A DNA stretch of 64,000 nucleotides, taken from Mytilus edulis. Taxonomy: Eukaryota. Where the stretch lies: positions 76,322,001 through 76,386,000 of the forward strand of contig NC_092352.1 in the NCBI RefSeq assembly GCF_963676685.1, given 5' to 3'. Both the position numbers and the translations under genes were made by a program. Below are positions 1 through 64,000 of this stretch, piece after piece. The notes under the pieces are model-generated. The model was given only the letters and a program-made list of their open reading frames with translations. It had not been told where the DNA came from and searched no databases. Each line of letters starts with the position of its first letter. Within the stretch, counting starts at the first letter, position 1.

Positions 1-1687
1 GATTAGTTTTAGAAACAACATTTGAAACTGTTGAACATTAAATATACTGATTTAAACACGAACACAAAGTGATGAATAAAACTGATAAACATTATACTCA
101 CATTATTGACATTTATCTTATTTGTTAACAAGTATTGTACCAAAAACATGTGAAACCAATAAAGGAAACAATTTTAAGTTTCTATTTCCGTATTAAATCA
201 ACATCTTCTTTAGCGACACTACGACATAGATTAGTTAACGTCAGATATTATTAGGTCACTTATAGGTGTCAGTAGACTGATATAAGTTTCACTTAACTGA
301 AGTATTGCACTTATAAGCAAAAAGTACTATTTATTATAAGGCAGACATTAGTACTGACTTCAATGTGAACGATTGCACATGTTAATCATTTTTCAATTAA
401 TTGAAGATTAAAGTGAACAACAGGAGATATTTTATGAAGACACATTTTCCAATGTGTCTCACTGTCAACTACACAACAGGTCCTTTTTTTTTTAAATAGA
501 CATATAAAAACGTACTAGCAGAAGTACGAAATCCGATATATTTAAAAGAAGAGTCCATAAAATCTTTCAACTCGAAAAATTAAAATGCTCAAGATGGCTG
601 GATCTATGTTTTTGTCCATTGATGTTGTAAAAGTAAATAAAATGGCAGATTAGTAAATCTGTGTCCAATATAATTCTTTTTATGAAACAATCAATGTAAA
701 ACTGTGTTTCATGACGGCTAGTTTATTGCTTTTCCCTTTTGTATTGTTTCATATTTTATAACAATTTATCAATCAATGAGTGAGACAAACTATACAAATG
801 GAAATGAAATTTCTATTTTCTTTTTGCGATCAGTTAATTTTAAGATTAAAAGAAAAGAACTGCATTTTATTGATCTCGAATAAATCTTCTTCAATTTTGT
901 TACACTGATAATAGAACAAAGTTTTTTTTTGAACGAATATTATGTACTAGGAACCTTACCGAGATCGCAACGACTTTCGACAGTGTCTAATCATAATGGT
1001 CTGCATAATAAATGTGTCAAAGATTATAGTTTTCCTTAATACGTGCAAGCGCACACATTGCGATAAGAAATTACCTGTCCTAAATTCTAAATGATGGAAA
1101 ATATGGCTATGGTAGTCGCAATACAACTCATTTTATATTTCGGAACTTGTTTAATGGAAGGTTTGGAGAGACAAATGAAATCCACGGATCAAAACGGTTA
1201 CTTCTAAATGATCCAGATGCCATCAACAACAGATTAAATAATTTGGAAAAGTCCCTACAACAACAACAAGCAACAATTTTACACCAACAAGCAACAATTC
1301 AACAGCTTGAACAAAATAACCCCTTAACGTGAGTAAAGTGTAAATGCTAGTAAAACCATATACTTACCTCTAACCATATTAAAATTTTCTGAATATGAAC
1401 TACACCCTATAATCAACTATCCTTTTACGCTATTACTGGCTATCCATATACCTAATGTTTGACTATCCCTTTACACTCTTACCGGGTATATGTTACCTTA
1501 TTACCGGCAATTGTTTTTCGCTTTTGTTTCTTTCATAGACACGGGCCCAAAATGAGATTGTTTTGTTTGTCTTATTGATCATTAGTTCTTTTAAAATGAA
1601 TACCGAAAACAATTGGCCATAAGTAATGCAAAACTTGATCCTTTGCTTGTTTAGAACAAATATGAAATATTTGCCACTGGACATTAA

Positions 1688-4040
1688 GGAAGCTGGCTTG
1701 TCATGTTTTGGAATTGTGGTAAGATTTTCGGAATCCTCTGGTTTTGTCCATTTGAATGCATTAACAAATTTTGTCCGGTGACCCCCATTTTTCTATTTAT
1801 AATTCTTTTACATGTATAATCACGGCTGGTAATCTACACACGCAGAACATTTGGTTCTGCAATGAAAACCGTGAGAGGATTTTCCGGTTGTGCTTGGGTG
1901 GAGTAATTGTCACCGCTTCAAAAGGTATGTACATTTCTAAATCTCAATTTTCTTATTCAACTGATCAAAATATTAAAAATCAGAGAATGCTATGCTGTGG
2001 TGAATACTTTAACGAAGAAATACATGTATCATTTACTGTTGTACGTAGAGTTGAACTCTTACAAAATCAGTTGCCCCACGAGAAATCGCCTAAAAAAGTG
2101 ACATTTTAATTTTAAAATGGTTCTATTTACAGACCTACAAGTTCAAATTTAGTTTTTTTTAGGGCAATGGGTATGAATGTTGTTTTGGCGGCGTGTACCC
2201 TGTCCGGTGTTGATAGACGTCTTAATAATTCCAAAAACTACATTTTTTCATTAAGTCATGCGTGAGGGGATCGGTTCTGATTGAGGACATCGTGAATGCG
2301 TGAGGGGAAGTACAGAAATTTTTTTTAATCTTTGGCTTTGTGACTTTTGTTGACTCAATAAATGTGATCAATGCTGATTAAAAATCATCACAGATTTGTC
2401 CTTATACTTTAACAGATGTAAACTGATCACTGATTCAATGAAATCAAACTATTTAAAATTGTTTGCTCAAATTCAGAAAATGTCATTATTCAAAGGTAAA
2501 AGGAAAAGAGGACTAAAATTGACTCTCTACAAAAGCCATGGAGATAAAAGTTGTCCCAGCCCTCGAAGCGAACTAAACCCTGTGGGAGTAGTCCTGTCGT
2601 CAAATATACGTCACAGAGATCACCACATATATTAAAGAAAAGTATATCGCCGATCAAAACTTCAACACTTATATATATTAGACGTAATCTGTTCACCCAA
2701 AATCACGAAATTTCCGAAACAAAAAGGGCAGATATACAGAATTTATTATTCACGAACATCGATGTAAGCCAAGATAATCTCGAGGAAGACCATAAGGAAG
2801 AGCATGTATGAGACAACGAAGAAGACATAGAAGAAGTCACAGAAGAAGACCACGTAGTAGACCACGAGAAAGACCACATGGAAGACATTGAGGAAGAACA
2901 TAAAGTTTTTCAAAGTGCTTTAGATAAAATCTCAGACGAAGGGAAAAGGGAAAGATTTTTTTTTTTTTTTTTTCATTAGTGGACGTTTTCCTTTAAAACA
3001 ACATTGCATTCTACCTGTTTTTGGACATTGTTGAGTGGTTTGAAAAGGACGAATCAAGACGAATGAGATACTCCCCAACATCTCTGCAGTATTTTTGGTT
3101 ATCGTTGACAACATTTTTTGTTTTTATTCTTCGTGAAACATATTATTAAACCCTAGGTTCCAACAATTTATTTCAATATCAATCTCAGTGATTTTTTTAG
3201 CACACATTATGTGTTTTTTCATGAACAATGTAGCCTTATTTAGGTAAGTTTCAACGACTCATAGCTTGAATATAAAGATATTATTTGTACTTCCCCTCAC
3301 GCATTCACGATGTCCTCAATCAGAACCGATCCCCTCACGCATGACTTAATGAAAAAATGTAGTTTTTGGAATTATTAAGACGTCTATCAACACCGGACAG
3401 CGTACACGCCGCAAAAAACAACATTCATACCCATTGCCCTAAAAAAAACTAAATTTGAACTTGTAGGTCTGTAAATAGAACCATTTTAAAATCAAAATGT
3501 CACTTTTTTAGGCGATTTCTCGTGTGGCAACAGATTTTGTAAGAGTTCAACTCTACGTACAACAGTAAATGATACATGTATTTCTTCGTTAAAGTATTCA
3601 CCACAGCATAGCATTCTCTGATTTTTAATATTTTGATCAGTTGAATAAGAAAATTGAGATTTAGAAATGTACATACCTTTTGAAGCGGTGACAATTACTC
3701 CACTCAAGCACAACCGGAAAATCCTCTCACGGTTTTCATTGCAGAACCAAATGTTCTGCGTGTGTAGATTACCAGCCGTGATAATGATAAGCTGTCTGTT
3801 AAAAACTTTTAAAATTTTAATTACTTTTTAATAGTTTTTGAGGACTTTAACTTGTCAATAATAAAGCTATGAAAGTCAAGAGAGACCATTTTCCCGCCAA
3901 AATTTCAATGGCTAATATATCGAAAACGAGCATGGTGACCTATATATTTTTTTGCTCTTTGGATTCCTTTATTAGTCTCCTATCAATATAAACTAGTGTT
4001 TTGAAAATTTAATTACTTTGAAACTGAGAAGCGAACTCCC
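1688..4040. mobile_element. Non-autonomous DNA element with TTAA flanks (Kolobok/piggyBac-like), interrupted by the CAC element
   Basis: TTAA at 1684-1687 and 4041-4044; imperfect terminal inverted repeats GGAAGCTGGCTTGTCA / TGAGAAGCGAACTCCC. Confidence 0.5.
1821..3780. mobile_element. Non-autonomous DNA transposon with ~495-bp TIRs, CAC...GTG ends and 5-bp TSD (ATAAT)
   Basis: 1821-2314 is the near-perfect reverse complement of 3286-3780, which explains the mirror ORFs in the track. ATAAT lies at 1816-1820 and 3781-3785. The ~970-bp interior has decayed coding-like sequence: an acidic tract and GRFPL..NIAFYLFLDIVEWF..MRYS. Confidence 0.9.
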
Positions 4041-4370
4041 TTAAGTAACAAACATTATTGAATGTTGTACGGTGATCTATAGTTATTAATTTCTGTGTCA
4101 TTTTGGTCTCTTATGGTGAGTTGTCTCATTGGCAATCATACCACATGTTCTTTTTTTTTATATAATCATTCAGTTCCTTTGAAATATGGGTTTCTTGTTG
4201 AAATATCAAGACTCCAACCACTAAAACCACAACAAATATAATTACTTTGAATTTTTGAAATACTTTTCTACCTCAGGAATAGATCACCTTAACTGTATTT
4301 GGCAAAACGTTTAGGATTTTTGATCCTTCAACTTCATACTTTATTTGACCTTTAACTTTTTTTAATTCGA

Positions 4371-4414
4371 GCGTCACTGATGAGTCTTTTATGGACGAAA
4401 CGTGCGTCTGGCGT
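4371..4414 (+). ncRNA. Minimal type I hammerhead ribozyme in a retrozyme/Penelope-type repeat (intron 1 of copy 1)
   Basis: GCGTCA-CTGATGA-GTC ttttatg GAC-GAAA-CGTGCG-TC-TGGCGT: intact core, stem I, stem II and near-palindromic stem III. Confidence 0.8.
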
Positions 4415-4485
4415 AAATGCAAAATGACATCCTAGTATCTATGATGAGTTTATCTCTATCAGGATTTTGTTTAAGATCTTAGTAT

Positions 4486-5213
4486 TCTATACGAAGAAGG
4501 AAAGATAACATTTTAAAAAGACAGAGGGCAAATTTATGAAAAACTGATTCTTCCCTTTTCGTGAAGAATTGCTTGGACTTTTGCATGTGAAAACAATATT
4601 GTTTGAGAAGTTATCTGCAAGGAAATCAGCATATGTGTTGTTATAAAAGGATAAAACTTTTTTCAACAACAGGCTTCTATCAAGCATTACACATACTCCT
4701 GTAGACACAGTGCATAGCAGTTTTTGAATGCGCTTAATCTTAGATGCATGCGTAAACAATTTTGATGCAGTCAGATATGAAGTGTATATAAGGAATGCAT
4801 CAAACACATTTCATGGCAGTATCCTTATCAGCATCATTGACAAAAGTGTGTTCTTTTTCCATTAATATTCCTTACAAAACGAGAAGCACCGTGTACAGAA
4901 TTGAGCGTGACAAGAAGCACAACAAACTACTATACAGTCGTTTTTTTTGGATTTTTGTTCAAGTGCAATACTTCCGCTGAATACACTAACATGCTTTCTA
5001 AATGCGCACGGATAAGATGTTTTGACAATGAAATTATTATTTGTTTGTTTAATTCAATTTTGAACTTGCAAAATGCAACATTCACCAACAAGACTATCTT
5101 ACAAAAGAACTTTGAAATCCCAGCAATTCTTCACGAAAAGGGAATAATAATTTTTTCATAAATTTGCCCTCTGTCTTTTTAAAGACTAGATGTTTTTTTT
5201 TTCTTTTATTTAG
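4486..5213. mobile_element. MITE-like element with ~100-bp imperfect inverted ends
   Basis: TTTAAAAAGACAGAGGGCAAATTTATGAAAA...CCCTTTTCGTGAAGAATTGCT near 4510-4575 is inverted near 5120-5185. Outer boundaries are approximate and no clear TSD was seen. Confidence 0.65.
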
Positions 5214-7868
5214 ACCAATTGTGAGGTTTTTGGGGCTAAATTGAGAATTTCTTATTCTATCTTTTTGAACCTACTAGTTTGATAAATAAATGAGCCTACA
5301 CTTATTTTCAGGACATGGATCGACATTTGTTCGTTGGGGAAGAAGTCAGTGCCCATTACAAACAGAGCTTGTTTATTCAGGTATGCAACTTGATAGCGCT
5401 GTTTTGAACTATATTACGATGAAAACAAGAAATGTATCAAATCAAAAGAAAAATGATAATAACTATGAAAATATTTCAAGGAAGACGATGTCGAATAATA
5501 TAAATTATGAGATACTTCTTTCATCAACCTACTTTCAAAAGTGTAGAAATTATAAGGAATGATTTTTATGTTATCCCGATTCCCGCATTTATGAAACAAA
5601 AACATGTTTACTGTATTTTCTTGAATATTTTCTCTTTTGCTGTTTATTCAACGGTAAAAAATGATAATTTAATTATTTTTCTGTATCGTAACTTTGATTC
5701 CTGTATGTACCAGTAATGAAATTATATGTTTTCCTTTATCCCATTAAGGTTATGCTGCTGGTCAGAATACTACTACGCCGCATACCAACTAGGCGGACCT
5801 TCAAATATGCTATGTCTACCGAAAGATCCAGAACTAAGCAATCGTACTGGATCATCAAACGGTCTTTTATATGGTACAGAATTCGAAGAAAATCATTTTG
5901 CACCAGGTTCCGCAGACGAAGATGTTCCTTGTGCCCTCTGTCGGAGTAACAATACCTCTTCGTCTGTAATGATTCATGGTAGAAAATCATGCAACTCCGG
6001 ATGGAAAAGAGAGTACTTTGGTATTTTAGCTTCTAATTGTTTTCATTGCAAAGCTTCGTCGTATATTTGTGTGGATATGAACCCTGAGTATATTGCAGGC
6101 GGAGAAAGAAGTAATGATAATAATTTGTTGTATGCAACAAGTATGAAGTGTGGTTCCCTTCCATGTCCTCCGTACCACAATGATTTGGAAGTATACTGTG
6201 TTGTTTGTTCAAAGTGAAGTTAGTTTGCTCACTTTTAATAAAGGTGACTTTATCTTAATAGCATCATTCGTATATGATTTTTGTTGTATATATTTTGAAA
6301 AATATATATGGCCAGGAGACGAGGAATAACGCCAATGAGTGTCTTTGTCGAATGTCAAATTGGATAAATTAAGTTCAGAACAGTCACACTGACGCATTAG
6401 CTACATAAGCAGTCGTTATTGCAAATGAAAATACGTTTTAGACCAGTAGATATTTCATTGTACGATTCATTCTAAAAATTACTGTTAAGCTCTCTGTATT
6501 TCAGCTGATCATATTACACGGCACGACTATAAATTCAATGTATATTAAATCAATAGAAAACTGAGGTTATGATTTTTTTCTAAATACTTGTTGTATGGTT
6601 ACTGTCTCATTGCATCCTTTTTTCTTTGTTTAAACATACAAGTAAATTCATAACTGTTTTTATCACTACTTGAAGACAGAACCAGTTTAATTTACAACTA
6701 CTATGCAGGACAATTTAGTACATTATCTTAAAATCAAGAATATGATGGTCTTCAAACAATCTGTACTCGATTTCTTTTAACAACTGCTTGAACCCTTTTC
6801 GCTGTTGTGCCAGTTAAATGACAACCAGACTGGCTATGCAGTGCGGACTTTGCTCGTAATTGAAGGCCGTACAGTGAAATGTAAGTGATAATTTCTAAGT
6901 CATTTTTGTCTTCTGTTGAGAGTTGTCTCGTTGGCAATCATGCCACATCATTTTAGATTATTCCTTGAGCATGATTTTTTTCTTTGTTGTTAGCCAGGAT
7001 AGTCTGTACATCTATTTTTGTATATGTGTTGCGTTTGTTGGTGATTGTAGCTTTCAATGGGAGGTGAAGGGTTTCTGTGTTTTACGGCTTGTGTGTTATT
7101 TGTGTTACCTGTAAAAAAAAAAAAAACATGAACAAAAATGATACATATAAATCAATCTTTAAAATGCTGATCAGGATAAGTTACATGGCACCTTTTCAAT
7201 TTGAACTTCGAATTTACTCATAAAAGAGTTCAATTTGTTTTTGTAATAATTGCAGCTTTCTGTTTTTATGGAAGGGTTATTGAGCTGAATGGTGTTTTTG
7301 TGTCATTTTGTGTAAGTGGATGGTCGGCTATGTGATTCAAATTCTCCTATTTTCCAAATACATGTTTTCCCCCTATTCAAAATAACCTACGACTATTGTT
7401 TATATGCAAGAAAACAATCAAGCCATCTAATTAATGAAAAAAAGATGATAAAAAGAAACTGTAATTGTTTAAGCTAAAATGATATTATATACTAATCAAC
7501 AAAAGAAACGATACAAGGCAATGTATTTTCCATATATAATAAAATTGGATACACTATACCGAGGTAAATAATTGCCCTATTGGTCTAATTTTACAGAGTA
7601 TTTTCTCTTCAAAGCCATTGATTTCAGGCAAAAATTGGAACAATTTTCTAGAAATTCCAATATCGATGTAAGAACTTTAAACTTTTAAACTTGAACAGGG
7701 TCTGATAAAATTTTTGAATGCCCTTTGTAGATATTTGAACACTTAATTCTCATTATCGAAATTAAGTACCGACTTTTGTCATCATTTTTCGCAAAATAAA
7801 TTTGACTGCTGTGTCTAATAGCTCGGTATTTCGTTACTTTCCATTTTAATCAAATTCTTTCACAGTGG

Positions 7869-8033
7869 ATTGCATTGAGTGTGTAGGTACAGGTAATATC
7901 TTCGGTTAGCTTGATTGCTAGCTGAACGGTGAAGTCAACTTTAGTTTAGGTAAACTACCCTCAAGCAAGCTAACCAAATATATTACTTTTACCTCGAGCT
8001 CACCTTTACCTTTACCTACACACTCAATGTAAT
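7869..8033. mobile_element. Short palindromic MITE-like hairpin
   Basis: ATTGCATTGAGTGTGTAGGTA...TACCTACACACTCAATGTAAT ends, plus inner GGTTAGCTTG / CAAGCTAACC arms. Confidence 0.6.
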
Positions 8034-8414
8034 CGGTTGTCACCAAATGTATTTGCTTTGTAAATTAATGTTTTTCATAGGATAATTTTACATTTTCCTT
8101 TTTATTATACATATATGATAAAATTTAGTTCAAACTTGCCAGTGGGTCGATGTCACTGCTGGTGGAGATTTATTTCCCCGAGGGTTTCACCAGCCCAGTA
8201 GCCAGCACTTCTGTGTTGACTTGAGTTATCATTGATATGTTCATAATTATAAATTAACTGTTAACAACACTTTAATTTTTTTGAAAAACTAAGCGTTTTC
8301 TACCTCAGGAATAGATTACTGTAGCTGTCTTTGGCAACACTTTTAGGAAATTTCGGTTCTCAGTGCTCTTCAACATCGTGCTTCATTTGGCCTTTAAAAC
8401 ATTTTTTGAATCGA

Positions 8415-8458
8415 GCGTTACTGATGAGTCTTTTGTAGACGAAACGCGCGTCTGGCGT
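8415..8458 (+). ncRNA. Minimal type I hammerhead ribozyme
   Basis: GCGTTA-CTGATGA-GTC ttttgta GAC-GAAA-CGCGCG-TC-TGGCGT; predicted GUC cleavage after 8452. Confidence 0.85.
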
Positions 8459-8627
8459 AAATATAAAATTTTAATCCTGGTATATATGATGAGTTTATTT
8501 GCAACCACTTAGTTGATGCCACTGCTGGTGGAGATTTATTTCCCCTTATCACCAGCCCAGTAGTCAGCACTTCTGTGTTGACTTGAGTTATCATTGATCT
8601 GTTCATATTTATAAATAAACTGTTTAA

Positions 8628-9569
8628 TGCGGGGTTCACACATTGCCGATTATTGCTCCCGTTTGAGATCAGACAGCGTTACGACACGAAAAGTGAAAAA
8701 GCCGGATTAGTACCCTCAATTATCTGGAATGTTCTATTATTGTCTGAACGCAGTCGTTTTAGTTCGTAACAGATTCCTTGTCGGAAAGGGTCAGAATAGT
8801 TCGACAAAGCACCCCGACAGTTAGTTGCGTCCCGTAACATTCGGGGCCGATTTTGTCTAGTCGGATTACAATCGTGCCTATGACGTGACAGATTCTGCTG
8901 TATCGGATCGAATTCCTAACAATGTTCTGTGTATTCGGGAAGGTGTCCTGTGGAACGGGAATGATCTGGAGAAATTTTTCATTGCTGTTTTTCTGCCGAT
9001 TGAGTCCAGATTGCATCCAGATCTTGTCGATTGCGAACAGTCCCGTTATTAATTCTAAACTCGTCAATGATACCCACGTCAGAGTCCCGACAATTACAGA
9101 ATACAATACGACTGAGACCAGACAAAGCCGTTTGCAATGCGATAGAGCGGACCGTGATAGGATTACGTTCCGACAGTACCAGATCATCCCGAGTATGCCA
9201 ACAGTTTTCAAACAGATAACTTCCGTCAGCGTCGGTTCACTGTCTTGTCACTATCTAATCTCTGTTGGAGTACATTCGGTAGAATCGGGACAGACTCGGT
9301 CGAATTTTACCTCCCGAAAAAGACGAATCGGATTAGAAGCGGATTTAGAACGGGATTATCGGGATAAATTCGCTTGGAAACGGTTGAATATCGACGCTTC
9401 CTGAACAATAACTGATTGTTGTCGTGATAATTTTTTTTTTACAAATTTTAATTAAAGTTTGAATTTCCATCTACGATTCATAGGATCTTAATCAGACTTT
9501 TAATAAATTTCAATCTGGAATGGTCTTGTCAAGGACGGCAGAATAAATCGTGAATGTGTGACACCAGCT
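8628..9569. mobile_element. PIF/Harbinger-like non-autonomous element, TAA TSD
   Basis: TAA at 8625-8627 and 9570-9572; imperfect TIRs TGCGGGGTTCACACATT / AATGTGTGACACCAGCT; GC-richer than the flanks; the host repeat rejoins across it. Confidence 0.75.
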
Positions 9570-9722
9570 TAACAAAACTTTAAATTTTGAAAAAAATTAA
9601 GCGTTTTGTACCTCAGGAATAGATTAACTTAGCTGTATTTGGCAACACTTTTATGAATGTTTGGTCCTCAGTGCTCTTCAACATTTTACTTTATTTGGCC
9701 TTTAAAACATTTTTTGATTCGA

Positions 9723-9766
9723 GCGTCACTGATGATTCTTTTGCAGACGAAACGCGCGTCTGGTGT
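9723..9766 (+). ncRNA. Hammerhead ribozyme copy with a stem II mismatch
   Basis: GCGTCA-CTGATGA-TTC...GAC-GAAA-CGCGCG-TC-TGGTGT; the first stem II G is changed to T. Confidence 0.6.
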
Positions 9767-11652
9767 AAATATAACATTTTAATCCTGGTATCTATGATGA
9801 GTTTATTTGTACCGTTTCTTTTGTTGACTAGTATATGTTACTTGTAACTGATCAAATTAAATTTATCGTTTTTTGTTTTTGTTAATTTTTTTGTTGATGT
9901 AGTTAAAAAGATAATGTTGTATTTGATATCTCTATTTGTGTGGTTCAATGCTACATGGAGATCATGCTTACCACTTACGGTTTTGGAATTTAGAAATGGT
10001 GCTACCCATCCTGCATTTATCTTTTTATGTGGATTATATGTCCCTTCAATTTAAAAGTATTAGCTTTAAGTAATCATGCGTGATGCCGTGTACCTATTAG
10101 ATGATTATAATTGTGTACGTAAATTTACTACCTACTTTTTGGAACTTTGGGCCCTTAGTACTCGTCAACTTTGTACATGGTTTGGCTTTCTAACTATTTA
10201 TTTTATCTCAGCGTCCTGGATGAGTCTTATATAAACAACACGCGCGTCTGGCGTATCAACATATAAACCTAGTACATTTTATAACTAATTAAAACTATGG
10301 AACAACTGTGCTTGTAAATAAATCCAATGTTTTATGTTTCATTGCAGATGACCATGGTCATTATTTAACATAGACTTTATGCTTTATGTCTATAGATAAT
10401 TCCGGATTCTTTTATTGATATAACATGTGGTATGGTTGTCAATAAGACAACTATCCACCAAAGTTGAAATAACGTGGATGTAAACACCTGTAGACAACCG
10501 TACAGCGAGATCATGAGAATAATCCGTAATATACACAGCTATTAAAAATGAAACAACACGTTATCAATTTAACACTTTTCCGTATTTACCTTCAACATGA
10601 ACACCCAAAGCCCCGACATGAAAATATGAAACAATTCAATAACGAAGCTAACGGCCTTATTTATAACAAATCTTAAACAATTTACGAATTACAAATATGA
10701 CAGATAAGTTTGTAAGCTGTTTAAAGAAAACCATATGCAAATTTGAAAATGGTGAAAACTTGAAAAATATACTGATTTAAACACTAAAACAAAGTGATGA
10801 ATAAAACTGATAACACTCACATTATTGGCATATATCTTCTTTGTTAACAATTAATTTATCACGAACATGTTAAAACCAACGAAGAGAACAACTTGTGGTT
10901 TTCTATTTCCGCATTAAATCTACTACTTTAGCGACAGAGTGACTTATAAAAGCTCATGTTAAAAATCATTATGGAGACATTATTATTTATTGACTTTCGT
11001 ATAGACGATGTCACCTGTTTAGATAATTAAAGAAGAGGCAATCAAACCTTTCAACTTGAAAAGATAGACTATGTCAAGCAACGGAAAGCATCAAAATACC
11101 CAAGATTGCTGAATTTGTGTTTTTGACCAATGATGTTGTTAAAGTAAATAAAATGGAAGATTGAAAAATATGTGCATAGAATATTTTTTATGATTCAATC
11201 AAAATAGAAAGGTATATCATGATGGCTTGTTTAATGTTATAATTTTTAATCTATTTACACTGGTTTAGTTTAAATCAGTTTATTGGTTTTCTCTTTTGAA
11301 TTATTTCACATTTCATAACAATTTATCAATCAATCAGTTAGAAAAACTATACAAAAGGAACTAAATTTATAATTCTTTATTTTTTTCTTTTTCTTTGCGA
11401 TTTATTTTTTTCCTATTTAAATAAAAGTACAGAATTTTATTGAAATCGATTAACTCTTCGTAACTTTTGTTTCACTGATAATAAAACCAAACATTATTTT
11501 GAACGACGAATAAGTACTTGAAACATGCAGCAAACCTTATCGAACTCTCAACGACTTTTAGAGGTCGGCATTATATTATATATGTGTCAAAGATTAAGTT
11601 ATTCCGTATATTGTGATAACGATTTACTTGTTCTAAACTAAAGATTGACAAT

Positions 11653-14309
11653 ATGGCTATAATAGTCGCATTACAACTCAGTTTATATTTCGGAACATGT
11701 TTAATGGAAGGATTGGGAGAGACAAATGAAATCCACGGATCAAAACGGTTACTTCTAAATGATCCAGATGCCATCAACAACAGATTAAATAATTTGGAAA
11801 GGTCCTTACAACAACAACAAGCAACGATTTTACAACAACAAGCAACAATTCAGCAGCTTAAACAAAATATTCCGCAAGGTGAGTAAATTGCCAAAGTAAG
11901 TAAAATATTTATATAATACTAATTCTGAATATTTTCCTCAATTTTAAAACGCCCTATAACCGGCTTTCCCTTTATCCTATTGACAGCTTTTAACCCTCTT
12001 ACCGGCTACGGATTTAACACCAAAATCTACTGTACAAAATTGCAACGGTAATTCGAATGGCAGACAAAATATGCTATATATAAAATCAGGAACAGATGTA
12101 ATTTGTGTGTCTGCTGTAAAGAATGGCCGTTTATAAGGTGTACAATTTGAAAATTAATTTCTTTACATGATTGGGCGTATTCTTACAGAAGCTGGTTCGT
12201 GAGATTATCAGCATCAAATATTTTCACAACTTCCATGAATAAACATAATTGTTATCGGTGTACATCTTGGAGGGCCAGCACTTATGAGGGTTATTCACAC
12301 ACTTAAACAAGAAAATGGTCATTTGAGACTTTTGTTGTAGTTAAGCATTGATTTATTTGAAGATTTTTTAATTTTTAAAAATGAATAATAGTGTTAACTG
12401 AAAAGAAATTAAAAAAAATGAGATAATTGCAAGAGGGAAAGGATTGTGATTAAAAATTAATGAAGAACAAACATCTGTTTGACACTGCTGGTTGTGTATA
12501 CTGTATCAGATTAGTTTTGAAGACCATCTTTTTCTGTAGGAAATTTCCTATAAGGCCGTAAATACCTGTTTTGAGAACTGGTGTTTTCCTTTGGACGTTT
12601 TTGTTTTATGTCATGGCATTTTCAATTTTGATTTAGTCGTACGACATTGAATATCCGTTAAATATGACATCTTTTTAAACAAACTTCGTACTCTAAGCAG
12701 TTCTTATAAAAAGAAGTAAAATATTAGTGATGCGTCTATCTGCTGCAAATCGATATTCCTTTTGTTAACCAATGACCTGGTCTTACTTTAATAAGTTCTC
12801 CCTTGACGGATATTTTCTTCCAGAGATACCAGATACCAGAGGGACAGTCGAAATAGCACACAAAACAACGTAGAAAATGAAAGACTAAGCAACATGTTTA
12901 ATTATATTTTATCTTTTAGAACAAGGATCTACTTATATACAGTGGGGAAAGGCATCATGTTCATCCATGGGGACAGAAACTATTTATTCAGGTATTCAAA
13001 TATTATTATGATGCATTTCTCAATCTGATACTTTTATAAGTCATTGTCCCTGTATATTTCATTCTGATACATTGCTGATATGTATTACATTGAAAATATA
13101 TGATATATTACTAAGAAAATTGAAATAAAGTAACATTTAACATAAAAGTGAAATGTTCAGTAACGTTTCTTTTGATATTTCAAAATAATTTTGAGATGAC
13201 AGCCACTGTAATATACCTGTCTGGAGATATTTGCTTTCAAAACAATAGGTCATTCTTTCGCAGAATACACAGATAATATCAAGTTAAACAAAATATGCTT
13301 TAAGTCATATGATAATGACATGTGTAAGGCGACGATATTTACTTTGATTGAAATTCAATCTATATTTAACGTTAAACAGAAGACTTAAAAGAAGCAAGAT
13401 TAAACTCTCTTGTGTGTAGGATTTTGAATATCTTATCAATTCTTAATGTAATGAAAACCTTACTATGACTTAAATGCTTGGACCCCTTACATTACGTTAA
13501 CCGTTAAACAAGTAATGTATGTCTTGCTTCATTCAGGTACAGTAATATTTTTTATCTGGCTGGATAACGATTTCTAAAGTTTATATCTAGATTAATGAGT
13601 AATTTTTGTGTCTCATTGTAAATGGGTTCTAGGACGTATTAAAACCTAATCTTAAAGATGGTCGGTAAAACGGGATTGAATTCAGTGGTTTTTTTTCACA
13701 AGCAAAACTTTAAAATATTATCTATAACTTGTCACAAAGAACATTCATTACGATGCTGAAAGATTGTAATTGAATGCATCCATTTTTAGTATTCGTTTTC
13801 ATCGATTGCAGCTTATATATTATGTTGTAGGATACACTGCCGGTCAACTTTATTATGACGCGTCATCATATCCAACCAGGTTTGGGGGACCTTCAAATAT
13901 GCTCTGTCTACCTAATAATCCGAAACTTAGTAACAAAACAGGACCAAGCAACAGTTTTATTTACGGAACAGAGTTTGAAGACAATTTTCTCAGGAATGAC
14001 GCTGCCAATGAAGATATACCTTGTGCATTATGCAGAAGTATGAATACAACTTCTTCTGTAATGTTTCCAGGTCGGAATATTTGTTACAATGGATGGAAGA
14101 CGGAGTATGAAGGCTATGTTATGTCTGGACATTGGGCACACAGGGCATCGTCTTATATTTGCGTTGATCTTCACCCAGATTACATTCCAGGCGGTAAAGC
14201 TGATACTAATGGCCAGCTGTTATATGTGACGGGTACTAAATGTGGTCCACTTTCTTGTCCTCCTTATAACGACAATATAGCTGTCAATTGTGTTGTTTGT
14301 TCTAAATAA
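11653..14309 (+). CDS. Cluster copy 2: intact secreted coiled-coil + short-chain collagen C4-like protein, ~258 aa; exons 11653-11878, 12920-12991, 13831-14309
   Basis: Signal peptide MAIIVALQLSLYFGTCLMEG, KRLLLNDPD, Q-rich heptads. Both introns are GT-AG phase 1 and the 777-nt spliced frame is open. Motifs TYIQWGK..C, CLPNNP, CALC, YICVD, CGPLSCPPY, CVVCSK. Confidence 0.9.
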
Positions 14310-15694
14310 AATGAATACAGCCAATTTAAAGTTATAATTCTTCTTTGCCGATGTCTGTGTTTCAGATAATAATATTTTTTAATTGAATAGGTGTGTGAAT
14401 TTATATCAGCTATTGTAATTGAAGTATTTTCACCTCAATCATCCCAAAATCAGATTTTGTTGTTTGCTTGTCGAAATTTGCATCTGGTGCAGTTGAATGA
14501 TACCGTTTGATGTCAATAAAAAATCATTGGGTCGATACCTCCGTTGTAAGAATGTTAGTGTTCGGTGGAATCAGAAGACCAGTAGCGCATTGTTACCTTT
14601 TGTGTCTGTTTGTTTTGTTCATATGTCGTTGTCAATATGATGGGATTTGATGCGACTGTCATTCAAGTGAGATGTTTAGCTATCTATAAAACCAGGTTTA
14701 ATTCATCATTTTCTAGATACGAAAATGTCTGTGCCAAGTCAGGAATATGACAGTTGTAACCATTCGTTTGATAAGTTTGATCTTTCGATTTTGCCACTTG
14801 GTAAGGTACTTCAGTTTTGAAGTTTCCTTGGAGTTCAGTATTTTTGTGATTTTACTTTTCAGTACTTCCATAACACAACTCATCAAAGAAACGTGATTTA
14901 TAATTTGACTATCGTTTTTATATATCACTCATCAAATTCTATTCTAAACAAGTTTACGATCCCAAAAAACATGAACAATGACGCAAACGTATGAGAAATG
15001 TTTTTTTTTATGAAAGGACCTGTGATATGACTCAAGGAATCAATTTTAAAAATAAAGGAATGCATCCCCTCGGGTATATATCTGATTTCTTTTCAATGTT
15101 CCCTCTTAGGGATGGTACTAAATATTCTACAAAGAATACTGATACCATAACTAAACCATACAATTACTTTTGACATATGAGCATTATATGGAATAATTAT
15201 ATTTCCACGTGAACTCAAAACTAAAAATAGTTCAAAATGGTAAAAGAGAGGCGAAAAATAACAGACACATTCAAACTCATAATAGATTGCTGTTCGGTAT
15301 GAGCCAAGGCTCATGTTGAAGCCCGTATTTTGACAATAGTATACAAAATACAATATAGAAAACTAAACACGAAGCAAAACGATCCCAAAAATGCAAGTTG
15401 TGTCTATAACTTAGAAAATCGCTATAGATAGAGGACATTTGACGTGTTCGAAATGGTGTGGATGGGAAATATCAACTGTATATTTTCACTAGTTGGCGCT
15501 TTTATCTAAGAAAAATTATTCTTAAACTAAAAACGTTACAAAGTGTTCGTCGTTTTTCCTTTTATCCTGAAAAATATAGTGTACATGTATGAAAACAAAT
15601 TTTAAATAGTAATATACAACCAACAAAGTAGGATCTTTAAATACTTCAAATGGCTGAAATCGTCAGTCGAAACCATATGTAAGTTATGTAAGAC

Positions 15695-15950
15695 TATTTA
15701 CCGGATTTGTAATCACATAAGCAACACGACAGGTGCCACATGTGGAGCAGGATCTGCTTACCCTTTCGGAGCACCTGAGATCACCCCTAGTTTTTGGTGG
15801 GGTTCGTGTTGTTTATTCTTTAGTTTTCTATGTTGTGTCGTGTGTACTGTTGTTTTTCTGTTTGTCTTTTTTATTTTTAGCCATGGCGTTGTCAGTTTGT
15901 TTTAGATTTATGAGTTTGACTGTCCCTTTGGTATCTTTCGTCCCTCTTTT
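15695..15950 (+). repeat. Interspersed repeat (3' portion of a Penelope-like element family)
   Basis: GAGCACCTGAGATCACCCCTAGTTTTTGGTGGGGTTCGTG...CTTTCGTCCCTCTTTT; related copies near 34140-34380 (downstream of an RT-like fragment), 36760-36945 and 37600-37720. It is absent from the paralogous site near 22455. Confidence 0.6.
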
Positions 15951-17279
15951 ATAGTCAATAAACAAAGACTTTTATTATACTGTGGATTCATTGTAATTTG
16001 TTTAATATCGATTTTCGTGTAATTCATGGGTACAAGTGAACGAAGGAAGTAAATGTTCAACGAAAGACATATTTTAGATAGGCTTGTATGCAAACTTCGA
16101 AATATCCATGAAGCTAAATATCCACGAACATGCAAATTGTCCTTATAGTGTAGCGGCGAAATCTGAAAAGACGCTTAGTTAAGGAGTTTCACCCAAAGAA
16201 CACAAAAGACGCTTAGTAAAGGAGTTTAACCAAAAGAACACACACCTGGATTTTTTTAAATGAAAGAATACATGTTAAACTTAAATTATAAACATGCCAT
16301 AAGAAAATCGTATGGTCACTGACGATAAAAATAAACAATAATTGATTTTAAAATATTTACCATCAACATTTCAAAAACCTTTTTACTTCAGTAGTTGTTT
16401 CCTTTAATTTCAGGATACTTATTAAACACTTAGTTTGTGGTTTTTTTGGCATAAATATACACTTCAATATTTACTTTATACAAAACAACTTTTATTTTCA
16501 ACATTACTTATTCGATTTACAAGATTTTTTTAATTTGAATAGAACACATTAATCCGTTACACAATTTATTTAATTACGGAGTTACGGTCCGGGACGTTTA
16601 TTTTTATTAAATCCTCAATCTGTTCAGTTCTATCACTGTACAAGCCAAATGTCGATTAGCATTTCACATTGAAATTGTTCAATTAGTATCACTTTTAGGG
16701 TTTATATCTGTCTTTACATTAGTCTTATATTTGCTTTGTTGTTAATTTCATTGTTTTTAGGCAGTTAAGCTACCTTATGCGAGCACCCCAGATTTGTGTT
16801 CTACCCAATAAATGCTGAAATAAGTGCCATTGTTATTATCTAGCTCGATATTATGTTATTAATAACTAATTGAACATGTTTTTCGTACTTTTAATTTTTG
16901 ATTACAAAAACCAGAAAAACCTTAAATGTTCGTCGAATCACCCAAAAGTTTTAAAGTTTCACATTAGAATTAGAGCAAATTAGGAATCCTTATGTAGTGT
17001 TTTATCCCCTGAGCTTTGGGCTAAGATGTCAAAGAACAAATGTATGAAATAAATACTTGCTAAAAATCTCTAAAGACAAGTAGTTTAGATTTCCCAAAAG
17101 GCAAAAGTCGTAGGAATATTGTCGTAGTATACATATTTTTAGGGGGCCAACTGAGGGACGTCTACGGATGCGGCAGTTTCTCGCTACATTGAAGACCCAT
17201 TTGTGGACTTCGGCTGTTGTCTGCTCTATGGTCAATTTGTCGCTTTGACACATTCCCCATTTCCTTTCTAAATTTTATT

Positions 17280-17680
17280 GGAAGTGGAACACTAAATATC
17301 GAAGTTGGTATATATACCAATACGCCAAGAGAATTACGATTGTGTCTTTGTTGTAATATGAACGTTGTTGAAGACGAATATCATTTTGTTTTAGTTTGTC
17401 CTGTATACAGACCGGTAAGGTTACATTATTTACCAAAATACTTTTGTTTTTGGTCAAATATTTATAAACTGGATCAATTGTTAAAAGCTGTCAATAAAAC
17501 TGTAACTATAAAATTATGTAATTATATTAAGGCAGCATGGAAAATGAGATTTCAACTTCTTACTTAACTTTGTATGATGTGTTGTTTTCTGCTGTTTATT
17601 ATTGTGTCATATATGTAATATATGTTTTGATTGCCATAGCATGTAAATGCTTTTAGCAAATAAATAAATTCATTCATTCA
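17280..17680 (+). mobile_element. 5'-truncated non-LTR retrotransposon (LINE) 3' end
   Basis: LNIEVGIY...RLCLCCNMNVVEDEYHFVLVCPVY is a CCHC-type C-terminal motif typical of LINE ORF2; it is followed by a 3' UTR, AATAAA and a (TTCA)n tail. Confidence 0.75.
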
Positions 17681-17786
17681 ATGTTATCTTTTCAATGATA
17701 TATAATTTAGCCGTGTGTTCGTTGGGTGCATTAAAAAAAATTATGAATCAACCGCTGGTCTATTAATCCACGAAAATAAATGAATT

Positions 17787-17969
17787 AATTCGCCGTTTCA
17801 GAATCTAATGCATCCTGGGTAATATTTTCAAAAGTGTACACCACAACGTCCTGATTGGTTAAAAATGTCATAAACAATGGAAATTTAACCAACGACGTGG
17901 CGTTATTTTCATTTTGGGGTACGAACAATGAAATTACCCATGATTCTTTAGATTCTGAAACGGCTAATT
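17787..17969. mobile_element. MITE (~183 bp)
   Basis: AATTCGCCGTTTCAGAATCTAA / TTAGATTCTGAAACGGCTAATT inverted ends; absent from the paralogous site near 22685. Confidence 0.75.
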
Positions 17970-19727
17970 GTATATTGTATTTTGCCTATTATTGTAAAAA
18001 CTATAATAGATAGATAGAAACGTTAGTCGCAAAAATGATCAGTAGGACAAGGTCTGTACGGTGACCTATATAGTTGTTAATGTCTGTGTCATTTTGGTCT
18101 TTTGTGGATAGTTGTCTCATTGGCAATCATACCACATCTTCTTTCTTATACTACATGGTCTACAGACAAGTCAACTAAACCAAAAATGAACGTTGAGTTT
18201 TTATCATAGTTATTGTCCCTTTAACAAATTAAATATTTACACTGATTACATTTCGAGCAGACTCTATAAATAATAGAAAAGATAACTGGAAACATTGAAA
18301 ATGACGAACAAGACATAATGAACGAATAACATTATGTAAACAAAGCCAACACGTTCGGTCCATTTCTTTAAAGAATTATTTAACTTGGATGATACTTTTG
18401 TCCATGTTTGAGTTTTGATAAAAGTCTGTAGTAGATAGAGAAAATTAAACAGAAACACATTAAAAAATAAAAAAAAGAGTTTCTAGTCATGAACAACATT
18501 TTAGCGTTTCAGAGCAGTCATTATTGAAGATGCATATAGATCCAGGTAAATGACACAAGCAACTGAGGACTTCAATGTTTTCTTTTCACTGGATATGTAT
18601 TTTTGAAATCTGCATCTTTTATATGGATAAAAGGAACATAATGTTTCACCTTTTTTACTAATGTGGAAACTTGCTAAGGTTTGTATGACATCAAGATAGA
18701 ACGTTAATTATTTAAAGAGTATTGTAAATGGTTTGACGTTCCGTTCTTGGAATTTCGACAGAGAAAAAAATATCATGAAAAGAAAACTGTTTCAGACATC
18801 AAGTTTGAAACCTGAAAGTATGTTTTCGCAAAGCTGCAAGATTGAGTGTGAATCCCTGACCAAAGCTCGAACACAAGTAGTCCGAGATTGCTCTGATGAC
18901 ATGTTTTTCCTGTTTTGAATGAAAACATAGAACATGCAAAAAACGCAAACTGTGTCCTTTTAATTACTCAAGGTTCAACTACGTTCATATCGTTTTGCTC
19001 AAATGAACCTTTTACAGCACGAAAATCGGGAACGAAAATTTATCCCTAGAGTTGTCTCCCATCTCCGGATGTTCTTAACTTTTAGTTACGACCATCCGCT
19101 TACCACCAGTGGTATATGTCTACTGTCTAACAAGACTCATTTTTATATTTTCAAATATATAACCAGAATTGTCATTATATTTTCAAACATGTCCATAAAC
19201 AAAAGCCATCACAATCTTTTTTTGTTGTAGTCTGTGTTTCTGTTGTTCCGTTGTTATCCTCGGTTATAGTTTGTATCCCGGATTTTTTTTTTCTCAACCG
19301 ATTAATGACTTGTGTACAGCGGTATACTATTGTTGCCTTCATTTTTCTGTATCTGTTAATAAAGCAACTATATTGAAGATCTAGTAATATATCAAAATTC
19401 ATTACGAATATTTGTTTTACACATGTAATATATTTTATTTGAATCACAAACTCATAGACAGAAATGCTCCTCCCTCACTTGTGTATGTAACGCACAAGTT
19501 TATATTGATACTGCAATTCCATAGCTGTCCTTTACTAACGAAACAAATTGGGGGAAATGATTTAAAGGAATTTATGATTTATAAAATAATCTTTTATCAA
19601 GATATTTTATTTGTTAATCGACCGCTGTCTTCTTATTTAAATCAAAGTGTCCTACTTAACTTATAATTTCTAGAATGCAATAATCATATGTTTTTATTGA
19701 TGCATACACAAACCTTCTATTTTATAG

Positions 19728-20203
19728 GATATACTGCTGGTCAAGAACATTATAGTTCGTCATATGCAAACAGGTTTGTTTGAGCAGCAAATATGCTTTG
19801 TCTTCCTAATAATCCGAAACCTAGAAATAAAACTGCACCGGGCTACAGTTTTCTTTACGGAACAGAGTTTGAGGGAAATTTTCTCAGGAGTGACGCAGCC
19901 AATGAAGATATACCATGTGCATTTTGCAGAAGTTTAAATACAACTTCATCTGCAATGTTTCCAGGTCGAAATGTTTGCTACCATGGATGGAAGATGGAGT
20001 ATGAAGGCTATGTTATGTCCGGATACTGGGGACACAGGGCATCGTCTTATATTTGTGTTGATGCACATCCAGATTACGTTCCAGGTGGTAAAGCTAATAC
20101 AAATGGCCAGCTGTTATACGTGACGGGTACAAAATGTGGTACACTGACATGTCCGCCATATCACGATAATGTGGTTGTCAATTGTGTTGTGTGTTCCAAA
20201 TAA
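19728..20203 (+). pseudogene. Cluster copy 3: orphan terminal exon with in-frame TGA at 19781-19783
   Basis: Closely similar to exon 3 of copies 2 and 6; RFV* replaces RFGG. No exon 1 or exon 2 was found between 14.3 and 19.7 kb. Confidence 0.85.
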
Positions 20204-21040
20204 AATGAATACAGCCATTTCACAGTCCTAATTCTTCTTTGTCGATGTCTGTGTTTCAGATAATAATATTTTTTAATTGATAAGTTGTGTGAATTTATAT
20301 CAGTTATTGTAATTGAAGTATTTTCACCTCAATCATCCCAAAATCAGATTTTGTTGTTTGCTTGTCGAAATTTGCATCAGGTGCAGTTAATGATACTGTT
20401 TAATGTCAATAAAAATCACTGGGTCGATACCTTCATTGTAAGAATGTTAGTGTTCGGTGGAATCAGCAGACCAATAGGGCCGTCTTTTATGTCTGTTTGT
20501 TTTGTTCATACGTCGTTATCAATATGATGGAACTTGATGCGACTGTCATACAAGTGAGAGGTTTAGCTAGGTATGGCTTAATCCATCATTTTCTAGATAC
20601 GAAAATGCCTGTACCAAGTCAGGAATTTGACAGTTGTTGTCCATTCGTTTGATGCGTTTGATCTTTTGATTTTGCCATTTGATAAGGGACTTTCAGTTTT
20701 GAATTTTCCTTGGAGATCAGTATTTTTTTTTATTTTACTTTTCAGTACTGCCATAACACAACTCATCAAAGGAAACGTGTTTTATAAATTGACTACCATT
20801 TTATTAAATCACTCATCAAATTCTATTCTAAACAAGTTTATGGTCCCAAACAGTGACGCAAACATAAGAGAAATGATATGTATGCCTACGCAAAGTGTTT
20901 TATGAAAGGACTTGTGATATAACTCAAAAATAAATTGAAATGGAGAATGTATCCCTTATGGTATATATCTGATTTCTTTTCAATGTTCCCTCTTGGTGAT
21001 GGTACTGGTATCGATACATATTGCAGGGAATACAACTTAA

Positions 21041-21438
21041 GAGGCTGTCCAAGTAAATATCAGGCAAATACTATGATATGGGTGGCACAACATAATTTTT
21101 TTCCCACTGAATTTTTGGTTCTAATGCAATGTTTATATCAACCAAAGGATATATATGTCAAAGATATTTTTGAATCAACAGTGGATGGCTCAGATAATGA
21201 TTTTCAAGTTCACTAACAACGCAACAAAATTTTGTACAAAATAAAGAGTTGTCTTCCCTTTTCAATGAATTTTTAGTGCTTTCTATGTATTTTTCTACTC
21301 TTTATTTGTTGCAGTTAATTAAAAAACAAAATTTAACTTTGAGAAAGAATGAATTTGTGATATGAAATAAATGAAAAAATTTTGAAAACAAAATATGTCA
21401 TGTGCCATCTACTGCCTGGTTTTTCCATGGACACCCTC
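21041..21438. mobile_element. MITE with TTAA TSD (Kolobok-like)
   Basis: TTAA-GAGGCTGTCCA ... TGGACACCCTC-TTAA; absent from the paralogous 3' flanks near 15120 and 40190. Confidence 0.75.
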
Positions 21439-22485
21439 TTAAATACATATTCTTCCAAGAATTACTGATACTATAACTAAAACCATACAATTATTTTTGT
21501 CATTGAGCATTATATGGACTAATTTTAATTCCACGTGAACTCAAAGCATTATGATTGAAAACTTCCACAGCAATTAAAATTAAACATTGGAATGCCGAAA
21601 CGTTGTTATATTTTTGTGTGCATACTATAATGACATCATCCATGATCATTCATATTTTGAAACAGTAAATTTCACATATTTCTATCTCACCTTACCCATA
21701 TGGTCATGTAAGCTTTTTTGTCACTTAAATTGATATCTTTCATTGAACGTAAGTCGTTGTCCGTCATCCATTCACTTTAACACAAATCTTTTCCTCTTAA
21801 ACAACTGGCCCAAAAGAAGTTTAAACTGACCACAGTCGTCTTTGGGTTATATGATGTTTGATGATCTCGCATGAAAATCAACATGACTAAAAATAGTTCA
21901 AAATGGTAAAAAAAAAAAAAGAAGCGAAAAATAACAAATAAACATTCAAACTCATAATATATTGCTGTTCGGTGTGAGCCAAGGCTCCTGTTGAAGACCG
22001 TAAGTTGACCTATAAAGGTTTTCTTTTCGTGAATGAAGAGTTGTCGCATTGGTAACATACCACATCTTATATCTATATCAATATCGAATATAAACTGACA
22101 ACGACATAGCTAAAAATCAAACATACCCACAGACAGACAATAGTATACAAAGTACAACATAGAAAACTAAAGACGAAGCAAAACGAACCCAAAAATGCAA
22201 GTTGTGTCTTTAACTTAGAAAACCGCTATAGATAGAGGAAATTGGTTTGAATGGGAAATAGCAACTGTATATTTTTCACTAGTTGGCGCTTTTATCAAAG
22301 AGTAATTATTCTTAAACTAAAAATGTTACAAAGTGTTCGTCCTTTTCCCTATTATCCTGAAAGGTATGGTGTATAAAACAAACTTTAAATAGTAATATAC
22401 GACCAACAAAGCATGATCTTTTGGCTGAAATCGTCAGTAGAAACCATATGTAAGTTATATTCAATAAACGAAGATTTTTCTTATA

Positions 22486-22689
22486 CTGTGGATTCATTAT
22501 TATTCGTTGGATATCAATTTCGTGGAATTCGTGGGTACAAATGAACCAAAGTAAATGTTCAACAAAAGACATATTTTAGATAGGATTGTACGCAAACTTC
22601 GAAATATCCATCAAATTAAATATCCACGAACATGCAAATTGTCCTTAATCCACGAAAATTGGTACCCACGAAAATAAATGAATCAAAAG
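22486..22689. mobile_element. MITE with TA flanks (Tc1/mariner-like)
   Basis: TA-CTGTGGATTCATT ... AATGAATCAAAAG-TA; the paralogous copy starting near 15980 is split by ~1.6 kb of inserted DNA. Confidence 0.6.
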
Positions 22690-22754
22690 TATGTTATATT
22701 TTTGCCTATTATTGTAAAAACTATAATATTTAGATAGAAACGTTAGTGGCAAAC

Positions 22755-23294
22755 ATGATCAGTATGACACGGTCTACAGACAGGTCCCCTAAGCCAACAA
22801 TGATCAGTAGGACAAGGTCTACAGACAGGTCAACTAAGCCAAAAATTATCAGAAGGACAAAGTCTACAGACAGGTCAACTAAGCAAAAAATGATCAGTAG
22901 GACAAGGTTTACAGACAGATCAACTAAGCCAAAAATGATCAGTAGGACAAGGTCTACAGACAGGTCAACTAAGCAAAAAATGATCAGTAGGACAAGGTTT
23001 ACAGACAGATCAACTAAGCCAAAAATGATCAGTAGGACAAGGTATACAGACAGGTCAACTAAGCCAAAAATGATCAGTAGGACAAGGTCTACAGACAGGT
23101 CAACTAAGCTAAAAATAATCAGTAGGACAAGGTATACAGACCGGTCAACTAAGCCAAAAATGATCAGTAGGACAAGGTCTACAGACAGGTCAACTAAGCT
23201 AAAAATAATCAGTAGGACAAGGTATACAGACCGGTCAACTAAGCCAAAAATGATCAGTAGGACAAGGTCTACAGACAGATCAACTAAGCCAAAA
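22755..23294. repeat. 45-bp minisatellite, 12 copies
   Basis: Unit ATGATCAGTAGGACAAGGTCTACAGACAGGTCAACTAAGCCAAAA in direct tandem with no spacers. Confidence 0.95.
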
Positions 23295-24330
23295 ATGAGC
23301 GTTGAGATTTTATCGTAGTTATTGTCCCTTTAACAAATTAAATTTTTACACTAATTACATTTCGAGCAGACTCTATAGAAAATAGAATTAATTGGAACCA
23401 TCTGTTTTAGAGCAGTCATTATTGAAGATACATATAGATCCAGGTAAATGACACAAGCGACTGAGGCCTTCAATGTTTTCTTTTCACTGGATATGTACTT
23501 TTGAAATCTACATTTTGTATGGAAAAAAGGAACATGATGTTTCATCTTTTATTACTAACACGGAGGCATTGATAAGGTATGTATTATATTAAGATAGCAC
23601 GTTAATTATCTAAAAGTATAGCAAATGGTTTGACGTTCCCTCTTTCCGTTCTTGGGATTTCGAGAGAGAAAAAAATATCATGAAAAGAAAACAGTTGCAG
23701 ATATCAATTTTGAAATGTGAAAGTATGATTTTGCAAAGTGTGAATCCATGACCAAAGTTCAAACACAAGAAGTCCGAGATTGCTCTGACGGCATATTTTT
23801 ATGTATTGAAAGAAGACATTGAACATGCAGAAAATGTAAACTGTGTCCTTTTAATTACTCAAGGTTCAACTACGTTCACATCGTTTGCGCATATCATCTA
23901 GAATGTAGTAATTTATGTGATGAAATTAAGCAAATCCCGATTCTTTTGATAAAAGCAAAAACATTTCACTGAAAATAAAATATTAAGATAATTCGTTTTC
24001 GTTGCAAAGGATTATTATGAGCGGGAAACATACAAAAACGAACCTTAAATGCATGGTTTGTCTACTTTACAATGTTTAATTTTATTATTTTGACACAATG
24101 TGCTTAACGAATGCTGATGATGAACTTGGGGCTTGAGGCAATTATAATAACTAAAATGTGAAATACCTAAACTGTTCGATACCAGTTGCAAGAAAAATCT
24201 TGTTTTCCAATACACTGCCAAGTTATAGACGGGGCATTACGTACATACGGTGTTTAGTTTATTGTGCATTGTATTTGTATAACCTATAACTTTCTGATAA
24301 GAAAGTTCAACCGGACTGATTTCGACAGAA

Positions 24331-26927
24331 ATGATTAAGCTTTACACTTCAATGTCGTTGATCCTTTTTTTACAGTTTTTACTGTGTTTCAGTAATGGTA
24401 GAGGAGAGGATAATGTGGAAAACACAGACGGAAGCAACAAACGTTTATTACTTAATGACCCAGACGCAATTTACAATAGGCTTGAACATTTAGAACGATC
24501 ACTTCAACAACAACAAGCTACAATACTTCAACTGACACGCAATATGCCTCTCAGTAAGTATCTTTACGGTGAAATAATTTTGTTATCAGTTGACTTTTTG
24601 ATATTACCAGAAGGAGTTGGAGGTTCAAAATATTAAACTTCACGTTAACTGCACTCGACAAAATAAACTCTACCCAAAGGCAGCTTTTAATTAAATATTC
24701 GACACACAACATGTTTAAAGTAATGTATAAGGAAACTAAAAATAAATATTCATGAGTATTGTCTCCAAAAAAATCTTTCGTCGCAATTATTGGGTTTTAG
24801 TTTATTCGTAGTAAATTTCTGCATTTCTAACAAATTATAGAAAACAAAATCGTCGTCCATTTCTGTCAAATATTTTATATATCTTGTACTGTATAATGAA
24901 CCCTATCCTTCCTTTCAATTTTAACAACATGCTATGTCTCTGTCTCTCGTACTGTATGTCACTGTATTTAGATGTTTTAGTCCGTTGTAGTGTATGCCTG
25001 TGAAAAGTAAAATATCAAAATAGCTGTTCATACAATTTGTATCATACTAATGTGTACAGGAGAATAAACACTACTGAATGATCTGAACATAGGCTTAATA
25101 TCTTATTAGACTACAAGCACATTGTCAGAATGGTACTGATATTACCGCAGTAGAAAAAGACCGAACGACTAAAAAACATTTTATAATATATTGTTCAGTC
25201 TGGTAAGTTATTTTTCAGAAGAGATTTTTTTCGCTAGTGAAGGTGTAGATTATCTTCAATTACGATTGGAAAATATCAGTTTCGAGTATGAATTATTCGA
25301 AAGTTTCGACTTTGTTGCAAACTTGTAGTGAATATGACAATAGACATAAAGAAGACTTTTTTTGATCTCATTACTGTCTGTTCCCACCATATAAATATTT
25401 TTTTTGTATATTAAAAACAATTTTTATAATTATTCAGATCAAGGATCAAATTACATACAGTGGGGGAAACTTATTTGTTCAGCTGCAGAAACAGTTTACT
25501 CAGGTATGGTGTGTTTAACCTTCATTACACTTCAAAACTAGTTGGTGATTTGACGATCGGTTTTTTAGTTTTATCTGATGACTCGCAACGGAGTCAGTAA
25601 CACTGTTTAAAAGATGTAAATCAATTAAGTGAAAAACAAATCCGGATTACAAAGTAAAACCGTGGAAAAAACATCAACTATAAGCGAGAAACAACGGAAC
25701 AACGAAAACTGCAATAACAAAGGCTATTTGATAATAACTGCCAAATTCCTGATTTGGTACAAAACAAAACTGTCATTCTTAATGCCATACTAGTGAAATT
25801 TTTTAAATAAAAATTTGAAATATCCCCAGAGTATCGTCCGCGATGGTGCAAAGTTGTTGACATTGACTTATACCACCAACTGTTGTCGCCAAATGTAAAA
25901 ATGATATATCATCCAATAAAAATGACGATACATGTCTTACAGCACTAGGATTATAAGGAGTATTATATATAGTATTTTTGTCATAATAATCAATTGCTAT
26001 GCACTATTTAGGAAAGGATGCCACGTAATCTAAAAATCATAGAATCGTATAATCATGCATTCCAACCTTTCCGGTTTGTGGATCTCCAGTGCTCCCCAAC
26101 TTCTTAATCGATATGGTCTTTTAATTTTGCTTTTATTCGAGCGTCATTTGTAAATATTTTGTAGACAAAACGCTCGTCTGGTGTTCAACATGTCAAGCCT
26201 AGTATCTCTGATGAGTTTATTTACAAGTATTGTCTTTGAACATAAACTTCAATACTGGTTAAGCGCAGAAACCCTACGAAATGTGAATTGTTATAAATGA
26301 ATTGATTGCGAAGTTTCCATTTACTAGGCAATTTGCAAATCCTTGAAATGTAATGCAGCGGTTTTATATTTATAATTACTTTCATTTTCGGACGATACAC
26401 TCGCCTTATCTTCAAACTCATTTCAGCAGCTTCACATGTTGCATTTTATAGGATTTGCCACTGGACAGCGGTATGATACAACAAAGTATACAGACAGGTT
26501 TGGTGGACCAGCGAACTTTCTTTGCCTACCTAATAATCCAGAATTAAGTAACAGAACAATTCCGGGTAACAGTTTTATTTACGGCACTGAATACGAAGAG
26601 AACTTTTTGCACAGCGACTCGGACAGTGAGGATGTACCTTGTGCCTTTTGCAGAAGTAACGGTTCAGCTTCAACAGCAATGTTTCCAGGAAGAAAGACCT
26701 GCTACGATGGTTGGAAAATGGAATATTTGGGGTATATTATGTCTGGGTATTTTGGTTATAGAGCTTCGTCTTATATCTGTGTTGATATAGATGGGGAATA
26801 CGTTCAAGGTGGTAAACCTGATATTGACGGGCAAGCATTGTATGCAACGGGTACGAAGTGCGGAACACTCCCTTGTCCACCGTACAATGACAATATGGCT
26901 GTGTATTGTGTGGTTTGTTCCAAATAA
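24331..26927 (+). CDS. Cluster copy 4: intact secreted coiled-coil + short-chain collagen C4-like protein, ~254 aa; exons 24331-24553, 25438-25503, 26452-26927
   Basis: Signal peptide, KRLLLNDPD, phase-1 GT-AG introns, open 765-nt spliced frame ending CVVCSK*. Confidence 0.9.
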
Positions 26928-29302
26928 ACATATGGTATACACACAGAATATGTTGTGATAATTATAAGAAAACTTAATATATAATATAAAAAGATACCAG
27001 ATGGACATTCAAACTCATTAATAGAAAATTAACTGACAACGCCATGGCAAAAAATTAACACCAAACAAACAAACAGGCAGACAGACAGACAAACAATATT
27101 ACACAAAACACAACATAGTTTACGCTCTGCTTAAAAAAAGAAATTTCGTTTTAATTTGTATTGTCCTGATTATTGACACGCTTATAAGAACATTCATTAT
27201 ACCTTATAAACCAATGTCCTTTGAAATTTGTTTTTATCGTTTTTATCACGCAAAAACAGAACTGTATTGTTGATTAGATGGACTGGTTTGTTATAAACTT
27301 TGACATTAAAAAGACGAAACAGGAACAAATATACATCTAAAATGTTTATCAAAGGATTTTTATCGCGGTGTTGAATGCCCATTGGTGGCCTTTGGCTGTT
27401 TTATGCTTTTTGGTCTGGATGTTGTCTCTTTGACATATCCCCCATTTTCATTCTCAATTTTGTATTATCATTTTATAATAGAATATAATGCTATTCACAT
27501 GTATAGCAAAAGAACATCCCTCACTTGCTTTCATTGCGTTTTCGATATTTCTAAAACAAACTTTCAGTGGTTGTCGTTTATTGCTGTGTAACATTTGTTC
27601 ATTATTTAGGTATATAAATAAGGCCGTTAGTTTTCCCATTTGAATTGTTTTACATTTGTCATTTCGGTGCCTTCTATAGCTGACTATGCGGTATGGACTT
27701 TGCTCATTGTTGAAGGTAATACTGTGCTTTATAGTTGTAAATGATTTAAAATACTGAATAAGACTTGGAAACGTTCAATCTCGAGGTTGCCACCCTTCGT
27801 ACCTAATTAAAAAAAAGAGCAAGTCCAATTATCATGCTTAAATACTGAATATAGTGTAAATAAAGACAACAATAGTATACTGCTGTTCAGAAGTGCAGCA
27901 AAAAACAAACGACAATGTAATATACATAGAAACGAACTATTAAATAACAACTGCCATATTCCTGACATGGTACAGGACATTTCATGAAAAAAGGGTGGGT
28001 TGAACCTGGTTTTTTGGCTAGCCAAACCTTATTTCTTCATGGCAATGCAAAATATACCGCAAATACAGTACAAATTAATACAGGAACAATCAGGACAGAT
28101 AAATACATAAATAAATAATATAATAGTACATTTCGACATGTTAATCACAGAAAAACAACGAATACATAATAGGTCATGGATAGTAATTATGGGTTGCAAT
28201 GGGTTGTAATAGGTCAATAATACAACGAATAGGTCATGGATCGACATTCGTTCGTTGGAGGAGGAGCCAGTGTCCATTACAAACAGAACTTGTCTATTCA
28301 GATATATAACGTAAGCTATGTTTTAATTTAGCAGAACGAAATTTAAGATGTATAAAAAATATAAAGACTCTATTAATATTTCAAAAACGGGTATGAATAA
28401 TATGAATTTGAGAAATTATAGTTTTATTCCACAAAGTTTCAAAACTAAATATTTAAGTCTTTCAAGTGACGGTGTGCCACTGCTGGTGGATGTATCGCTC
28501 ACGAGGGTATCATCGGTCTAGTACACAGCACTCCGGAGTTGACATGAATATCAAAGGTATGGTCATTTTTATACATCATTTTTTTTCAAAAGTATGAATT
28601 ATTCGAAATACTAAGGATTTTCTTAACATAGACCTTTATTACCTGATCCGTATTTGGCACAACTTTTTGGAATTTTTGGCCATCGATGCCTTTCCTCTTT
28701 ATACTTGTTATTGGCTTTTTAACTATTTTGACCTGCGCGTCACTGATGAGTCTGATACCGTCGACTAACATTGGTGTATAGACCGACGTTCACCAGACGT
28801 ACAGAGAAAATTGACAAAGTCTGTATACGTTCTATGCACGCAAGAGGAACGCTAAGCAATCGTTAGATGCGTTTTGCAGAAGTTCAAAGTACGTCGAAAT
28901 GCAAAGGTATACGCTTAGCAACGCTTTAACGGAGGGAATTTCTATGCAACATTAATACCGGCGTCACACATCAGCGTATAGCTCCAACGTACGCCGGACG
29001 TGTTAAAAAAAATCATGAACACTGCCAATACGCTAGTAATTTTGGATGCCTTCAACCTGTCAATTATATCTGTATCGTGTGCACAACGAGCGTTAAGCGT
29101 GTATTGGGCGTACAAGAAGCGTACCTAAGCTTTAATCTGGCGTTCAAGTAACGTATGTTGGCGTTTATCTAATGTAGATGGAATGCACACTACAAAGGAA
29201 AAGAAGTCTCTTGAACGTATTTGAGACGCGTCCCGGTCGTATCTGGGAAGATAATCCGTGCTTTCGGCGTGTCTGGGACGTTTTATCATGGGGTGTTTGT
29301 AA

Positions 29303-29683
29303 TGCCGGCCTCACACATTGGCGTATAGACCGGCGTGCACCAAACGTACAGAGAAAATTGACAAAGTCGGTATGGTCAGTCGCACGCCAGAGGAACACTA
29401 AGCAATCGTTTAACGCGAGTGGCATTCCTTTTAGTTAAAGTCGATCGATCTTGTATTGTATATATTACGTCCGTGTAGCGAACATGTATACGCAAGACAA
29501 ACGTTTGAGCTGGATAAAATGTTTATGCTGCCAAAAAATTTCTTGGAGTTGTAGCGTTCACCAACCATATACCTTTGCATTTCGACGTTCTTCAAACTTA
29601 TCAAACGCATGTTTAACGATTGCTTAGCGTTCCTCTGGCGTGCAACTAACGTATACCGACTTTACCAATGTGTGACGCCGGCA
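29303..29683. mobile_element. Nested Harbinger-like MITE, TAA TSD
   Basis: TAA-TGCCGGCCTCACACATTGG ... CCAATGTGTGACGCCGGCA-TAA. Confidence 0.75.
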
Positions 29684-30273
29684 TAACATTTTTATCTAGC
29701 TCCAGCGTCTTTCAAGTCTATACTTGTTCTCTACACACACATATTACAAACGTTACATTCACGTTGGTAAATGCTACAGACAAGTTTGAGACATGTTTAG
29801 GGCACGTTGTATACACCTCAAGATCGTTAGATTTTTGTCTTGGACTTTTACTTGGACGTATGCCAGGCGTGTATGAACATACGCCTGGCGTAGTGTCAGC
29901 GCTTCATGCACGCATTCAACATACTTAACGCACCCGTGACGTATTCAAAACGTATTCTGACATTCAACGAAACTTGCTCTGTCATTTATATAGTGGGATA
30001 TGTTCGTGAATTCACAAGACCATGTGTATCCAGAAGTAGTACAAACAATGAAATTAAGAATAGAAATGGGGACAACAACCCGACCAAAGACCAGGTAACA
30101 GTCGAAGGTCACCTGTATATGGATTTTCAATGTAGCGGGAAAATCCCGCACCCGGAGGTAGGCTTCAGCTGGCCCCTTAATAAAAATGTGTACTAGTTCA
30201 GTGAAACATCCCATCAGATTATAAAACAAGAACTATCTTTAAAAAAGATATCCAACGTATTTAAATTTGAGTA

Positions 30274-30479
30274 CTGTAAATTCAGAAATTATTGCGAGGT
30301 TTTTATTATAGCGAAAAATGCGACAGAGTTGTAAACGCAATAATTTAAACTCGCATTTTGAAATAGTTTATATGAATTAAACAGGACTTATCTCAAAATC
30401 GTAAAAATTAAAATCGCATTTAAGTCTAAAATGACAAAATCGCAATAATAAATGCACGCAATAATTTCTGAATTTACAG
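30274..30479. mobile_element. MITE with TA TSD (Tc1/mariner-like)
   Basis: TA-CTGTAAATTCAGAAATTATTGCG ... CGCAATAATTTCTGAATTTACAG-TA, perfect 23-bp TIR. Confidence 0.85.
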
Positions 30480-33400
30480 TATATGTTTAAAACTATCATT
30501 TCGATAACCTTCAGAAGCACAAAGATACCATTTAAATAACGTTTTCTCTGTTTGTGTTCAGTATTCACGGTCCTCGTATCTTTCTGTTTACATTCACCAA
30601 AACCCCGCGGAAATCTCACATGCGTAGGTGCGTTCTAAAAGTCATGTACGTTCGTACAACAAAGTTTACATTAAAAGTTATATAATTGTCTCGAATAAAC
30701 AGCTGTCACGGATGCAAAGAGCTATTGGAGAAACAATTATTTTAATAAAAATATAAATCTTTGTAAGATCTAGTTAAATATTTTATAGTTTTTCACTTGC
30801 TTTCCATCACGATATAATTAACGAGACGTTTTTTCAAACACAACAAAATCACCAACCATAAACAGCATTTTGTCCAATCACAGAAAGGATTTTCGAGCAT
30901 GCGTATTCTGTTACCATAGTTAAGCGTCCTTAAGTTCAAAGGGCACAAACCGAAAATATACCGACTACGTCGAAAAAAAAGAAGATGCGGAATGATTGCC
31001 AATGAAACAACTCTACACACCAAATGACACGGAACTGGCCCCTTAATAAAAATGTGTACTAGTTCAGTGAAACATCCCATCAGATTATAAAAAAAAGAAG
31101 ATGCGGAATGATTGCCAATGAAACAACTCTACACACCAAATGACACGGAAATGATCAAATCGTCCGACCTACAACAATGACCTACCTCTATACCAGTACC
31201 ACATAGTTAGAAAAAAGGCCTTGATATCACAAATTTAAAACAATTAAAACGAGAAAACAAAATGCCTAACAAATATGTTACACAGCAACAAACGACAACC
31301 ACTGAAAATGCAGGCTCCTGACTTGCGACAGGCACATACATACACAATGTGGTTGGGTTTAACATGTTTGCGGGACACCAACCCTCCCCAACCTGCCTGG
31401 GACAGTGATGTAACAGTTCAACAAATAACATAACTCAAATACGTTCAATGGACGTTTTTCCATCGTAGCGTTCATTCAGTCTACGTTAGACAAATGCTAG
31501 ACAAACGCCAGAAATACGCCAACATACGTTACTTGAACGCCCGATAAACGCGTATGTACGCCTCTCATAAGCTTTAATCATGCTTTAAGCTCGTTGTGCA
31601 TACGATACAGATATGATTGACAAGTTCGATGCGTCCAAAATTACTAGCGTATTGGCAGCGTACATAGTTTTATCCCACACCTAGCGTACGTCGGTGCTAT
31701 ACACTGATGTATGACGCCGATATATGTAGACGAAACACGTGTCTCGCGTATTAAATTATAAGCCTTAACGTGTACGGCTTTGATAACTATTTTAATTTTT
31801 TTTTCTCGTCCATGTTTTGATTTAGTGGCTATTTAACACTTTTTAATATATTAGTTTTATGATCGAAGAAATTGTGATCTAATATGAATAATGTTTAATT
31901 CTGTTTGTGCAATCAAGTTATGATAATTGTACACTTTTAACCAAAAAAAAGGTTATGCTGCTGGTCAGGAATACGTCTACGACAGTGCTCACTTTGGCGG
32001 ACCCTCAAATATGCTATGTTTACCGAAAGATCCAGAATTGAGCAATCGGACAGGATCATCACACAGTCGTTTATATGGTACGGAATTCGAAGGAAACAAT
32101 TTTGCTCCGGGTTCCACAGACGAAGATGTTCCTTGTGCCCTCTGTCGGAGTAACAATACATCTTCGTCAGTTATGATTCCTGGAAGAAAGTCATGTTACT
32201 CTGGATGGAAAAAGGAGTACTTTGGTATTTTAGCGTCTAATTGTTACCATTGCAAAGCTTCGTCGTAGATTTGTGTGGATATGAATCCTGAGTTCATTGC
32301 AGGCGGAGAGAGAAATAATGATAATAATTTGTTGTATGCAACAAGCATGAAGTGTGGTTCCCTTCCATGTCCACCGTACCACACTGATTTGGAAGTATAC
32401 TGTGTTGTTTGTTCTAAGTAAAATCATTTGCTTACTTTTAATAAAGGTGTCTATATCTCATTAGCATCATTTGTATATGGTTTTGGTTGTATATATTTTA
32501 ATTTTAAAAAAACAAATCCAGGGGAGGAGGAATAACGCCAATGAGACAGTAACACCACCTCTTCCTCACCACACTACAGAAATACTTCATTATTTTCAAA
32601 TTAACATAAGAATTTTAAAAACATTACATATTTCATTTTACAATTCATTCAAAAACAATGCAGAACAATTCATTGCATAATCTTAAAAAAGCTGATTGAA
32701 CTCTATCCAATGAAGTGCCTTTACCAAGTCATCCAGATAAAGCATGTGTTGTTCGATGTTGTTGTTAGTCAGGGAAGTATGTGGGTATATTTTTGTTTTT
32801 GAGTTGCGTTTGTTGGTGATTGTATTGTCCGATATACTGTCCGAAATGTTTTGTTTTCTCCTTGGTTTCATTCATTGAACCTTGATTGGGCGTGGTCGAC
32901 AATACATTCTGTTACTTCTCTATAGATAATATATTAGTTAGGTATCTACTCCAGCCATACAGTTAATTGCAAAGATAAGGACACGATATGAAAATGTCGT
33001 TATTATTGTAAAAGAGAGGAAAAGATACTTATATATTTCATATCGAGTGAGAATTTGATATTGCTTGATGTCAAATCGCGTTATTTAATTTCAATTTAAT
33101 AATAAACGAGAAGACGTGAAACCTATTTCTCTTATGGTCAGCACTTTCACTGTGTTGAATAAAAAATCCCGTGAATCGTTGATCTAGTCGTATGCACAAA
33201 TCAATATGACGTCAAATGTCCTGTTCCGATGTCAAACTTAAACATCAGACTTGCTAATTTTTTTCTACGACTTGTTATGAATTAAAATTTGACAAAATAA
33301 AGATATTCAGGTGAAAAGTGTGAGTTTTTTGTATATTATTCAATAAATCACACATGCCCGTTTCTAAGGACGAAATTAACATAGTCTTAACCGTTGAAAT

Positions 33401-33774
33401 TTATTAGTGACCTATTGAATATCCAATGGAAATGCCTTCATATGGTCTCATGAAGCTGAATAAGCCAATCATCAAATTAACGCATATTTTTATATCATTT
33501 TTCGTTTCAAACTCCGTACAACGTGATACGACAATATTTATTCATGCACGTAATAGATAATAGGCAACAAACATAAGAAAAATTAAAACCCATAAGTCCA
33601 AACTTACTGACCACATCATGCCAAGAAATGAAAAACAAACCGACAAAAAAGTAAAGAACAGTATACAAAACACAGCACAAAAAAAAAAAGAATGATCAAC
33701 AGAAACACCATCAAAACTGGCAGATTGTTAGTAATCGTTTATTCTATCGGTCTATGTAAAGTTTAAACAGAAGG

Positions 33775-34380
33775 AGATTCACATCTAGCATGCTTAGACA
33801 TTGATAATAAGTGTCGTTTGAAAATAAAACTTTACGACAAAAAAGATGACTTCAGCTTCCAATTGTGAATTTTCCATTTATATTTAGCAACATGCCAGCA
33901 CCGCCTGCATAATGAGTAGATATAGCCCAGTTGAATGTCTCATCATAACTTCTTTTATTGATGGTTGCTACTCACAAGAAATTTATTAAACCAAGAGTTC
34001 CAAGTAGTGAAGTTGAAGTCATTCCTTCGTAAGTTTTATGGACGCTTTCACGAATTGGTAGACCGTGATGGAATATCCGTATCACAGATTATAACGGATA
34101 TATTTCTAATGTCATTAATATGTGACCGTCCGAATTCGACTTATTACCGAGTTTATAATAACATGAGCAACACGAAGGTTGCCACATGGGGATTAGCTTA
34201 CCCCTTCCAGAGACCATGAGATCAACCCTGTTTTTGGAGAGTTGCATGTCGTTCAGTCTTAAGTTATGTTTTGTGTATTATTATATGTCTATTGGTACTT
34301 TTCTATTTTAGCCTTGGCGTTGTCTGTTTATTGTCGACATATAAATTCGATTGCCCCTCTGGTATCTTTAGCCTCTCTTT
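33775..34380 (+). mobile_element. Decayed Penelope-like retroelement RT C-terminal fragment plus 3' repeat
   Basis: Broken translation KLYDKKDDFSF..VNFPF..SNMPAPPA...LLTRNLLNQEFQVVKLKSFLRKFYGR resembles mollusc Penelope-type RT ends (recalled, not searched). Confidence 0.6.
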
Positions 34381-35601
34381 CATATTTGATACCATCAGTT
34401 TGGAACTATTTCTAAATGTAGTATTTGCATTTATCTGTAGCATTATTTGTGAAATGCAGTTAATTTTTTGCTTGTACTATTAATTAAGATAAAGTTTGTG
34501 ACATGTTAGAAAGCGAATGATGTTCAAACATAAGAGTCGGAAATAAACTAATAATGACATGCCAAGAGGAGCAAAACGATAAAAATAACAGTTAAAAGTG
34601 TACAAACACAACATTAACAACTGTAGACGGAGTATACTAATCGAACCAAAACGGAGGGCATTCCAATGTGCGCGGGGAGGGTAAGCACTCTCCACATGTG
34701 AACTCCATCGTATTGCATAATATGTAAGTACAAACCGGGGGTAAGTATTATTTGGTAAATTACATTCGAGATGAGGTGAACGTGGTTGTTATGACAACTG
34801 GAACATATATGCCGTCATCTGTGAAACATTCAAGATACAAAGCACACTTTACCGTATGCAAGAGAGGCGAAAGAGAATAGAAGTACATTCAAACTCATCA
34901 GTAACAATAAACTGAAAACGCCATGTCTAAAAAAGAAAAAGACAAAAAGACAAACAATAGTACACAAAATAAAATGTGATTCTTTACTATGCAGAGAAAT
35001 GATATAAGGTTAATATAATAGTAATTCACAAATAAAATTTACATTTTACGCGTTTCTCTGGTCCAAAGAGCAAGGTATGCATACTTTTGATAGTTTCGTT
35101 AATTTGAACGAAATCGTGTTGCATTTGATTTCAGTTAATTTGCCAATTATTACTTTAATATGATTCGGAGTGAATAATTGTCGCAAGTCCTTTTGATCGA
35201 TGGGTAAAGCATTGCAACTATTGCAACAAAACGCAAATGACAAAATGATTAAGGTCTTTTTCATCTGGTTTTACTGTTTGTTCTACTGGTGTGCTATTAT
35301 GAACCACTATCGTTGAATAAGAGTAGTATTCATCTAAAACACATGTTTAAAATGTCTTAAAATCATATTCAATGATCTATTATATTTTTTTTATCAATGC
35401 TTATGTATTCAAATGATTGATTGTTGCTTGATTAAGGACATGTTACATATCATGCATGTTCAGGATGACAAATGTTTAAGTAATCAATACTATAATAGTA
35501 AAGCTAAGGTTCCTTAAGATGGAATGAAGGAATGAAGATATTGCGGGTTGAAAATATGTCATGTAACTAGAAAACAATAGAATGTAAGATAGGGAGACAA
35601 T

Positions 35602-35662
<61 letters not shown>
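35602..35662. repeat. (CT)n microsatellite ~150 bp upstream of the copy 6 start codon
   Basis: Visible dinucleotide run. Confidence 0.95.
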
Positions 35663-35665
<3 letters not shown>

Positions 35666-35808
35666 TCTTATGTTACTTAATAGTAACTAATACTAGTATT
35701 AATTATTTTGCTACTGTAAGGTAAAGAAAAACACGATTAATTTATTGCACTGTATCGACTGTTATCTAATCTTAAAGTGAAGGTGGTCATAAGTCATTCT
35801 ACTGAATT

Positions 35809-38800
35809 ATGAACAGGGCATTAAGTTCTTGTGTTGTTTATTTTTGTTTGGCTTTTGCATTTGGAAAAAATGAGGACACACACACATTACACAAAAGACT
35901 TTTGTTAAATGATCCGGATATTGCTGCGACCCGACTGGCAAATGTGGAAGCTGCAGTTCAGCTGTTAAAGGGAACGGTATTAAAACTGGAAGCAGGTCTT
36001 CAGGCAGAAAAAAACAAAAATGCTGAACACGAGATAAATATTTCACAAATGACAAGCACTCTCAAAAAGCTACAAGGTATTTTACTGTTACGAAATAAGA
36101 CTCAAATGCTAGACATTAGTGTCTGTGATAGATTTATCAAACCTTATCTTATTCACATTTAACAAACTTTAAACTGTTAAAGATCCACTTTTAAATACGT
36201 TTCAATATTTTGATAATCAAATATCTTTACTTTATCTTTCATGGTCCTCATTTTTTGGGATATTGCTATCCAGTCTGGAAACAACTGGAAACACACATTG
36301 ATTTATTACTCACTATTTGACGACTTTATGCAAATGTATTATCTGTCTTAAAGAAATGTAAAATACAATTTTGTATAAAATTTAAAAAAAAAAATCACAG
36401 ATAAGCTGAGCTGAATAAATAGAGCGGTTTAGAAACAAATGAAAATTTAATAACAGTCTGTAAAACACGATGCTCCAATAACTCCAATGGTCAACCCCTT
36501 AAATCAACAATATAACAGCTAAATATTGACCATGTTTGACTGTGTGGTGCGAACAATAGACGTTTTTTTCTTCTAAATATGTTACCAATTGCTAATGCTT
36601 TAAGACGGATGATTACTCTATTTTGATAGATTTTGACGCATTTCGAGCTATTATTCTTTAATTGAGAAAAGAAAAATATGTCTAACATTATAAAAAATAT
36701 TATATCAAAAGTCTTGGTATGATTTGATTTGGGAAACAAAAAAAGTGAGTAAAAAAGTTAGAGCACCTGAGATCATCCCTAGTTTTTGGTGGGGTTCGTG
36801 TTGTTTATTCTTAAGTTTGCTATGTTGTGTCATGTGTACTATTGTTTGTCTGTTTGTCTTTTTCAATTTTTGCCTTGGCGTTTATTTTCAGTTTATTTTC
36901 GATTTATGAGTTTGACTGTCCCTCTGGTATCTTTCGTCCCTCTTTTAGTCCAATATTTCATGAAAACAAAGAATTATAGAATAATCAAAAACCTCAAAAA
37001 AAAAACAAATACTACACAACCACAATTTCGTTCATCTTTTTTATGTTTATATATTATAAGGTCTTTCCACCTTTCCGTGGAAAGACCTATTCATTTTGTT
37101 CTGATTATTTTTTTTTCTTCCTCCTAATTTGTTTCTTTCGCTGTATTTTGTTTTAAAAGATGTCGCTTAGTTTTTGAGTATATGATATTCAGTCTATACG
37201 CATTTGAAACTGATTTTATCCAGGTGGAAATACCTTCAATTGTTCTCTGAACAATAGGTTTTTAATCATTATTACCATTATTATTATAAGCTAACACATT
37301 GATGTATAAATTCATTCACATTAAAAAAGTGGAATTACATGTATTTTTTTTTTTTTTTTTTTTAGTTTTATTTCTTACAATCTCAGGTTTTTGGCGATAT
37401 CTGAAAAAAGAGGAGCAAAGATATAGTTCTATGTGTTTATCTGAAAGATGATAACCGATTTTTTTTCTGTTTTTTTTTTTTTATTTGTTTAGATAATTTT
37501 CTGGTCTGAAATTGGGATGAGAGGCGGATTTTAAAGAGCGAACATGCATATGGGCTCGGGTCCCCTACATGGATCAACATTTTTGGTTAACGCATAACAT
37601 TTTGCATCTTGTGTACTATTATTTGTCTGTTTGTCTGTTTATTTTTTAGCCATGGTGTTGTCAGTTTATTTACTATCTATGAGTTTGGCTGTCCCTCTGG
37701 TATCTTTCGCCCTTCTTTTGCAAGTCCCACTTCTTATATTGTTTTTCACTACCTATTCAAAATCCTTGATCCAAAACTTGTGATCTAATGTGAACTTCTC
37801 CGTTGATGGATTTTGTAATTCACTAGTTTCTATGAAATGTGTATTTCATTTTTTTTTTAGATCAAGGATCTACTTATATACAGTGGGGAAAGACATCCTG
37901 CTCATCCATTGGGACAGAAACTATTTATTCAGGTACTCAGTGATAAATGTGATGCGTTCCTCTAATGTCTAAAACTGTCACAACATATTCTATTCTTTTG
38001 TATTGGTGCTACATGTATATACTTTTGTGTTTTTACATAAATTATATAGCTAGGAAAATTAAAATGAGGAATATATATACGGCTTTACATGTACCAAGGA
38101 AATGGCATAAATGTGATATAGTATCCATCATAATATTGACAAATCAAAAGAAGTGTTCTAATATACATTACACTACTAAAGTTCAAAAATATTTTAAAAC
38201 ATCGTCAGATAAAATAAAAACAATTTAGCATGCTGAGCTGCACATGACTATAGACGCGTGTGTGCATTGAACGCTTTTCAACTTTATGTTAACAGTGAAT
38301 TGTATTTGATGTTATATTATACACTTGCCTACAATTTTTCTTGCTTCAAACCATACACAATATAATCATAACTATATCATATAAGTGACGCTCTCTTCTT
38401 TTAATTTGCACATGATAAAAGTAGTGGAATTTCCTAGGTAGTCGTCACTAATCAGTAGTGTTAACCGCCTACTCAAATACCCATACTTCTTCTATATTCT
38501 TTATTACATATGCACACACGGGCCTGTAGTCATGAGCAATTCAGCATGGTAAAGTGCATTTATCTATCTGACGTTGATTACAAAGAATTTTGAACTTTTG
38601 TAGTATAATGAAACGGCTCGAACACTACTTATGATCTGCCAAAAAGATAAATGATAAAAAAATCAGTCCATTATTGCCTTATTACTTTCCATCATATGTG
38701 TAAAATTGTTGCTCAACAGTCTACGCTTAATTCTAATTAAAAAAGAAGATGTGGTATGATTGCCAATGAGACTACTATTATTAGTATAATGTCTTACGAC

Positions 38801-39381
38801 GAATCTCCTTTACCATGTAGAATTCTTGTTTTGTCTATTTGTATAATAATCATCATGATTATCCGTTTGTCATCAATTATATCCTTATGTAATATTTTGT
38901 AGGATATGTCGCTGGTCAACTTTTTTATTCTTCGTCATCATATCAAAACAGGTTTGGAGGACCAGCAAATACTCTTTGTCTCCCTAATAATCCAAAATTA
39001 AGTAATAGAACAACACAAAGTTATAGCTTTATATACGGCGCAGAGTTCGAAGAAAATTTTCTCAGGAGTGACGCTATCAACGAAAATATACCATGTGCAT
39101 TTTGCAGGAGTCTTAATACCACCTCTTCTTCAATGTTTCCTGGTAGAAATATTTGCTACAGCGACTGGAAAATAGAATATGAAGGATATATCATGTCCGG
39201 ATACTGGGGACATAGAGCCTCTACATACATTTGCGTTGATGCACATCCAGATTACGTTCACGGTGGTAAAGCTGATGAAATTGGCCAGCGATTTTATGTG
39301 ACAAGTACAAAATGCGGTTCCCTCTCTTGTCCACCATATCACGATAACCTGGCTGTCAATTGTGTTGTGTGTTCCAAATAA
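35809..39381 (+). CDS. Cluster copy 6: intact secreted coiled-coil + short-chain collagen C4-like protein, ~272 aa; exons 35809-36076, 37861-37932, 38903-39381
   Basis: Signal peptide MNRALSSCVVYFCLAFAFG, KRLLLNDPD, longer heptad region; phase-1 GT-AG introns; open 819-nt spliced frame. Confidence 0.9.
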
Positions 39382-39602
39382 AATGAATACACCTATTAAC
39401 CAATGCTTGATTCACCTTTTTATGTCCTATTTGCAGATATTAATATTTTTTAATTGATTAGTTTGATTGGAATTGTGTGATTTTATATTAATTATTATAA
39501 GCCTTTTAGATATGTTTGTCTTCTACATCACTGATTAACATTTTGTTGTTTGTTTGTTGACAATTGCATTTGGTGCAGTTACTAGTAACTGATACCATTT
39601 AA

Positions 39603-39811
39603 GGAGGTAGACCTAGGTTAAGGGAAATAACTCTTAAAATCATCAGTACGTTTGTGTCAACTGTTTTCATAAATATATTCTAAGCTTCTAGGTTACATAG
39701 ATTATTTCCAATCTGTTTCAGGTAAATGCTTGAAAAACATTGATGAAACTTGACTTTAACAAACACATAACTGATTTAAAGAGTTATCTCCCTGAACCAA
39801 GGTCTACCACC
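39603..39811. mobile_element. MITE with TTAA TSD (Kolobok-like)
   Basis: TTAA-GGAGGTAGACCTAGG ... CCAAGGTCTACCACC-TTAA; an empty site with a single TTAA is visible in the paralog near 20399. Confidence 0.85.
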
Positions 39812-41074
39812 TTAATGTCAATAAAATCACTGGGCCGATAACTTCGATACCAGCATATTAGTCTCTTGTAGAATCAGCAGACCAGTAGTGCAATGCCTCG
39901 ATACTGCAATAACACAACTCATCAAAGAAGCAAGGTATATAATTTGACTCGTTTTTATATATGACTTATCGGTGTTTCTCGAATCAAGTTCCTTTTTAAA
40001 TCAGTTTACGGTCCAAAACAATGATGAAAAAAGTTGTGCCAAATTAGAAAATGTGTTTATATTGCAGGACCTGTGATATGACTTATCAAATTAAATTGAA
40101 ATAAAAGAACTTATCCCTTCAGGAATAATATATCTGATTTTTTGTCTGAAAATTAAAGGTACTGGCATCGAACACAAATTGCAAGGAATACATATAAAGT
40201 TTATATTCAATAATTACAGATGAATTACTGCAACCGTATAATTACATTTGTCATGGGGCATCGTTTGCAATGAATTATATTGATTTCCCAGTGTAAATAA
40301 AAACCGGTAATTTCACATGTGTAATAAACTAGTTTTTTTCATTCCTCTGACGTCATACAACAATAGGTGTTGACAAAACGTCGAAAACATCGTATCAAAA
40401 CAAATTGTGAATGCGTAGAAAAAGATATAGTTCCTTACATTGTCTACCTAAATTTCATAAAAAATGCAACTCACAATGTAATAAAGGGAATAAATAATCA
40501 AAATACCGAAAAAATCGTTAACTCGTGACCAAACACTGATAATTACGCACATTCGTGAATTAATGTGGTGTTCGGTCACTGTTGGAATATTTGTCTCTAT
40601 TTGAATTCTTCGATTATTTATTCTTTACTTCCCATGTTCGACTTTTGGTAAAATCTGTAGTAAATAGAGAGAAACTCAACAGAAACAAATATCAACATTA
40701 GAAGAAAAAGAAAAAAAAAGATTTCAGTCATGAACATCATTATAATCTACAATGTTTCTGAGCGGTCATTATTGAGGATGCATATAAATCCAAGTTAATG
40801 ATATAGGCGACTTAGAACTTCAATAAAAAAAATCACTTGATATTTTGTTTTCGTATCTGCATCTTTTGTATGGATAACAGGGAACCTGATGATTCACCTA
40901 TTTTGCTAATGTGGACTCTTGATAATGTTTGTATAACCTTAACAAATATCACGTTAATTATTTAAAAGTATTGTAAATGGTTTGACGCTTCCAATCTTCC
41001 TTTGTTTAGAATTTCGAAAGAAAAAATATCATTACATGAAAACTGTTCAGATATCAAGTTTGAGATCTGAATGT

Positions 41075-41332
41075 ATAGATATAGGAAGATGTGGTATGAG
41101 TGCCAATGAGACAACTCTCCATACAAATAACAATTTAAAAAGTAAACCATTATAGGTTAAAGTACGGCCTTCAACACGGAGCCTTAGCTCACACCGAACA
41201 ACAAGCTATAAAGGCCCCCAAAATTACTAGTGTAAAACCATTCAAACGGGAAAACCAACGGTCTAATCTATATAAACAAAACGAGAAACGAGAAACACGT
41301 ATATATTACATAAACAAACGACAACTACTGTA
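41075..41332 (+). repeat. Copy of an abundant interspersed repeat (GAAGATGTGGTATGA.TGCCAATGAGACAACTCT family)
   Basis: The same motif occurs on either strand near 4070-4160, 6840-6950, 18056-18150, 22000-22070, 30980-31190, 38745, 44040 and 50900. It is absent from the paralogous sites near 18815 and 23720. Confidence 0.7.
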
Positions 41333-41880
41333 GTATGTTCATGTAAAGCTGCAAGGTTGAGTGAGAATCCATGACCAAATTTCGAACATAAGTCGATTCA
41401 GATTACTCTGACGGCATGTTTATCAAGTTTTAAAAGAAAACATAGAACATGAAGAAAACGCAAACTTCTAATTACCCAAGGTACACATCGTTTGCGCATA
41501 TTATCTATAATGTTGTAACTTATGTGATGAAATTAAGCAAATTCCAAATATTTAAACAAAACCAAAAGCATGTCACTGGAAATAGAAGATTAAGAGTATT
41601 CGTTTTTGTTGCATAGGATAAATACGAGGAAAAGTACACAATATGCATAACGAACGCTCGCGAATGAACTTGGAGCTTGAGGCAATTATGATATCTAATT
41701 TGTAAAAATACTTAAAATGTTCTATACCAGTTACAAGAAAAACTTTGCTTTCTCATACACTGCCAGGTCATAGACGGGGCTTTACGTCCACATGGTGTTT
41801 GCAAACAATGTGTAAATCACTGTGCGTGTATTTGTATAACTTTCAGATAAGAAAGTTTAACCGTACTTATTTCGACAGAA

Positions 41881-44800
41881 ATGATAAAAATGTCGTTGGT
41901 CTTTCTTTTACAGTTTATGTTTTGTTTCAGTTATGGTAGAGAAGTAGAGAGTGTGGAATTCCCAGACGGAGACAAAAAACGTTTATTAATTAATGACCCA
42001 GACGCCATCAACAATAGGCTCGAACATTTAGAACGACCACTTCAACAACAACAAGCTACGATACTTCAACTAACAAGTAATATGCCTCTCAGTAAGTATC
42101 TTTAACATCAATGTAAAATGACTTTGTTAACAGTTGAGCGTTTGCTAATCCAAAAGGAGTTAGAGGTTCAAAATAAAAGCCTTCACGTTAACTGCATCTG
42201 ACAAAATATCCGAAGGCAGCTTTTAATTATATATTCGACACACAAAATGTTTAAATTAATTGTATACGGAAATTGAATATAAATATTCATGCAGTATTGT
42301 CTGAATAAAAATTTATCTCTCGTTGCAATTATTGAGTTTTGTTTTATGCCTTGCAAAATCTTGCTTTTCAAACAAAATATGGACACAAAGATAGTCGGCC
42401 ACTACTGTCAAATATTTTATGTATCTTCTTCTTCACAGTGAAGCACAATTTTGCTATTCAATTCCTTCAACAACGTGTAGCAATTTTGATACAAAGATAA
42501 AGGTAGTACCAGGCCTACTTTCAGTAGTGATTCACTGTCAGACACTAATCTTCCATATCATTCCTTTTCTATTATGACATACAATGTTTAAATCTCTCGT
42601 ATTGTGTCACAATATATCTATTTTTATAGTCCGTTGCGCTGTATGTTTGTAAAATGTAAAATGACAAAAATTCCAAATTCTAAATTCTAAAGGAAATTCA
42701 TAATGAAAAAACTCTTATCGAATGACAAACATCAAACGAAATGAAAACAACAGTTACTGTCATTTTCCTAATTTTGTTCAAACATTTTCTCTTGTAGAAA
42801 ATAAACAAGTATGTTTACACAGTTTTTGATACTTGATACCGATTATGGTCACATTAATCAATTATGTCTGTTTTGTTTCCTGCTCCAGTTCTAACAATAA
42901 ATCATTCAGCCCTGTTTAGTGCTGTTCACTCAATTTTCAGACAGATCCCCTGCCGTTAATTTACTACTGTTCAGACAATCAGCTTGCAGTAAATTCAATA
43001 CTGTTCAGAAGCTGTTCATGCAATAAGTATGATGCTAACGTGTACAGGTGAATACAACGACTGAATATCTAAACATAGACAAAACAGATCTAAATGGACT
43101 ACATGGAAATTGTCAGAACGGTACTTCATTGACCACGGTAGATAAGACTGCAAATAGACTGAACGACTGAAAAATACTTAATTATATATTGGTCAGTATG
43201 CATATGGTCAGAGTTGTTTTCAAAAGAGAAATTGTTTTCTATTGTGTTGTAGATGATCTTTCAATTTGGGTTGTACAAGTTTCACATGCATCAGTTTTGA
43301 GTGTGAACTATTCGAAAGTTCCGATTTGTTGCATAATAATTATTGTAGTGAATATGACAAAAGACATAACAATGAATATTTGGATGTTATTACTTTCAGT
43401 GTACACATCTATATATATTTATAGTTAACATTTTTTTTATAACTTTTTAGATCAAGGATCAAATTACATACAGTGGGGAAAACTGAGTTGTTCAGCTGCA
43501 AATGCAGAAACTGTTTACTCAGGTATAGTTTCGTCATTTTACTTATTCAAAATTAAGAAATAACAGTGCTGAGTTTCAAGTGATGAAACCGTCAATTTGT
43601 TATATAGTTTTTGTCTGTTGAATCGGAACAGAGCAAGTAAATTAGACATTTTGCGCGATCGCCATCCCTTAACACAATACTGTAATTCATACTATAGCAT
43701 AGTACTAGTAAAATGTTTTAAAAATTTGTTTTTTTTCTTAAATTGTTTAACATCTCACAGCGGTATACTACTGTTGTCTTTATTTATTCATCCCTTATTT
43801 AATTGATTTTGTATAAACATTGTATCATAAATCAACTTTATTCGTTCAGTGTATGTTCACGTGTGTCGTCAATACGTCTTTTGATTGAGTTAAGCCATTT
43901 CAATGCATCTGGCGTAAGTGTAAAATTTTAGTCCAGATATCTATGACGAGTTTATTGATATTCCATAGTGTTTCGTTCTATGTTGTGATGTTACACTATT
44001 GTTTCAAATAAGTCAGGAATCTGTAAATTGTGTCTTGGATGAAGAGTTGTCTCATTGGCCCTCATACCACATCTTCTTATATCTATGAAAAATATCACCG
44101 GAGTATCGTCCGCTATAAATGCAAGTTTGTTGACAATGATACATAACATCAATCGTGGACATCATATATTAAATTCATATGTCATTCAATAAAAATGACG
44201 ATATATGTCTTACTGCATTCGAATATAATGTTGTTGTCATTATGATCAATTGCTACTATGCAACCTCAAGCTTAAAGGTTATTTATTATATTTAAGTTTT
44301 TTCAGTCAATTGTAAAGAAATGTATTGAGAAATCACAACAATGCGTTCACACAGTACTTACTCTTTTATCAATGTAATAAAAAAAGGATTACGATAAAGA
44401 TTTCCGTAAAGAAAAGAACAATGGATTACAAATAATGTTTTTTTCTGGAATAGACACATGTATATACAATAAGATGAACCTTTAATGACTTCAACACAAG
44501 TTTAGATAAAAATACAGGAAATGATTTCAAGAAAAATACTGAAGAATCAAGACTAAATATTTGAGAAAATGTTAAGCCTTCATCTTATGTATATTTTTAT
44601 CTCAAGAGTCTTGCAGCTTTTCTACAGTTTTTAGTGTCAGTATCATAAATGGGGCAAAAGATACCTGAGGTACATTCAAACACATAGATAAAAAAACTGA
44701 CAACGCCATGACTAAAAGAAACAGAGACAAAACAGAAACATAATAGTCACAAGACACAACATTGAAAAATAAAGAATAAACAACACACAACGCATCAAAC

Positions 44801-45791
44801 ATAGCAGTTTACTAAACCTAAGTGTTGTCGAAAGTAAACCGGTCAGGTTTTTTTCCCATTTTGTTCCATTCTGATTAAATGTGAACTGAAATCATAGACA
44901 TAAATACATGTATAGCAAAGTTAACTGTAAAAATATATAATTTTGTATCAAACTAGCAAAAAATATCTAGTTTTTCAGCTAGGAGCAACATCTAAAGTAA
45001 GCATACTGTAAATTGTATAAGGTTAACAACACTATGAACATAAATTTTACAATTGTGAAAGTTGAAATAAAAAGATGTTGAATTATTGCCAATTTATCAA
45101 CTCTCAATTTGAGATCAAGCGACGTTTACGATAACAAATGGAGGTCATCATACGGCCTTAGACAATAAGCAAAAACAATGCATCAAAGCAAGTTATAAAA
45201 GGGCCCGAAATTGTTTTTATTAAACTATCTAAACGAGATAACTCACGGCCTCATTTATGTACACTCGCCTAATCTTCAAACTCATTTTGGCAGCTTAAAA
45301 GGTTTACATTTTGTAGGTTTTGCCACTGGACAGCACTATGATACAACAAAGTATTCAGACAGCTTTGATGGACCAGCCAACTTTCTTTGTCTACCTAATA
45401 ATCCAGAGTTAAGTAACAGAACAATTCCGGGTAGCAGTTTTCTGTACGGAACTGAATACGAAGAGAACTTTTTGCACAGTGACTCGGATGGTCAAGATGT
45501 GCCGTGTGCTTTTTGCAGGAGTCCCGGTTCATCTTCGACAGAAATGTTCCCTGGAAAAAGACCTGTTACAATGGTTGGAAAAAGGAATATTTAGGGTATA
45601 TAATGTCTGGGTATTTCGGTTATAGAGCCTCATCTTACATCTGTGTTGATATACATGGAGAGTATGTTCAAGGTGGCAAAGCTAATAGTGTCGGCCATTC
45701 ACTATATGCAACTGGTACAAAGTGTGGAACTCTTCCTTGTCCACCGTACAATGACAATCTAGCTGTGTATTGTGTGGTTTGTTCCAAATAA
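41881..45791 (+). pseudogene. Cluster copy 7: complete three-exon copy (41881-42091, 43451-43522, 45317-45791) with a single 1-bp frameshift near 45557
   Basis: Close paralog of copy 4. Exon 3 is 475 nt vs 476 nt (GGAAAAAGACC vs GGAAGAAAGACC). This could be an assembly error in an A-run. Confidence 0.7.
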
Positions 45792-46701
45792 ACATGTGCC
45801 ATACACATAAAACAGTCTCTTGGATTTCACTCTCATGAGTGCAAATTCGAACAACATATTTTAAATGTAGAATCAACCAACTTATCAATGATGTACCTTC
45901 CAATATGTGCAAAACAATTCGAAATTTTCTTTTGATACAGCTTGCATGGTTCTGCATCTTGAGACAAACATGTCCAGTAGGATATTTTTTCTCCCATAGG
46001 ATTTAAAAAAAAAACAAGACCGGATTTAAAGACATCCTATAGGATAAAGTAATGATCACGTAGGAGGGTTAGCTAGCTATAAAACCTGGTTTAATACAAC
46101 ATTTTCCTCAAAAGAAAATGCTTGTACCGATTCAGGAATATGCCATTTTGTCTCTTGTAGAGAGTTGTCTCCTTTGCAATCATGCGGCATTTTCTTTTTT
46201 TTTGTTTGTTACCTAAATAAACTTCATTATCAATTTTATCTATGTCACATTATGCTGTACAAATGTCATCCGCTAATTTTAAAATTGTACTGGTTTTGAT
46301 TATTTTTTCAAAAGGTCAAATTAATTGTCTAAAAGTTAAAACACTAAATTGTAAAGGGGTTCATGATCTTTTGTAAAATGGGACCATGTTAAGATGTTAA
46401 GAAATGGTGCATTTCTCGAATTTTGTTGCTTCACAATTTTTTGCCAAAAGGGTTAATATGTGGATGATGGTGAATGATATGTTCACTAAAAGCCAAGCTT
46501 TGTAAACACACATCGATATACTTGTAATTGTTGAACATTCGTCCTCTTGAAGTATGAACAGAAAATAATATTATTCTTCTTTCCTTACTTATGTTGCGTC
46601 GTATGGTTAGGTACGAAATTTATAATGTAGTTCAATACGTGCAATTGTTATCTAATTCGACCTTGTAAAGATAAAGTGAACAAATAGTGTTCCACCAAAT
46701 T

Positions 46702-49115
46702 ATGCCTGTGTTTAAAGTTCTTACTATATTGGTCGTTGTGTCTATAACGCTAGGACATAATGATGACACTGGTGATATCAATAAGCGTTTATTGCTGAGC
46801 GATCCAGATATTGAGGCAACCAGACTAGCTAACGTAGAAGCTGCAATACAGAACTTAATGGGAGAAGTTTCTAAACTTAAGGTAGATCTTCAAACGGAGC
46901 AGACAAGAAATGTTCAACATGAAACAAAAATTTCACAAATGACACAATCTCTTAGAATGCTTCAAGGTATGTTTAATTCGACTACGTTATATACCGCAAT
47001 GCGCAGAATTCTTTTTTTCTAAGTCTGTGCCTTAAAATTTTTTTAAAGTATGCATTCTTGGAATCAATATACACAAGAAAGGATATTTGAAACGGGAATT
47101 TAACATTTTTCAATGAAAGATGTGTATTTAAAGATACCTTTGAATGTTCTCTAAAAAACTGATTTCAAATTTCAGTACTAGTTTAATATAGATTAATTTA
47201 TCATATAATGATTCTTGAGAACTACATTGTATGTTGTTGCAGTGACACTTCTTTGTTGATATGAATGATTATTGATACGGTCATAATAATAAATCAAATG
47301 TTAACAAAACATTACATTTTCGAAATTCTAAGGCATTTCTAGCTCAGGAATATATAACTTTGGTTGTATTTGGCAAAACTTTTAGGCATTTTTGGTCTTC
47401 AATGCTCTTCCACGTCGTACTTTATTTGGCCTTTTTTTACTTTTTTATTCGAGCGTCACTGATGAGTATTTTGTACAAGTAACGCGCGTCTGGGGCTAAT
47501 ACAAAATTTAATCCTCGTATTACCAATGTTATTTCAACTGATCGGGTGGAGCTTATGTTTTAATTTGCATAAGGAAAGTCTATTTGAATATGTGTGTGAT
47601 TAGGATGATTACCGTTATAATTATTATTGAATTCTAATCACCTATGAGTGTCACCAAACGCATATACAAAAGAACTGAGTGTATGATATCGGACGAATAA
47701 CTGGACACTTCATTGATGAGTTTATCCCAAAACTCCTGTCTATAGATGTACTGGGGTTAACTAAGCGAACTTTTAAACCCCGCCCAGTCAAGTGAAATAA
47801 ATCTAGTAATATCTCTGATGAGTTCATTAATGTTTCTGTAGAAATACACATTATATACTCGAAGTACCGATTTTCCACACTGCATATAGTTTTAATTGTT
47901 TTATTTTAATTATTTTTTTAGAGTACGGTTCTTCTTATATCCGTTGGGGAAGAACACAGTGCGATGGAGCAAACTCAGAACTTGTTTATTCAGGTATCAG
48001 CATATGGTCAAAATTGCAGTCACAACAGCTTTTTCAATCGAGCATTATATGTCTTACAGGAAAAAAACTATTAATCTATATTTGCATTGGTACTGATAAC
48101 AGATAATTATTTTCATATAAGATGATATCATATCGAACAAAAAGTCTGCATACCAAAAAGTCTTCATCAGCGTCAAATTTAAACATGTTAGACTGTTATC
48201 CTATTTCACTTATAATGTACTTTCAAAGTCTTCGTGTACTAACTAAGACTTGCAATATTGACAAGCGAACGCATATGAAAATATACTACCATGTAAGTCG
48301 TTATACATACATTTGTTGTGACGTAAGCCTTTTCAGTTATCGCAATACTAAGTCATGCCTTTTATTGAAAAAATCATTCCTACAGTCCACCTACGGACAC
48401 CCTAATGAGTTGTTGCAAGGGATATATAATCACCCCAGTACAACATTTAACACTTTGTCTATATGAGAAATGAACGGTTTGATTTTCATTCTCATTCGAC
48501 ATGGCTGTGCCAATATATACGGAGTAAATCCCCCCCACCCCACCCCCCAAAAAAAAAAATAATCCATACGAATATTGAGATTTGTCAGGGGAAGGGAAAG
48601 TAGAAAAAAGATGTACTTATTATTTTAAAAATATTTCAGGATATGCAGCTGGTCAAATATACTACGACAGTAAATATACAACTCGCTTCGGCGGTCCAGG
48701 AAATATGCTCTGCCTTCCAAATAATCCAGAGTTAAGTAATAGGACTGCACCTGGAAGCAGCAATATATATGGTTCAGAATTCGAAGAGAGCACATTTGGT
48801 CATGGCTCACGACAAGAGGACGTGCCTTGCGCTTTATGTCGCAGTAGAAATAGCACCACATCAGTAATGATTCCAGGGCGAAAAACGTGCTTTAAAGGGT
48901 GGAAGATTGAGTACAATGGACTATTAGCTTCTAGCTGCAACACATGTAAAGCGTCCTCTTACATCTGTGTAGATAAAAATCCTGAATACATACCTGGTGG
49001 TGAAACCAACGACAATCACAACCTCCTATACACAACTGGTACCATCTGTGGATCTCTACCGTGTCCTCCGTACCACAATAACCTGGAACTGTTGTGTGTG
49101 GTCTGTTCAAAATAA
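46702..49115 (+). CDS. Cluster copy 8: intact secreted coiled-coil + short-chain collagen C4-like protein, ~270 aa; exons 46702-46966, 47922-47993, 48640-49115
   Basis: Signal peptide MPVFKVLTILVVVSITLG, KRLLLSDPD, SYIRWGRTQC, phase-1 GT-AG introns, open 813-nt spliced frame. Confidence 0.9.
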
Positions 49116-50897
49116 CAATGTGGCATAAGTTATCCTATAAGTGTATTCAAATAAATATTCATGTTGTTTAAAAAGTCATATATAAATCAACCAGTTGATG
49201 AATTAATCCGTAACAGTTTCCGTTACTGTCATCATACCCGACAGCTTGGTAAGCAGTGACTCTGCAATCGTAAATATATCTCGAGAAATTTTTGACCTGT
49301 TGACATTTTACTAACAGGGAGTTGTAACTACATATTGACTTGTTTGTTGATTTCAAATTCCGTCTAGTTGTACCGTTAATGTATGGCAGACATGGGAATT
49401 TTTTACGTGAAGTTTCTAGTTTAAACGTATTATTTTGTTTCTACCGAAATTCAAGGTAAATACAAAAAGGGGAAATCTAAAAAATGTTAAAGAGGCAAAC
49501 GTTAAACAATTGCAATATCCAACAACGGAAAAAAATGAATAAAACCACTATCATATTCCTGACTTTGTACAGCGTTTTCTCAAGTAATTAGTGGGTTGAA
49601 CCTAGTTTTACAGCTAGTTTATACAACTTCTCACTTGTATGACAGTTGTTTATACATGTTATAGTTCATGTATTGACCAAGATTGTGTGAGCAACCCAAA
49701 CAAACCTAATTGGTTAGAGTAAGACCAACTAGGATCCAGCAGCCCAAACTGAATAAAGACAGACCAGGACCCTGATATCAAGTGGTTGTCACTGGTTCAT
49801 GTCTGTCGTATACGTTTTTCATAAATTGTTTTGATATAGATAAGGCCGCTATATTTTTTACAGTTGAATTGTTTCAGATTTTTCATGTTGGGACCTTATG
49901 TAACTAATACAGTTTGGGTAATTCTCATTATTTCAGATTTTACGGCTGTTTATCATTGCTTACATCCACTTCATTTGAGATTTAATTGATAGTTGTTCCA
50001 TTTACAATCGTACCATATCTCATTATTTTTATATCACAGACATAGACATATAACCGACTGACTAAAAGACTTGAAAATACTTTCAAATAAATCTGACAAA
50101 AACAGCAACAAATGCGACTATATAAGTATAAAAAGATAAAGTATAATTGCCAATGGAACAACTCTCTGCCAGAAACCAGTTGACATCTATAGGTTATCGC
50201 AAGGTATTCAACAATGCGCATAAACCCATGTCATAGTCAGCATAAAAAATAACGATAAATATTGATGAATGTATCAATTAAACACAATTTAGATGGGTCT
50301 ATACTGATTTTGACCATTAACTGTGATTCATAACAGTAAAAAGGTCTGCTATTAAAGGGGTTCAATTGATGCCCGAAGGAATACATAAAAACTGTCGATA
50401 CATTTTATTGCAAAAATGAAAGATAATGCTATCAAGGGGAACATTGACATCTTCAATTATCTCATCACACCTCCAGTAAGTATATCCACCAGCTTTATCT
50501 TTCTCTATAAGGATGACGGCTTTAATAAGTTGCAGTAAGGTTCAGATTTATAAAACGACAATTTAATTAAACATGAACCCTTTTGTTTGATAAGATTGTG
50601 TCGAAATGTAGTGAATAGAATTGAAAACTCAATACGGTCAACAGAATGAAAAGGACCATCATGAACTCGTAAGTTACCTAATACATCAAATAGTTTATTA
50701 AACTATAAAAATAGTAAATTCAACTATCTTCGTATGTTTTATTACAAATGTTAATGATAAGTACTTTGGTAGTGGTTAAAGAACCTGTTACTTGTAGAAC
50801 AGTCACTATGGGCCGAGTGGAAACGATATTTTACTGGTTTTTTTGTGTGTGTAATTATACAATGTCACATAAAAAAAATTGTAAGTTGATGTTAATA

Positions 50898-51893
50898 TAA
50901 AAAAGAAGATGTGGTATGATTGCCAATGAGATAACTCTTCACAAGAGACCAAAAATGACACAGACATTAACAACTATCGGTCACCATACGGCCTTCAACA
51001 ATGAGCAAAGCCCATACCGCATAGTCAGTTATAAAAGGCCCCGATATGACAATGTAAAACAATATAAACGAAAAAACAAACGGCCTTATTTAAATAAAAA
51101 AATTAACGAAAAAAAAATACGTAACACAAAAACAAACGACAACCACTGAATTACAGGCTCCTGACTTGGGAGAGACACATACATAAATAATGTGGCGGGG
51201 TTAAACATGTTAGCGGAATCCCAACCCTCCCCCTAATCTGGGACAGTGGTATAACAGTACAACATAAGAACGAACTATAAAAATTAGTTGAAAAAGCTAA
51301 ACTCATGAGATGGACAAAAATACAAGTGGATGTGACCGGGTACTTGTACATCCCGACAACAAAAAGACACTAGGAACAGATCTGAGAGTACTCGCAATTA
51401 TTTGACAGCTAGATTAAAGCCACTAACAACTTATAAAAAAATCATGAATCTAAGACTAAACTATCAATCCGTACACATCCAACATCCAATGGATTTAGTG
51501 TAAATACGTTATAAACAGTCAGAGAAAAACATGACCTTGTGCAATGCCAGTTACAGGTATCGATAGATTGTAGATTTATGAATGTGTATATGTATATAAC
51601 ATACTAGTAAATTAATATTTAGTTTGCTTTTAATTTACTGATCACAAAATCAATATTTATACCAATAAAAACAATATTCAATGATCTTAATACAGTGTTG
51701 AATTGGTAACCTTTTAGAATAAGTTTATTTAAAGGAGGGATACGTTTACAAGGATCATTTCTAAATTTCCGGGCACGGTTAACAACATTTCCGTAAAAAT
51801 GAGGCTGTGCTATCCCGTTTAAAATAAGTTTTCTACAGGTACAACCAAACTTCAAAACCAAATCTTTATATCTATGGAAAAATTTAGTAAAGA
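50898..51893 (-). mobile_element. Retroelement 3' fragment (Penelope-like) with a long copy of the abundant repeat family
   Basis: The minus-strand remnant ...KFFHRYKDLVLKFG...PHFYGNVVNRARK... ends at 51619 and is followed by the widely dispersed repeat. The family assignment is tentative. Confidence 0.5.
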
Positions 51894-53028
51894 CTGCTAA
51901 GAGCGTATAGCACCTAGTGTAAAAAGTGTATAACTTGCAAATTACATTTATCCAATATATTTCTTGATATTTTATGCATAAATATTAAGTAACGAATTGA
52001 AATTACATGTTAAAAAGTTTGGGTGCTGATTCTTTATCTTATGTTAAATAGCGATTTGGTCTACTTAAAAGAAAAGGTCAAAAATTTAGTATGTCTGAAA
52101 CTGTCAAACTGCATGAATTTAAGACCCCCTTAACATAGAATTGTCCATAATTTGAGTTAAAGCTGGTAGACTTTTCTATAATTTTGGTATCATTTGTCCC
52201 AATAGTAGGACACTACACTGTAAAAATCATTTGAGATAGAGCAGGTGCGATTTATTTTGAATTAAATTTAATGTATAAACGAAAATAACTGTTTTCTCAG
52301 ACAACTTTTAAAATTCAATCACAAACCCAAACATCACACAAACAAATTACACACAACATGCACATCCATATTTAGCGCATTACAGTATAAATACACTTAA
52401 AAGGTGTGAATATCACACGATATGTATTTCAGGTGAGTTTCCTGTGTAACTGAAATATCAAACATGGAAATAAATACAATTACAAACACATGTATTTATT
52501 TAAGATTTATCTAAGTTACTTTCTTTACACATGTTACAGTTATCAACAAACCTACTACTAATAAGAAAATAAAGGGATGTGGTTTGATGAAATAAAATAT
52601 TGAATCTGAATCAGCTGTTTAATAGATACCAAATGCCGATGCTGTTAACAATCTTAATGGAAAAAAACTGTTTTGGGGGATACACACTTCTATCTTTCAT
52701 TTCAATTGTCAATTTGATTCGGTGCTAAATGAATTATAGAGTTTATCTCTCACAAATATGCGTCGCTTTGTTAACTTACTTTGTGACAATAAGACCTAAG
52801 TTTTATACTCCTATCTTAAAATCTTTATATTGAAATCATTTACTTTGTCACAGATAGAATGAATTGGAGTATGGCACTATAAATGTTTATAGATAAAAAA
52901 TTTGATGCATATTAATCTTGCATTAAATATGAGAATGCTCAGTTACAAGATTTTCTAATTTCATTTAAATCAGAACACCACTCACGTACAGGAACTTCAT
53001 TATAAAAGTATCGTGATTGGCCGTTTGG

Positions 53029-54081
53029 TTACTTGGCAGTGCTCGAAATCACTAGAGAATCTCTTTGTCCTGCTCCACAACAAAGAATGTACTTAAAAGC
53101 TTTACGGAAAGACGAATTTTTCACTCCAAATATAATCCAGTTTAGTCCACTGTTAATTAATCCAAAGCATGCCAAACATTTCTTCGCCATTTCAAGATTA
53201 TCACTAGGTTCAAGGAAGAGAGTTTCAAAGACTAATGTGACACAATAAGGCCCCCAGCAAACTGCAAAAACTCCAAGTACTAATATCATCATTTTTGTTT
53301 TCTTAATATTGTTTTTCTTTACACGCACGTGCCGAAATGTGTCTTCTGTCATAGCAGACTTTTCTGATTGTATTGCATTGATCTGTGAAAATGCAATTTT
53401 AACAACTTTTACATACATTACAAAATTAGCAATGATCGAGCCGATGAAAAATAAAAAAATAAGCCCTTTATAGCTCTTCGGGTTTATGTACGTTGAATCG
53501 CAAGGTATTCCAGGATACCATGAATTCCAGCCCAATAGCGGAAGACAGGCAACAAAAATAGAAATAATCCAAGATGATGCCATCAATGATATCAACCATC
53601 TCCTTGTCGCACGACTGGCATGTTGTAAAGGATACATTATTGCAAGGTACCGTTCAATAGAAATCACTAGAAGGTTCAAAACCGAAGAGCCAAGAAACGA
53701 TGTTTCAAATGTGTACCGTAACAAGCAGGTATATTTATCATGTCTCATTGGAGCATTGAAAATGAAAAATAAATCATATGGTATCATCACCGTCCCAATT
53801 AACAAGTCCGATGTGGCTAAATTGGCAATCAACATGTTAATCCGGGTTCTCAGCCTCTTGAATTTGAATATACTTATCAAAATAAGAGTGTTTCCGAATA
53901 TTATAGGAAGGAATATTATAAGTTCAATGAATAGAAATACCAGTCCCAGATGAATATATTCCAAACGCCAGTGCATTATTGGTTTAGATATTTCGGTTGT
54001 CAAAGAAGATCCATTGTCCATTGAGATTGTCGTTGTTGTAATATTTAACGCATGTGCTGGTGCAATAGTAACATTGGCCAT
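53029..54081 (-). CDS. Intronless class A (rhodopsin-like) GPCR, adenosine/biogenic-amine receptor-like orphan, 350 aa
   Basis: Seven hydrophobic segments, TM1 GN, TM2 LATSD, TM3 ERY, TM4 W, TM6 CWGPY, N-terminal N-glycosylation sequons, C-terminal CC. Confidence 0.92.
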   Translation of the reverse strand: MANVTIAPAHALNITTTTISMDNGSSLTTEISKPIMHWRLEYIHLGLVFLFIELIIFLPIIFGNTLILISIFKFKRLRTRINMLIANLATSDLLIGTVMIPYDLFFIFNAPMRHDKYTCLLRYTFETSFLGSSVLNLLVISIERYLAIMYPLQHASRATRRWLISLMASSWIISIFVACLPLLGWNSWYPGIPCDSTYINPKSYKGLIFLFFIGSIIANFVMYVKVVKIAFSQINAIQSEKSAMTEDTFRHVRVKKNNIKKTKMMILVLGVFAVCWGPYCVTLVFETLFLEPSDNLEMAKKCLACFGLINSGLNWIIFGVKNSSFRKAFKYILCCGAGQRDSLVISSTAK

Positions 54082-56431
54082 TAGAGAAAGTAATTCGAAA
54101 GTATTTCCAATATTTGTATTATTATTTTCTTTCGCTCAGTTTTTCTTCATCTCTAAATTGATATTTCTATTGATAAACGCTAAAGTGAGCCATTTCAAAT
54201 CAACCTTTACAATAATATCCTTTCGCATTGGATCAGCATTCTATTATTTTTATTCACTTCGTGTTATTTGTAATTATATTCTCAATTTATCAATAACATC
54301 AGTATTTGGGGCAGATGCATTTATATTAACAAAAAGAACCTTAAGGCATTTTTTTTTATCATATAGGATAATTACTTTCAAGTCATATGCGTCATATTGT
54401 TATTGATAGAGTTTTCGTCCGATGTGATTAAGACTTAGTTATATATATTTCAGGCTATTGATTTCGGTATATTGCGTATCCTAAAGTAAAGTTGGCATTT
54501 AAAAATACAGCGGAAATGTTATTTAAGTCTTATTCTATAGTAGTATGAGGTTATCGAATAAGGAAATATTAATTTCTGTGTTCCTTTGTTTTTTCTGCAC
54601 ATTTTAACCATTCTTTTTTTATTTGTTAATTATCCCACGTTCGTTATATTTTAACACCACATCATTTTTTAAGTTTGTCCAATTCGTGTCTTTTCTTAAT
54701 TTATTTAATTTATTATTTTCTATTCTTTAAATCCTATCCGGACCCTCTATAAAAATAAATGTTTGATAACAATTGCAGTGCGCATGACAAGAGCTTTTCC
54801 GGAAAAAACTCGAAACAAAAATTTTGGAAAAGCAGTATCGACCAAGCAAAAGCTGTATTCAGTTTATTGCAAATATCATTTGCCATATTTTATGAGAATT
54901 TTATTTTATCTAGAATCTCAATTACTAACATATGATGTGCATATATGTGTACATACAAAAAAGGTGTAGCAAAGGCTAATCGGCTTGTTCATTTTAGACT
55001 TAAGAGGTTCACAATTTTAAATTTGGGAAGGGGTTGGTGAGCTATTTGCATTTTCGCGGACTAAATATTCATCGGCACCGCACAGACTGTTGTCTTCGAG
55101 ATTTTAATTCTTACGCTATATAACGCTTTTTCGACCTATTGTTTTAAAAAATCAGCGTGTGGTTGCAAATAATCTCAGTAGATGATTGGATAAGTGAAAA
55201 GGTCATTAACTTTATCAGCTCTCAGGACGACGGAATTAACAGGTGTTTAAGAATTTGACAACTTTTTAAAAGCGGAGTTAATTCCATATTCAGATATTAA
55301 GCTGGTGATACCCTCAAGGAGTTAAAACATCTAATTGAAAAATCCGAGTATTAATCAGGATAACACTATCAAAATGAACTTTTCCTATTGAAGTGATATC
55401 TTAACCGAAGATCTCTTAGTTGATACCATATTCCCGAGCTGTCTTGGTATAACACCATTGCCTTGTCATGGACTGTAGCTTTCAATATAGCTACTGAACA
55501 ACGGATTTCTAATGGTCAATTTGTTGTGATCTCTCGCAATGTTAACTAACGTCGCCATTATTTGGTTGGAATATTTGAGTATCAGATTACCACAGATATT
55601 ATACCATGCTATTTTCCTCAATTGAAGGCGAATTATCATCAAATTTATCCTTGCATGAACACATGATGGGTGCAACTTATGGAGTTTAACATTCGAAAGC
55701 TTTTGAGATTAGTCCCGATTCCTGATAAGACTCTAGTTACTCGGTCGTCAGGTGGGAAGTGGTTTGATGTGTCTTTTTTTTTTTTTATTAAAGATTAATG
55801 GTTCATGATTAAAAATATCGTAAAAACAATCTAATAAAACTTATAATATTTGAATTTAAGAATTTGCCGCTTTAGAATCTGAAGCTTTAAATTATTAAAA
55901 GTCAAATATATATTGCTGTTACATCGTGTACATATAAAAAAAACTGGTGTCTGAGTAATTCAATTTTTTTTTAAAGTCTGATATACTTTTTTTGTTATTC
56001 GTATTGTTTCTTTTGCTGGTACAAATCACTAAAATACTGAACTCCGATAAAAATTCAAAACATAAAGTTTCTTATCAAATGGCAAAATCAAACACACCAA
56101 CAGAATGGATAGCAAAGCGTAAGTCTGTTCAAACGAAACTTATTTTTATAAATGCACAATATATGCAGTTATAATAGAAGTGTAATTGACAAGAATGAAA
56201 TGTTTAATCATCTAATGGACTACTGCGAAGATATAAAATCTAATAGCTTTAAGGAAACTATAGATTGAGATGCAACCATACATTACTGTTAGATGAATTA
56301 TATTATTGTAGATAGTAATCTAATATATAATTATACTACTTCTATATAGTAAGTACTATTTACAAAGTATACAATCATGGTTTTTATTTTCGTATCTGCT
56401 TGCTTGGTCTTACTTGAAATGGGGAAGTTTT

Positions 56432-56736
56432 GCGTTCGATCTCCTTCCATGTCAAACGTAAGAATTTTAAAACGTAGGTCAAAAGTTCGATATCTTTCAA
56501 AGTCAAACGAGGGACTTTAAACAAATGTAATTAGGTCTATGGTTCAATCTCCTTCCGGTTTAAACCAAATAATTTTAAAACTAAGCTCTAAGGTTCAATC
56601 TCCTTCCAGGTCAAATGAAGAATTCTAAAACTAAGCTGAGCCTCGTAGGTTTGGTCTCCGTCAAGGACAAACGAAAGAATTTTAAAGCTAAGTTCTTAGG
56701 TTCGAACTAATTTGAAATTCAAGGAAAACGAAAGAA
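56432..56736 (+). repeat. Degenerate tandem array, ~6 units of ~50-56 bp
   Basis: Recurring GGTTC(G/A)ATCTCCTTCC..GTCAAAC..AAGAATTTTAAAAC. Confidence 0.75.
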
Positions 56737-57924
56737 CATAATAATGTGTTGGTTCTCCAACGATAAAGAGATGTGTTGACACAAAATAAAAGATAGATAA
56801 AAATACTTCATTATTGCAAAATTCTTAGTTTTAGTAAATACTTTTCAAGAAATATCATTATTATAGTGTTATTGATCATGTTGATGATATCAAAAAATAC
56901 AAAAAATGGCTATCCTTATTTGAAAAATATTTTGTTAAAGATTTTCATTACAAAATTTTACATGAATGAGTGATACGTTAAATCTGATAAGTTCAGAACA
57001 AAGTAAGCGTTAAATTACAGAAAAATATAATAGTAAAATCTGTTTTATGAGTTTTAAATGATAAACGTTTTTAGGAAAATTCCCATTATAGTTTGAGAAT
57101 ACAGAAATGAAGGTTGCTATAACATCCCCCCCCCCCCTCAAACAGGCAAACAAGATCCTTTCAAAACATTGCCGATACGTTGAGTGCAGAAACAGTTATC
57201 CAATATTGTGTGGGGTTTTATGCTTCTAAATCTAGTTTAAGCTTAGACATTTACCTGTGATAATATAAACGTCACAAAAAAAAAGTTTTATGACATTGAT
57301 CTATTAATGTGACGCACAGTTTATATTTTGTTTGTGGTATTCTTGTGTTTCGTAAATTATTGGGAGGTGTCCATTGTTATTCTGAGGTTTAAACGTTTTA
57401 GTGCACTATTATATAATTCATTTATATATTTTATTGTACTCATTGTTCTTGCGTTTGTTTTTACTGTATTCCTTTTACGAAGTGTTGTCATTTTAGAAGT
57501 ATTTATTTTAAACATTTTCATATAAGCGGGAGGTTTGGCTAGCCATAAAACCAGGTCCAAACGACCATTTTTTTTTTAAACGGCCGGTACCAATTAAGTC
57601 AGTTGTATTCTACAGTCCGTTTCTGTGCATGGTGGCGTTTGCTTTTGTTGTAGTTCAGTTTTTCTGTTGTTCCATTGGTTTCCTTTTATATTTGATGTCT
57701 TTCTCTTGGTTTTATTTTTTTTACCCAGATTTGTTGTGCTTAATCGAATAATGACTATTGAACAGCGATATACTAATATTTCCTTTATTTGTGGCAGTTT
57801 ACAACTTTTTTACGTATTCCTCTGTTAACCTTTTCCCCCTCTTGAAATATTGCTTTAAACGTCATATCTTACAATATGACATTTCGATAATAACGCAGTC
57901 ACACTCTGTATGACTTAAATAGTT

Positions 57925-60900
57925 TTAGAAACTTTCAAAGTGCAAGATAGTTTCATATATATCGTGATGCTGACATACAGAGGCAATATCCAATGGTGAT
58001 AATCCTAAACTATTACATATTGAAGGATCTGCACCAAAATTTAATAATGCCTCGACAATTTCACATTTACCAGAACCAGCAGCTCGATGCAATGCACCGC
58101 TACCAATGGTGTTTGCACTATTAGGGTCTGCATTATGTTCTAAAAGTAACAAAACAATTTCAAAATATCCATAGAATGATGCTTCAGACAACGGGGAATT
58201 ACCTTCATTGTCATATTTGTTTACGTCAGCATTATTAAGAAGCAAAGTTTCTACAACTTTTAAGTTTCCTGCACGTCCTGCACGAAATAATGGTGTTTCT
58301 CCTAACTTGTTTGAAGAATCGATTTCGGCTTTGTTCTTTATTAAAATCTTCACAGACTCTTCTCTTCCATAGAAAGCTGCTTCCGAAAGGCAAGAATTTC
58401 CATGGATATTACAAACGTTTGGATCGGATTTATGTGCAAGTAATAACTCAACAACCTTTGGATTTGTACTTCTGACTGCTATATGCAATGCTGTTTCATT
58501 GTTATCATTAACACTGCTGATATCAGCACCATTTTCAAGTAAATATTTCACTAAAGAAGCACGACCAAAATATGAAGCAATTGACAAAGGAGTGTGCAAG
58601 TGTTTACTGCACTGGTTGATGTTCGCTCCAAATCTTACTAAAACGCTCGTTATATCGACGTTATTTATTGAGGTAGCCAGTAGTAAAGGATAGTTGTCAT
58701 CTTGGTCACTAACATTTGGATCCGAACCATACTCTAATAAAACTCGAACGACATCTGTGTGACCTCTTTCTACTGCCTCACAAAGACAATAACGCCCATT
58801 TAGTAACTCTTTAAAGTTTGCATGATGGTCAAGGAGCATCTTGACAGTTCCTAACTGTCCACGTGAAACGGCTTCAAATAGTGGAGAGACACCAAAGTTC
58901 TTTTGCAAAATATTTGGATCCGCTTTCTGTTGAAGTAAAAGATCAACAATGTCAGTGCTTCCATTTCGACAAGCAACATACAGTGAAGTCCAACCATTAT
59001 TGTTTTGTAAATTTACGTCTGCATTGAAGTCGCATAACACTTTGACAACATCAGGAAACCTATTATATGATGCCCAATATAGTGGAAATACTCCTGCAAG
59101 ACTACGTTTGTTCGGGTCAGCACCATATGTTAATAACATCTGGCAAAGAGCTTTTTTTCCCATTCCGGCTGCAACGCATAAAGGGGTAAACCCTTGCTGA
59201 TCGGCAATATTTGCATCGGCTTTTGCCTTAAGCAAGATCGATAATGTTGACGTGTATTCATTTTCGATTGCTATACTGACCATACTGCGCCCAATCACAT
59301 CCCGGATGTTAACATTCATTTTAAAGTCTATCAACATTTTTACAATTTCGTCATAACCGGAAGTGACAGCTATAACTAAAGGGGATCTTCTATCTGATTC
59401 ATCGAACTGTCGTAGTCTTTTCACGATGTCTAACTTGTTAGTATAACAATATGAAGTAAATTTCTTTCGATATATTTCGAACGCAAGCTGTCTGTTATCG
59501 AATGCCTTGTCAACATGTCGAAGTATCCTTTTAAAGTACTCACACTCTTTCTCTATGGGAACTGGTATATAACATCCGTTGTTATCTGCTTCTAGGGATT
59601 CAAACTGATAACGTTCAGATACAAACTCTATATTACCATATTGGAGTATAAAATCAAACATTTCAGTACCAACAAAGACAGCTAAAATATCAAACAATTT
59701 GTCGTGTAGCGCTTTATACTTGTTTTCATCATGTATGACGTATGACCCTAAAAACATTTCCAATTGACGTTTTAATGTCTTTCTTGACGGCACGCAATTC
59801 ATTTCACATTCCTCGAATAAAAGCTGTAGAAGTTGTTTATCTTCGTCAGATAAGATAGAGGAAAGCCAATTGTCTTCAATGGCGTTGTTGTAAAGGACCA
59901 GAAGTGCTAAAGAACAAAATGACATTTTGTCATTTTGTAATTGTAACTGTGTTAAGTTTTCTTCTATTGCATGAACGGGCCTAGTGAAAAAGTCTTTAAT
60001 GTTATGCTGTCGATGTTCGGGGTATAACTTACACAACAGAGGAAAAAAGTCATAACGTGAAGAAGGTAAAATGTCTTTAACGATATCTGCCTCGGGGTTT
60101 GACAAATACACGCTTGCTATCTTACCTAAATCTTCGGTTGACAATGCAAGATTTGGAGACGACAAATCGCATACAGATGATGTCAACAGCTTTAATTTCT
60201 GAAAACCTTGACTTCTAAATATGTTTGTTCTGCATGACAATAGTATTTTGGTGTGACGAGCACGTAAGATACTTTCAATATCGTCCTTGTATATTTCCCA
60301 CGACTCAGCAAGCTGAGTACTCAAAGAGTATTTACCGCATACATCATCGATAATAAACACCTGACTTTGATCCGGGTTGTTGTAATTCATAATATCTAGG
60401 GGAAAATGAACGGGTACTATTTCGCAATTTTCCCCTTGATGTAGACACATAGCTACGTGATGAATCAAAGATGATTTTCCAATTCCGGGGTTTCCAATTA
60501 CAGTAACAATGCTATTCTCACTTATTGCACCAAGTAGAAATTTTGCAGCCTTTGTTTCGACGAATAATTTATTTTCTGTCTTCCATGTTTCTACTTTCAA
60601 CTTCATTATTTCTGAAAAATAAATATGTATTGATAATATCAATTAAACTGCAGTGTAATTAGATACACAAAATTTAATTGAAAAAAAAACAAAATAGCTT
60701 GAGAGAAACATTGACAAAGGGTTTTATTGTTACGAAGCTTTTTTATAACATATTTTTCTATCATAATGAAAGAAGTCACACGAGGAACAATATATTTACT
60801 TTTTAGTATTAAGGCTACCAGTATAGCAACACTCATTGTGAACTTTAAAAAAAACCAAAAGAATGTTCAATCTCCATAACACTGTGTAAAACCACCGGAA

Positions 60901-62832
60901 ATAAGTCTAATCGAATCAAAAATATCTAAAACTTCCTGAGAAGTACATAAAAAAAAAATGCGACGAAAGATCGTCTATAAACGTATCAATGAAATAATGC
61001 TTAATGGATTTTTTTTTAATTCTACCTTTAACATTGATCGGAATTGGGTTTTTCAGACTGTTTACAACTTCATTAAGGTTTTGTATTTCTTGGGTATTCT
61101 GTCGTATTTCCAGTAACAACTCTTTATCATGTTGGTTGAGACTGGCTACTTTGATATCACAGCATTCTTGAACGAATGACTGACCACCTAAACGAACAAT
61201 AGCCTGCATGAAAATATAATTAAACTTTATGATAAATAAATACTTTTATATTCAATGTCCAATTCTGATGTGACTCTGAATGACTAAAATGTGATATAAT
61301 ATGCATTAAATGGATCAAATTGATTTTAATTGTCAAAATTATAAAAGATAACTTTTAACATTGTCATAAAGCGGGAGGTTTGGCTAGCTATTAATAAAAT
61401 TGAGAAAGGAAATGGGGAATGTGTCACAGCGACAACAACCCGACCATATTAAACCAAGCTCAACCCACCATTTGTTTCTTATACTGTCCTGTACCAATTC
61501 ATGAATCTGGTGACAGTTGTTATCAAAGAGTTCGTGTCTATGTTTGTTGGCGTTTCGGTTCCTTGCACTTCAGTGTTCCTGTAGTTCCTTTGTTTTCCTC
61601 TTATAGTGTTTCCCTAGGTTTTAGTTTGTAATCTGGATTTGTTTTCTCTCAATAGATTTATGGTTTTTGAACATCGGTATACTACTAGTGCCTTAATTAA
61701 AGCTCTTCATCTTTTATATAAGCTTTGGATTTCAAATATTTTGGCCACGAGCATCACTGAAGAGACATGTATTGTCGAAATGCGCATCTGGTGCAAGAAA
61801 ATTAGTACCGTTAATTTTATTATTTTAACGCACAGTGGAACATGGTTATGTTTAATAATTATAAATTATAACTTTGTATCAGACTGACCGCCTGTACCAC
61901 ATTTGTAATATATATTTATAAAATAGTTGTTTGCACGGTAGCAGTCCAAAGAGACCTATGTTATCCTATCCTTACAGAACTCAGATACGACAAATATTTG
62001 ATCTTTCTCCTAAATACGTGTGCTTAGAAGACAGAGAAGCAGCAATACTAATTTTGAAGTCTTGGATTGGACACAGTCGTTGGTCGAACACATGACCTCT
62101 CGTACTTGGATGTTTGATTAGATCATAATTAATCATAAAACCACATGCTGCTTAAACGTATTAAATAAATACACAAATGCATTGTGTATCAATGCTCTTA
62201 AACTTCATACCTTATTTGGTCTATTTATCGTTTTTGATTAGAGCATAATAAATGGGTTTTATGAAGACGAAACTCACGTCTTTTGTACAAATTCATTGTA
62301 TCTGCGATGAGGTTATTAACCAAGGGAGAATATGATATATAGAAATCCTTATTTCAGTTGAAAGAAAATAACTGAAAATAGGCTTTGTGAAAACTGCAAG
62401 ATATCTATTGAATAAAATATATTTTTAGCAAAATTATAAAGATTGAAAACTAAAAATTTTGCTACTGCAAATAAATTATACATACCAAGACATTACTTAC
62501 TGGCCAAATGGTAAAACAGTGGTGGGATTCTTTTACAAAATAGTGATTTTATCGTAGGTCTGTTTTACACAAACTTTAAGAAACATATCTATGACAAGAA
62601 GAACTTACATTTGAAAGATTATCCCAAGTTTCATTGAAATCTTGTTGCGATATTTTTCCATCTTCAGAATGCGAAATCTGATTTCTGAAATGTTTTATTC
62701 TAGAAACGTCAGCACCAGGAGACGTGTCAGTCTTACTTGGCATTGTGTCTTTAATAGACAAAGATGTTAAATTCCTCAGTAAACATGCCATGAGTGTTAT
62801 GTCGAACTCGCTTGAAGTTATTTGAGAAGTCC
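57925..62832 (-). CDS. DZIP3-like HEPN + STAND (nSTAND3-like) NTPase + ankyrin-repeat protein, 5'-incomplete; exons 62832-62609, 61203-61026, 60611-57925
   Basis: Phase-compatible GT-AG introns. FDITLMACLLRNL...RIKHFRNQISHS (RxxxxH), a short coiled coil, Walker A GNPGIGKS, Walker B VFIIDD, then ~14-15 ankyrin repeats. The first exon was not found in the window. Confidence 0.88.
61751..61794 (+). ncRNA. Minimal type I hammerhead ribozyme, second sequence family (antisense within an intron of the STAND gene)
   Basis: GCATCA-CTGAAGA-GAC atgtatt GTC-GAAA-TGCGCA-TC-TGGTGC: all three stems pair, with compensatory changes relative to the 8415 copy. Confidence 0.85.
61925..62107 (-). mobile_element. 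Degenerate tRNA-derived SINE fragment
   Basis: Minus strand reads GTGTTCGACC (B-box-like) ... CCAAGACTTCAAAATTAGTATTGCTGCTTCTCT...CTAAGCACACG, resembling bivalve SINE heads (recalled, not searched). Confidence 0.4.
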
Positions 62833-64000
62833 CTGAAAATATAGCATTCATATATATCTATTACATATTAAACTAATAAATGACCTCTATTCAGACAACT
62901 AAATTTATTCTGCGCTACCATATGTACAGTATATTTCGTAACTGTGAAAAGGGATTAATATAAGTTGAAAAACTTGTTTCCCAATCCACTATAAATAAAT
63001 ATGTTTAAACTAATTTCGTAACTTAGAAAGATACATTGATTTCAGGGTGTCTTTTTCGTTATTCTTCTCAGCTAATTCAAACAATGACACACCACAAAGT
63101 TTACTAAATGAGACATATTTGGTTTGTACAATCTCCCAGGTGTTTAAAACAATAACGGGTTTTTTTTTCAAACAAAATTGGTCCTAGACCAGCAACATTT
63201 AACCTAAGTATGATAAACGAAATATAAAGCAAAAAAAACTAAGACGTACAAAGGAATGGTATGAGACTGTCATACAAGTGAGAGATTACGCTAGCTATAA
63301 AACCAGCCTGAGGTTTAAATCACCATTTTCTACATACTATAATGCCTTTCCTCGTCTGATGTGTTTGAGCTTTAGATTTTGACATTTGATTATGAACTTT
63401 CCTTTTCAAATTTTCCACGGAGTTTGGTATTTTTGTGATTTTACTGTTCCCGTACTTTATCACTTATTAGGTGATACACTGCATTTTGAGAAGAATAAAA
63501 CTCATTTTCTTAAATAATATTAACTCATCATAAATGCCAGGCTTCCACTTTTGTATGCCATTCTCGTATTTCGTCTGCAAGATCCATCAGTGACGCCGTT
63601 CGAAAAAAAAACTTAAGATCGAAGTTAAAGATAATTGGGAACCGACATTCCCGAATAGTTTTGACAAATACAGCTAATTAAGGTAGTCGTTTGCTGGGGA
63701 AGAAAATCTATAGTATTTCGAAAAATGAAACTTTTGTGAACTGTTAATTTTTAATGTGTACCATATCTGTATTCAATGATAATTTAAGTCAACAATAGTG
63801 CTGTCTACTGTTTATGTATATATAAATCATATTGTGTGCTAAATTAACTACCTTAAGAGTAAACTGAAGTAAACAGTTCTAAAACAACTTATCAATTTCA
63901 CTTGTTTAAATCATTTTCAACACGCCTTTATTCTCTTAATAGTACATTGTTTGCTATTACATGTATGTTCAAATTCATAAAAGTGAATGAAAAAAAAAAT

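Follow-up and report, generated by a model that had tools for sequence, protein, structure and literature searches.

Chimeric genes formed by non-allelic recombination in tandem arrays are known from the glycophorin A/B hybrids, the CFHR hybrids and the KIR genes. At protocadherin and Dscam-like loci, variable first exons are spliced to shared or alternative downstream exons. At the locus analysed here, a Mytilus ‘short-chain collagen C4-like’ gene is repeated eight times in tandem, with exon 1 retained in six of the copies, in a 64-kb window (G000:C9:76322001-76386000; ‘the window’ is the whole stretch of DNA that was analysed, and G000 the assembly that contains it). As in the glycophorin, CFHR and KIR hybrids, the breakpoints are intronic, an N-terminal module is exchanged in frame and haplotypes differ in copy number; however, the exchange partners in the mussel have diverged much further from each other, and their exchanges seem to be old and partly shared between species.

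Many Mytilus relatives of these genes are labelled after the short-chain collagens (C4) of the spongin type. By definition, spongins carry a short collagenous stretch attached to an NC1 domain, and they have seven cysteines in common with collagen IV and three that are spongin-specific (PMC5395295). The mussel head is predicted to fold like collagen IV NC1, but a coiled-coil stalk stands where spongin has its collagenous domain, and we do not file the mussel protein as a collagen. A ‘Short-chain collagen C4’, which need not come from this cluster, is mentioned among gill transcripts of Mytilus galloprovincialis in a tissue study (PMC4581086).

The mussel family has its architecture in common with the C1q and fibrinogen-related proteins of bivalves, which combine a signal peptide with a coiled coil and have undergone large expansions (PMC8878817, available sections); the head domain is unrelated, and ligand binding is known here from no member of the family. 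Shared or exchanged stalk exons are not described in those sections, and a literature search that reached few subscription papers found no report of stalk-exon exchange in this family. Presence/absence variation of Mytilus genes is described in PMC10138031, and the arrays studied here likewise vary between animals in the copies that are present or intact. Exon shuffling was ruled out for the CRP-I family in the same paper; unlike CRP-I, the present cluster has exon-level exchange.

Organization of the gene cluster

An HMM scan located six copies of exon 1, seven of exon 2 and eight of exon 3 in the window, all on the forward strand, and no further copies in the 20 kb upstream or the 10 kb downstream of it. 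The cluster extends from 1091 (first ATG) to 49115 (last stop), as a preliminary description of this DNA had it. All eight copies listed there were located, but only copies 2, 4, 6 and 8 have open frames (254–272 residues), while the other four (1, 3, 5 and 7) are disrupted in the haplotype at hand. Searching G000 with the head gave at least 150 scored matches among 291 candidates, which points to a large family.

The intact A-Y gene, copy 2, joins a type A exon 1 encoding signal and stalk (11653–11878) to a type Y exon 2 (12920–12991) and a type Y head in exon 3 (13831–14309). Its 258-aa product is identical to P0001, a protein labelled Mytilus edulis that is not an independent record. Copy 4 is an intact B-Z gene of 254 aa (P0135) with exons at 24331–24553, 25438–25503 and 26452–26927. 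In copy 6, a type C exon 1 (35809–36076) precedes a type Y exon 2 (37861–37932) and a type Y head (38903–39381); the 272-aa product of this intact C-Y gene differs from P0004 by one residue. Copy 8 (46702–46966, 47922–47993 and 48640–49115; 270 aa) is intact as well and has a type C exon 1 and a head with a CxxC loop, which is given a type of its own, X8.

The exon 1 of copy 1 (type A, 1091–1328) has a length of 1 mod 3 solely through two compensating one-base changes, and its frame is broken; a type X exon 2 (5312–5380) is followed by a type X head (5749–6217), which is broken too, being one base short where an RNA contig (X15 record 9) has one base more. Copy 3 is a lone type Y exon 3 with an in-frame TGA, found by the HMM scan at 19728–20203 within a tandem duplication, of about 5.9 kb, of the 3′ region of copy 2 (85%). 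Copy 5 has no exon 1 upstream; its type X exon 2 (28233–28301, HMM scan) has AT at the donor, its type X head (31952–32421) contains an in-frame TAG, and its relatives in M. galloprovincialis have an A-type stalk. Copy 7 consists of a type B exon 1 (41881–42091), a type Z exon 2 (43451–43522) and a type Z head (45317–45791) that is frameshifted here and in frame in the contigs of all four other runs. A block of Y head, B exon 1 and Z head (38860–45807) is a duplicate of 19718–26943, with a non-coding identity of ∼66–79%.

Stalk and head exons with different histories

The mosaic of stalks and heads in this cluster is real. Pairwise identities fit the three types of exon 1 proposed earlier, A (copies 1 and 2, 92%), B (copies 4 and 7, 86%) and C (copies 6 and 8, 63%), with 61–62% between A and B and 42–51% between C and either of them. 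The exon 3 identities are 89% for copies 1/5, 85% for 2/3, 78% for 2/6, 80% for 3/6, 88% for 4/7 and 66% for 1/8, and they range from 57 to 63% between X and Y heads. Copies 1 and 2 have heads only 63% identical despite 92% identity in exon 1, and between copies 2 and 6 the identity is 49% for exon 1 against 93% for exon 2 and 78% for the heads.

Incongruence between the trees of exon 1 and of exons 2–3, which the preliminary description had anticipated, was found in both directions: among the six copies with exon 1, AU tests rejected the head topology for exon 1 (p = 1.4e-9) and the stalk topology for exons 2+3 (p = 4.0e-5). Exon 2 by itself agrees with the head tree (AU p = 0.043), and the exchange is therefore placed in intron 1. 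The head groups 1/5, 2/3/6 and 4/7 stood as described, but the placing of copy 8 with the X heads of copies 1 and 5 did not. Because the head of copy 8 lies outside, or is unresolved relative to, copies 1/5 in wider trees, and because the CxxC loop is present also in a gene 0.7 Mb away, four head types are the safer count.

A family test set comprised 53 genes with a stalk match upstream of a head, 6 from the window and 47 from elsewhere (1378 pairs). Heads were below 0.72 identity in 2 of the 25 pairs with stalk identity of at least 0.80, and stalks below 0.62 in 3 of the 38 pairs with head identity of at least 0.75, in a comparison that is blind to swaps among uniform copies. All five mismatched pairs involve the window cluster or its neighbour.

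Predicted structure of the protein

The AlphaFold model (mean pLDDT 86.6) has a signal-like helix, a long helix at residues 38–71 and a beta-rich head at 78–257. Foldseek gave 14 matches of the head to collagen IV NC1 at E ≤ 0.001 (best 2.5e-4), and the structural comparison yielded Z 7.0 and rmsd 4.2 over 143 aligned residues, a middling Z that is above the values of unrelated entries. No PDB chain matched by sequence, and none of four heads and four stalks had a curated Pfam match. An Apextrin C-terminal identity, suggested by one UniRef label that says ApeC, is not borne out: all four exon-3 heads lack a Pfam ApeC match at E up to 1. Gly-X-Y runs of four or more are absent from all five proteins checked. 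Nine cysteines are at least 90% conserved and the P0001 head has ten, as counted in the mussel sequences alone.

A trimer model of three copies scored 0.91 against 0.00 for the best of three controls; its contacts, which agree by at least 89% between runs with pLDDT of at least 84, link the stalks through heptad positions and the heads to one another. This mark was reached in eukaryotes by 17 of 29 solved pairs and by none of 30 single chains; a three-copy model is outside this calibration, and solved NC1 trimers may be remembered by the predictor. The models support a predicted trimer in which a coiled-coil stalk carries a head like that of collagen IV NC1, and secretion is predicted from a hydrophobic N-terminus judged by eye, in line with the secreted oligomeric protein proposed before.

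Breakpoint and intron phase

Copies 1 and 2 are homologous over ∼1 kb of upstream DNA, exon 1 and the start of intron 1 (20–1434 against 10741–11981, blastn identity 72–79% over pieces), the segment in copy 2 being the putative exchanged one. The similarity fades ∼100 bp past the exon-1 donor, inside intron 1; a breakpoint shortly after this donor had been predicted. This is the only pair for which a breakpoint can be mapped. Ahead of exon 2, the first introns of copies 2 and 6 have hardly any sequence in common, and the common content of intron 1 between different types consists of dispersed repeats at ∼75% identity.

Introns are in phase 1 on both partners of the exchange, and the earlier statement that swaps stay in frame holds; the layout is not special to the cluster, however, but general in the family, phase 1 being found at 48 of 48 exon-3 acceptors, 57 of 59 exon-2 donors and 51 of 59 exon-2 acceptors (strict rule). 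Since phase 1 holds family-wide, the frame compatibility appears to be inherited and permissive and is no sign of a designed system.

Evidence from other animals and assemblies

A DNA contig of 2311 bases from run X5, which belongs to another study, spans 11771–14072 and links the first and third exons of copy 2. In RNA run X15, record 14 matches exon 1 of copy 2 without a difference and its exon 3 with two, the middle being 72 bases long. Record 9 of the same run has an exon 1 of type A, with 9 differences from that of copy 2, joined to an X head with 21 differences from that of copy 1. Its middle is 88 bases long, one more than the 87 expected from the broken reference, and this allele is therefore likely to be in frame. 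Over the compared exon-1 stretch plus tail, copies 1 and 2 differ at 6 places; as record 9 has 9 differences and record 14 none, record 9 fits an allele of copy 1, not a splice of copy 2 to copy 1. The A-Y and A-X forms both appear as RNA contigs of this one library.

Joints of B7 to Z7 were present in three and four of four runs, with an extra base at the copy 7 frameshift in all four, and joints of C8 to X8 in three of the four, two of these runs being RNA by guess. In all, spliced contigs of A-X, A-Y, B-Z and C-X8 are found in other animals, and C-Y exists as gene model P0004 in another M. edulis assembly. P0004 was also the only result of a search for longer proteins with the C stalk, which is weak evidence either way. 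No RNA contig bridging C-Y in copy 6 occurred among the contigs of four runs, which does not imply a lack of expression, and no DNA contig was found across the 4 kb intron 1 of copy 1. In raw RNA run X22, of which ∼6 in 100 reads were read, depth was zero on the exons of copies 1 and 2, which is no proof of silence. Because A-Y and A-X are found as RNA contigs elsewhere and C-Y is modelled in another assembly, misassembly is unlikely as the source of the chimeras.

Number and age of the exchanges

The stalk and head trees of the window agree once copies 1 and 6 are dropped, whereas dropping copy 2 alone is insufficient; as one removal is not enough, the minimum is two exchanges in the window. 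When proteins of M. galloprovincialis and Mytilus californianus are added, the supported trees need three or four moves by our count. In these wider trees the three stalk clades (A, B, C) and the three head clades (X, Y, Z) have support of 86–100, and the tree of Y heads is weakly resolved. The dS values, which rest on short exons, are 0.17–0.20 for A1/A2, 0.29–0.45 for pairs of block duplicates, 0.40 for Y2/Y3 and 0.87 for Y2/Y6, with saturation for C6/C8.

The exchanges thus appear to be old and partly shared between species. A-Y, A-X, C-Y and B-Z are present in the annotation of M. galloprovincialis, and B-Z in that of Mytilus trossulus. M. galloprovincialis adds A′-X (P0019, P0126 and P0127), A″-Y (P0035) and C′-Y′ (P0034), the C′ stalk having no match above 58% in G000. 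The A-Y form of M. californianus, P0003, is a weaker witness because the model lacks exon 2; the A stalk here is 95% identical to that of M. californianus. B stalks were observed solely with Z heads, and 5 of the 12 possible type pairs were observed.

Consecutive records of one M. galloprovincialis contig are A′-X, C′-Y′, Y3, B-Z, one record that was not obtained, B-Z and X8. This order matches a tidy model in which a block of A-X, C-Y and B-Z was duplicated and A-Y was made once. The model fails on two points: the head of the M. californianus A-stalk gene lies beside Y6, and the Y2/Y6 dS is too high. A chimeric look of C6_34.61 in an ungapped comparison of stalks came from a one-residue gap and was gone with gapped alignment.

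A neighbouring cluster and stalks on other heads

A second cluster, on the minus strand at C9:76.545–76.695 Mb (160–310 kb away), has the same pattern of mismatch. Stalk E is found there on both P and Q heads (identity 82% in exon 1 and 68% in exon 3), F stalks occur on Q heads too and D stalks on P heads too; AU tests of incongruence gave p = 1e-55 and 0.003. The swaps in this cluster are independent of those in the window. It also holds a young 6.3 kb duplication of exons 1–2.

The D stalk appears to be unrelated to the stalk family of the window, because it scores ∼2 bits on the profile of that family. It has 43 matches in G000. The exon downstream of the nine D loci that were fetched encodes fibrinogen at four, C1q at two, nothing recognised at three and an NC1-like head at none. 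The closest D relative, 68% identical to the D stalk of the NC1-like gene, precedes a fibrinogen exon, and those junctions that were inspected are in phase 1. Eight loci had a stalk of the window family without a listed head; within 10 kb the family exon 2 was found at four of them, a C1q exon at two and nothing recognised at two. These links of stalks to C1q and fibrinogen are genomic adjacencies, with no transcript or protein record seen. One mollusc Atlas cluster matches the D stalk at 0.77, as a lead only.

Origin of the chimeric genes

We consider it quite likely that this is a tandem family in which exon 1 and the heads came to differ in history because intron 1 underwent non-allelic recombination, two to four times and long ago. 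The upstream DNA and exon 1 of one copy would have been placed before the head of another, presumably through unequal crossing-over, with tandem duplication and loss thereafter. Since phase-1 introns would have come down from the family ancestor, the products would have stayed in frame, and later block duplication, pseudogenisation and presence/absence variation may then have led to the present arrays. A swap would probably provide a head with a new promoter, signal peptide and stalk. That intron-1 recombination made chimeric genes was proposed in the preliminary description, and both the AU tests and the breakpoint between copies 1 and 2 argue for it.

The same outcome could be reached by gene conversion, in which the sequence of a neighbour replaced exon 1 and the DNA upstream of it in situ, perhaps repeatedly between copies 1 and 2; this is another mechanism, compatible with the crossing-over account, and in our judgement an unlikely one. 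It would account for the coding identity of 92% between A1 and A2 against 67–79% in the flanks, and for the position of A1, which nests among A stalks that carry Y heads, the other A stalk on an X head (P0019, P0126) being basal (support 93–94). Later conversion of exon 1 is indicated, since A1/A2, at dS ∼0.2, are closer than the flanks and than Y2/Y3 (0.40). Yet purifying selection also predicts that exons are conserved over flanks, as the 95% identity of the A stalk to M. californianus illustrates, and conversion depends on homology on either side of the tract, implausible for A against C (42–51%) or for the unrelated D stalk of the neighbouring cluster.

A more ambitious proposal, that frequent intron-1 recombination or cross-gene splicing makes the cluster an ongoing generator of many stalk-head pairs, strikes us as improbable. 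Every junction is frame-compatible, M. galloprovincialis has copies absent from G000 (A′-X, C′-Y′ and A″-Y), the duplication of 6.3 kb next door is young and gene model P0139 links exons 1–2 of B7 to exons 2–3 of copy 8; P0139 is likely an annotation repair, however, because it bridges the copy 7 frameshift. Against frequent recombination stand the absence of a high-identity substrate between the first introns, dS of 0.2 or more for every pair and the few type pairs observed, and the repertoire that was proposed is not borne out where two old exchanges suffice, B goes only with Z and 4 of 8 copies are broken. Splicing across genes would be in frame, as had been suggested, but the four listed GT..AG joints all lie within one gene. 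Cross-copy joints were absent among the best 15 of 55 joints, in contigs, from which rare forms are lost; every intact copy ends in a head and a stop of its own, and X15 record 9 matches an allele of copy 1 better than a splice of copy 2 to copy 1. On present evidence the cluster is not an active combinatorial system. We give hardly any weight to an assembly artefact that joined exons of different copies. The array is rich in repeats, and copies 1 and 7 together lack single bases in three short homopolymers, much as sequencing errors would appear, but the copy 1 breaks are covered gap-free by DNA contigs of X1 and X5 and the copies are too divergent for collapse. Moreover, two contigs span A-Y, one of DNA from another study and one of RNA, A-X is seen in an RNA contig and in M. 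galloprovincialis models, and C-Y is modelled in the other M. edulis assembly.

Implications

The exchange by intron-1 recombination is ordinary exon shuffling, by a textbook mechanism, in a little-described family. It makes a clean case, with neighbouring genes whose near-identical front ends stand on heads 63% alike. A wider reading, which we offer tentatively and hold to be somewhat less probable than its opposite, is that phase-1 exons for signal and trimer stalk, together with their promoter, are mobile plug-in modules that move between paralogous heads of tandem arrays, as in the two clusters described, and between three unrelated families of trimeric heads, NC1-like, C1q and fibrinogen, some exchanges still segregating and re-wiring the expression and the choice of trimer partner of secreted defence proteins. 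If stalks do move among NC1-like, C1q and fibrinogen heads, this would explain the hundreds of bivalve proteins composed of a signal, a coiled coil and a globular head, and whole-gene trees of these families would mislead.

Related copies elsewhere in the genome

A second cluster of the family lies on the same contig as the window, C9 (C9:76545000-76695000; loci L015, L027, L034 and L047-L055). Its swaps of stalks and heads are independent of those in the window, and it carries a first exon of the apparently unrelated D type. Within this cluster, a 6.3 kb tandem duplication of 97% identity (C9:76648829-76661380; loci L027, L062 and L034) copied exons 1 and 2 and left out exon 3; this is either a recent, incomplete copy or a duplication introduced by the assembly. 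Three family copies on another contig (C13:30.08-30.19 Mb; L018, L019 and L024) are 98-100% identical across stalk and head: this near-identity reflects assembly redundancy or very recent duplication. In a family member at C9:28.83 Mb, exon 2 was also found multiplied on its own: the second intron contains about a dozen degenerate tandem copies of it (L057:5712-6798).

Repeats and a probable mobile element in the window

Intron 1 of copy 1 holds a 2 kb element (1816-3785) with inverted arms of ∼510 bases at both ends. The arms are 95-99% complementary to each other, and depth over the element is very high in DNA runs; it is likely a young non-autonomous DNA transposon. In pseudogene copy 5, intron 2 is 3.6 kb long and is filled by nested inverted-repeat remnants (28768-31723). 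At 22750-23298, a tandem array of ∼12 copies of a 45-base unit has grown from one unit, which is located at ∼18030-18190 in the duplicate segment.

Gene models that combine copies

P0134 is a gene model of a different M. edulis assembly and is related to window positions 13831-20203. The first half of its Y head resembles copy 2 and the second half copy 3; possible explanations are recombination within exon 3 and a fused model. Gene model P0139 (41881-49115) links exons 1-2 of copy 7 to exons 2-3 of copy 8. This joining is probably a way round the frameshift of copy 7; RNA contigs over copies 7 and 8 have the usual within-gene joints.

Stalk exons beside other head families

Stalk exons of both the D family and the window family are situated 5′ of fibrinogen or C1q exons at loci L068, L069, L072-L075, L082 and L084, an arrangement observed as genomic adjacency.

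Follow-up and report, generated by a model that had tools for sequence, protein, structure and literature searches.

A probable decayed two-unit retrozyme insertion, split by a putative DNA transposon, in Mytilus edulis

The closest described system is the non-LTR retrozyme of Mytilus galloprovincialis, for which cleavage, circular RNA, and ligation by RtcB have been demonstrated in vitro or in tissue (PMC7229834; preprint 10.1101/721605). According to the published description, the mussel repeats measure 350-390 bp, metazoan non-LTR retrozymes range from 150 to 450 bp with a GC content under 50%, and target-site duplications of over 4 bp occur "when present", i.e., they are optional (PMC7229834). 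The clones of that study are in GenBank as MN642551-MN642576, its dimer construct was named DRtz_Mg353, and circles of 150 to over 1000 nt were reported to be possible (PMC7229834). The published definition of a canonical hammerhead comprises a helix I of 6 bp, a helix II of 4 bp, and a helix III of 1-2 bp with a palindromic loop (PMC4209133), whereas the minimal motifs described from Penelope-like elements (PLEs) usually lack non-conserved nucleotides in helix III and have, in Schistosoma, a helix II of 7-8 bp and a helix I of 4-5 bp (PMC4209133; PMC7761336).

A Penelope-like reverse transcriptase (RT) has been proposed as the mobiliser of retrozymes (PMC7229834; bioRxiv 10.64898/2026.07.22.740005). 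Among PLEs, the autonomous Poseidon element PAc of Anolis has an RT shown in vitro to initiate internally on its RNA, at a fixed position 85-92 nt past the hammerhead cut (111-118 nt into the ORF, with the cut at +26), and a second site produces a tail of 30-40 bp (PMC11167929). Naiads, as described, predominate in bivalve genomes and lack canonical hammerheads (PMC8557442).

We analyzed a 64-kb stretch of Mytilus edulis DNA, hereafter the window. A GPCR in the window matches proteins labeled M. galloprovincialis and M. trossulus at 97.7% and 97.5% identity, which places the host in Mytilus. Positions 8140-9809 very probably represent a decayed two-unit insertion of a Mytilus non-LTR retrozyme, non-coding and non-autonomous, that was split by a DNA transposon. 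The unit shares with the M. galloprovincialis retrozyme, as published, the 350-390 bp size range, low GC, the lack of an ORF, and one type I hammerhead per unit, as well as the head-to-tail layout, the many copies, and more than one related ribozyme family (PMC7229834). Unlike that retrozyme, the locus is interrupted by the putative transposon, and one of its ribozymes is damaged.

Two retrozyme units and the inserted element

Unit 1 is complete at 8140-8511 on the forward strand, as delimited by self-BLAST, nhmmer, and a repeat finder, with its 5' edge between ~8135 and ~8146. Unit 2, on the same strand, is divided. Its 5' part (8512-8627, 116 bp), which shares 93% of 113 aligned nt with unit 1, closes with the left TAA duplication (8625-8627). 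The right TAA (9570-9572) opens the 3' part of the unit (9570-9809), which matches unit 1 at 89% identity and extends to 49 nt past its cut site. With the insertion set aside, the units are 363-366 bp long with a GC content of 0.34-0.37, and the longest ATG frame reaches 24 aa in sense and 62 aa in antisense, which marks them as non-coding. The initial annotation had described a head-to-tail repeat of ~370 bp; the dimer bears this out, but there is no continuous array (Tandem Repeats Finder reported none at 8140-9809), and the insertion between the two parts of unit 2 had gone unmentioned.

The insertion (8628-9569, no strand assigned) consists of 942 bp of unrelated sequence, 56% of the 8140-9809 span, and is probably a non-autonomous DNA transposon, judging from its ends. 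Its 34-nt terminal inverted repeats (8629-8662 and 9535-9568) are imperfect, being 74% complementary. Non-autonomous PIF/Harbinger elements carry inverted repeats at their termini and duplicate a 3-bp TWA target. Both hallmarks are present here, the 34-nt repeats and a TAA on each side, and by its 3-bp duplication the element may be PIF/Harbinger-like. The window contains one copy, and the element is multi-copy because in run X15 each of its sites is covered by dozens to ~100 contigs. A Pfam search with its two longest open frames gave no match.

The type I hammerhead of unit 1 lies at 8415-8458 on the forward strand (Rfam RF00163, 29.8 bits, E 2.9e-4). It has the CUGAUGA/GAAA/GUC core, a helix I of 6 bp, a helix II of 3 bp (4 counting a U-A pair), and the palindrome ACGCGCGU; the 11 core positions that were checked are intact, as are the 11 pairs, and the cut is predicted after 8452. 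The core, the 6-bp stem I, the 3-bp stem II, the palindromic stem III, and the predicted cut position had all been anticipated correctly. One C-G pair of helix I is changed to U-G, and 96-97% of the family reads show C, not T, at 8419. The hammerhead of unit 2 (9723-9766, forward strand; RF00163, 20.3 bits, E 0.39; predicted cut after 9760) retains the core; its G10.1 is changed to U, so that the G10.1-C11.1 pair is lost and the base of helix II is broken. This second ribozyme is probably weak or dead.

Under a published criterion, an active retrozyme locus has complete hammerheads in two successive units (bioRxiv 10.64898/2026.07.22.740005), which would place two intact motifs one unit apart. 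At 8140-9809, the G10.1-C11.1 pair is broken, and the cut sites are separated by 1308 nt, not ~365 nt. Because of this distance and the damage to the second ribozyme, the locus cannot yield a ~370-nt monomer; as far as its sequence tells, this copy is unable to release unit-length RNA, and the earlier statement that it could yield small circular RNA fails here. If read through, it would give at most a single cut at 8452, or a 1308-nt piece if the damaged ribozyme works.

All three raw RNA runs contained family reads, numbering 3819, 4793, and 2728 (6%, 6%, and 18% of each run scanned), with a peak over the hammerhead; four of the 24 listed runs were used, rows of small share were left out, and the RNA runs possibly come from a species other than that of the window. 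The orientation expected of sense RNA was in 1.7-4.5-fold excess in two of the three. Reads at least 99% identical to the 8140-9809 copy numbered 23 of 3819, 36 of 4793, and 18 of 2728. Over the hammerhead, the depth was ~1500-1800 in X21 and X22 and ~950-1000 in X24; over the 942-bp insertion, it was mostly below 50. In these fragmented short-read libraries, no pile-up of read ends occurred at 8452/8453 in the three runs, and no circle-proving RNA joint was present among the matches listed.

These data also bear on a locus that is still active, where cuts at 8452 and 9760 would give a 1308-nt chimeric circle including the transposon, or a single cut would trim a host transcript. We consider such activity very unlikely given the loss of G10.1-C11.1 in hammerhead 2, the scarcity of nearly identical reads, and the collapse of depth over the insertion (in runs possibly from another species); the locus is also flanked by an exon-like ORF, whose end is at 6217, and by the next leader-exon motif, at 11743. 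It would nonetheless fit the intact hammerhead 1, the 8-nt palindrome kept in both motifs, which would allow dimer-fold pairing, and the wide span of circle sizes given as possible in the literature.

We favor a history in which the locus is a disabled remnant. Tandem copies would be transcribed, the type I hammerhead of each unit would cut once per unit, and a host ligase would circularize the ~350-390-nt monomer. A borrowed RT, most likely Penelope-like, would then copy the circle or the uncut multimer into new sites. One such event would have left the two units at 8140-9809; later, the 942-bp DNA transposon would have entered unit 2 at a TAA target, and drift would have brought the units to 89-93% identity.

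Other copies, ribozyme type, and family

The window contains 11 retrozyme insertions, and those other than 8140-9809 are scattered single fragments, none of them tandem. All are on the forward strand except the last. A 5'-truncated single copy at 4244-4453 has an intact hammerhead and ends at +46 relative to the cut site. Four other copies are decayed: 10134-10291, 5'-truncated and nearer to the subfamily of the independent marine contig L003 (motif at 10211, four core changes, 3' end at ~+43); 26087-26226, 5'-truncated (26141, five core changes, +52); 62189-62318 (62243, four core changes); and 63519-63810 on the reverse strand, 5'-truncated (63597, two core changes plus C17 to A, +46). The copy at 28466-28753 starts near the unit start and is broken off inside helix II (motif at 28737). 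Another 5'-truncated copy, 47246-47520, has one core change and three broken pairs (47453), and its alignment stops at +31 with no significant extension beyond. The L003 subfamily also accounts for a short 3' piece (31725-31792) ending at +42; a 52-bp fragment (43905-43956) covers -4 to +47 around the cut site; and a divergent third variant (61702-61827) has an intact hammerhead at 61751-61794.

The initial annotation had counted about ten copies. All nine motif positions that it named fall in homologous copies, whereas 61751-61794, 31725-31792, and 43905-43956 had been overlooked. Its statement that each unit has the core holds for three of the nine motifs (4371, 8415, and 9723); the other six have 1-5 core changes or are broken off. 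Fully intact motifs number two of nine, as 9723 has the core but a broken G10.1-C11.1 pair. The Rfam check that it proposed returned hammerhead type I matches at 4371, 8415, 9723, and 61751, and because all of these are under the gathering score of 34, the gathering-threshold scan gave no match. In the single copy, the intact hammerhead spans 4371-4414 (forward strand; Hammerhead_1, 30.4 bits, E 1.8e-4; predicted cut after 4408). That of the divergent variant (forward strand; Hammerhead_1, 31.2 bits, E 1.4e-5; predicted cut after 61788) was missed by the whole-window E-value scan, which reported three hammerheads, and was recovered by a 1-kb scan. A tRNA scan found no tRNA genes.

Outside the window, motif pattern scans found five loci in metagenome contigs and none in viral contigs or in prokaryote genomes. 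Together, the four window sites and six sites across all five outside loci matched Hammerhead_1 at 20-33 bits, all below the gathering score. L003 contains an uninterrupted array with a period of 353-355 bp, 83% identical to unit 1 over 458 nt. The subfamily of 8140-9809 is ~17% diverged from this 353-355 bp subfamily, the source of most reads over the hammerhead.

A structured motif scan counted three complete motifs in the window; 30 shuffled windows averaged 0.17 (maximum 1). In the 61751 variant, each of helices I, II, and III shows compensatory changes. In nine copies, a set picked for near-intact motifs, 97.9% of the cells pair and three of the 11 pairs are doubly changed, one in each helix, all three double changes coming from 61751 alone; none of 500 shuffles equaled this. 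With decayed copies included and 61751 left out, covariation in 14 copies was not above that of the shuffles (double-changed pairs 40 of 500; score 32 of 500). A candidate extension of helix I (columns 10-14 with 70-74) pairs in 75% of cells in an alignment that is partly off, and is unproven.

The hammerhead is not the predicted fold, with a helix I probability of 0.01-0.06 in circular folds; local folding of three window motifs gave z of +0.6 to +1.1, and the predicted circles had no extra stability over shuffles (z +2.2 and -1.3). Some M. galloprovincialis circles are likewise described with a hammerhead that is not freely folded in the predicted circle (PMC7229834).

Spread of a satellite-like repeat by DNA-level duplication, with a ribozyme-like motif that is due to chance or vestigial, could account for this fold, for Rfam scores under the gathering threshold, and for six of nine listed motifs with core changes or broken off. 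We regard this as highly improbable in view of the compensatory changes in all three helices of the diverged 61751, the three full motifs against 0.17 by chance, and the polar truncation with a fixed 3' end described below. The cleavage and circles published for the mussel family (PMC7229834) contradict it at the family level if the sequences match.

The retrozyme motif has 6 nt between A15.1 and U16.1, with helix III formed by 2 bp and a tetraloop. Like the RF00163 model, it has the core and the three-helix arrangement, and its helix III is the GAAACGCGCGUC of the consensus; it differs from that consensus in the sequence of helix I and in loop 2. With the minimal hammerheads of PLE pseudo-LTRs it shares, as far as these are described, the type I topology, a palindromic helix III region, a tandem context, and possible dimer cleavage (PMC4209133; PMC7761336). 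It lacks the combination of reduced helix III, long helix II, and short helix I that defines them, having a helix I of 6 bp, a helix II of 3-4 bp, a helix III of 2 bp with the tetraloop, and no adjoining PLE ORF. Judged from these helices against the published definition, the ribozyme is canonical (PMC4209133), and the label "minimal" used in the initial annotation does not apply. A monomer that fails to cleave is not to be expected, since the cloned mussel genomic repeat self-cleaved at ~0.1/min in the published account (PMC7229834). The palindrome would pair at -13.3 kcal/mol as an 8-bp helix III duplex, versus +2.4 as a hairpin, and a dimer fold of the ribozyme is possible by this calculation.

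The unit almost certainly belongs to the mussel non-LTR retrozyme family of Cervera and de la Peña 2020, judged by the published description (PMC7229834); the assignment relies on unit length, GC, the non-coding sequence, the type I hammerhead, and the genus. The earlier call of a metazoan non-LTR retrozyme of the mussel type is therefore supported and was already in print for the genus (PMC7229834). The 61751 variant may lie beyond the two ribozyme families named in that account (PMC7229834). As the family, its self-cleavage, and its circles have been known in Mytilus since 2020 (PMC7229834) and this copy is itself disabled, 8140-9809 adds little to that knowledge.

Fixed 3' ends, RNA template, and mobilizing enzyme

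The 3' ends lie 41-52 nt past the cut site in 11 of 15 insertions (counted against two subfamily references and including four outside loci), and the 5' ends are variable. With a single reference and the window copies only, five of 10 ends cluster within 11 nt (P 0.0008 with a uniform null and 0.08 with a restricted null). The fixed position is immediately upstream of a GC-rich stem-loop. Of five pieces of this stem-loop, two fold well (z -3.2 and -2.5) and three do not, and its 16 pairs show no double changes among five sequences. At all 11 insertions, no target-site duplication lies flush with the ends, the longest common stretch being 4-6 nt. Segmental duplication was rejected as the source of the common ends, as the sequence common to the flanks is limited to short stretches of other repeats at a distance from the junctions.

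Ten of the 11 copies that end at +41 to +52 extend 18-190 nt or more upstream over the cut site. On a cut linear monomer, the +41 to +52 site is less than 52 nt from the 5' end. Because 10 of 11 copies nevertheless cross the cut, the RNA that was copied would have to be either ligated into a circle or a multimer left uncut. On such a template, the dimer at 8140-9809, with its start at ~+54 relative to its unit's cut site and its end at +49, would correspond to two complete turns. The 43905-43956 fragment would be a run-off on cut RNA.

By analogy, the fixed 3' end resembles internal initiation by a Penelope-type RT. As in PAc, the genomic copies share a fixed end point beyond the hammerhead cut (PMC11167929); unlike PAc, the mussel retrozyme has this point at +41 to +52 and gave no sign of a second site. 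A candidate second tail-like end, 40 nt further on in the copy at 47246, was discarded (score 23 versus 21.4 +/- 3.5; 166 of 500 shuffles as high). We tentatively propose, with slightly less than even confidence, that the +41 to +52 ends are the genomic footprint of PLE-style internal initiation at one defined position on the retrozyme RNA. If true, this would point to an RNA element bound by the partner RT. Our search of the main-text literature on the subject yielded no mention of such a footprint. A fixed 3' end offers a cheap handle on which enzyme mobilizes animal retrozymes and from which RNA form.

The same ends could have another origin, in which the units are pseudo-LTRs, i.e., the 3' ends, of an autonomous hammerhead-bearing PLE left after 5' truncation, with linear multimeric RNA as the copied form and circles as a by-product. 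A fixed 3' end with variable 5' ends is PLE geometry, seen in the Naiad 3' region of the window too; of the 57 retrozyme families in Xenopus, 24 match transposable elements, nearly all of them PLE termini (bioRxiv 10.64898/2026.07.22.740005), and uncut RNA is the main insertion substrate of the anole PLE (PMC11167929). We find this origin unlikely, since the longest copies (8140-9809 and L003) run upstream into another unit and not into an ORF, no RT match adjoins any copy, and the motif is canonical. As it concerns origin and template, it is largely compatible with the dimeric retrozyme that we prefer.

The initial annotation had taken Penelope-like RT fragments in the window as a pointer to the mobilizing partner of this retrozyme. 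RT matches occur only at 33.8-34.1, 50.2-50.8, and 51.5-52.0 kb, none of them adjoining a retrozyme copy. A decayed RT fragment with stops and frameshifts occupies 50249-50788 on the reverse strand (best tblastn E 1e-37). Separate from the retrozyme, a PLE 3' end on the same strand (50850-51915) keeps the last 98 codons of the RT ORF (51915-51622) and the 3' region. Over these 98 residues, the ORF is 88% identical to that of a close relative, P0193, and both stop at one point. P0193 has a DKA motif with Cys at +8 and YLDD, and ends after the thumb without a C-terminal GIY-YIG; by this DKA motif and the absent C-terminal endonuclease, the window remnants classify as Naiad-type. A Pfam search of the fragments and their relatives gave no match, the relatives' sequences starting downstream of the N-terminal GIY-YIG/CxC region. 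A DKA-like stretch beside the 4371 copy (4490-4810, reverse strand) was rejected as a PLE fragment (score 39 versus shuffled 36.9 +/- 5.7; 169 of 500 as high).

Because the fragments are Naiad-type, broken, and unlike the unit, their co-occurrence with the retrozyme does not name the partner, and the pointer could not be upheld. That the Naiad with remnants in the window is itself the mobilizing element appears doubtful. Its 3' region contains neither a hammerhead core nor sequence in common with the retrozyme unit (score 24 versus shuffled 22.3 +/- 2.4; 50 of 200 shuffles as high), and Naiads differ from the unit in lacking canonical hammerheads, as published (PMC8557442). Their dominance in bivalve genomes would suit such a role, but co-occurrence within 64 kb means little because both families are so abundant. 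The partnership also draws on shared geometry, as the window holds 15 pieces of the Naiad 3' region with a fixed 3' end, 11 of the 14 other copies ending at 718-738 of 776.

The split tandem locus

Self-comparison of the locus at 8140-9809 resolved two homologous units on the + strand. Unit 1 is full (about 366 bp, 8146-8511 by alignment, with a 5' edge possibly at 8135-8140) and is directly followed by a 116-bp 5' part of unit 2, whose 240-bp 3' remainder lies at 9570-9809. The identity between the units was 93% and 89% over the two halves of unit 2. The head-to-tail repeat described at 8140-9808 by the initial annotation was thus recovered as two units; however, the second is split by a 942-bp insertion (8628-9569), and Tandem Repeats Finder did not detect an array at 8140-9809. 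The predicted cut sites at 8452 and 9760 are 1308 nt apart (363 nt if the insertion is removed), a spacing from which no RNA of unit length can be released. The proposed circle of about 370 nt from this locus is unsupported, as the cut sites are not unit-spaced.

The insertion has imperfect 34-nt terminal inverted repeats with TAA on each side. The 3-bp TAA duplication and the inverted repeats suggest what we take to be a PIF/Harbinger-type non-autonomous transposon. It occurs once within the window, and it is a multi-copy element because dozens of contigs from one public run cover each of its positions. The insertion is CpG-rich (GC 43%), with a CpG observed/expected ratio of 1.41 versus 0.88 for the window. 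Its start is joined to its end in one contig row of the public run, and its two long open frames (8759-9247 on the - strand and 8889-9404 on the + strand) had no Pfam match. Immediately upstream of the locus, an imperfect inverted repeat (7868-8034; 8006-8034 pairs with 7868-7896) resulted in a weak mir-9 match at chance level.

Hammerhead motifs and their structure

Four Rfam Hammerhead_1 matches were found, all on the + strand and all below the gathering score of 34: 4371-4414 (30.4 bits), 8415-8458 (29.8 bits), 9723-9766 (20.3 bits), and 61751-61794 (31.2 bits). A descriptor scan returned three complete motifs (4371, 8415, and 61751) against a mean of 0.17 in 30 shuffled windows. Motifs 8415 and 4371 keep every core base and pair, and 9723 keeps the core with the G10.1-C11.1 pair lost. 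The initial annotation had stated that each unit carries the core; this held for these three motifs, whereas five of its nine have one to five core changes and one breaks off. Of the copies that it listed, 4371 and 8415 are intact and the others are damaged; the intact 61751 was omitted. The omitted motif belongs to a diverged third type (61702-61827, +) that retains the core and a different 8-nt palindrome; with one copy within the window, it may represent a further mussel retrozyme family.

Helix I spans 6 bp and helix II 3-4 bp, and a palindromic tetraloop closes the 2 bp of helix III. PMC4209133 describes this geometry as the "canonical" metazoan type, distinct from the minimal type of Penelope-like elements (PLEs). 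Energy models did not favour the hammerhead fold; the modelled helix III energy was -13.3 kcal/mol in the dimer fold versus +2.4 kcal/mol in the hairpin, and dimerization would be energetically open. However, cleavage of a cloned mussel repeat at about 0.1/min is reported (PMC7229834), and a review describes monomer cleavage for most invertebrate type I motifs (PMC7761336).

Covariation was assessed on nine copies chosen for a near-intact motif (four from the window and five from outside loci); five window motifs in decay, the copy at 28737, which breaks off, and a single unit of L003, a marine contig, were set aside. In this set, 97.9% of cells pair, and double changes at three pairs, one per helix, were matched by none of 500 shuffles. 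All three come solely from variant 61751, so each helix has only one independent event. In a 14-copy alignment with decayed copies included and 61751 removed, covariation was no better than in shuffles.

Family membership and transcription

In M. galloprovincialis, about 5000 type I hammerheads in two families lie within 350-390 bp repeats, for which self-cleavage, abundant circles, and RtcB ligation are reported (PMC7229834). The locus unit is almost certainly a member of this family, an assignment based on host, size, anatomy, and abundance. The observation of the initial annotation was partly right, and its family call was right but already known from that study; the circle from this locus is not supported. 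A pattern scan of metagenome contigs gave five loci, all with Rfam matches; L003 carries an uninterrupted array (period 353-355 bp) with 83% identity to the locus unit. A single-exon rhodopsin-family GPCR (53029-54135, -) clustered at 97.7% and 97.5% identity with proteins named for M. galloprovincialis and M. trossulus, and served to identify the host genus.

Raw RNA reads came from three runs in two studies, whose species may differ from that of the window. They were aligned to 8263-9569 at a likeness of 85%, a setting that gathers reads of the entire family. As judged from these 3819, 4793, and 2728 reads, the retrozyme family is transcribed, the signal being at family level. Over the hammerhead, two runs reached a depth of about 1500-1800 and the third about 950-1000; over the insertion, depth was mostly under 50. 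Reads in the orientation usually indicative of sense RNA were in excess in two runs (1.7-1.8-fold at the hammerhead, 3.7-4.5-fold at 8527-8614) and not in the third. Only 23, 36, and 18 reads were at least 99% alike to the locus, 91-95% of reads continue into unlike sequence, and position 8419 is C in 96-97% of reads and T in the locus copy. The most frequent loose read ends match the L003 subfamily. No read-end pile-up occurred at the cut site in the three runs, whose libraries are uninformative on circles either way.

Fixed 3' ends, Naiad remnants, and surrounding genes

Insertion ends were measured against two natural references extending well beyond the ribozyme. Relative to the cut site, the 3' end fell at +41 to +52 in 7 of 11 window insertions and in all four non-tandem outside loci, which were recovered via the hammerhead, leaving their end position unfixed. 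The remaining ends were -21, +1, +2, and +31, two of them (61730 and 62189) poorly aligned, whereas 5' ends varied from -4 to about -300. Eleven of 15 ends within a 12-nt window never arose in 200000 trials under uniform ends, and arose once in 200000 with ends confined to -40 to +60. Between subfamilies, good alignment extends beyond +50; the boundary is thus not due to alignment loss, and the insertion flanks are not segmental duplicates. In agreement with a fixed 3' end, departure from the reference at 8500 was seen for 258, 382, and 211 reads in the three runs and for 472 contigs, the sequence beyond being mixed (agreement 0.40-0.43). A stem-loop past the end site was present in two of five folded pieces, and it showed no covariation.

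For an anole PLE, PMC11167929 places an internal reverse-transcription start downstream of the hammerhead, where genomic copies end; the mussel copies ending at +41 to +52 resemble it. By this analogy, we infer that the family may use the same internal start, on either a circle or an uncut multimer, templates that these data are unable to separate. The fixed 3' end is the sole lead deserving a genome-wide test. One fragment (43905-43956, +) extends from -4, at the cut site, to +47, the pattern that a reverse transcriptase would leave on running off cleaved RNA.

The initial annotation took Penelope-like reverse transcriptase fragments as pointing to a possible mobilizing partner. Such pieces are present (51915-51622 and 50788-50249, -; 33820-34099, +, a weak match), and match a protein family that carries DKA with a Cys at +8 and a YLDD motif, and terminates immediately past the thumb. 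These are marks of Naiad, a PLE clade that dominates bivalve genomes and lacks canonical hammerheads (PMC8557442). The Naiad-type 3' end (50850-51915, -) has 14 further pieces in the window, many 5'-truncated (for example, 4053-4156, 6829-6949, 18056-18153, 27563-27743, 31087-31423, 41085-41330, and 45065-45257), and 11 of the 14 share an end position. However, the Naiad 3' region has neither a hammerhead core nor similarity to the retrozyme unit, and Naiad is a possible partner by abundance only. From vertebrate data, a 2026 preprint (10.64898/2026.07.22.740005) has already made the case for animal retrozymes as non-autonomous derivatives of PLEs; mussels do not appear in its main text.

At least eight paralogous genes form a tandem cluster on the + strand (5720-6217, 13770-14309, 19784-20203, 26376-26927, 31927-32420, 38893-39381, 45199-45791, and 48579-49115), with leader exons bearing a KRLLL-D motif at 1192, 11743, 24439, 35893, and 46783. 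The genes end in a Cys-rich domain (...CVVCSK) without a Pfam match in the one domain tried, and some look frameshifted. Ten of 11 retrozyme insertions share this strand (two-sided P 0.012; one window, post hoc), and Naiad 3' fragments split 8 versus 7. The copy at 4244-4453 (+), whose intact hammerhead would cut after 4408, is probably intronic because it lies in sense orientation between the leader-exon motif at 1192 and the exon-like frame at 5720-6217; if so, cleavage of the pre-mRNA would be possible. The copies at 26087 and 47246 are similarly placed but decayed.

A 905-aa open frame (57925-60642, -) combines an nSTAND3 NTPase domain with about 12 ankyrin repeats and is likely of an innate-immune receptor type. 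Two inverted duplications, 1816-2327/3273-3785 (513 bp, 97% identity) and 4512-4580/5115-5183 (69 bp, 93% identity), are possibly transposon termini. A 45-bp tandem array (22750-23298) has 12.2 copies and open frames on both strands.

Follow-up and report, generated by a model that had tools for sequence, protein, structure and literature searches.

The window analyzed here, a 64,000-nt stretch of Mytilus edulis contig NC_092352.1, harbors on its minus strand three exons of one gene (62832-62609, 61203-61026, and 60611-57925) with AG/GT ends and compatible phases, in agreement with the three spliceable exons proposed in an initial annotation. Exon 2 (62609..62832) encodes the core of a DZIP3/hRUL138-like HEPN domain (Pfam PF18738, E 2e-20) and is joined to exon 3 in three runs. 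Exon 3 (61026..61203), defined by its splice ends, its joints, and the structural model, contributes the end of the HEPN domain and a long linker helix. Exon 4 (57925..60611), identified by Pfam and spliced reads, encodes an nSTAND3 NTPase, a helical/winged-helix region, and an ankyrin array, followed by the stop. The initial annotation had expected exon 1 beyond the 64 kb; flanking sequence and database isoforms place this first coding exon, with the ATG and the first half of the HEPN domain, 36-243 bases past the window end (L011:2036-2243, minus strand), and part of intron 1 occupies 62833..64000. Exon 1, which is represented in database isoforms P0023 and P0025, has an alternative donor 6 bases past the first that adds two residues. 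RNA-like contigs end at 57779-57796, delimiting a short 3′ untranslated part (57779..57924, minus strand). Together, the four exons encode a stop-free protein of 1,098 aa.

The joints 60611/61026 and 61202/62608 were found in 3/3 RNA-like runs (X2, X3, and X6, from three studies) and were both absent from the DNA-like run X15; the runs are called RNA-like by the tool's guess, and none of those listed is recorded as RNA. Because record 15 of X3 is a single contig spanning 62741 to 57792, the RNQISH motif and the NTPase-ankyrin exon lie on one transcript. Reads support the exon 2/3 and 3/4 joints; the exon 1 joint comes from database models and from orthologue contigs (P0004, P0054, and P0056), which are short, have a single ORF, and, like the database models, carry the whole HEPN domain in frame. 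In four database isoforms, this domain is partly or wholly missing. The closest proteins are P0001 from M. galloprovincialis, which differs at 8 of the 1,098 aa, and P0023 from M. edulis, which matches the window residue at all eight; of the 13 exon differences listed for the RNA-like runs, 9 are residue-changing. The spliced joints and the stop-free coding sequence rule out a pseudogene or a chance join of exons: the window gene is intact and is expressed as spliced RNA.

One RNA-like contig has TCAG ahead of exon 2 (62832-62836), and the same TCAG ends an upstream exon implied by P0001 (L011, about 2615). The arrangement would be consistent either with in-frame skipping of the ATG exon or with intron letters that were retained. 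The introns contain very high-copy repeats (61269-61821 and 62775-63527), whose summed depth reaches 3e5 in the DNA-like run. Elsewhere, the window holds seven related cysteine-rich exons in tandem (5720-49115, plus strand), six of which end in CVVCSK. They presumably resemble short-chain collagen C4-like proteins; the two that were scanned gave no Pfam match. A single-frame rhodopsin-family GPCR lies at 53029-54135 on the minus strand (Pfam 7tm_1, E 3e-40), and a tandem repeat at 22730-23329 is open on both strands. Upstream of the window gene, L011 4114-6109 contains reading-frame fragments that we take to be retroelement-like.

Domains of the encoded protein

The HEPN_DZIP3 profile (PF18738) scores 73.3 bits on exon 2 alone and 116.3 bits on the whole protein (cut-off 27), where it covers model positions 1-139 of 144 at residues 58-190. 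The RNQISH sequence reported in this DZIP3-like helical domain is an intact Rx4H motif (62669..62686, minus strand). We compared it with 80 of the 89 other HEPN exons paired with nSTAND3, a set that favors close pairs: RNxxxH is exact in 78/81 exons, window gene counted (R in 79/81, N in 80/81, H in 80/81), while the spacer residues vary and median identity is 50%. Of 38 cluster representatives with a HEPN domain, 34 have the motif too, and orthologues P0002, P0004, P0054, and P0056 retain Rx4H. R135 and several structural residues equal the motif in conservation among the paired exons, so its conservation is no proof of catalysis.

In a model of the HEPN domain alone (pLDDT 93), the motif lies at the end of helix 108-123. 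Csm6 RNases take the first two places in a fold search with this model (Z 7.4 at an rmsd of 3.7 over 114 aligned residues, and Z 6.5), with Cas13, Swt1, sacsin, LsoA, RnlA, and HepS further down. HEPN proteins make up 10 of the 50 rows by title, and 13 when presumed assignments are counted. Because all scores are below Z 8 and unrelated bundles are interleaved, with acyl-CoA dehydrogenases tying with rank 2, the predicted likeness to HEPN RNases gives weak support. Foldseek returned no match for the model at E 0.001, a PDB sequence search with exon 2 gave 0 matches, and the Pfam scan of the whole protein found no RING domain, a feature of the DZIP3 E3 ligase. The initial annotation had made its reading depend on three points that could be checked here, and none of them spoke against it: the exons are spliced, the domain matches the HEPN profile, and the motif is conserved among homologues.

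The P-loop NTPase with intact Walker motifs was likewise borne out. The nSTAND3 profile (PF20720) matches residues 241-375 with 83-84 bits (cut-off 27.2), and a motif scan and an alignment of 20 homologues identify Walker A GNPGIGKS (60472..60495) and Walker B FIIDD (60343..60357), both on the minus strand. Walker A GxGK, the Walker B D, R352, FP, and H527 are invariant in 20/20 homologues. Arg352 (60229..60231, minus strand) follows a core strand and is labeled here, by assumption, sensor-1-like; H527 belongs to the LHD motif of the winged helix (59701..59709, minus strand), which we take to be MHD-like. The NACHT profile stays below its cut-off (24.2-24.9 against 26.7 bits), and the Pfam scan of the whole protein gave no match to NB-ARC, Sir2, TPR, pseudokinase, or KEN. 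A PDB sequence search with the STAND part returned weak ORC1 matches only; ankyrin matches took up all places in a profile search and in the fold searches with the whole model.

In the AlphaFold model of the whole protein (mean pLDDT 87.8), the N-terminal domain is helical, and a long helix (pLDDT 56-74 over residues 181-220) links it to the core of the NTPase; a region of helices and a winged helix follows, and then the 15 ankyrin repeats. The model's pTM of 0.55 makes the arrangement of the domains unreliable. The ankyrins begin at about residue 629 (57928..59400, minus strand; Pfam, repeat comparison, model, and fold search) and form 15 helix pairs, at the upper end of the 14-15 originally estimated. 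They are mutually divergent, with a best-partner identity of 0.42, and they fill the C-terminus, where neither Pfam nor the model places an LRR.

The layout of the repeats is unchanged in orthologues with as little as 48% identity. With the numbering of the binding face taken from DARPins, which we assume to apply here, conservation is higher at the face than at the back in 6/7 orthologues (63% versus 39% for P0004, p 5e-4); the difference is not significant in the most distant orthologue (p 0.20). The face is not conserved above all non-face positions, and the back positions may simply be unconstrained. We considered a fast-evolving ankyrin sensor and rejected it for this gene, as the ankyrins show no excess change relative to the NTPase and the face is well kept. 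In a quick tree with SH-aLRT support only, which included 52 of at least 150 paralogues, the window gene falls into a clade of support 99 with six outside proteins and 0/52 paralogues; the bacterial rows are long branches, so we claim no origin from this tree. The window gene is a conserved single-copy member, whose nearest paralogue is 43% identical among the best 150 of 451 NTPase-query candidates. No paralogue lies in the window or 38 kb beyond, and a tandem cluster at the locus was dismissed because the window and L011-L014 hold no second HEPN, STAND, or ankyrin match. The divergent repeats, singleton clade, kept layout, conserved face, and lack of excess ankyrin change point to a fixed ligand.

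Relatives in the mussel genome and elsewhere

Genome searches yielded the best 150 of 371 candidates for an exon 2 query and the best 150 of 651 for the Pfam HEPN model (223 distinct), and the best 150 of 451 for the nSTAND3/NTPase query. Of the 150 NTPase matches, 59 are preceded on their own strand by a HEPN exon at most 10 kb away (0 downstream, 0 opposite) and 92 by one at most 30 kb away (12 downstream, 2 opposite). The window gene belongs to a family with about 90 or more relatives in this genome, which likely serve as intracellular immune sensors. GK[ST] and Walker B are each present in 52/52 paralogue NTPase exons compared. Their frames are open for at least 500 aa in 43/52, all 43 ending in 2 to 59 ankyrin matches, and broken before 500 aa in the other nine. 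At loci L052-L118, Ala replaces the first Gly of Walker A in 21/52 paralogues, with GK[ST] kept.

A long N-terminus is present in 65 of 150 cluster representatives; HEPN occurs in 37 of the 65, and CARD in five of the other 28. The order is effector-STAND-repeat with an exchangeable effector. Many paralogues have near-identical ankyrin repeats, with best-partner identity up to 0.96. We compared 205 repeat pairs of at least 85% DNA identity from 22 genes, the pairs not being independent of one another, at a binding face (hairpin and inner helix) fixed beforehand. pN is 0.102 at the face and 0.040 elsewhere, with pS of 0.090 and 0.082, and changes at the face exceed those at the back in 20/22 paralogues; as pN is near pS, selection may be relaxed rather than positive. 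Many paralogues thus vary most on the face, whereas the window gene has divergent repeats whose face is better kept than the back. With the module order, the CARD in place of HEPN in 5/28 relatives, and the diversified face, the NLR-like logic suggested earlier holds. In the strict sense (NACHT or NB-ARC plus LRR), the window gene has none of these domains and is not a NACHT-LRR NLR.

The HEPN-nSTAND3-ankyrin design is already in print for the oyster; the window gene adds a stand-alone, conserved, and intact mussel member. The Fig. 4 source data of Kaur et al. 2021 (PMC8195603) give TM+TRADD-N+HEPN+nSTAND3+Ankyrin in six isoform rows from two C. virginica genes. In those data the module is identical, but it follows a membrane anchor and TRADD-N, and none of the 17 nSTAND3 entries listed in file 4 is a stand-alone HEPN-nSTAND3-ankyrin protein. 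The literature searched contained no description of a stand-alone mussel family or of its conserved repeats, which supplements or subscription papers may hold. According to the available sections of one group of papers (PMC9646362, PMC8260672, PMC3710099), the pearl oyster genome has over 50 HEPN-NACHT genes, for which RNase activity was proposed, and Rx4-6H occurs in 194/202 N-terminal HEPN domains. As described there, these pearl oyster and anthozoan DZIP3/hRUL138-like proteins share the N-terminal Rx4-6H HEPN, STAND module, repeat sensor, expansion, and proposed RNase activity, yet they combine NACHT with LRR, TPR, or WD40, whereas the window gene combines nSTAND3 with ankyrins and its NACHT score is sub-threshold. 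Fusions of the DZIP3-like HEPN family to ankyrin and NACHT, and its expansion in oyster, were described by Anantharaman 2013.

Bacterial Avs5 is an nSTAND3 protein in which, in the accessible text (bioRxiv 10.1101/2025.07.08.663546), Walker A, a strand-end Arg, and the repeats are required. Avs5 and plasmid-borne Mrr-nSTAND3 proteins share the nSTAND3 core, a direct enzymatic effector, and a repeat sensor, as far as these sources describe them; their effector is Sir2 or Mrr and their sensor TPR-type, unlike in the window gene. Its STAND part is ~23% identical to the plasmid proteins and matches the candidate defence model PDC-S73 in PADLOC (E 1.5e-11), with no match to an Avs model. Two plasmid nSTAND3 genes (L146:3491-5761 and L145:3413-5695), one with an Mrr nuclease and one beside an AbiE pair, both match PDC-S73. 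Human SAMD9/SAMD9L, as covered in the available parts of PMC13245274, is an existing animal STAND-like protein with an RNase effector, whose own latent activity halts translation; it differs in its metal-dependent tRNase, its SAM, SIR2, TPR, and OB domains, and the loss of the Walker A Lys. In the section of PMC13449251 on fungal NLRs with repeats of high internal conservation (HIC), NACHT with HIC ankyrins is mainly a feature of Dikarya and no mussel family is named; many mussel paralogues are alike in their near-identical ankyrins that vary on one face, which the window gene lacks.

Possible function and competing readings

At somewhat better than even odds (about 0.55), we propose that the product is a ligand-gated innate-immune RNase with a fixed, conserved trigger. 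By analogy with Avs5 and SAMD9/9L, a latent RNase would be released by ligand binding and STAND oligomerization. In the resting state, the NTPase would be kept closed by the ankyrin arm together with the winged helix that carries LHD. A conserved protein ligand, either a host protein that the receptor guards or a conserved protein of a pathogen, would bind the concave ankyrin face; nucleotide exchange would lead the STAND cores to oligomerize, and the linker helix would bring HEPN domains into contact, pairing two RNxxxH motifs in one active site. Cellular and/or viral RNA would be cut, translation would stop, and the cell would likely be sacrificed. The low fold scores, the isoforms with an incomplete or missing HEPN domain, the residue-changing exon differences, and the nine broken paralogue frames count against this reading. 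The initial annotation spoke of an RNase L analogue. The likeness may stand for function, with an ankyrin sensor and a putative HEPN-superfamily RNase in common, but not for architecture: RNase L has its ankyrins first, then a pseudokinase and KEN last, and no STAND, whereas the window gene has neither pseudokinase nor KEN and the reverse order.

Instead of being an immune RNase, the product might be a switch in which the HEPN domain either engages RNA or a partner with no destructive cleavage, or cleaves a single substrate as part of housekeeping or a stress response. Its single copy and own clade with orthologues, ankyrins that change no faster than the NTPase, and splicing in all three RNA-like runs would fit; certain HEPN domains are non-catalytic (Anantharaman 2013), and the literature searched reports no assay of activity for the DZIP3-like HEPN family. 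The catalytic-type motif kept family-wide and relatives that show birth-and-death, CARD swaps, and face-focused change make such a switch unlikely. Those variable paralogues retain their own RNxxxH and NTPase motifs and therefore seem not to need a helper, and none lies in the window or 38 kb beyond; both points weigh against a conserved helper or executor activated by them, or by HEPN-less or CARD-bearing relatives, rather than by its own pathogen ligand. A conserved singleton beside many variable paralogues does recall plant sensor/helper pairs, and we consider a helper role distinctly unlikely.

A fixed binding face would also suit a fixed small ligand, and the ankyrins might recognize a second messenger of nucleotide type, either 2-5A or a cyclic dinucleotide, in which case the protein would functionally replace RNase L and act downstream of OAS-like enzymes. 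The genome has at least seven OAS1_C matches and a single KEN match, which lies away from the window gene and reads to us like IRE1, although both searches give lower bounds. The ankyrins of RNase L, which sense 2-5A (entries 4g8k and 4o1o), come no higher than 16th and 21st in a list of generic ankyrin fold matches, and a conserved face of 15 repeats suits a protein ligand; a nucleotide trigger is thus very improbable. We would give as little credence to a broader picture in which most mussel NLR-like receptors form an overlooked RNA-destroying nSTAND3-ankyrin family with fungal-style repeat shuffling, with the window gene as an RNase L substitute for a fixed signal such as an OAS-like product.

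If the proposed RNase activity is real, the window gene would represent a second animal STAND-RNase system beside SAMD9, with a bearing on the antiviral defence of farmed bivalves; the available part of the infection-response literature held nothing specific. As a conserved, expressed, and intact member, it is a good first construct for the DZIP3-like HEPN family and a good experimental entry point. Mollusc NLR surveys count NACHT domains, typically 5-20 per mollusc in the accessible text of PMC9646362. In this genome we found at least seven NACHT matches (113 of 162 candidates scored) and at least 11 NB-ARC matches versus at least 150 for nSTAND3, mostly HEPN-nSTAND3-ankyrin, all counts being lower bounds from queries that differ in kind; NACHT counts may therefore miss the main mussel receptor repertoire. 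Ten of the 11 NB-ARC matches lie on one contig (G000:C10, 13-56 Mb), and for seven of these the reading frame is open over about 1,400 aa.
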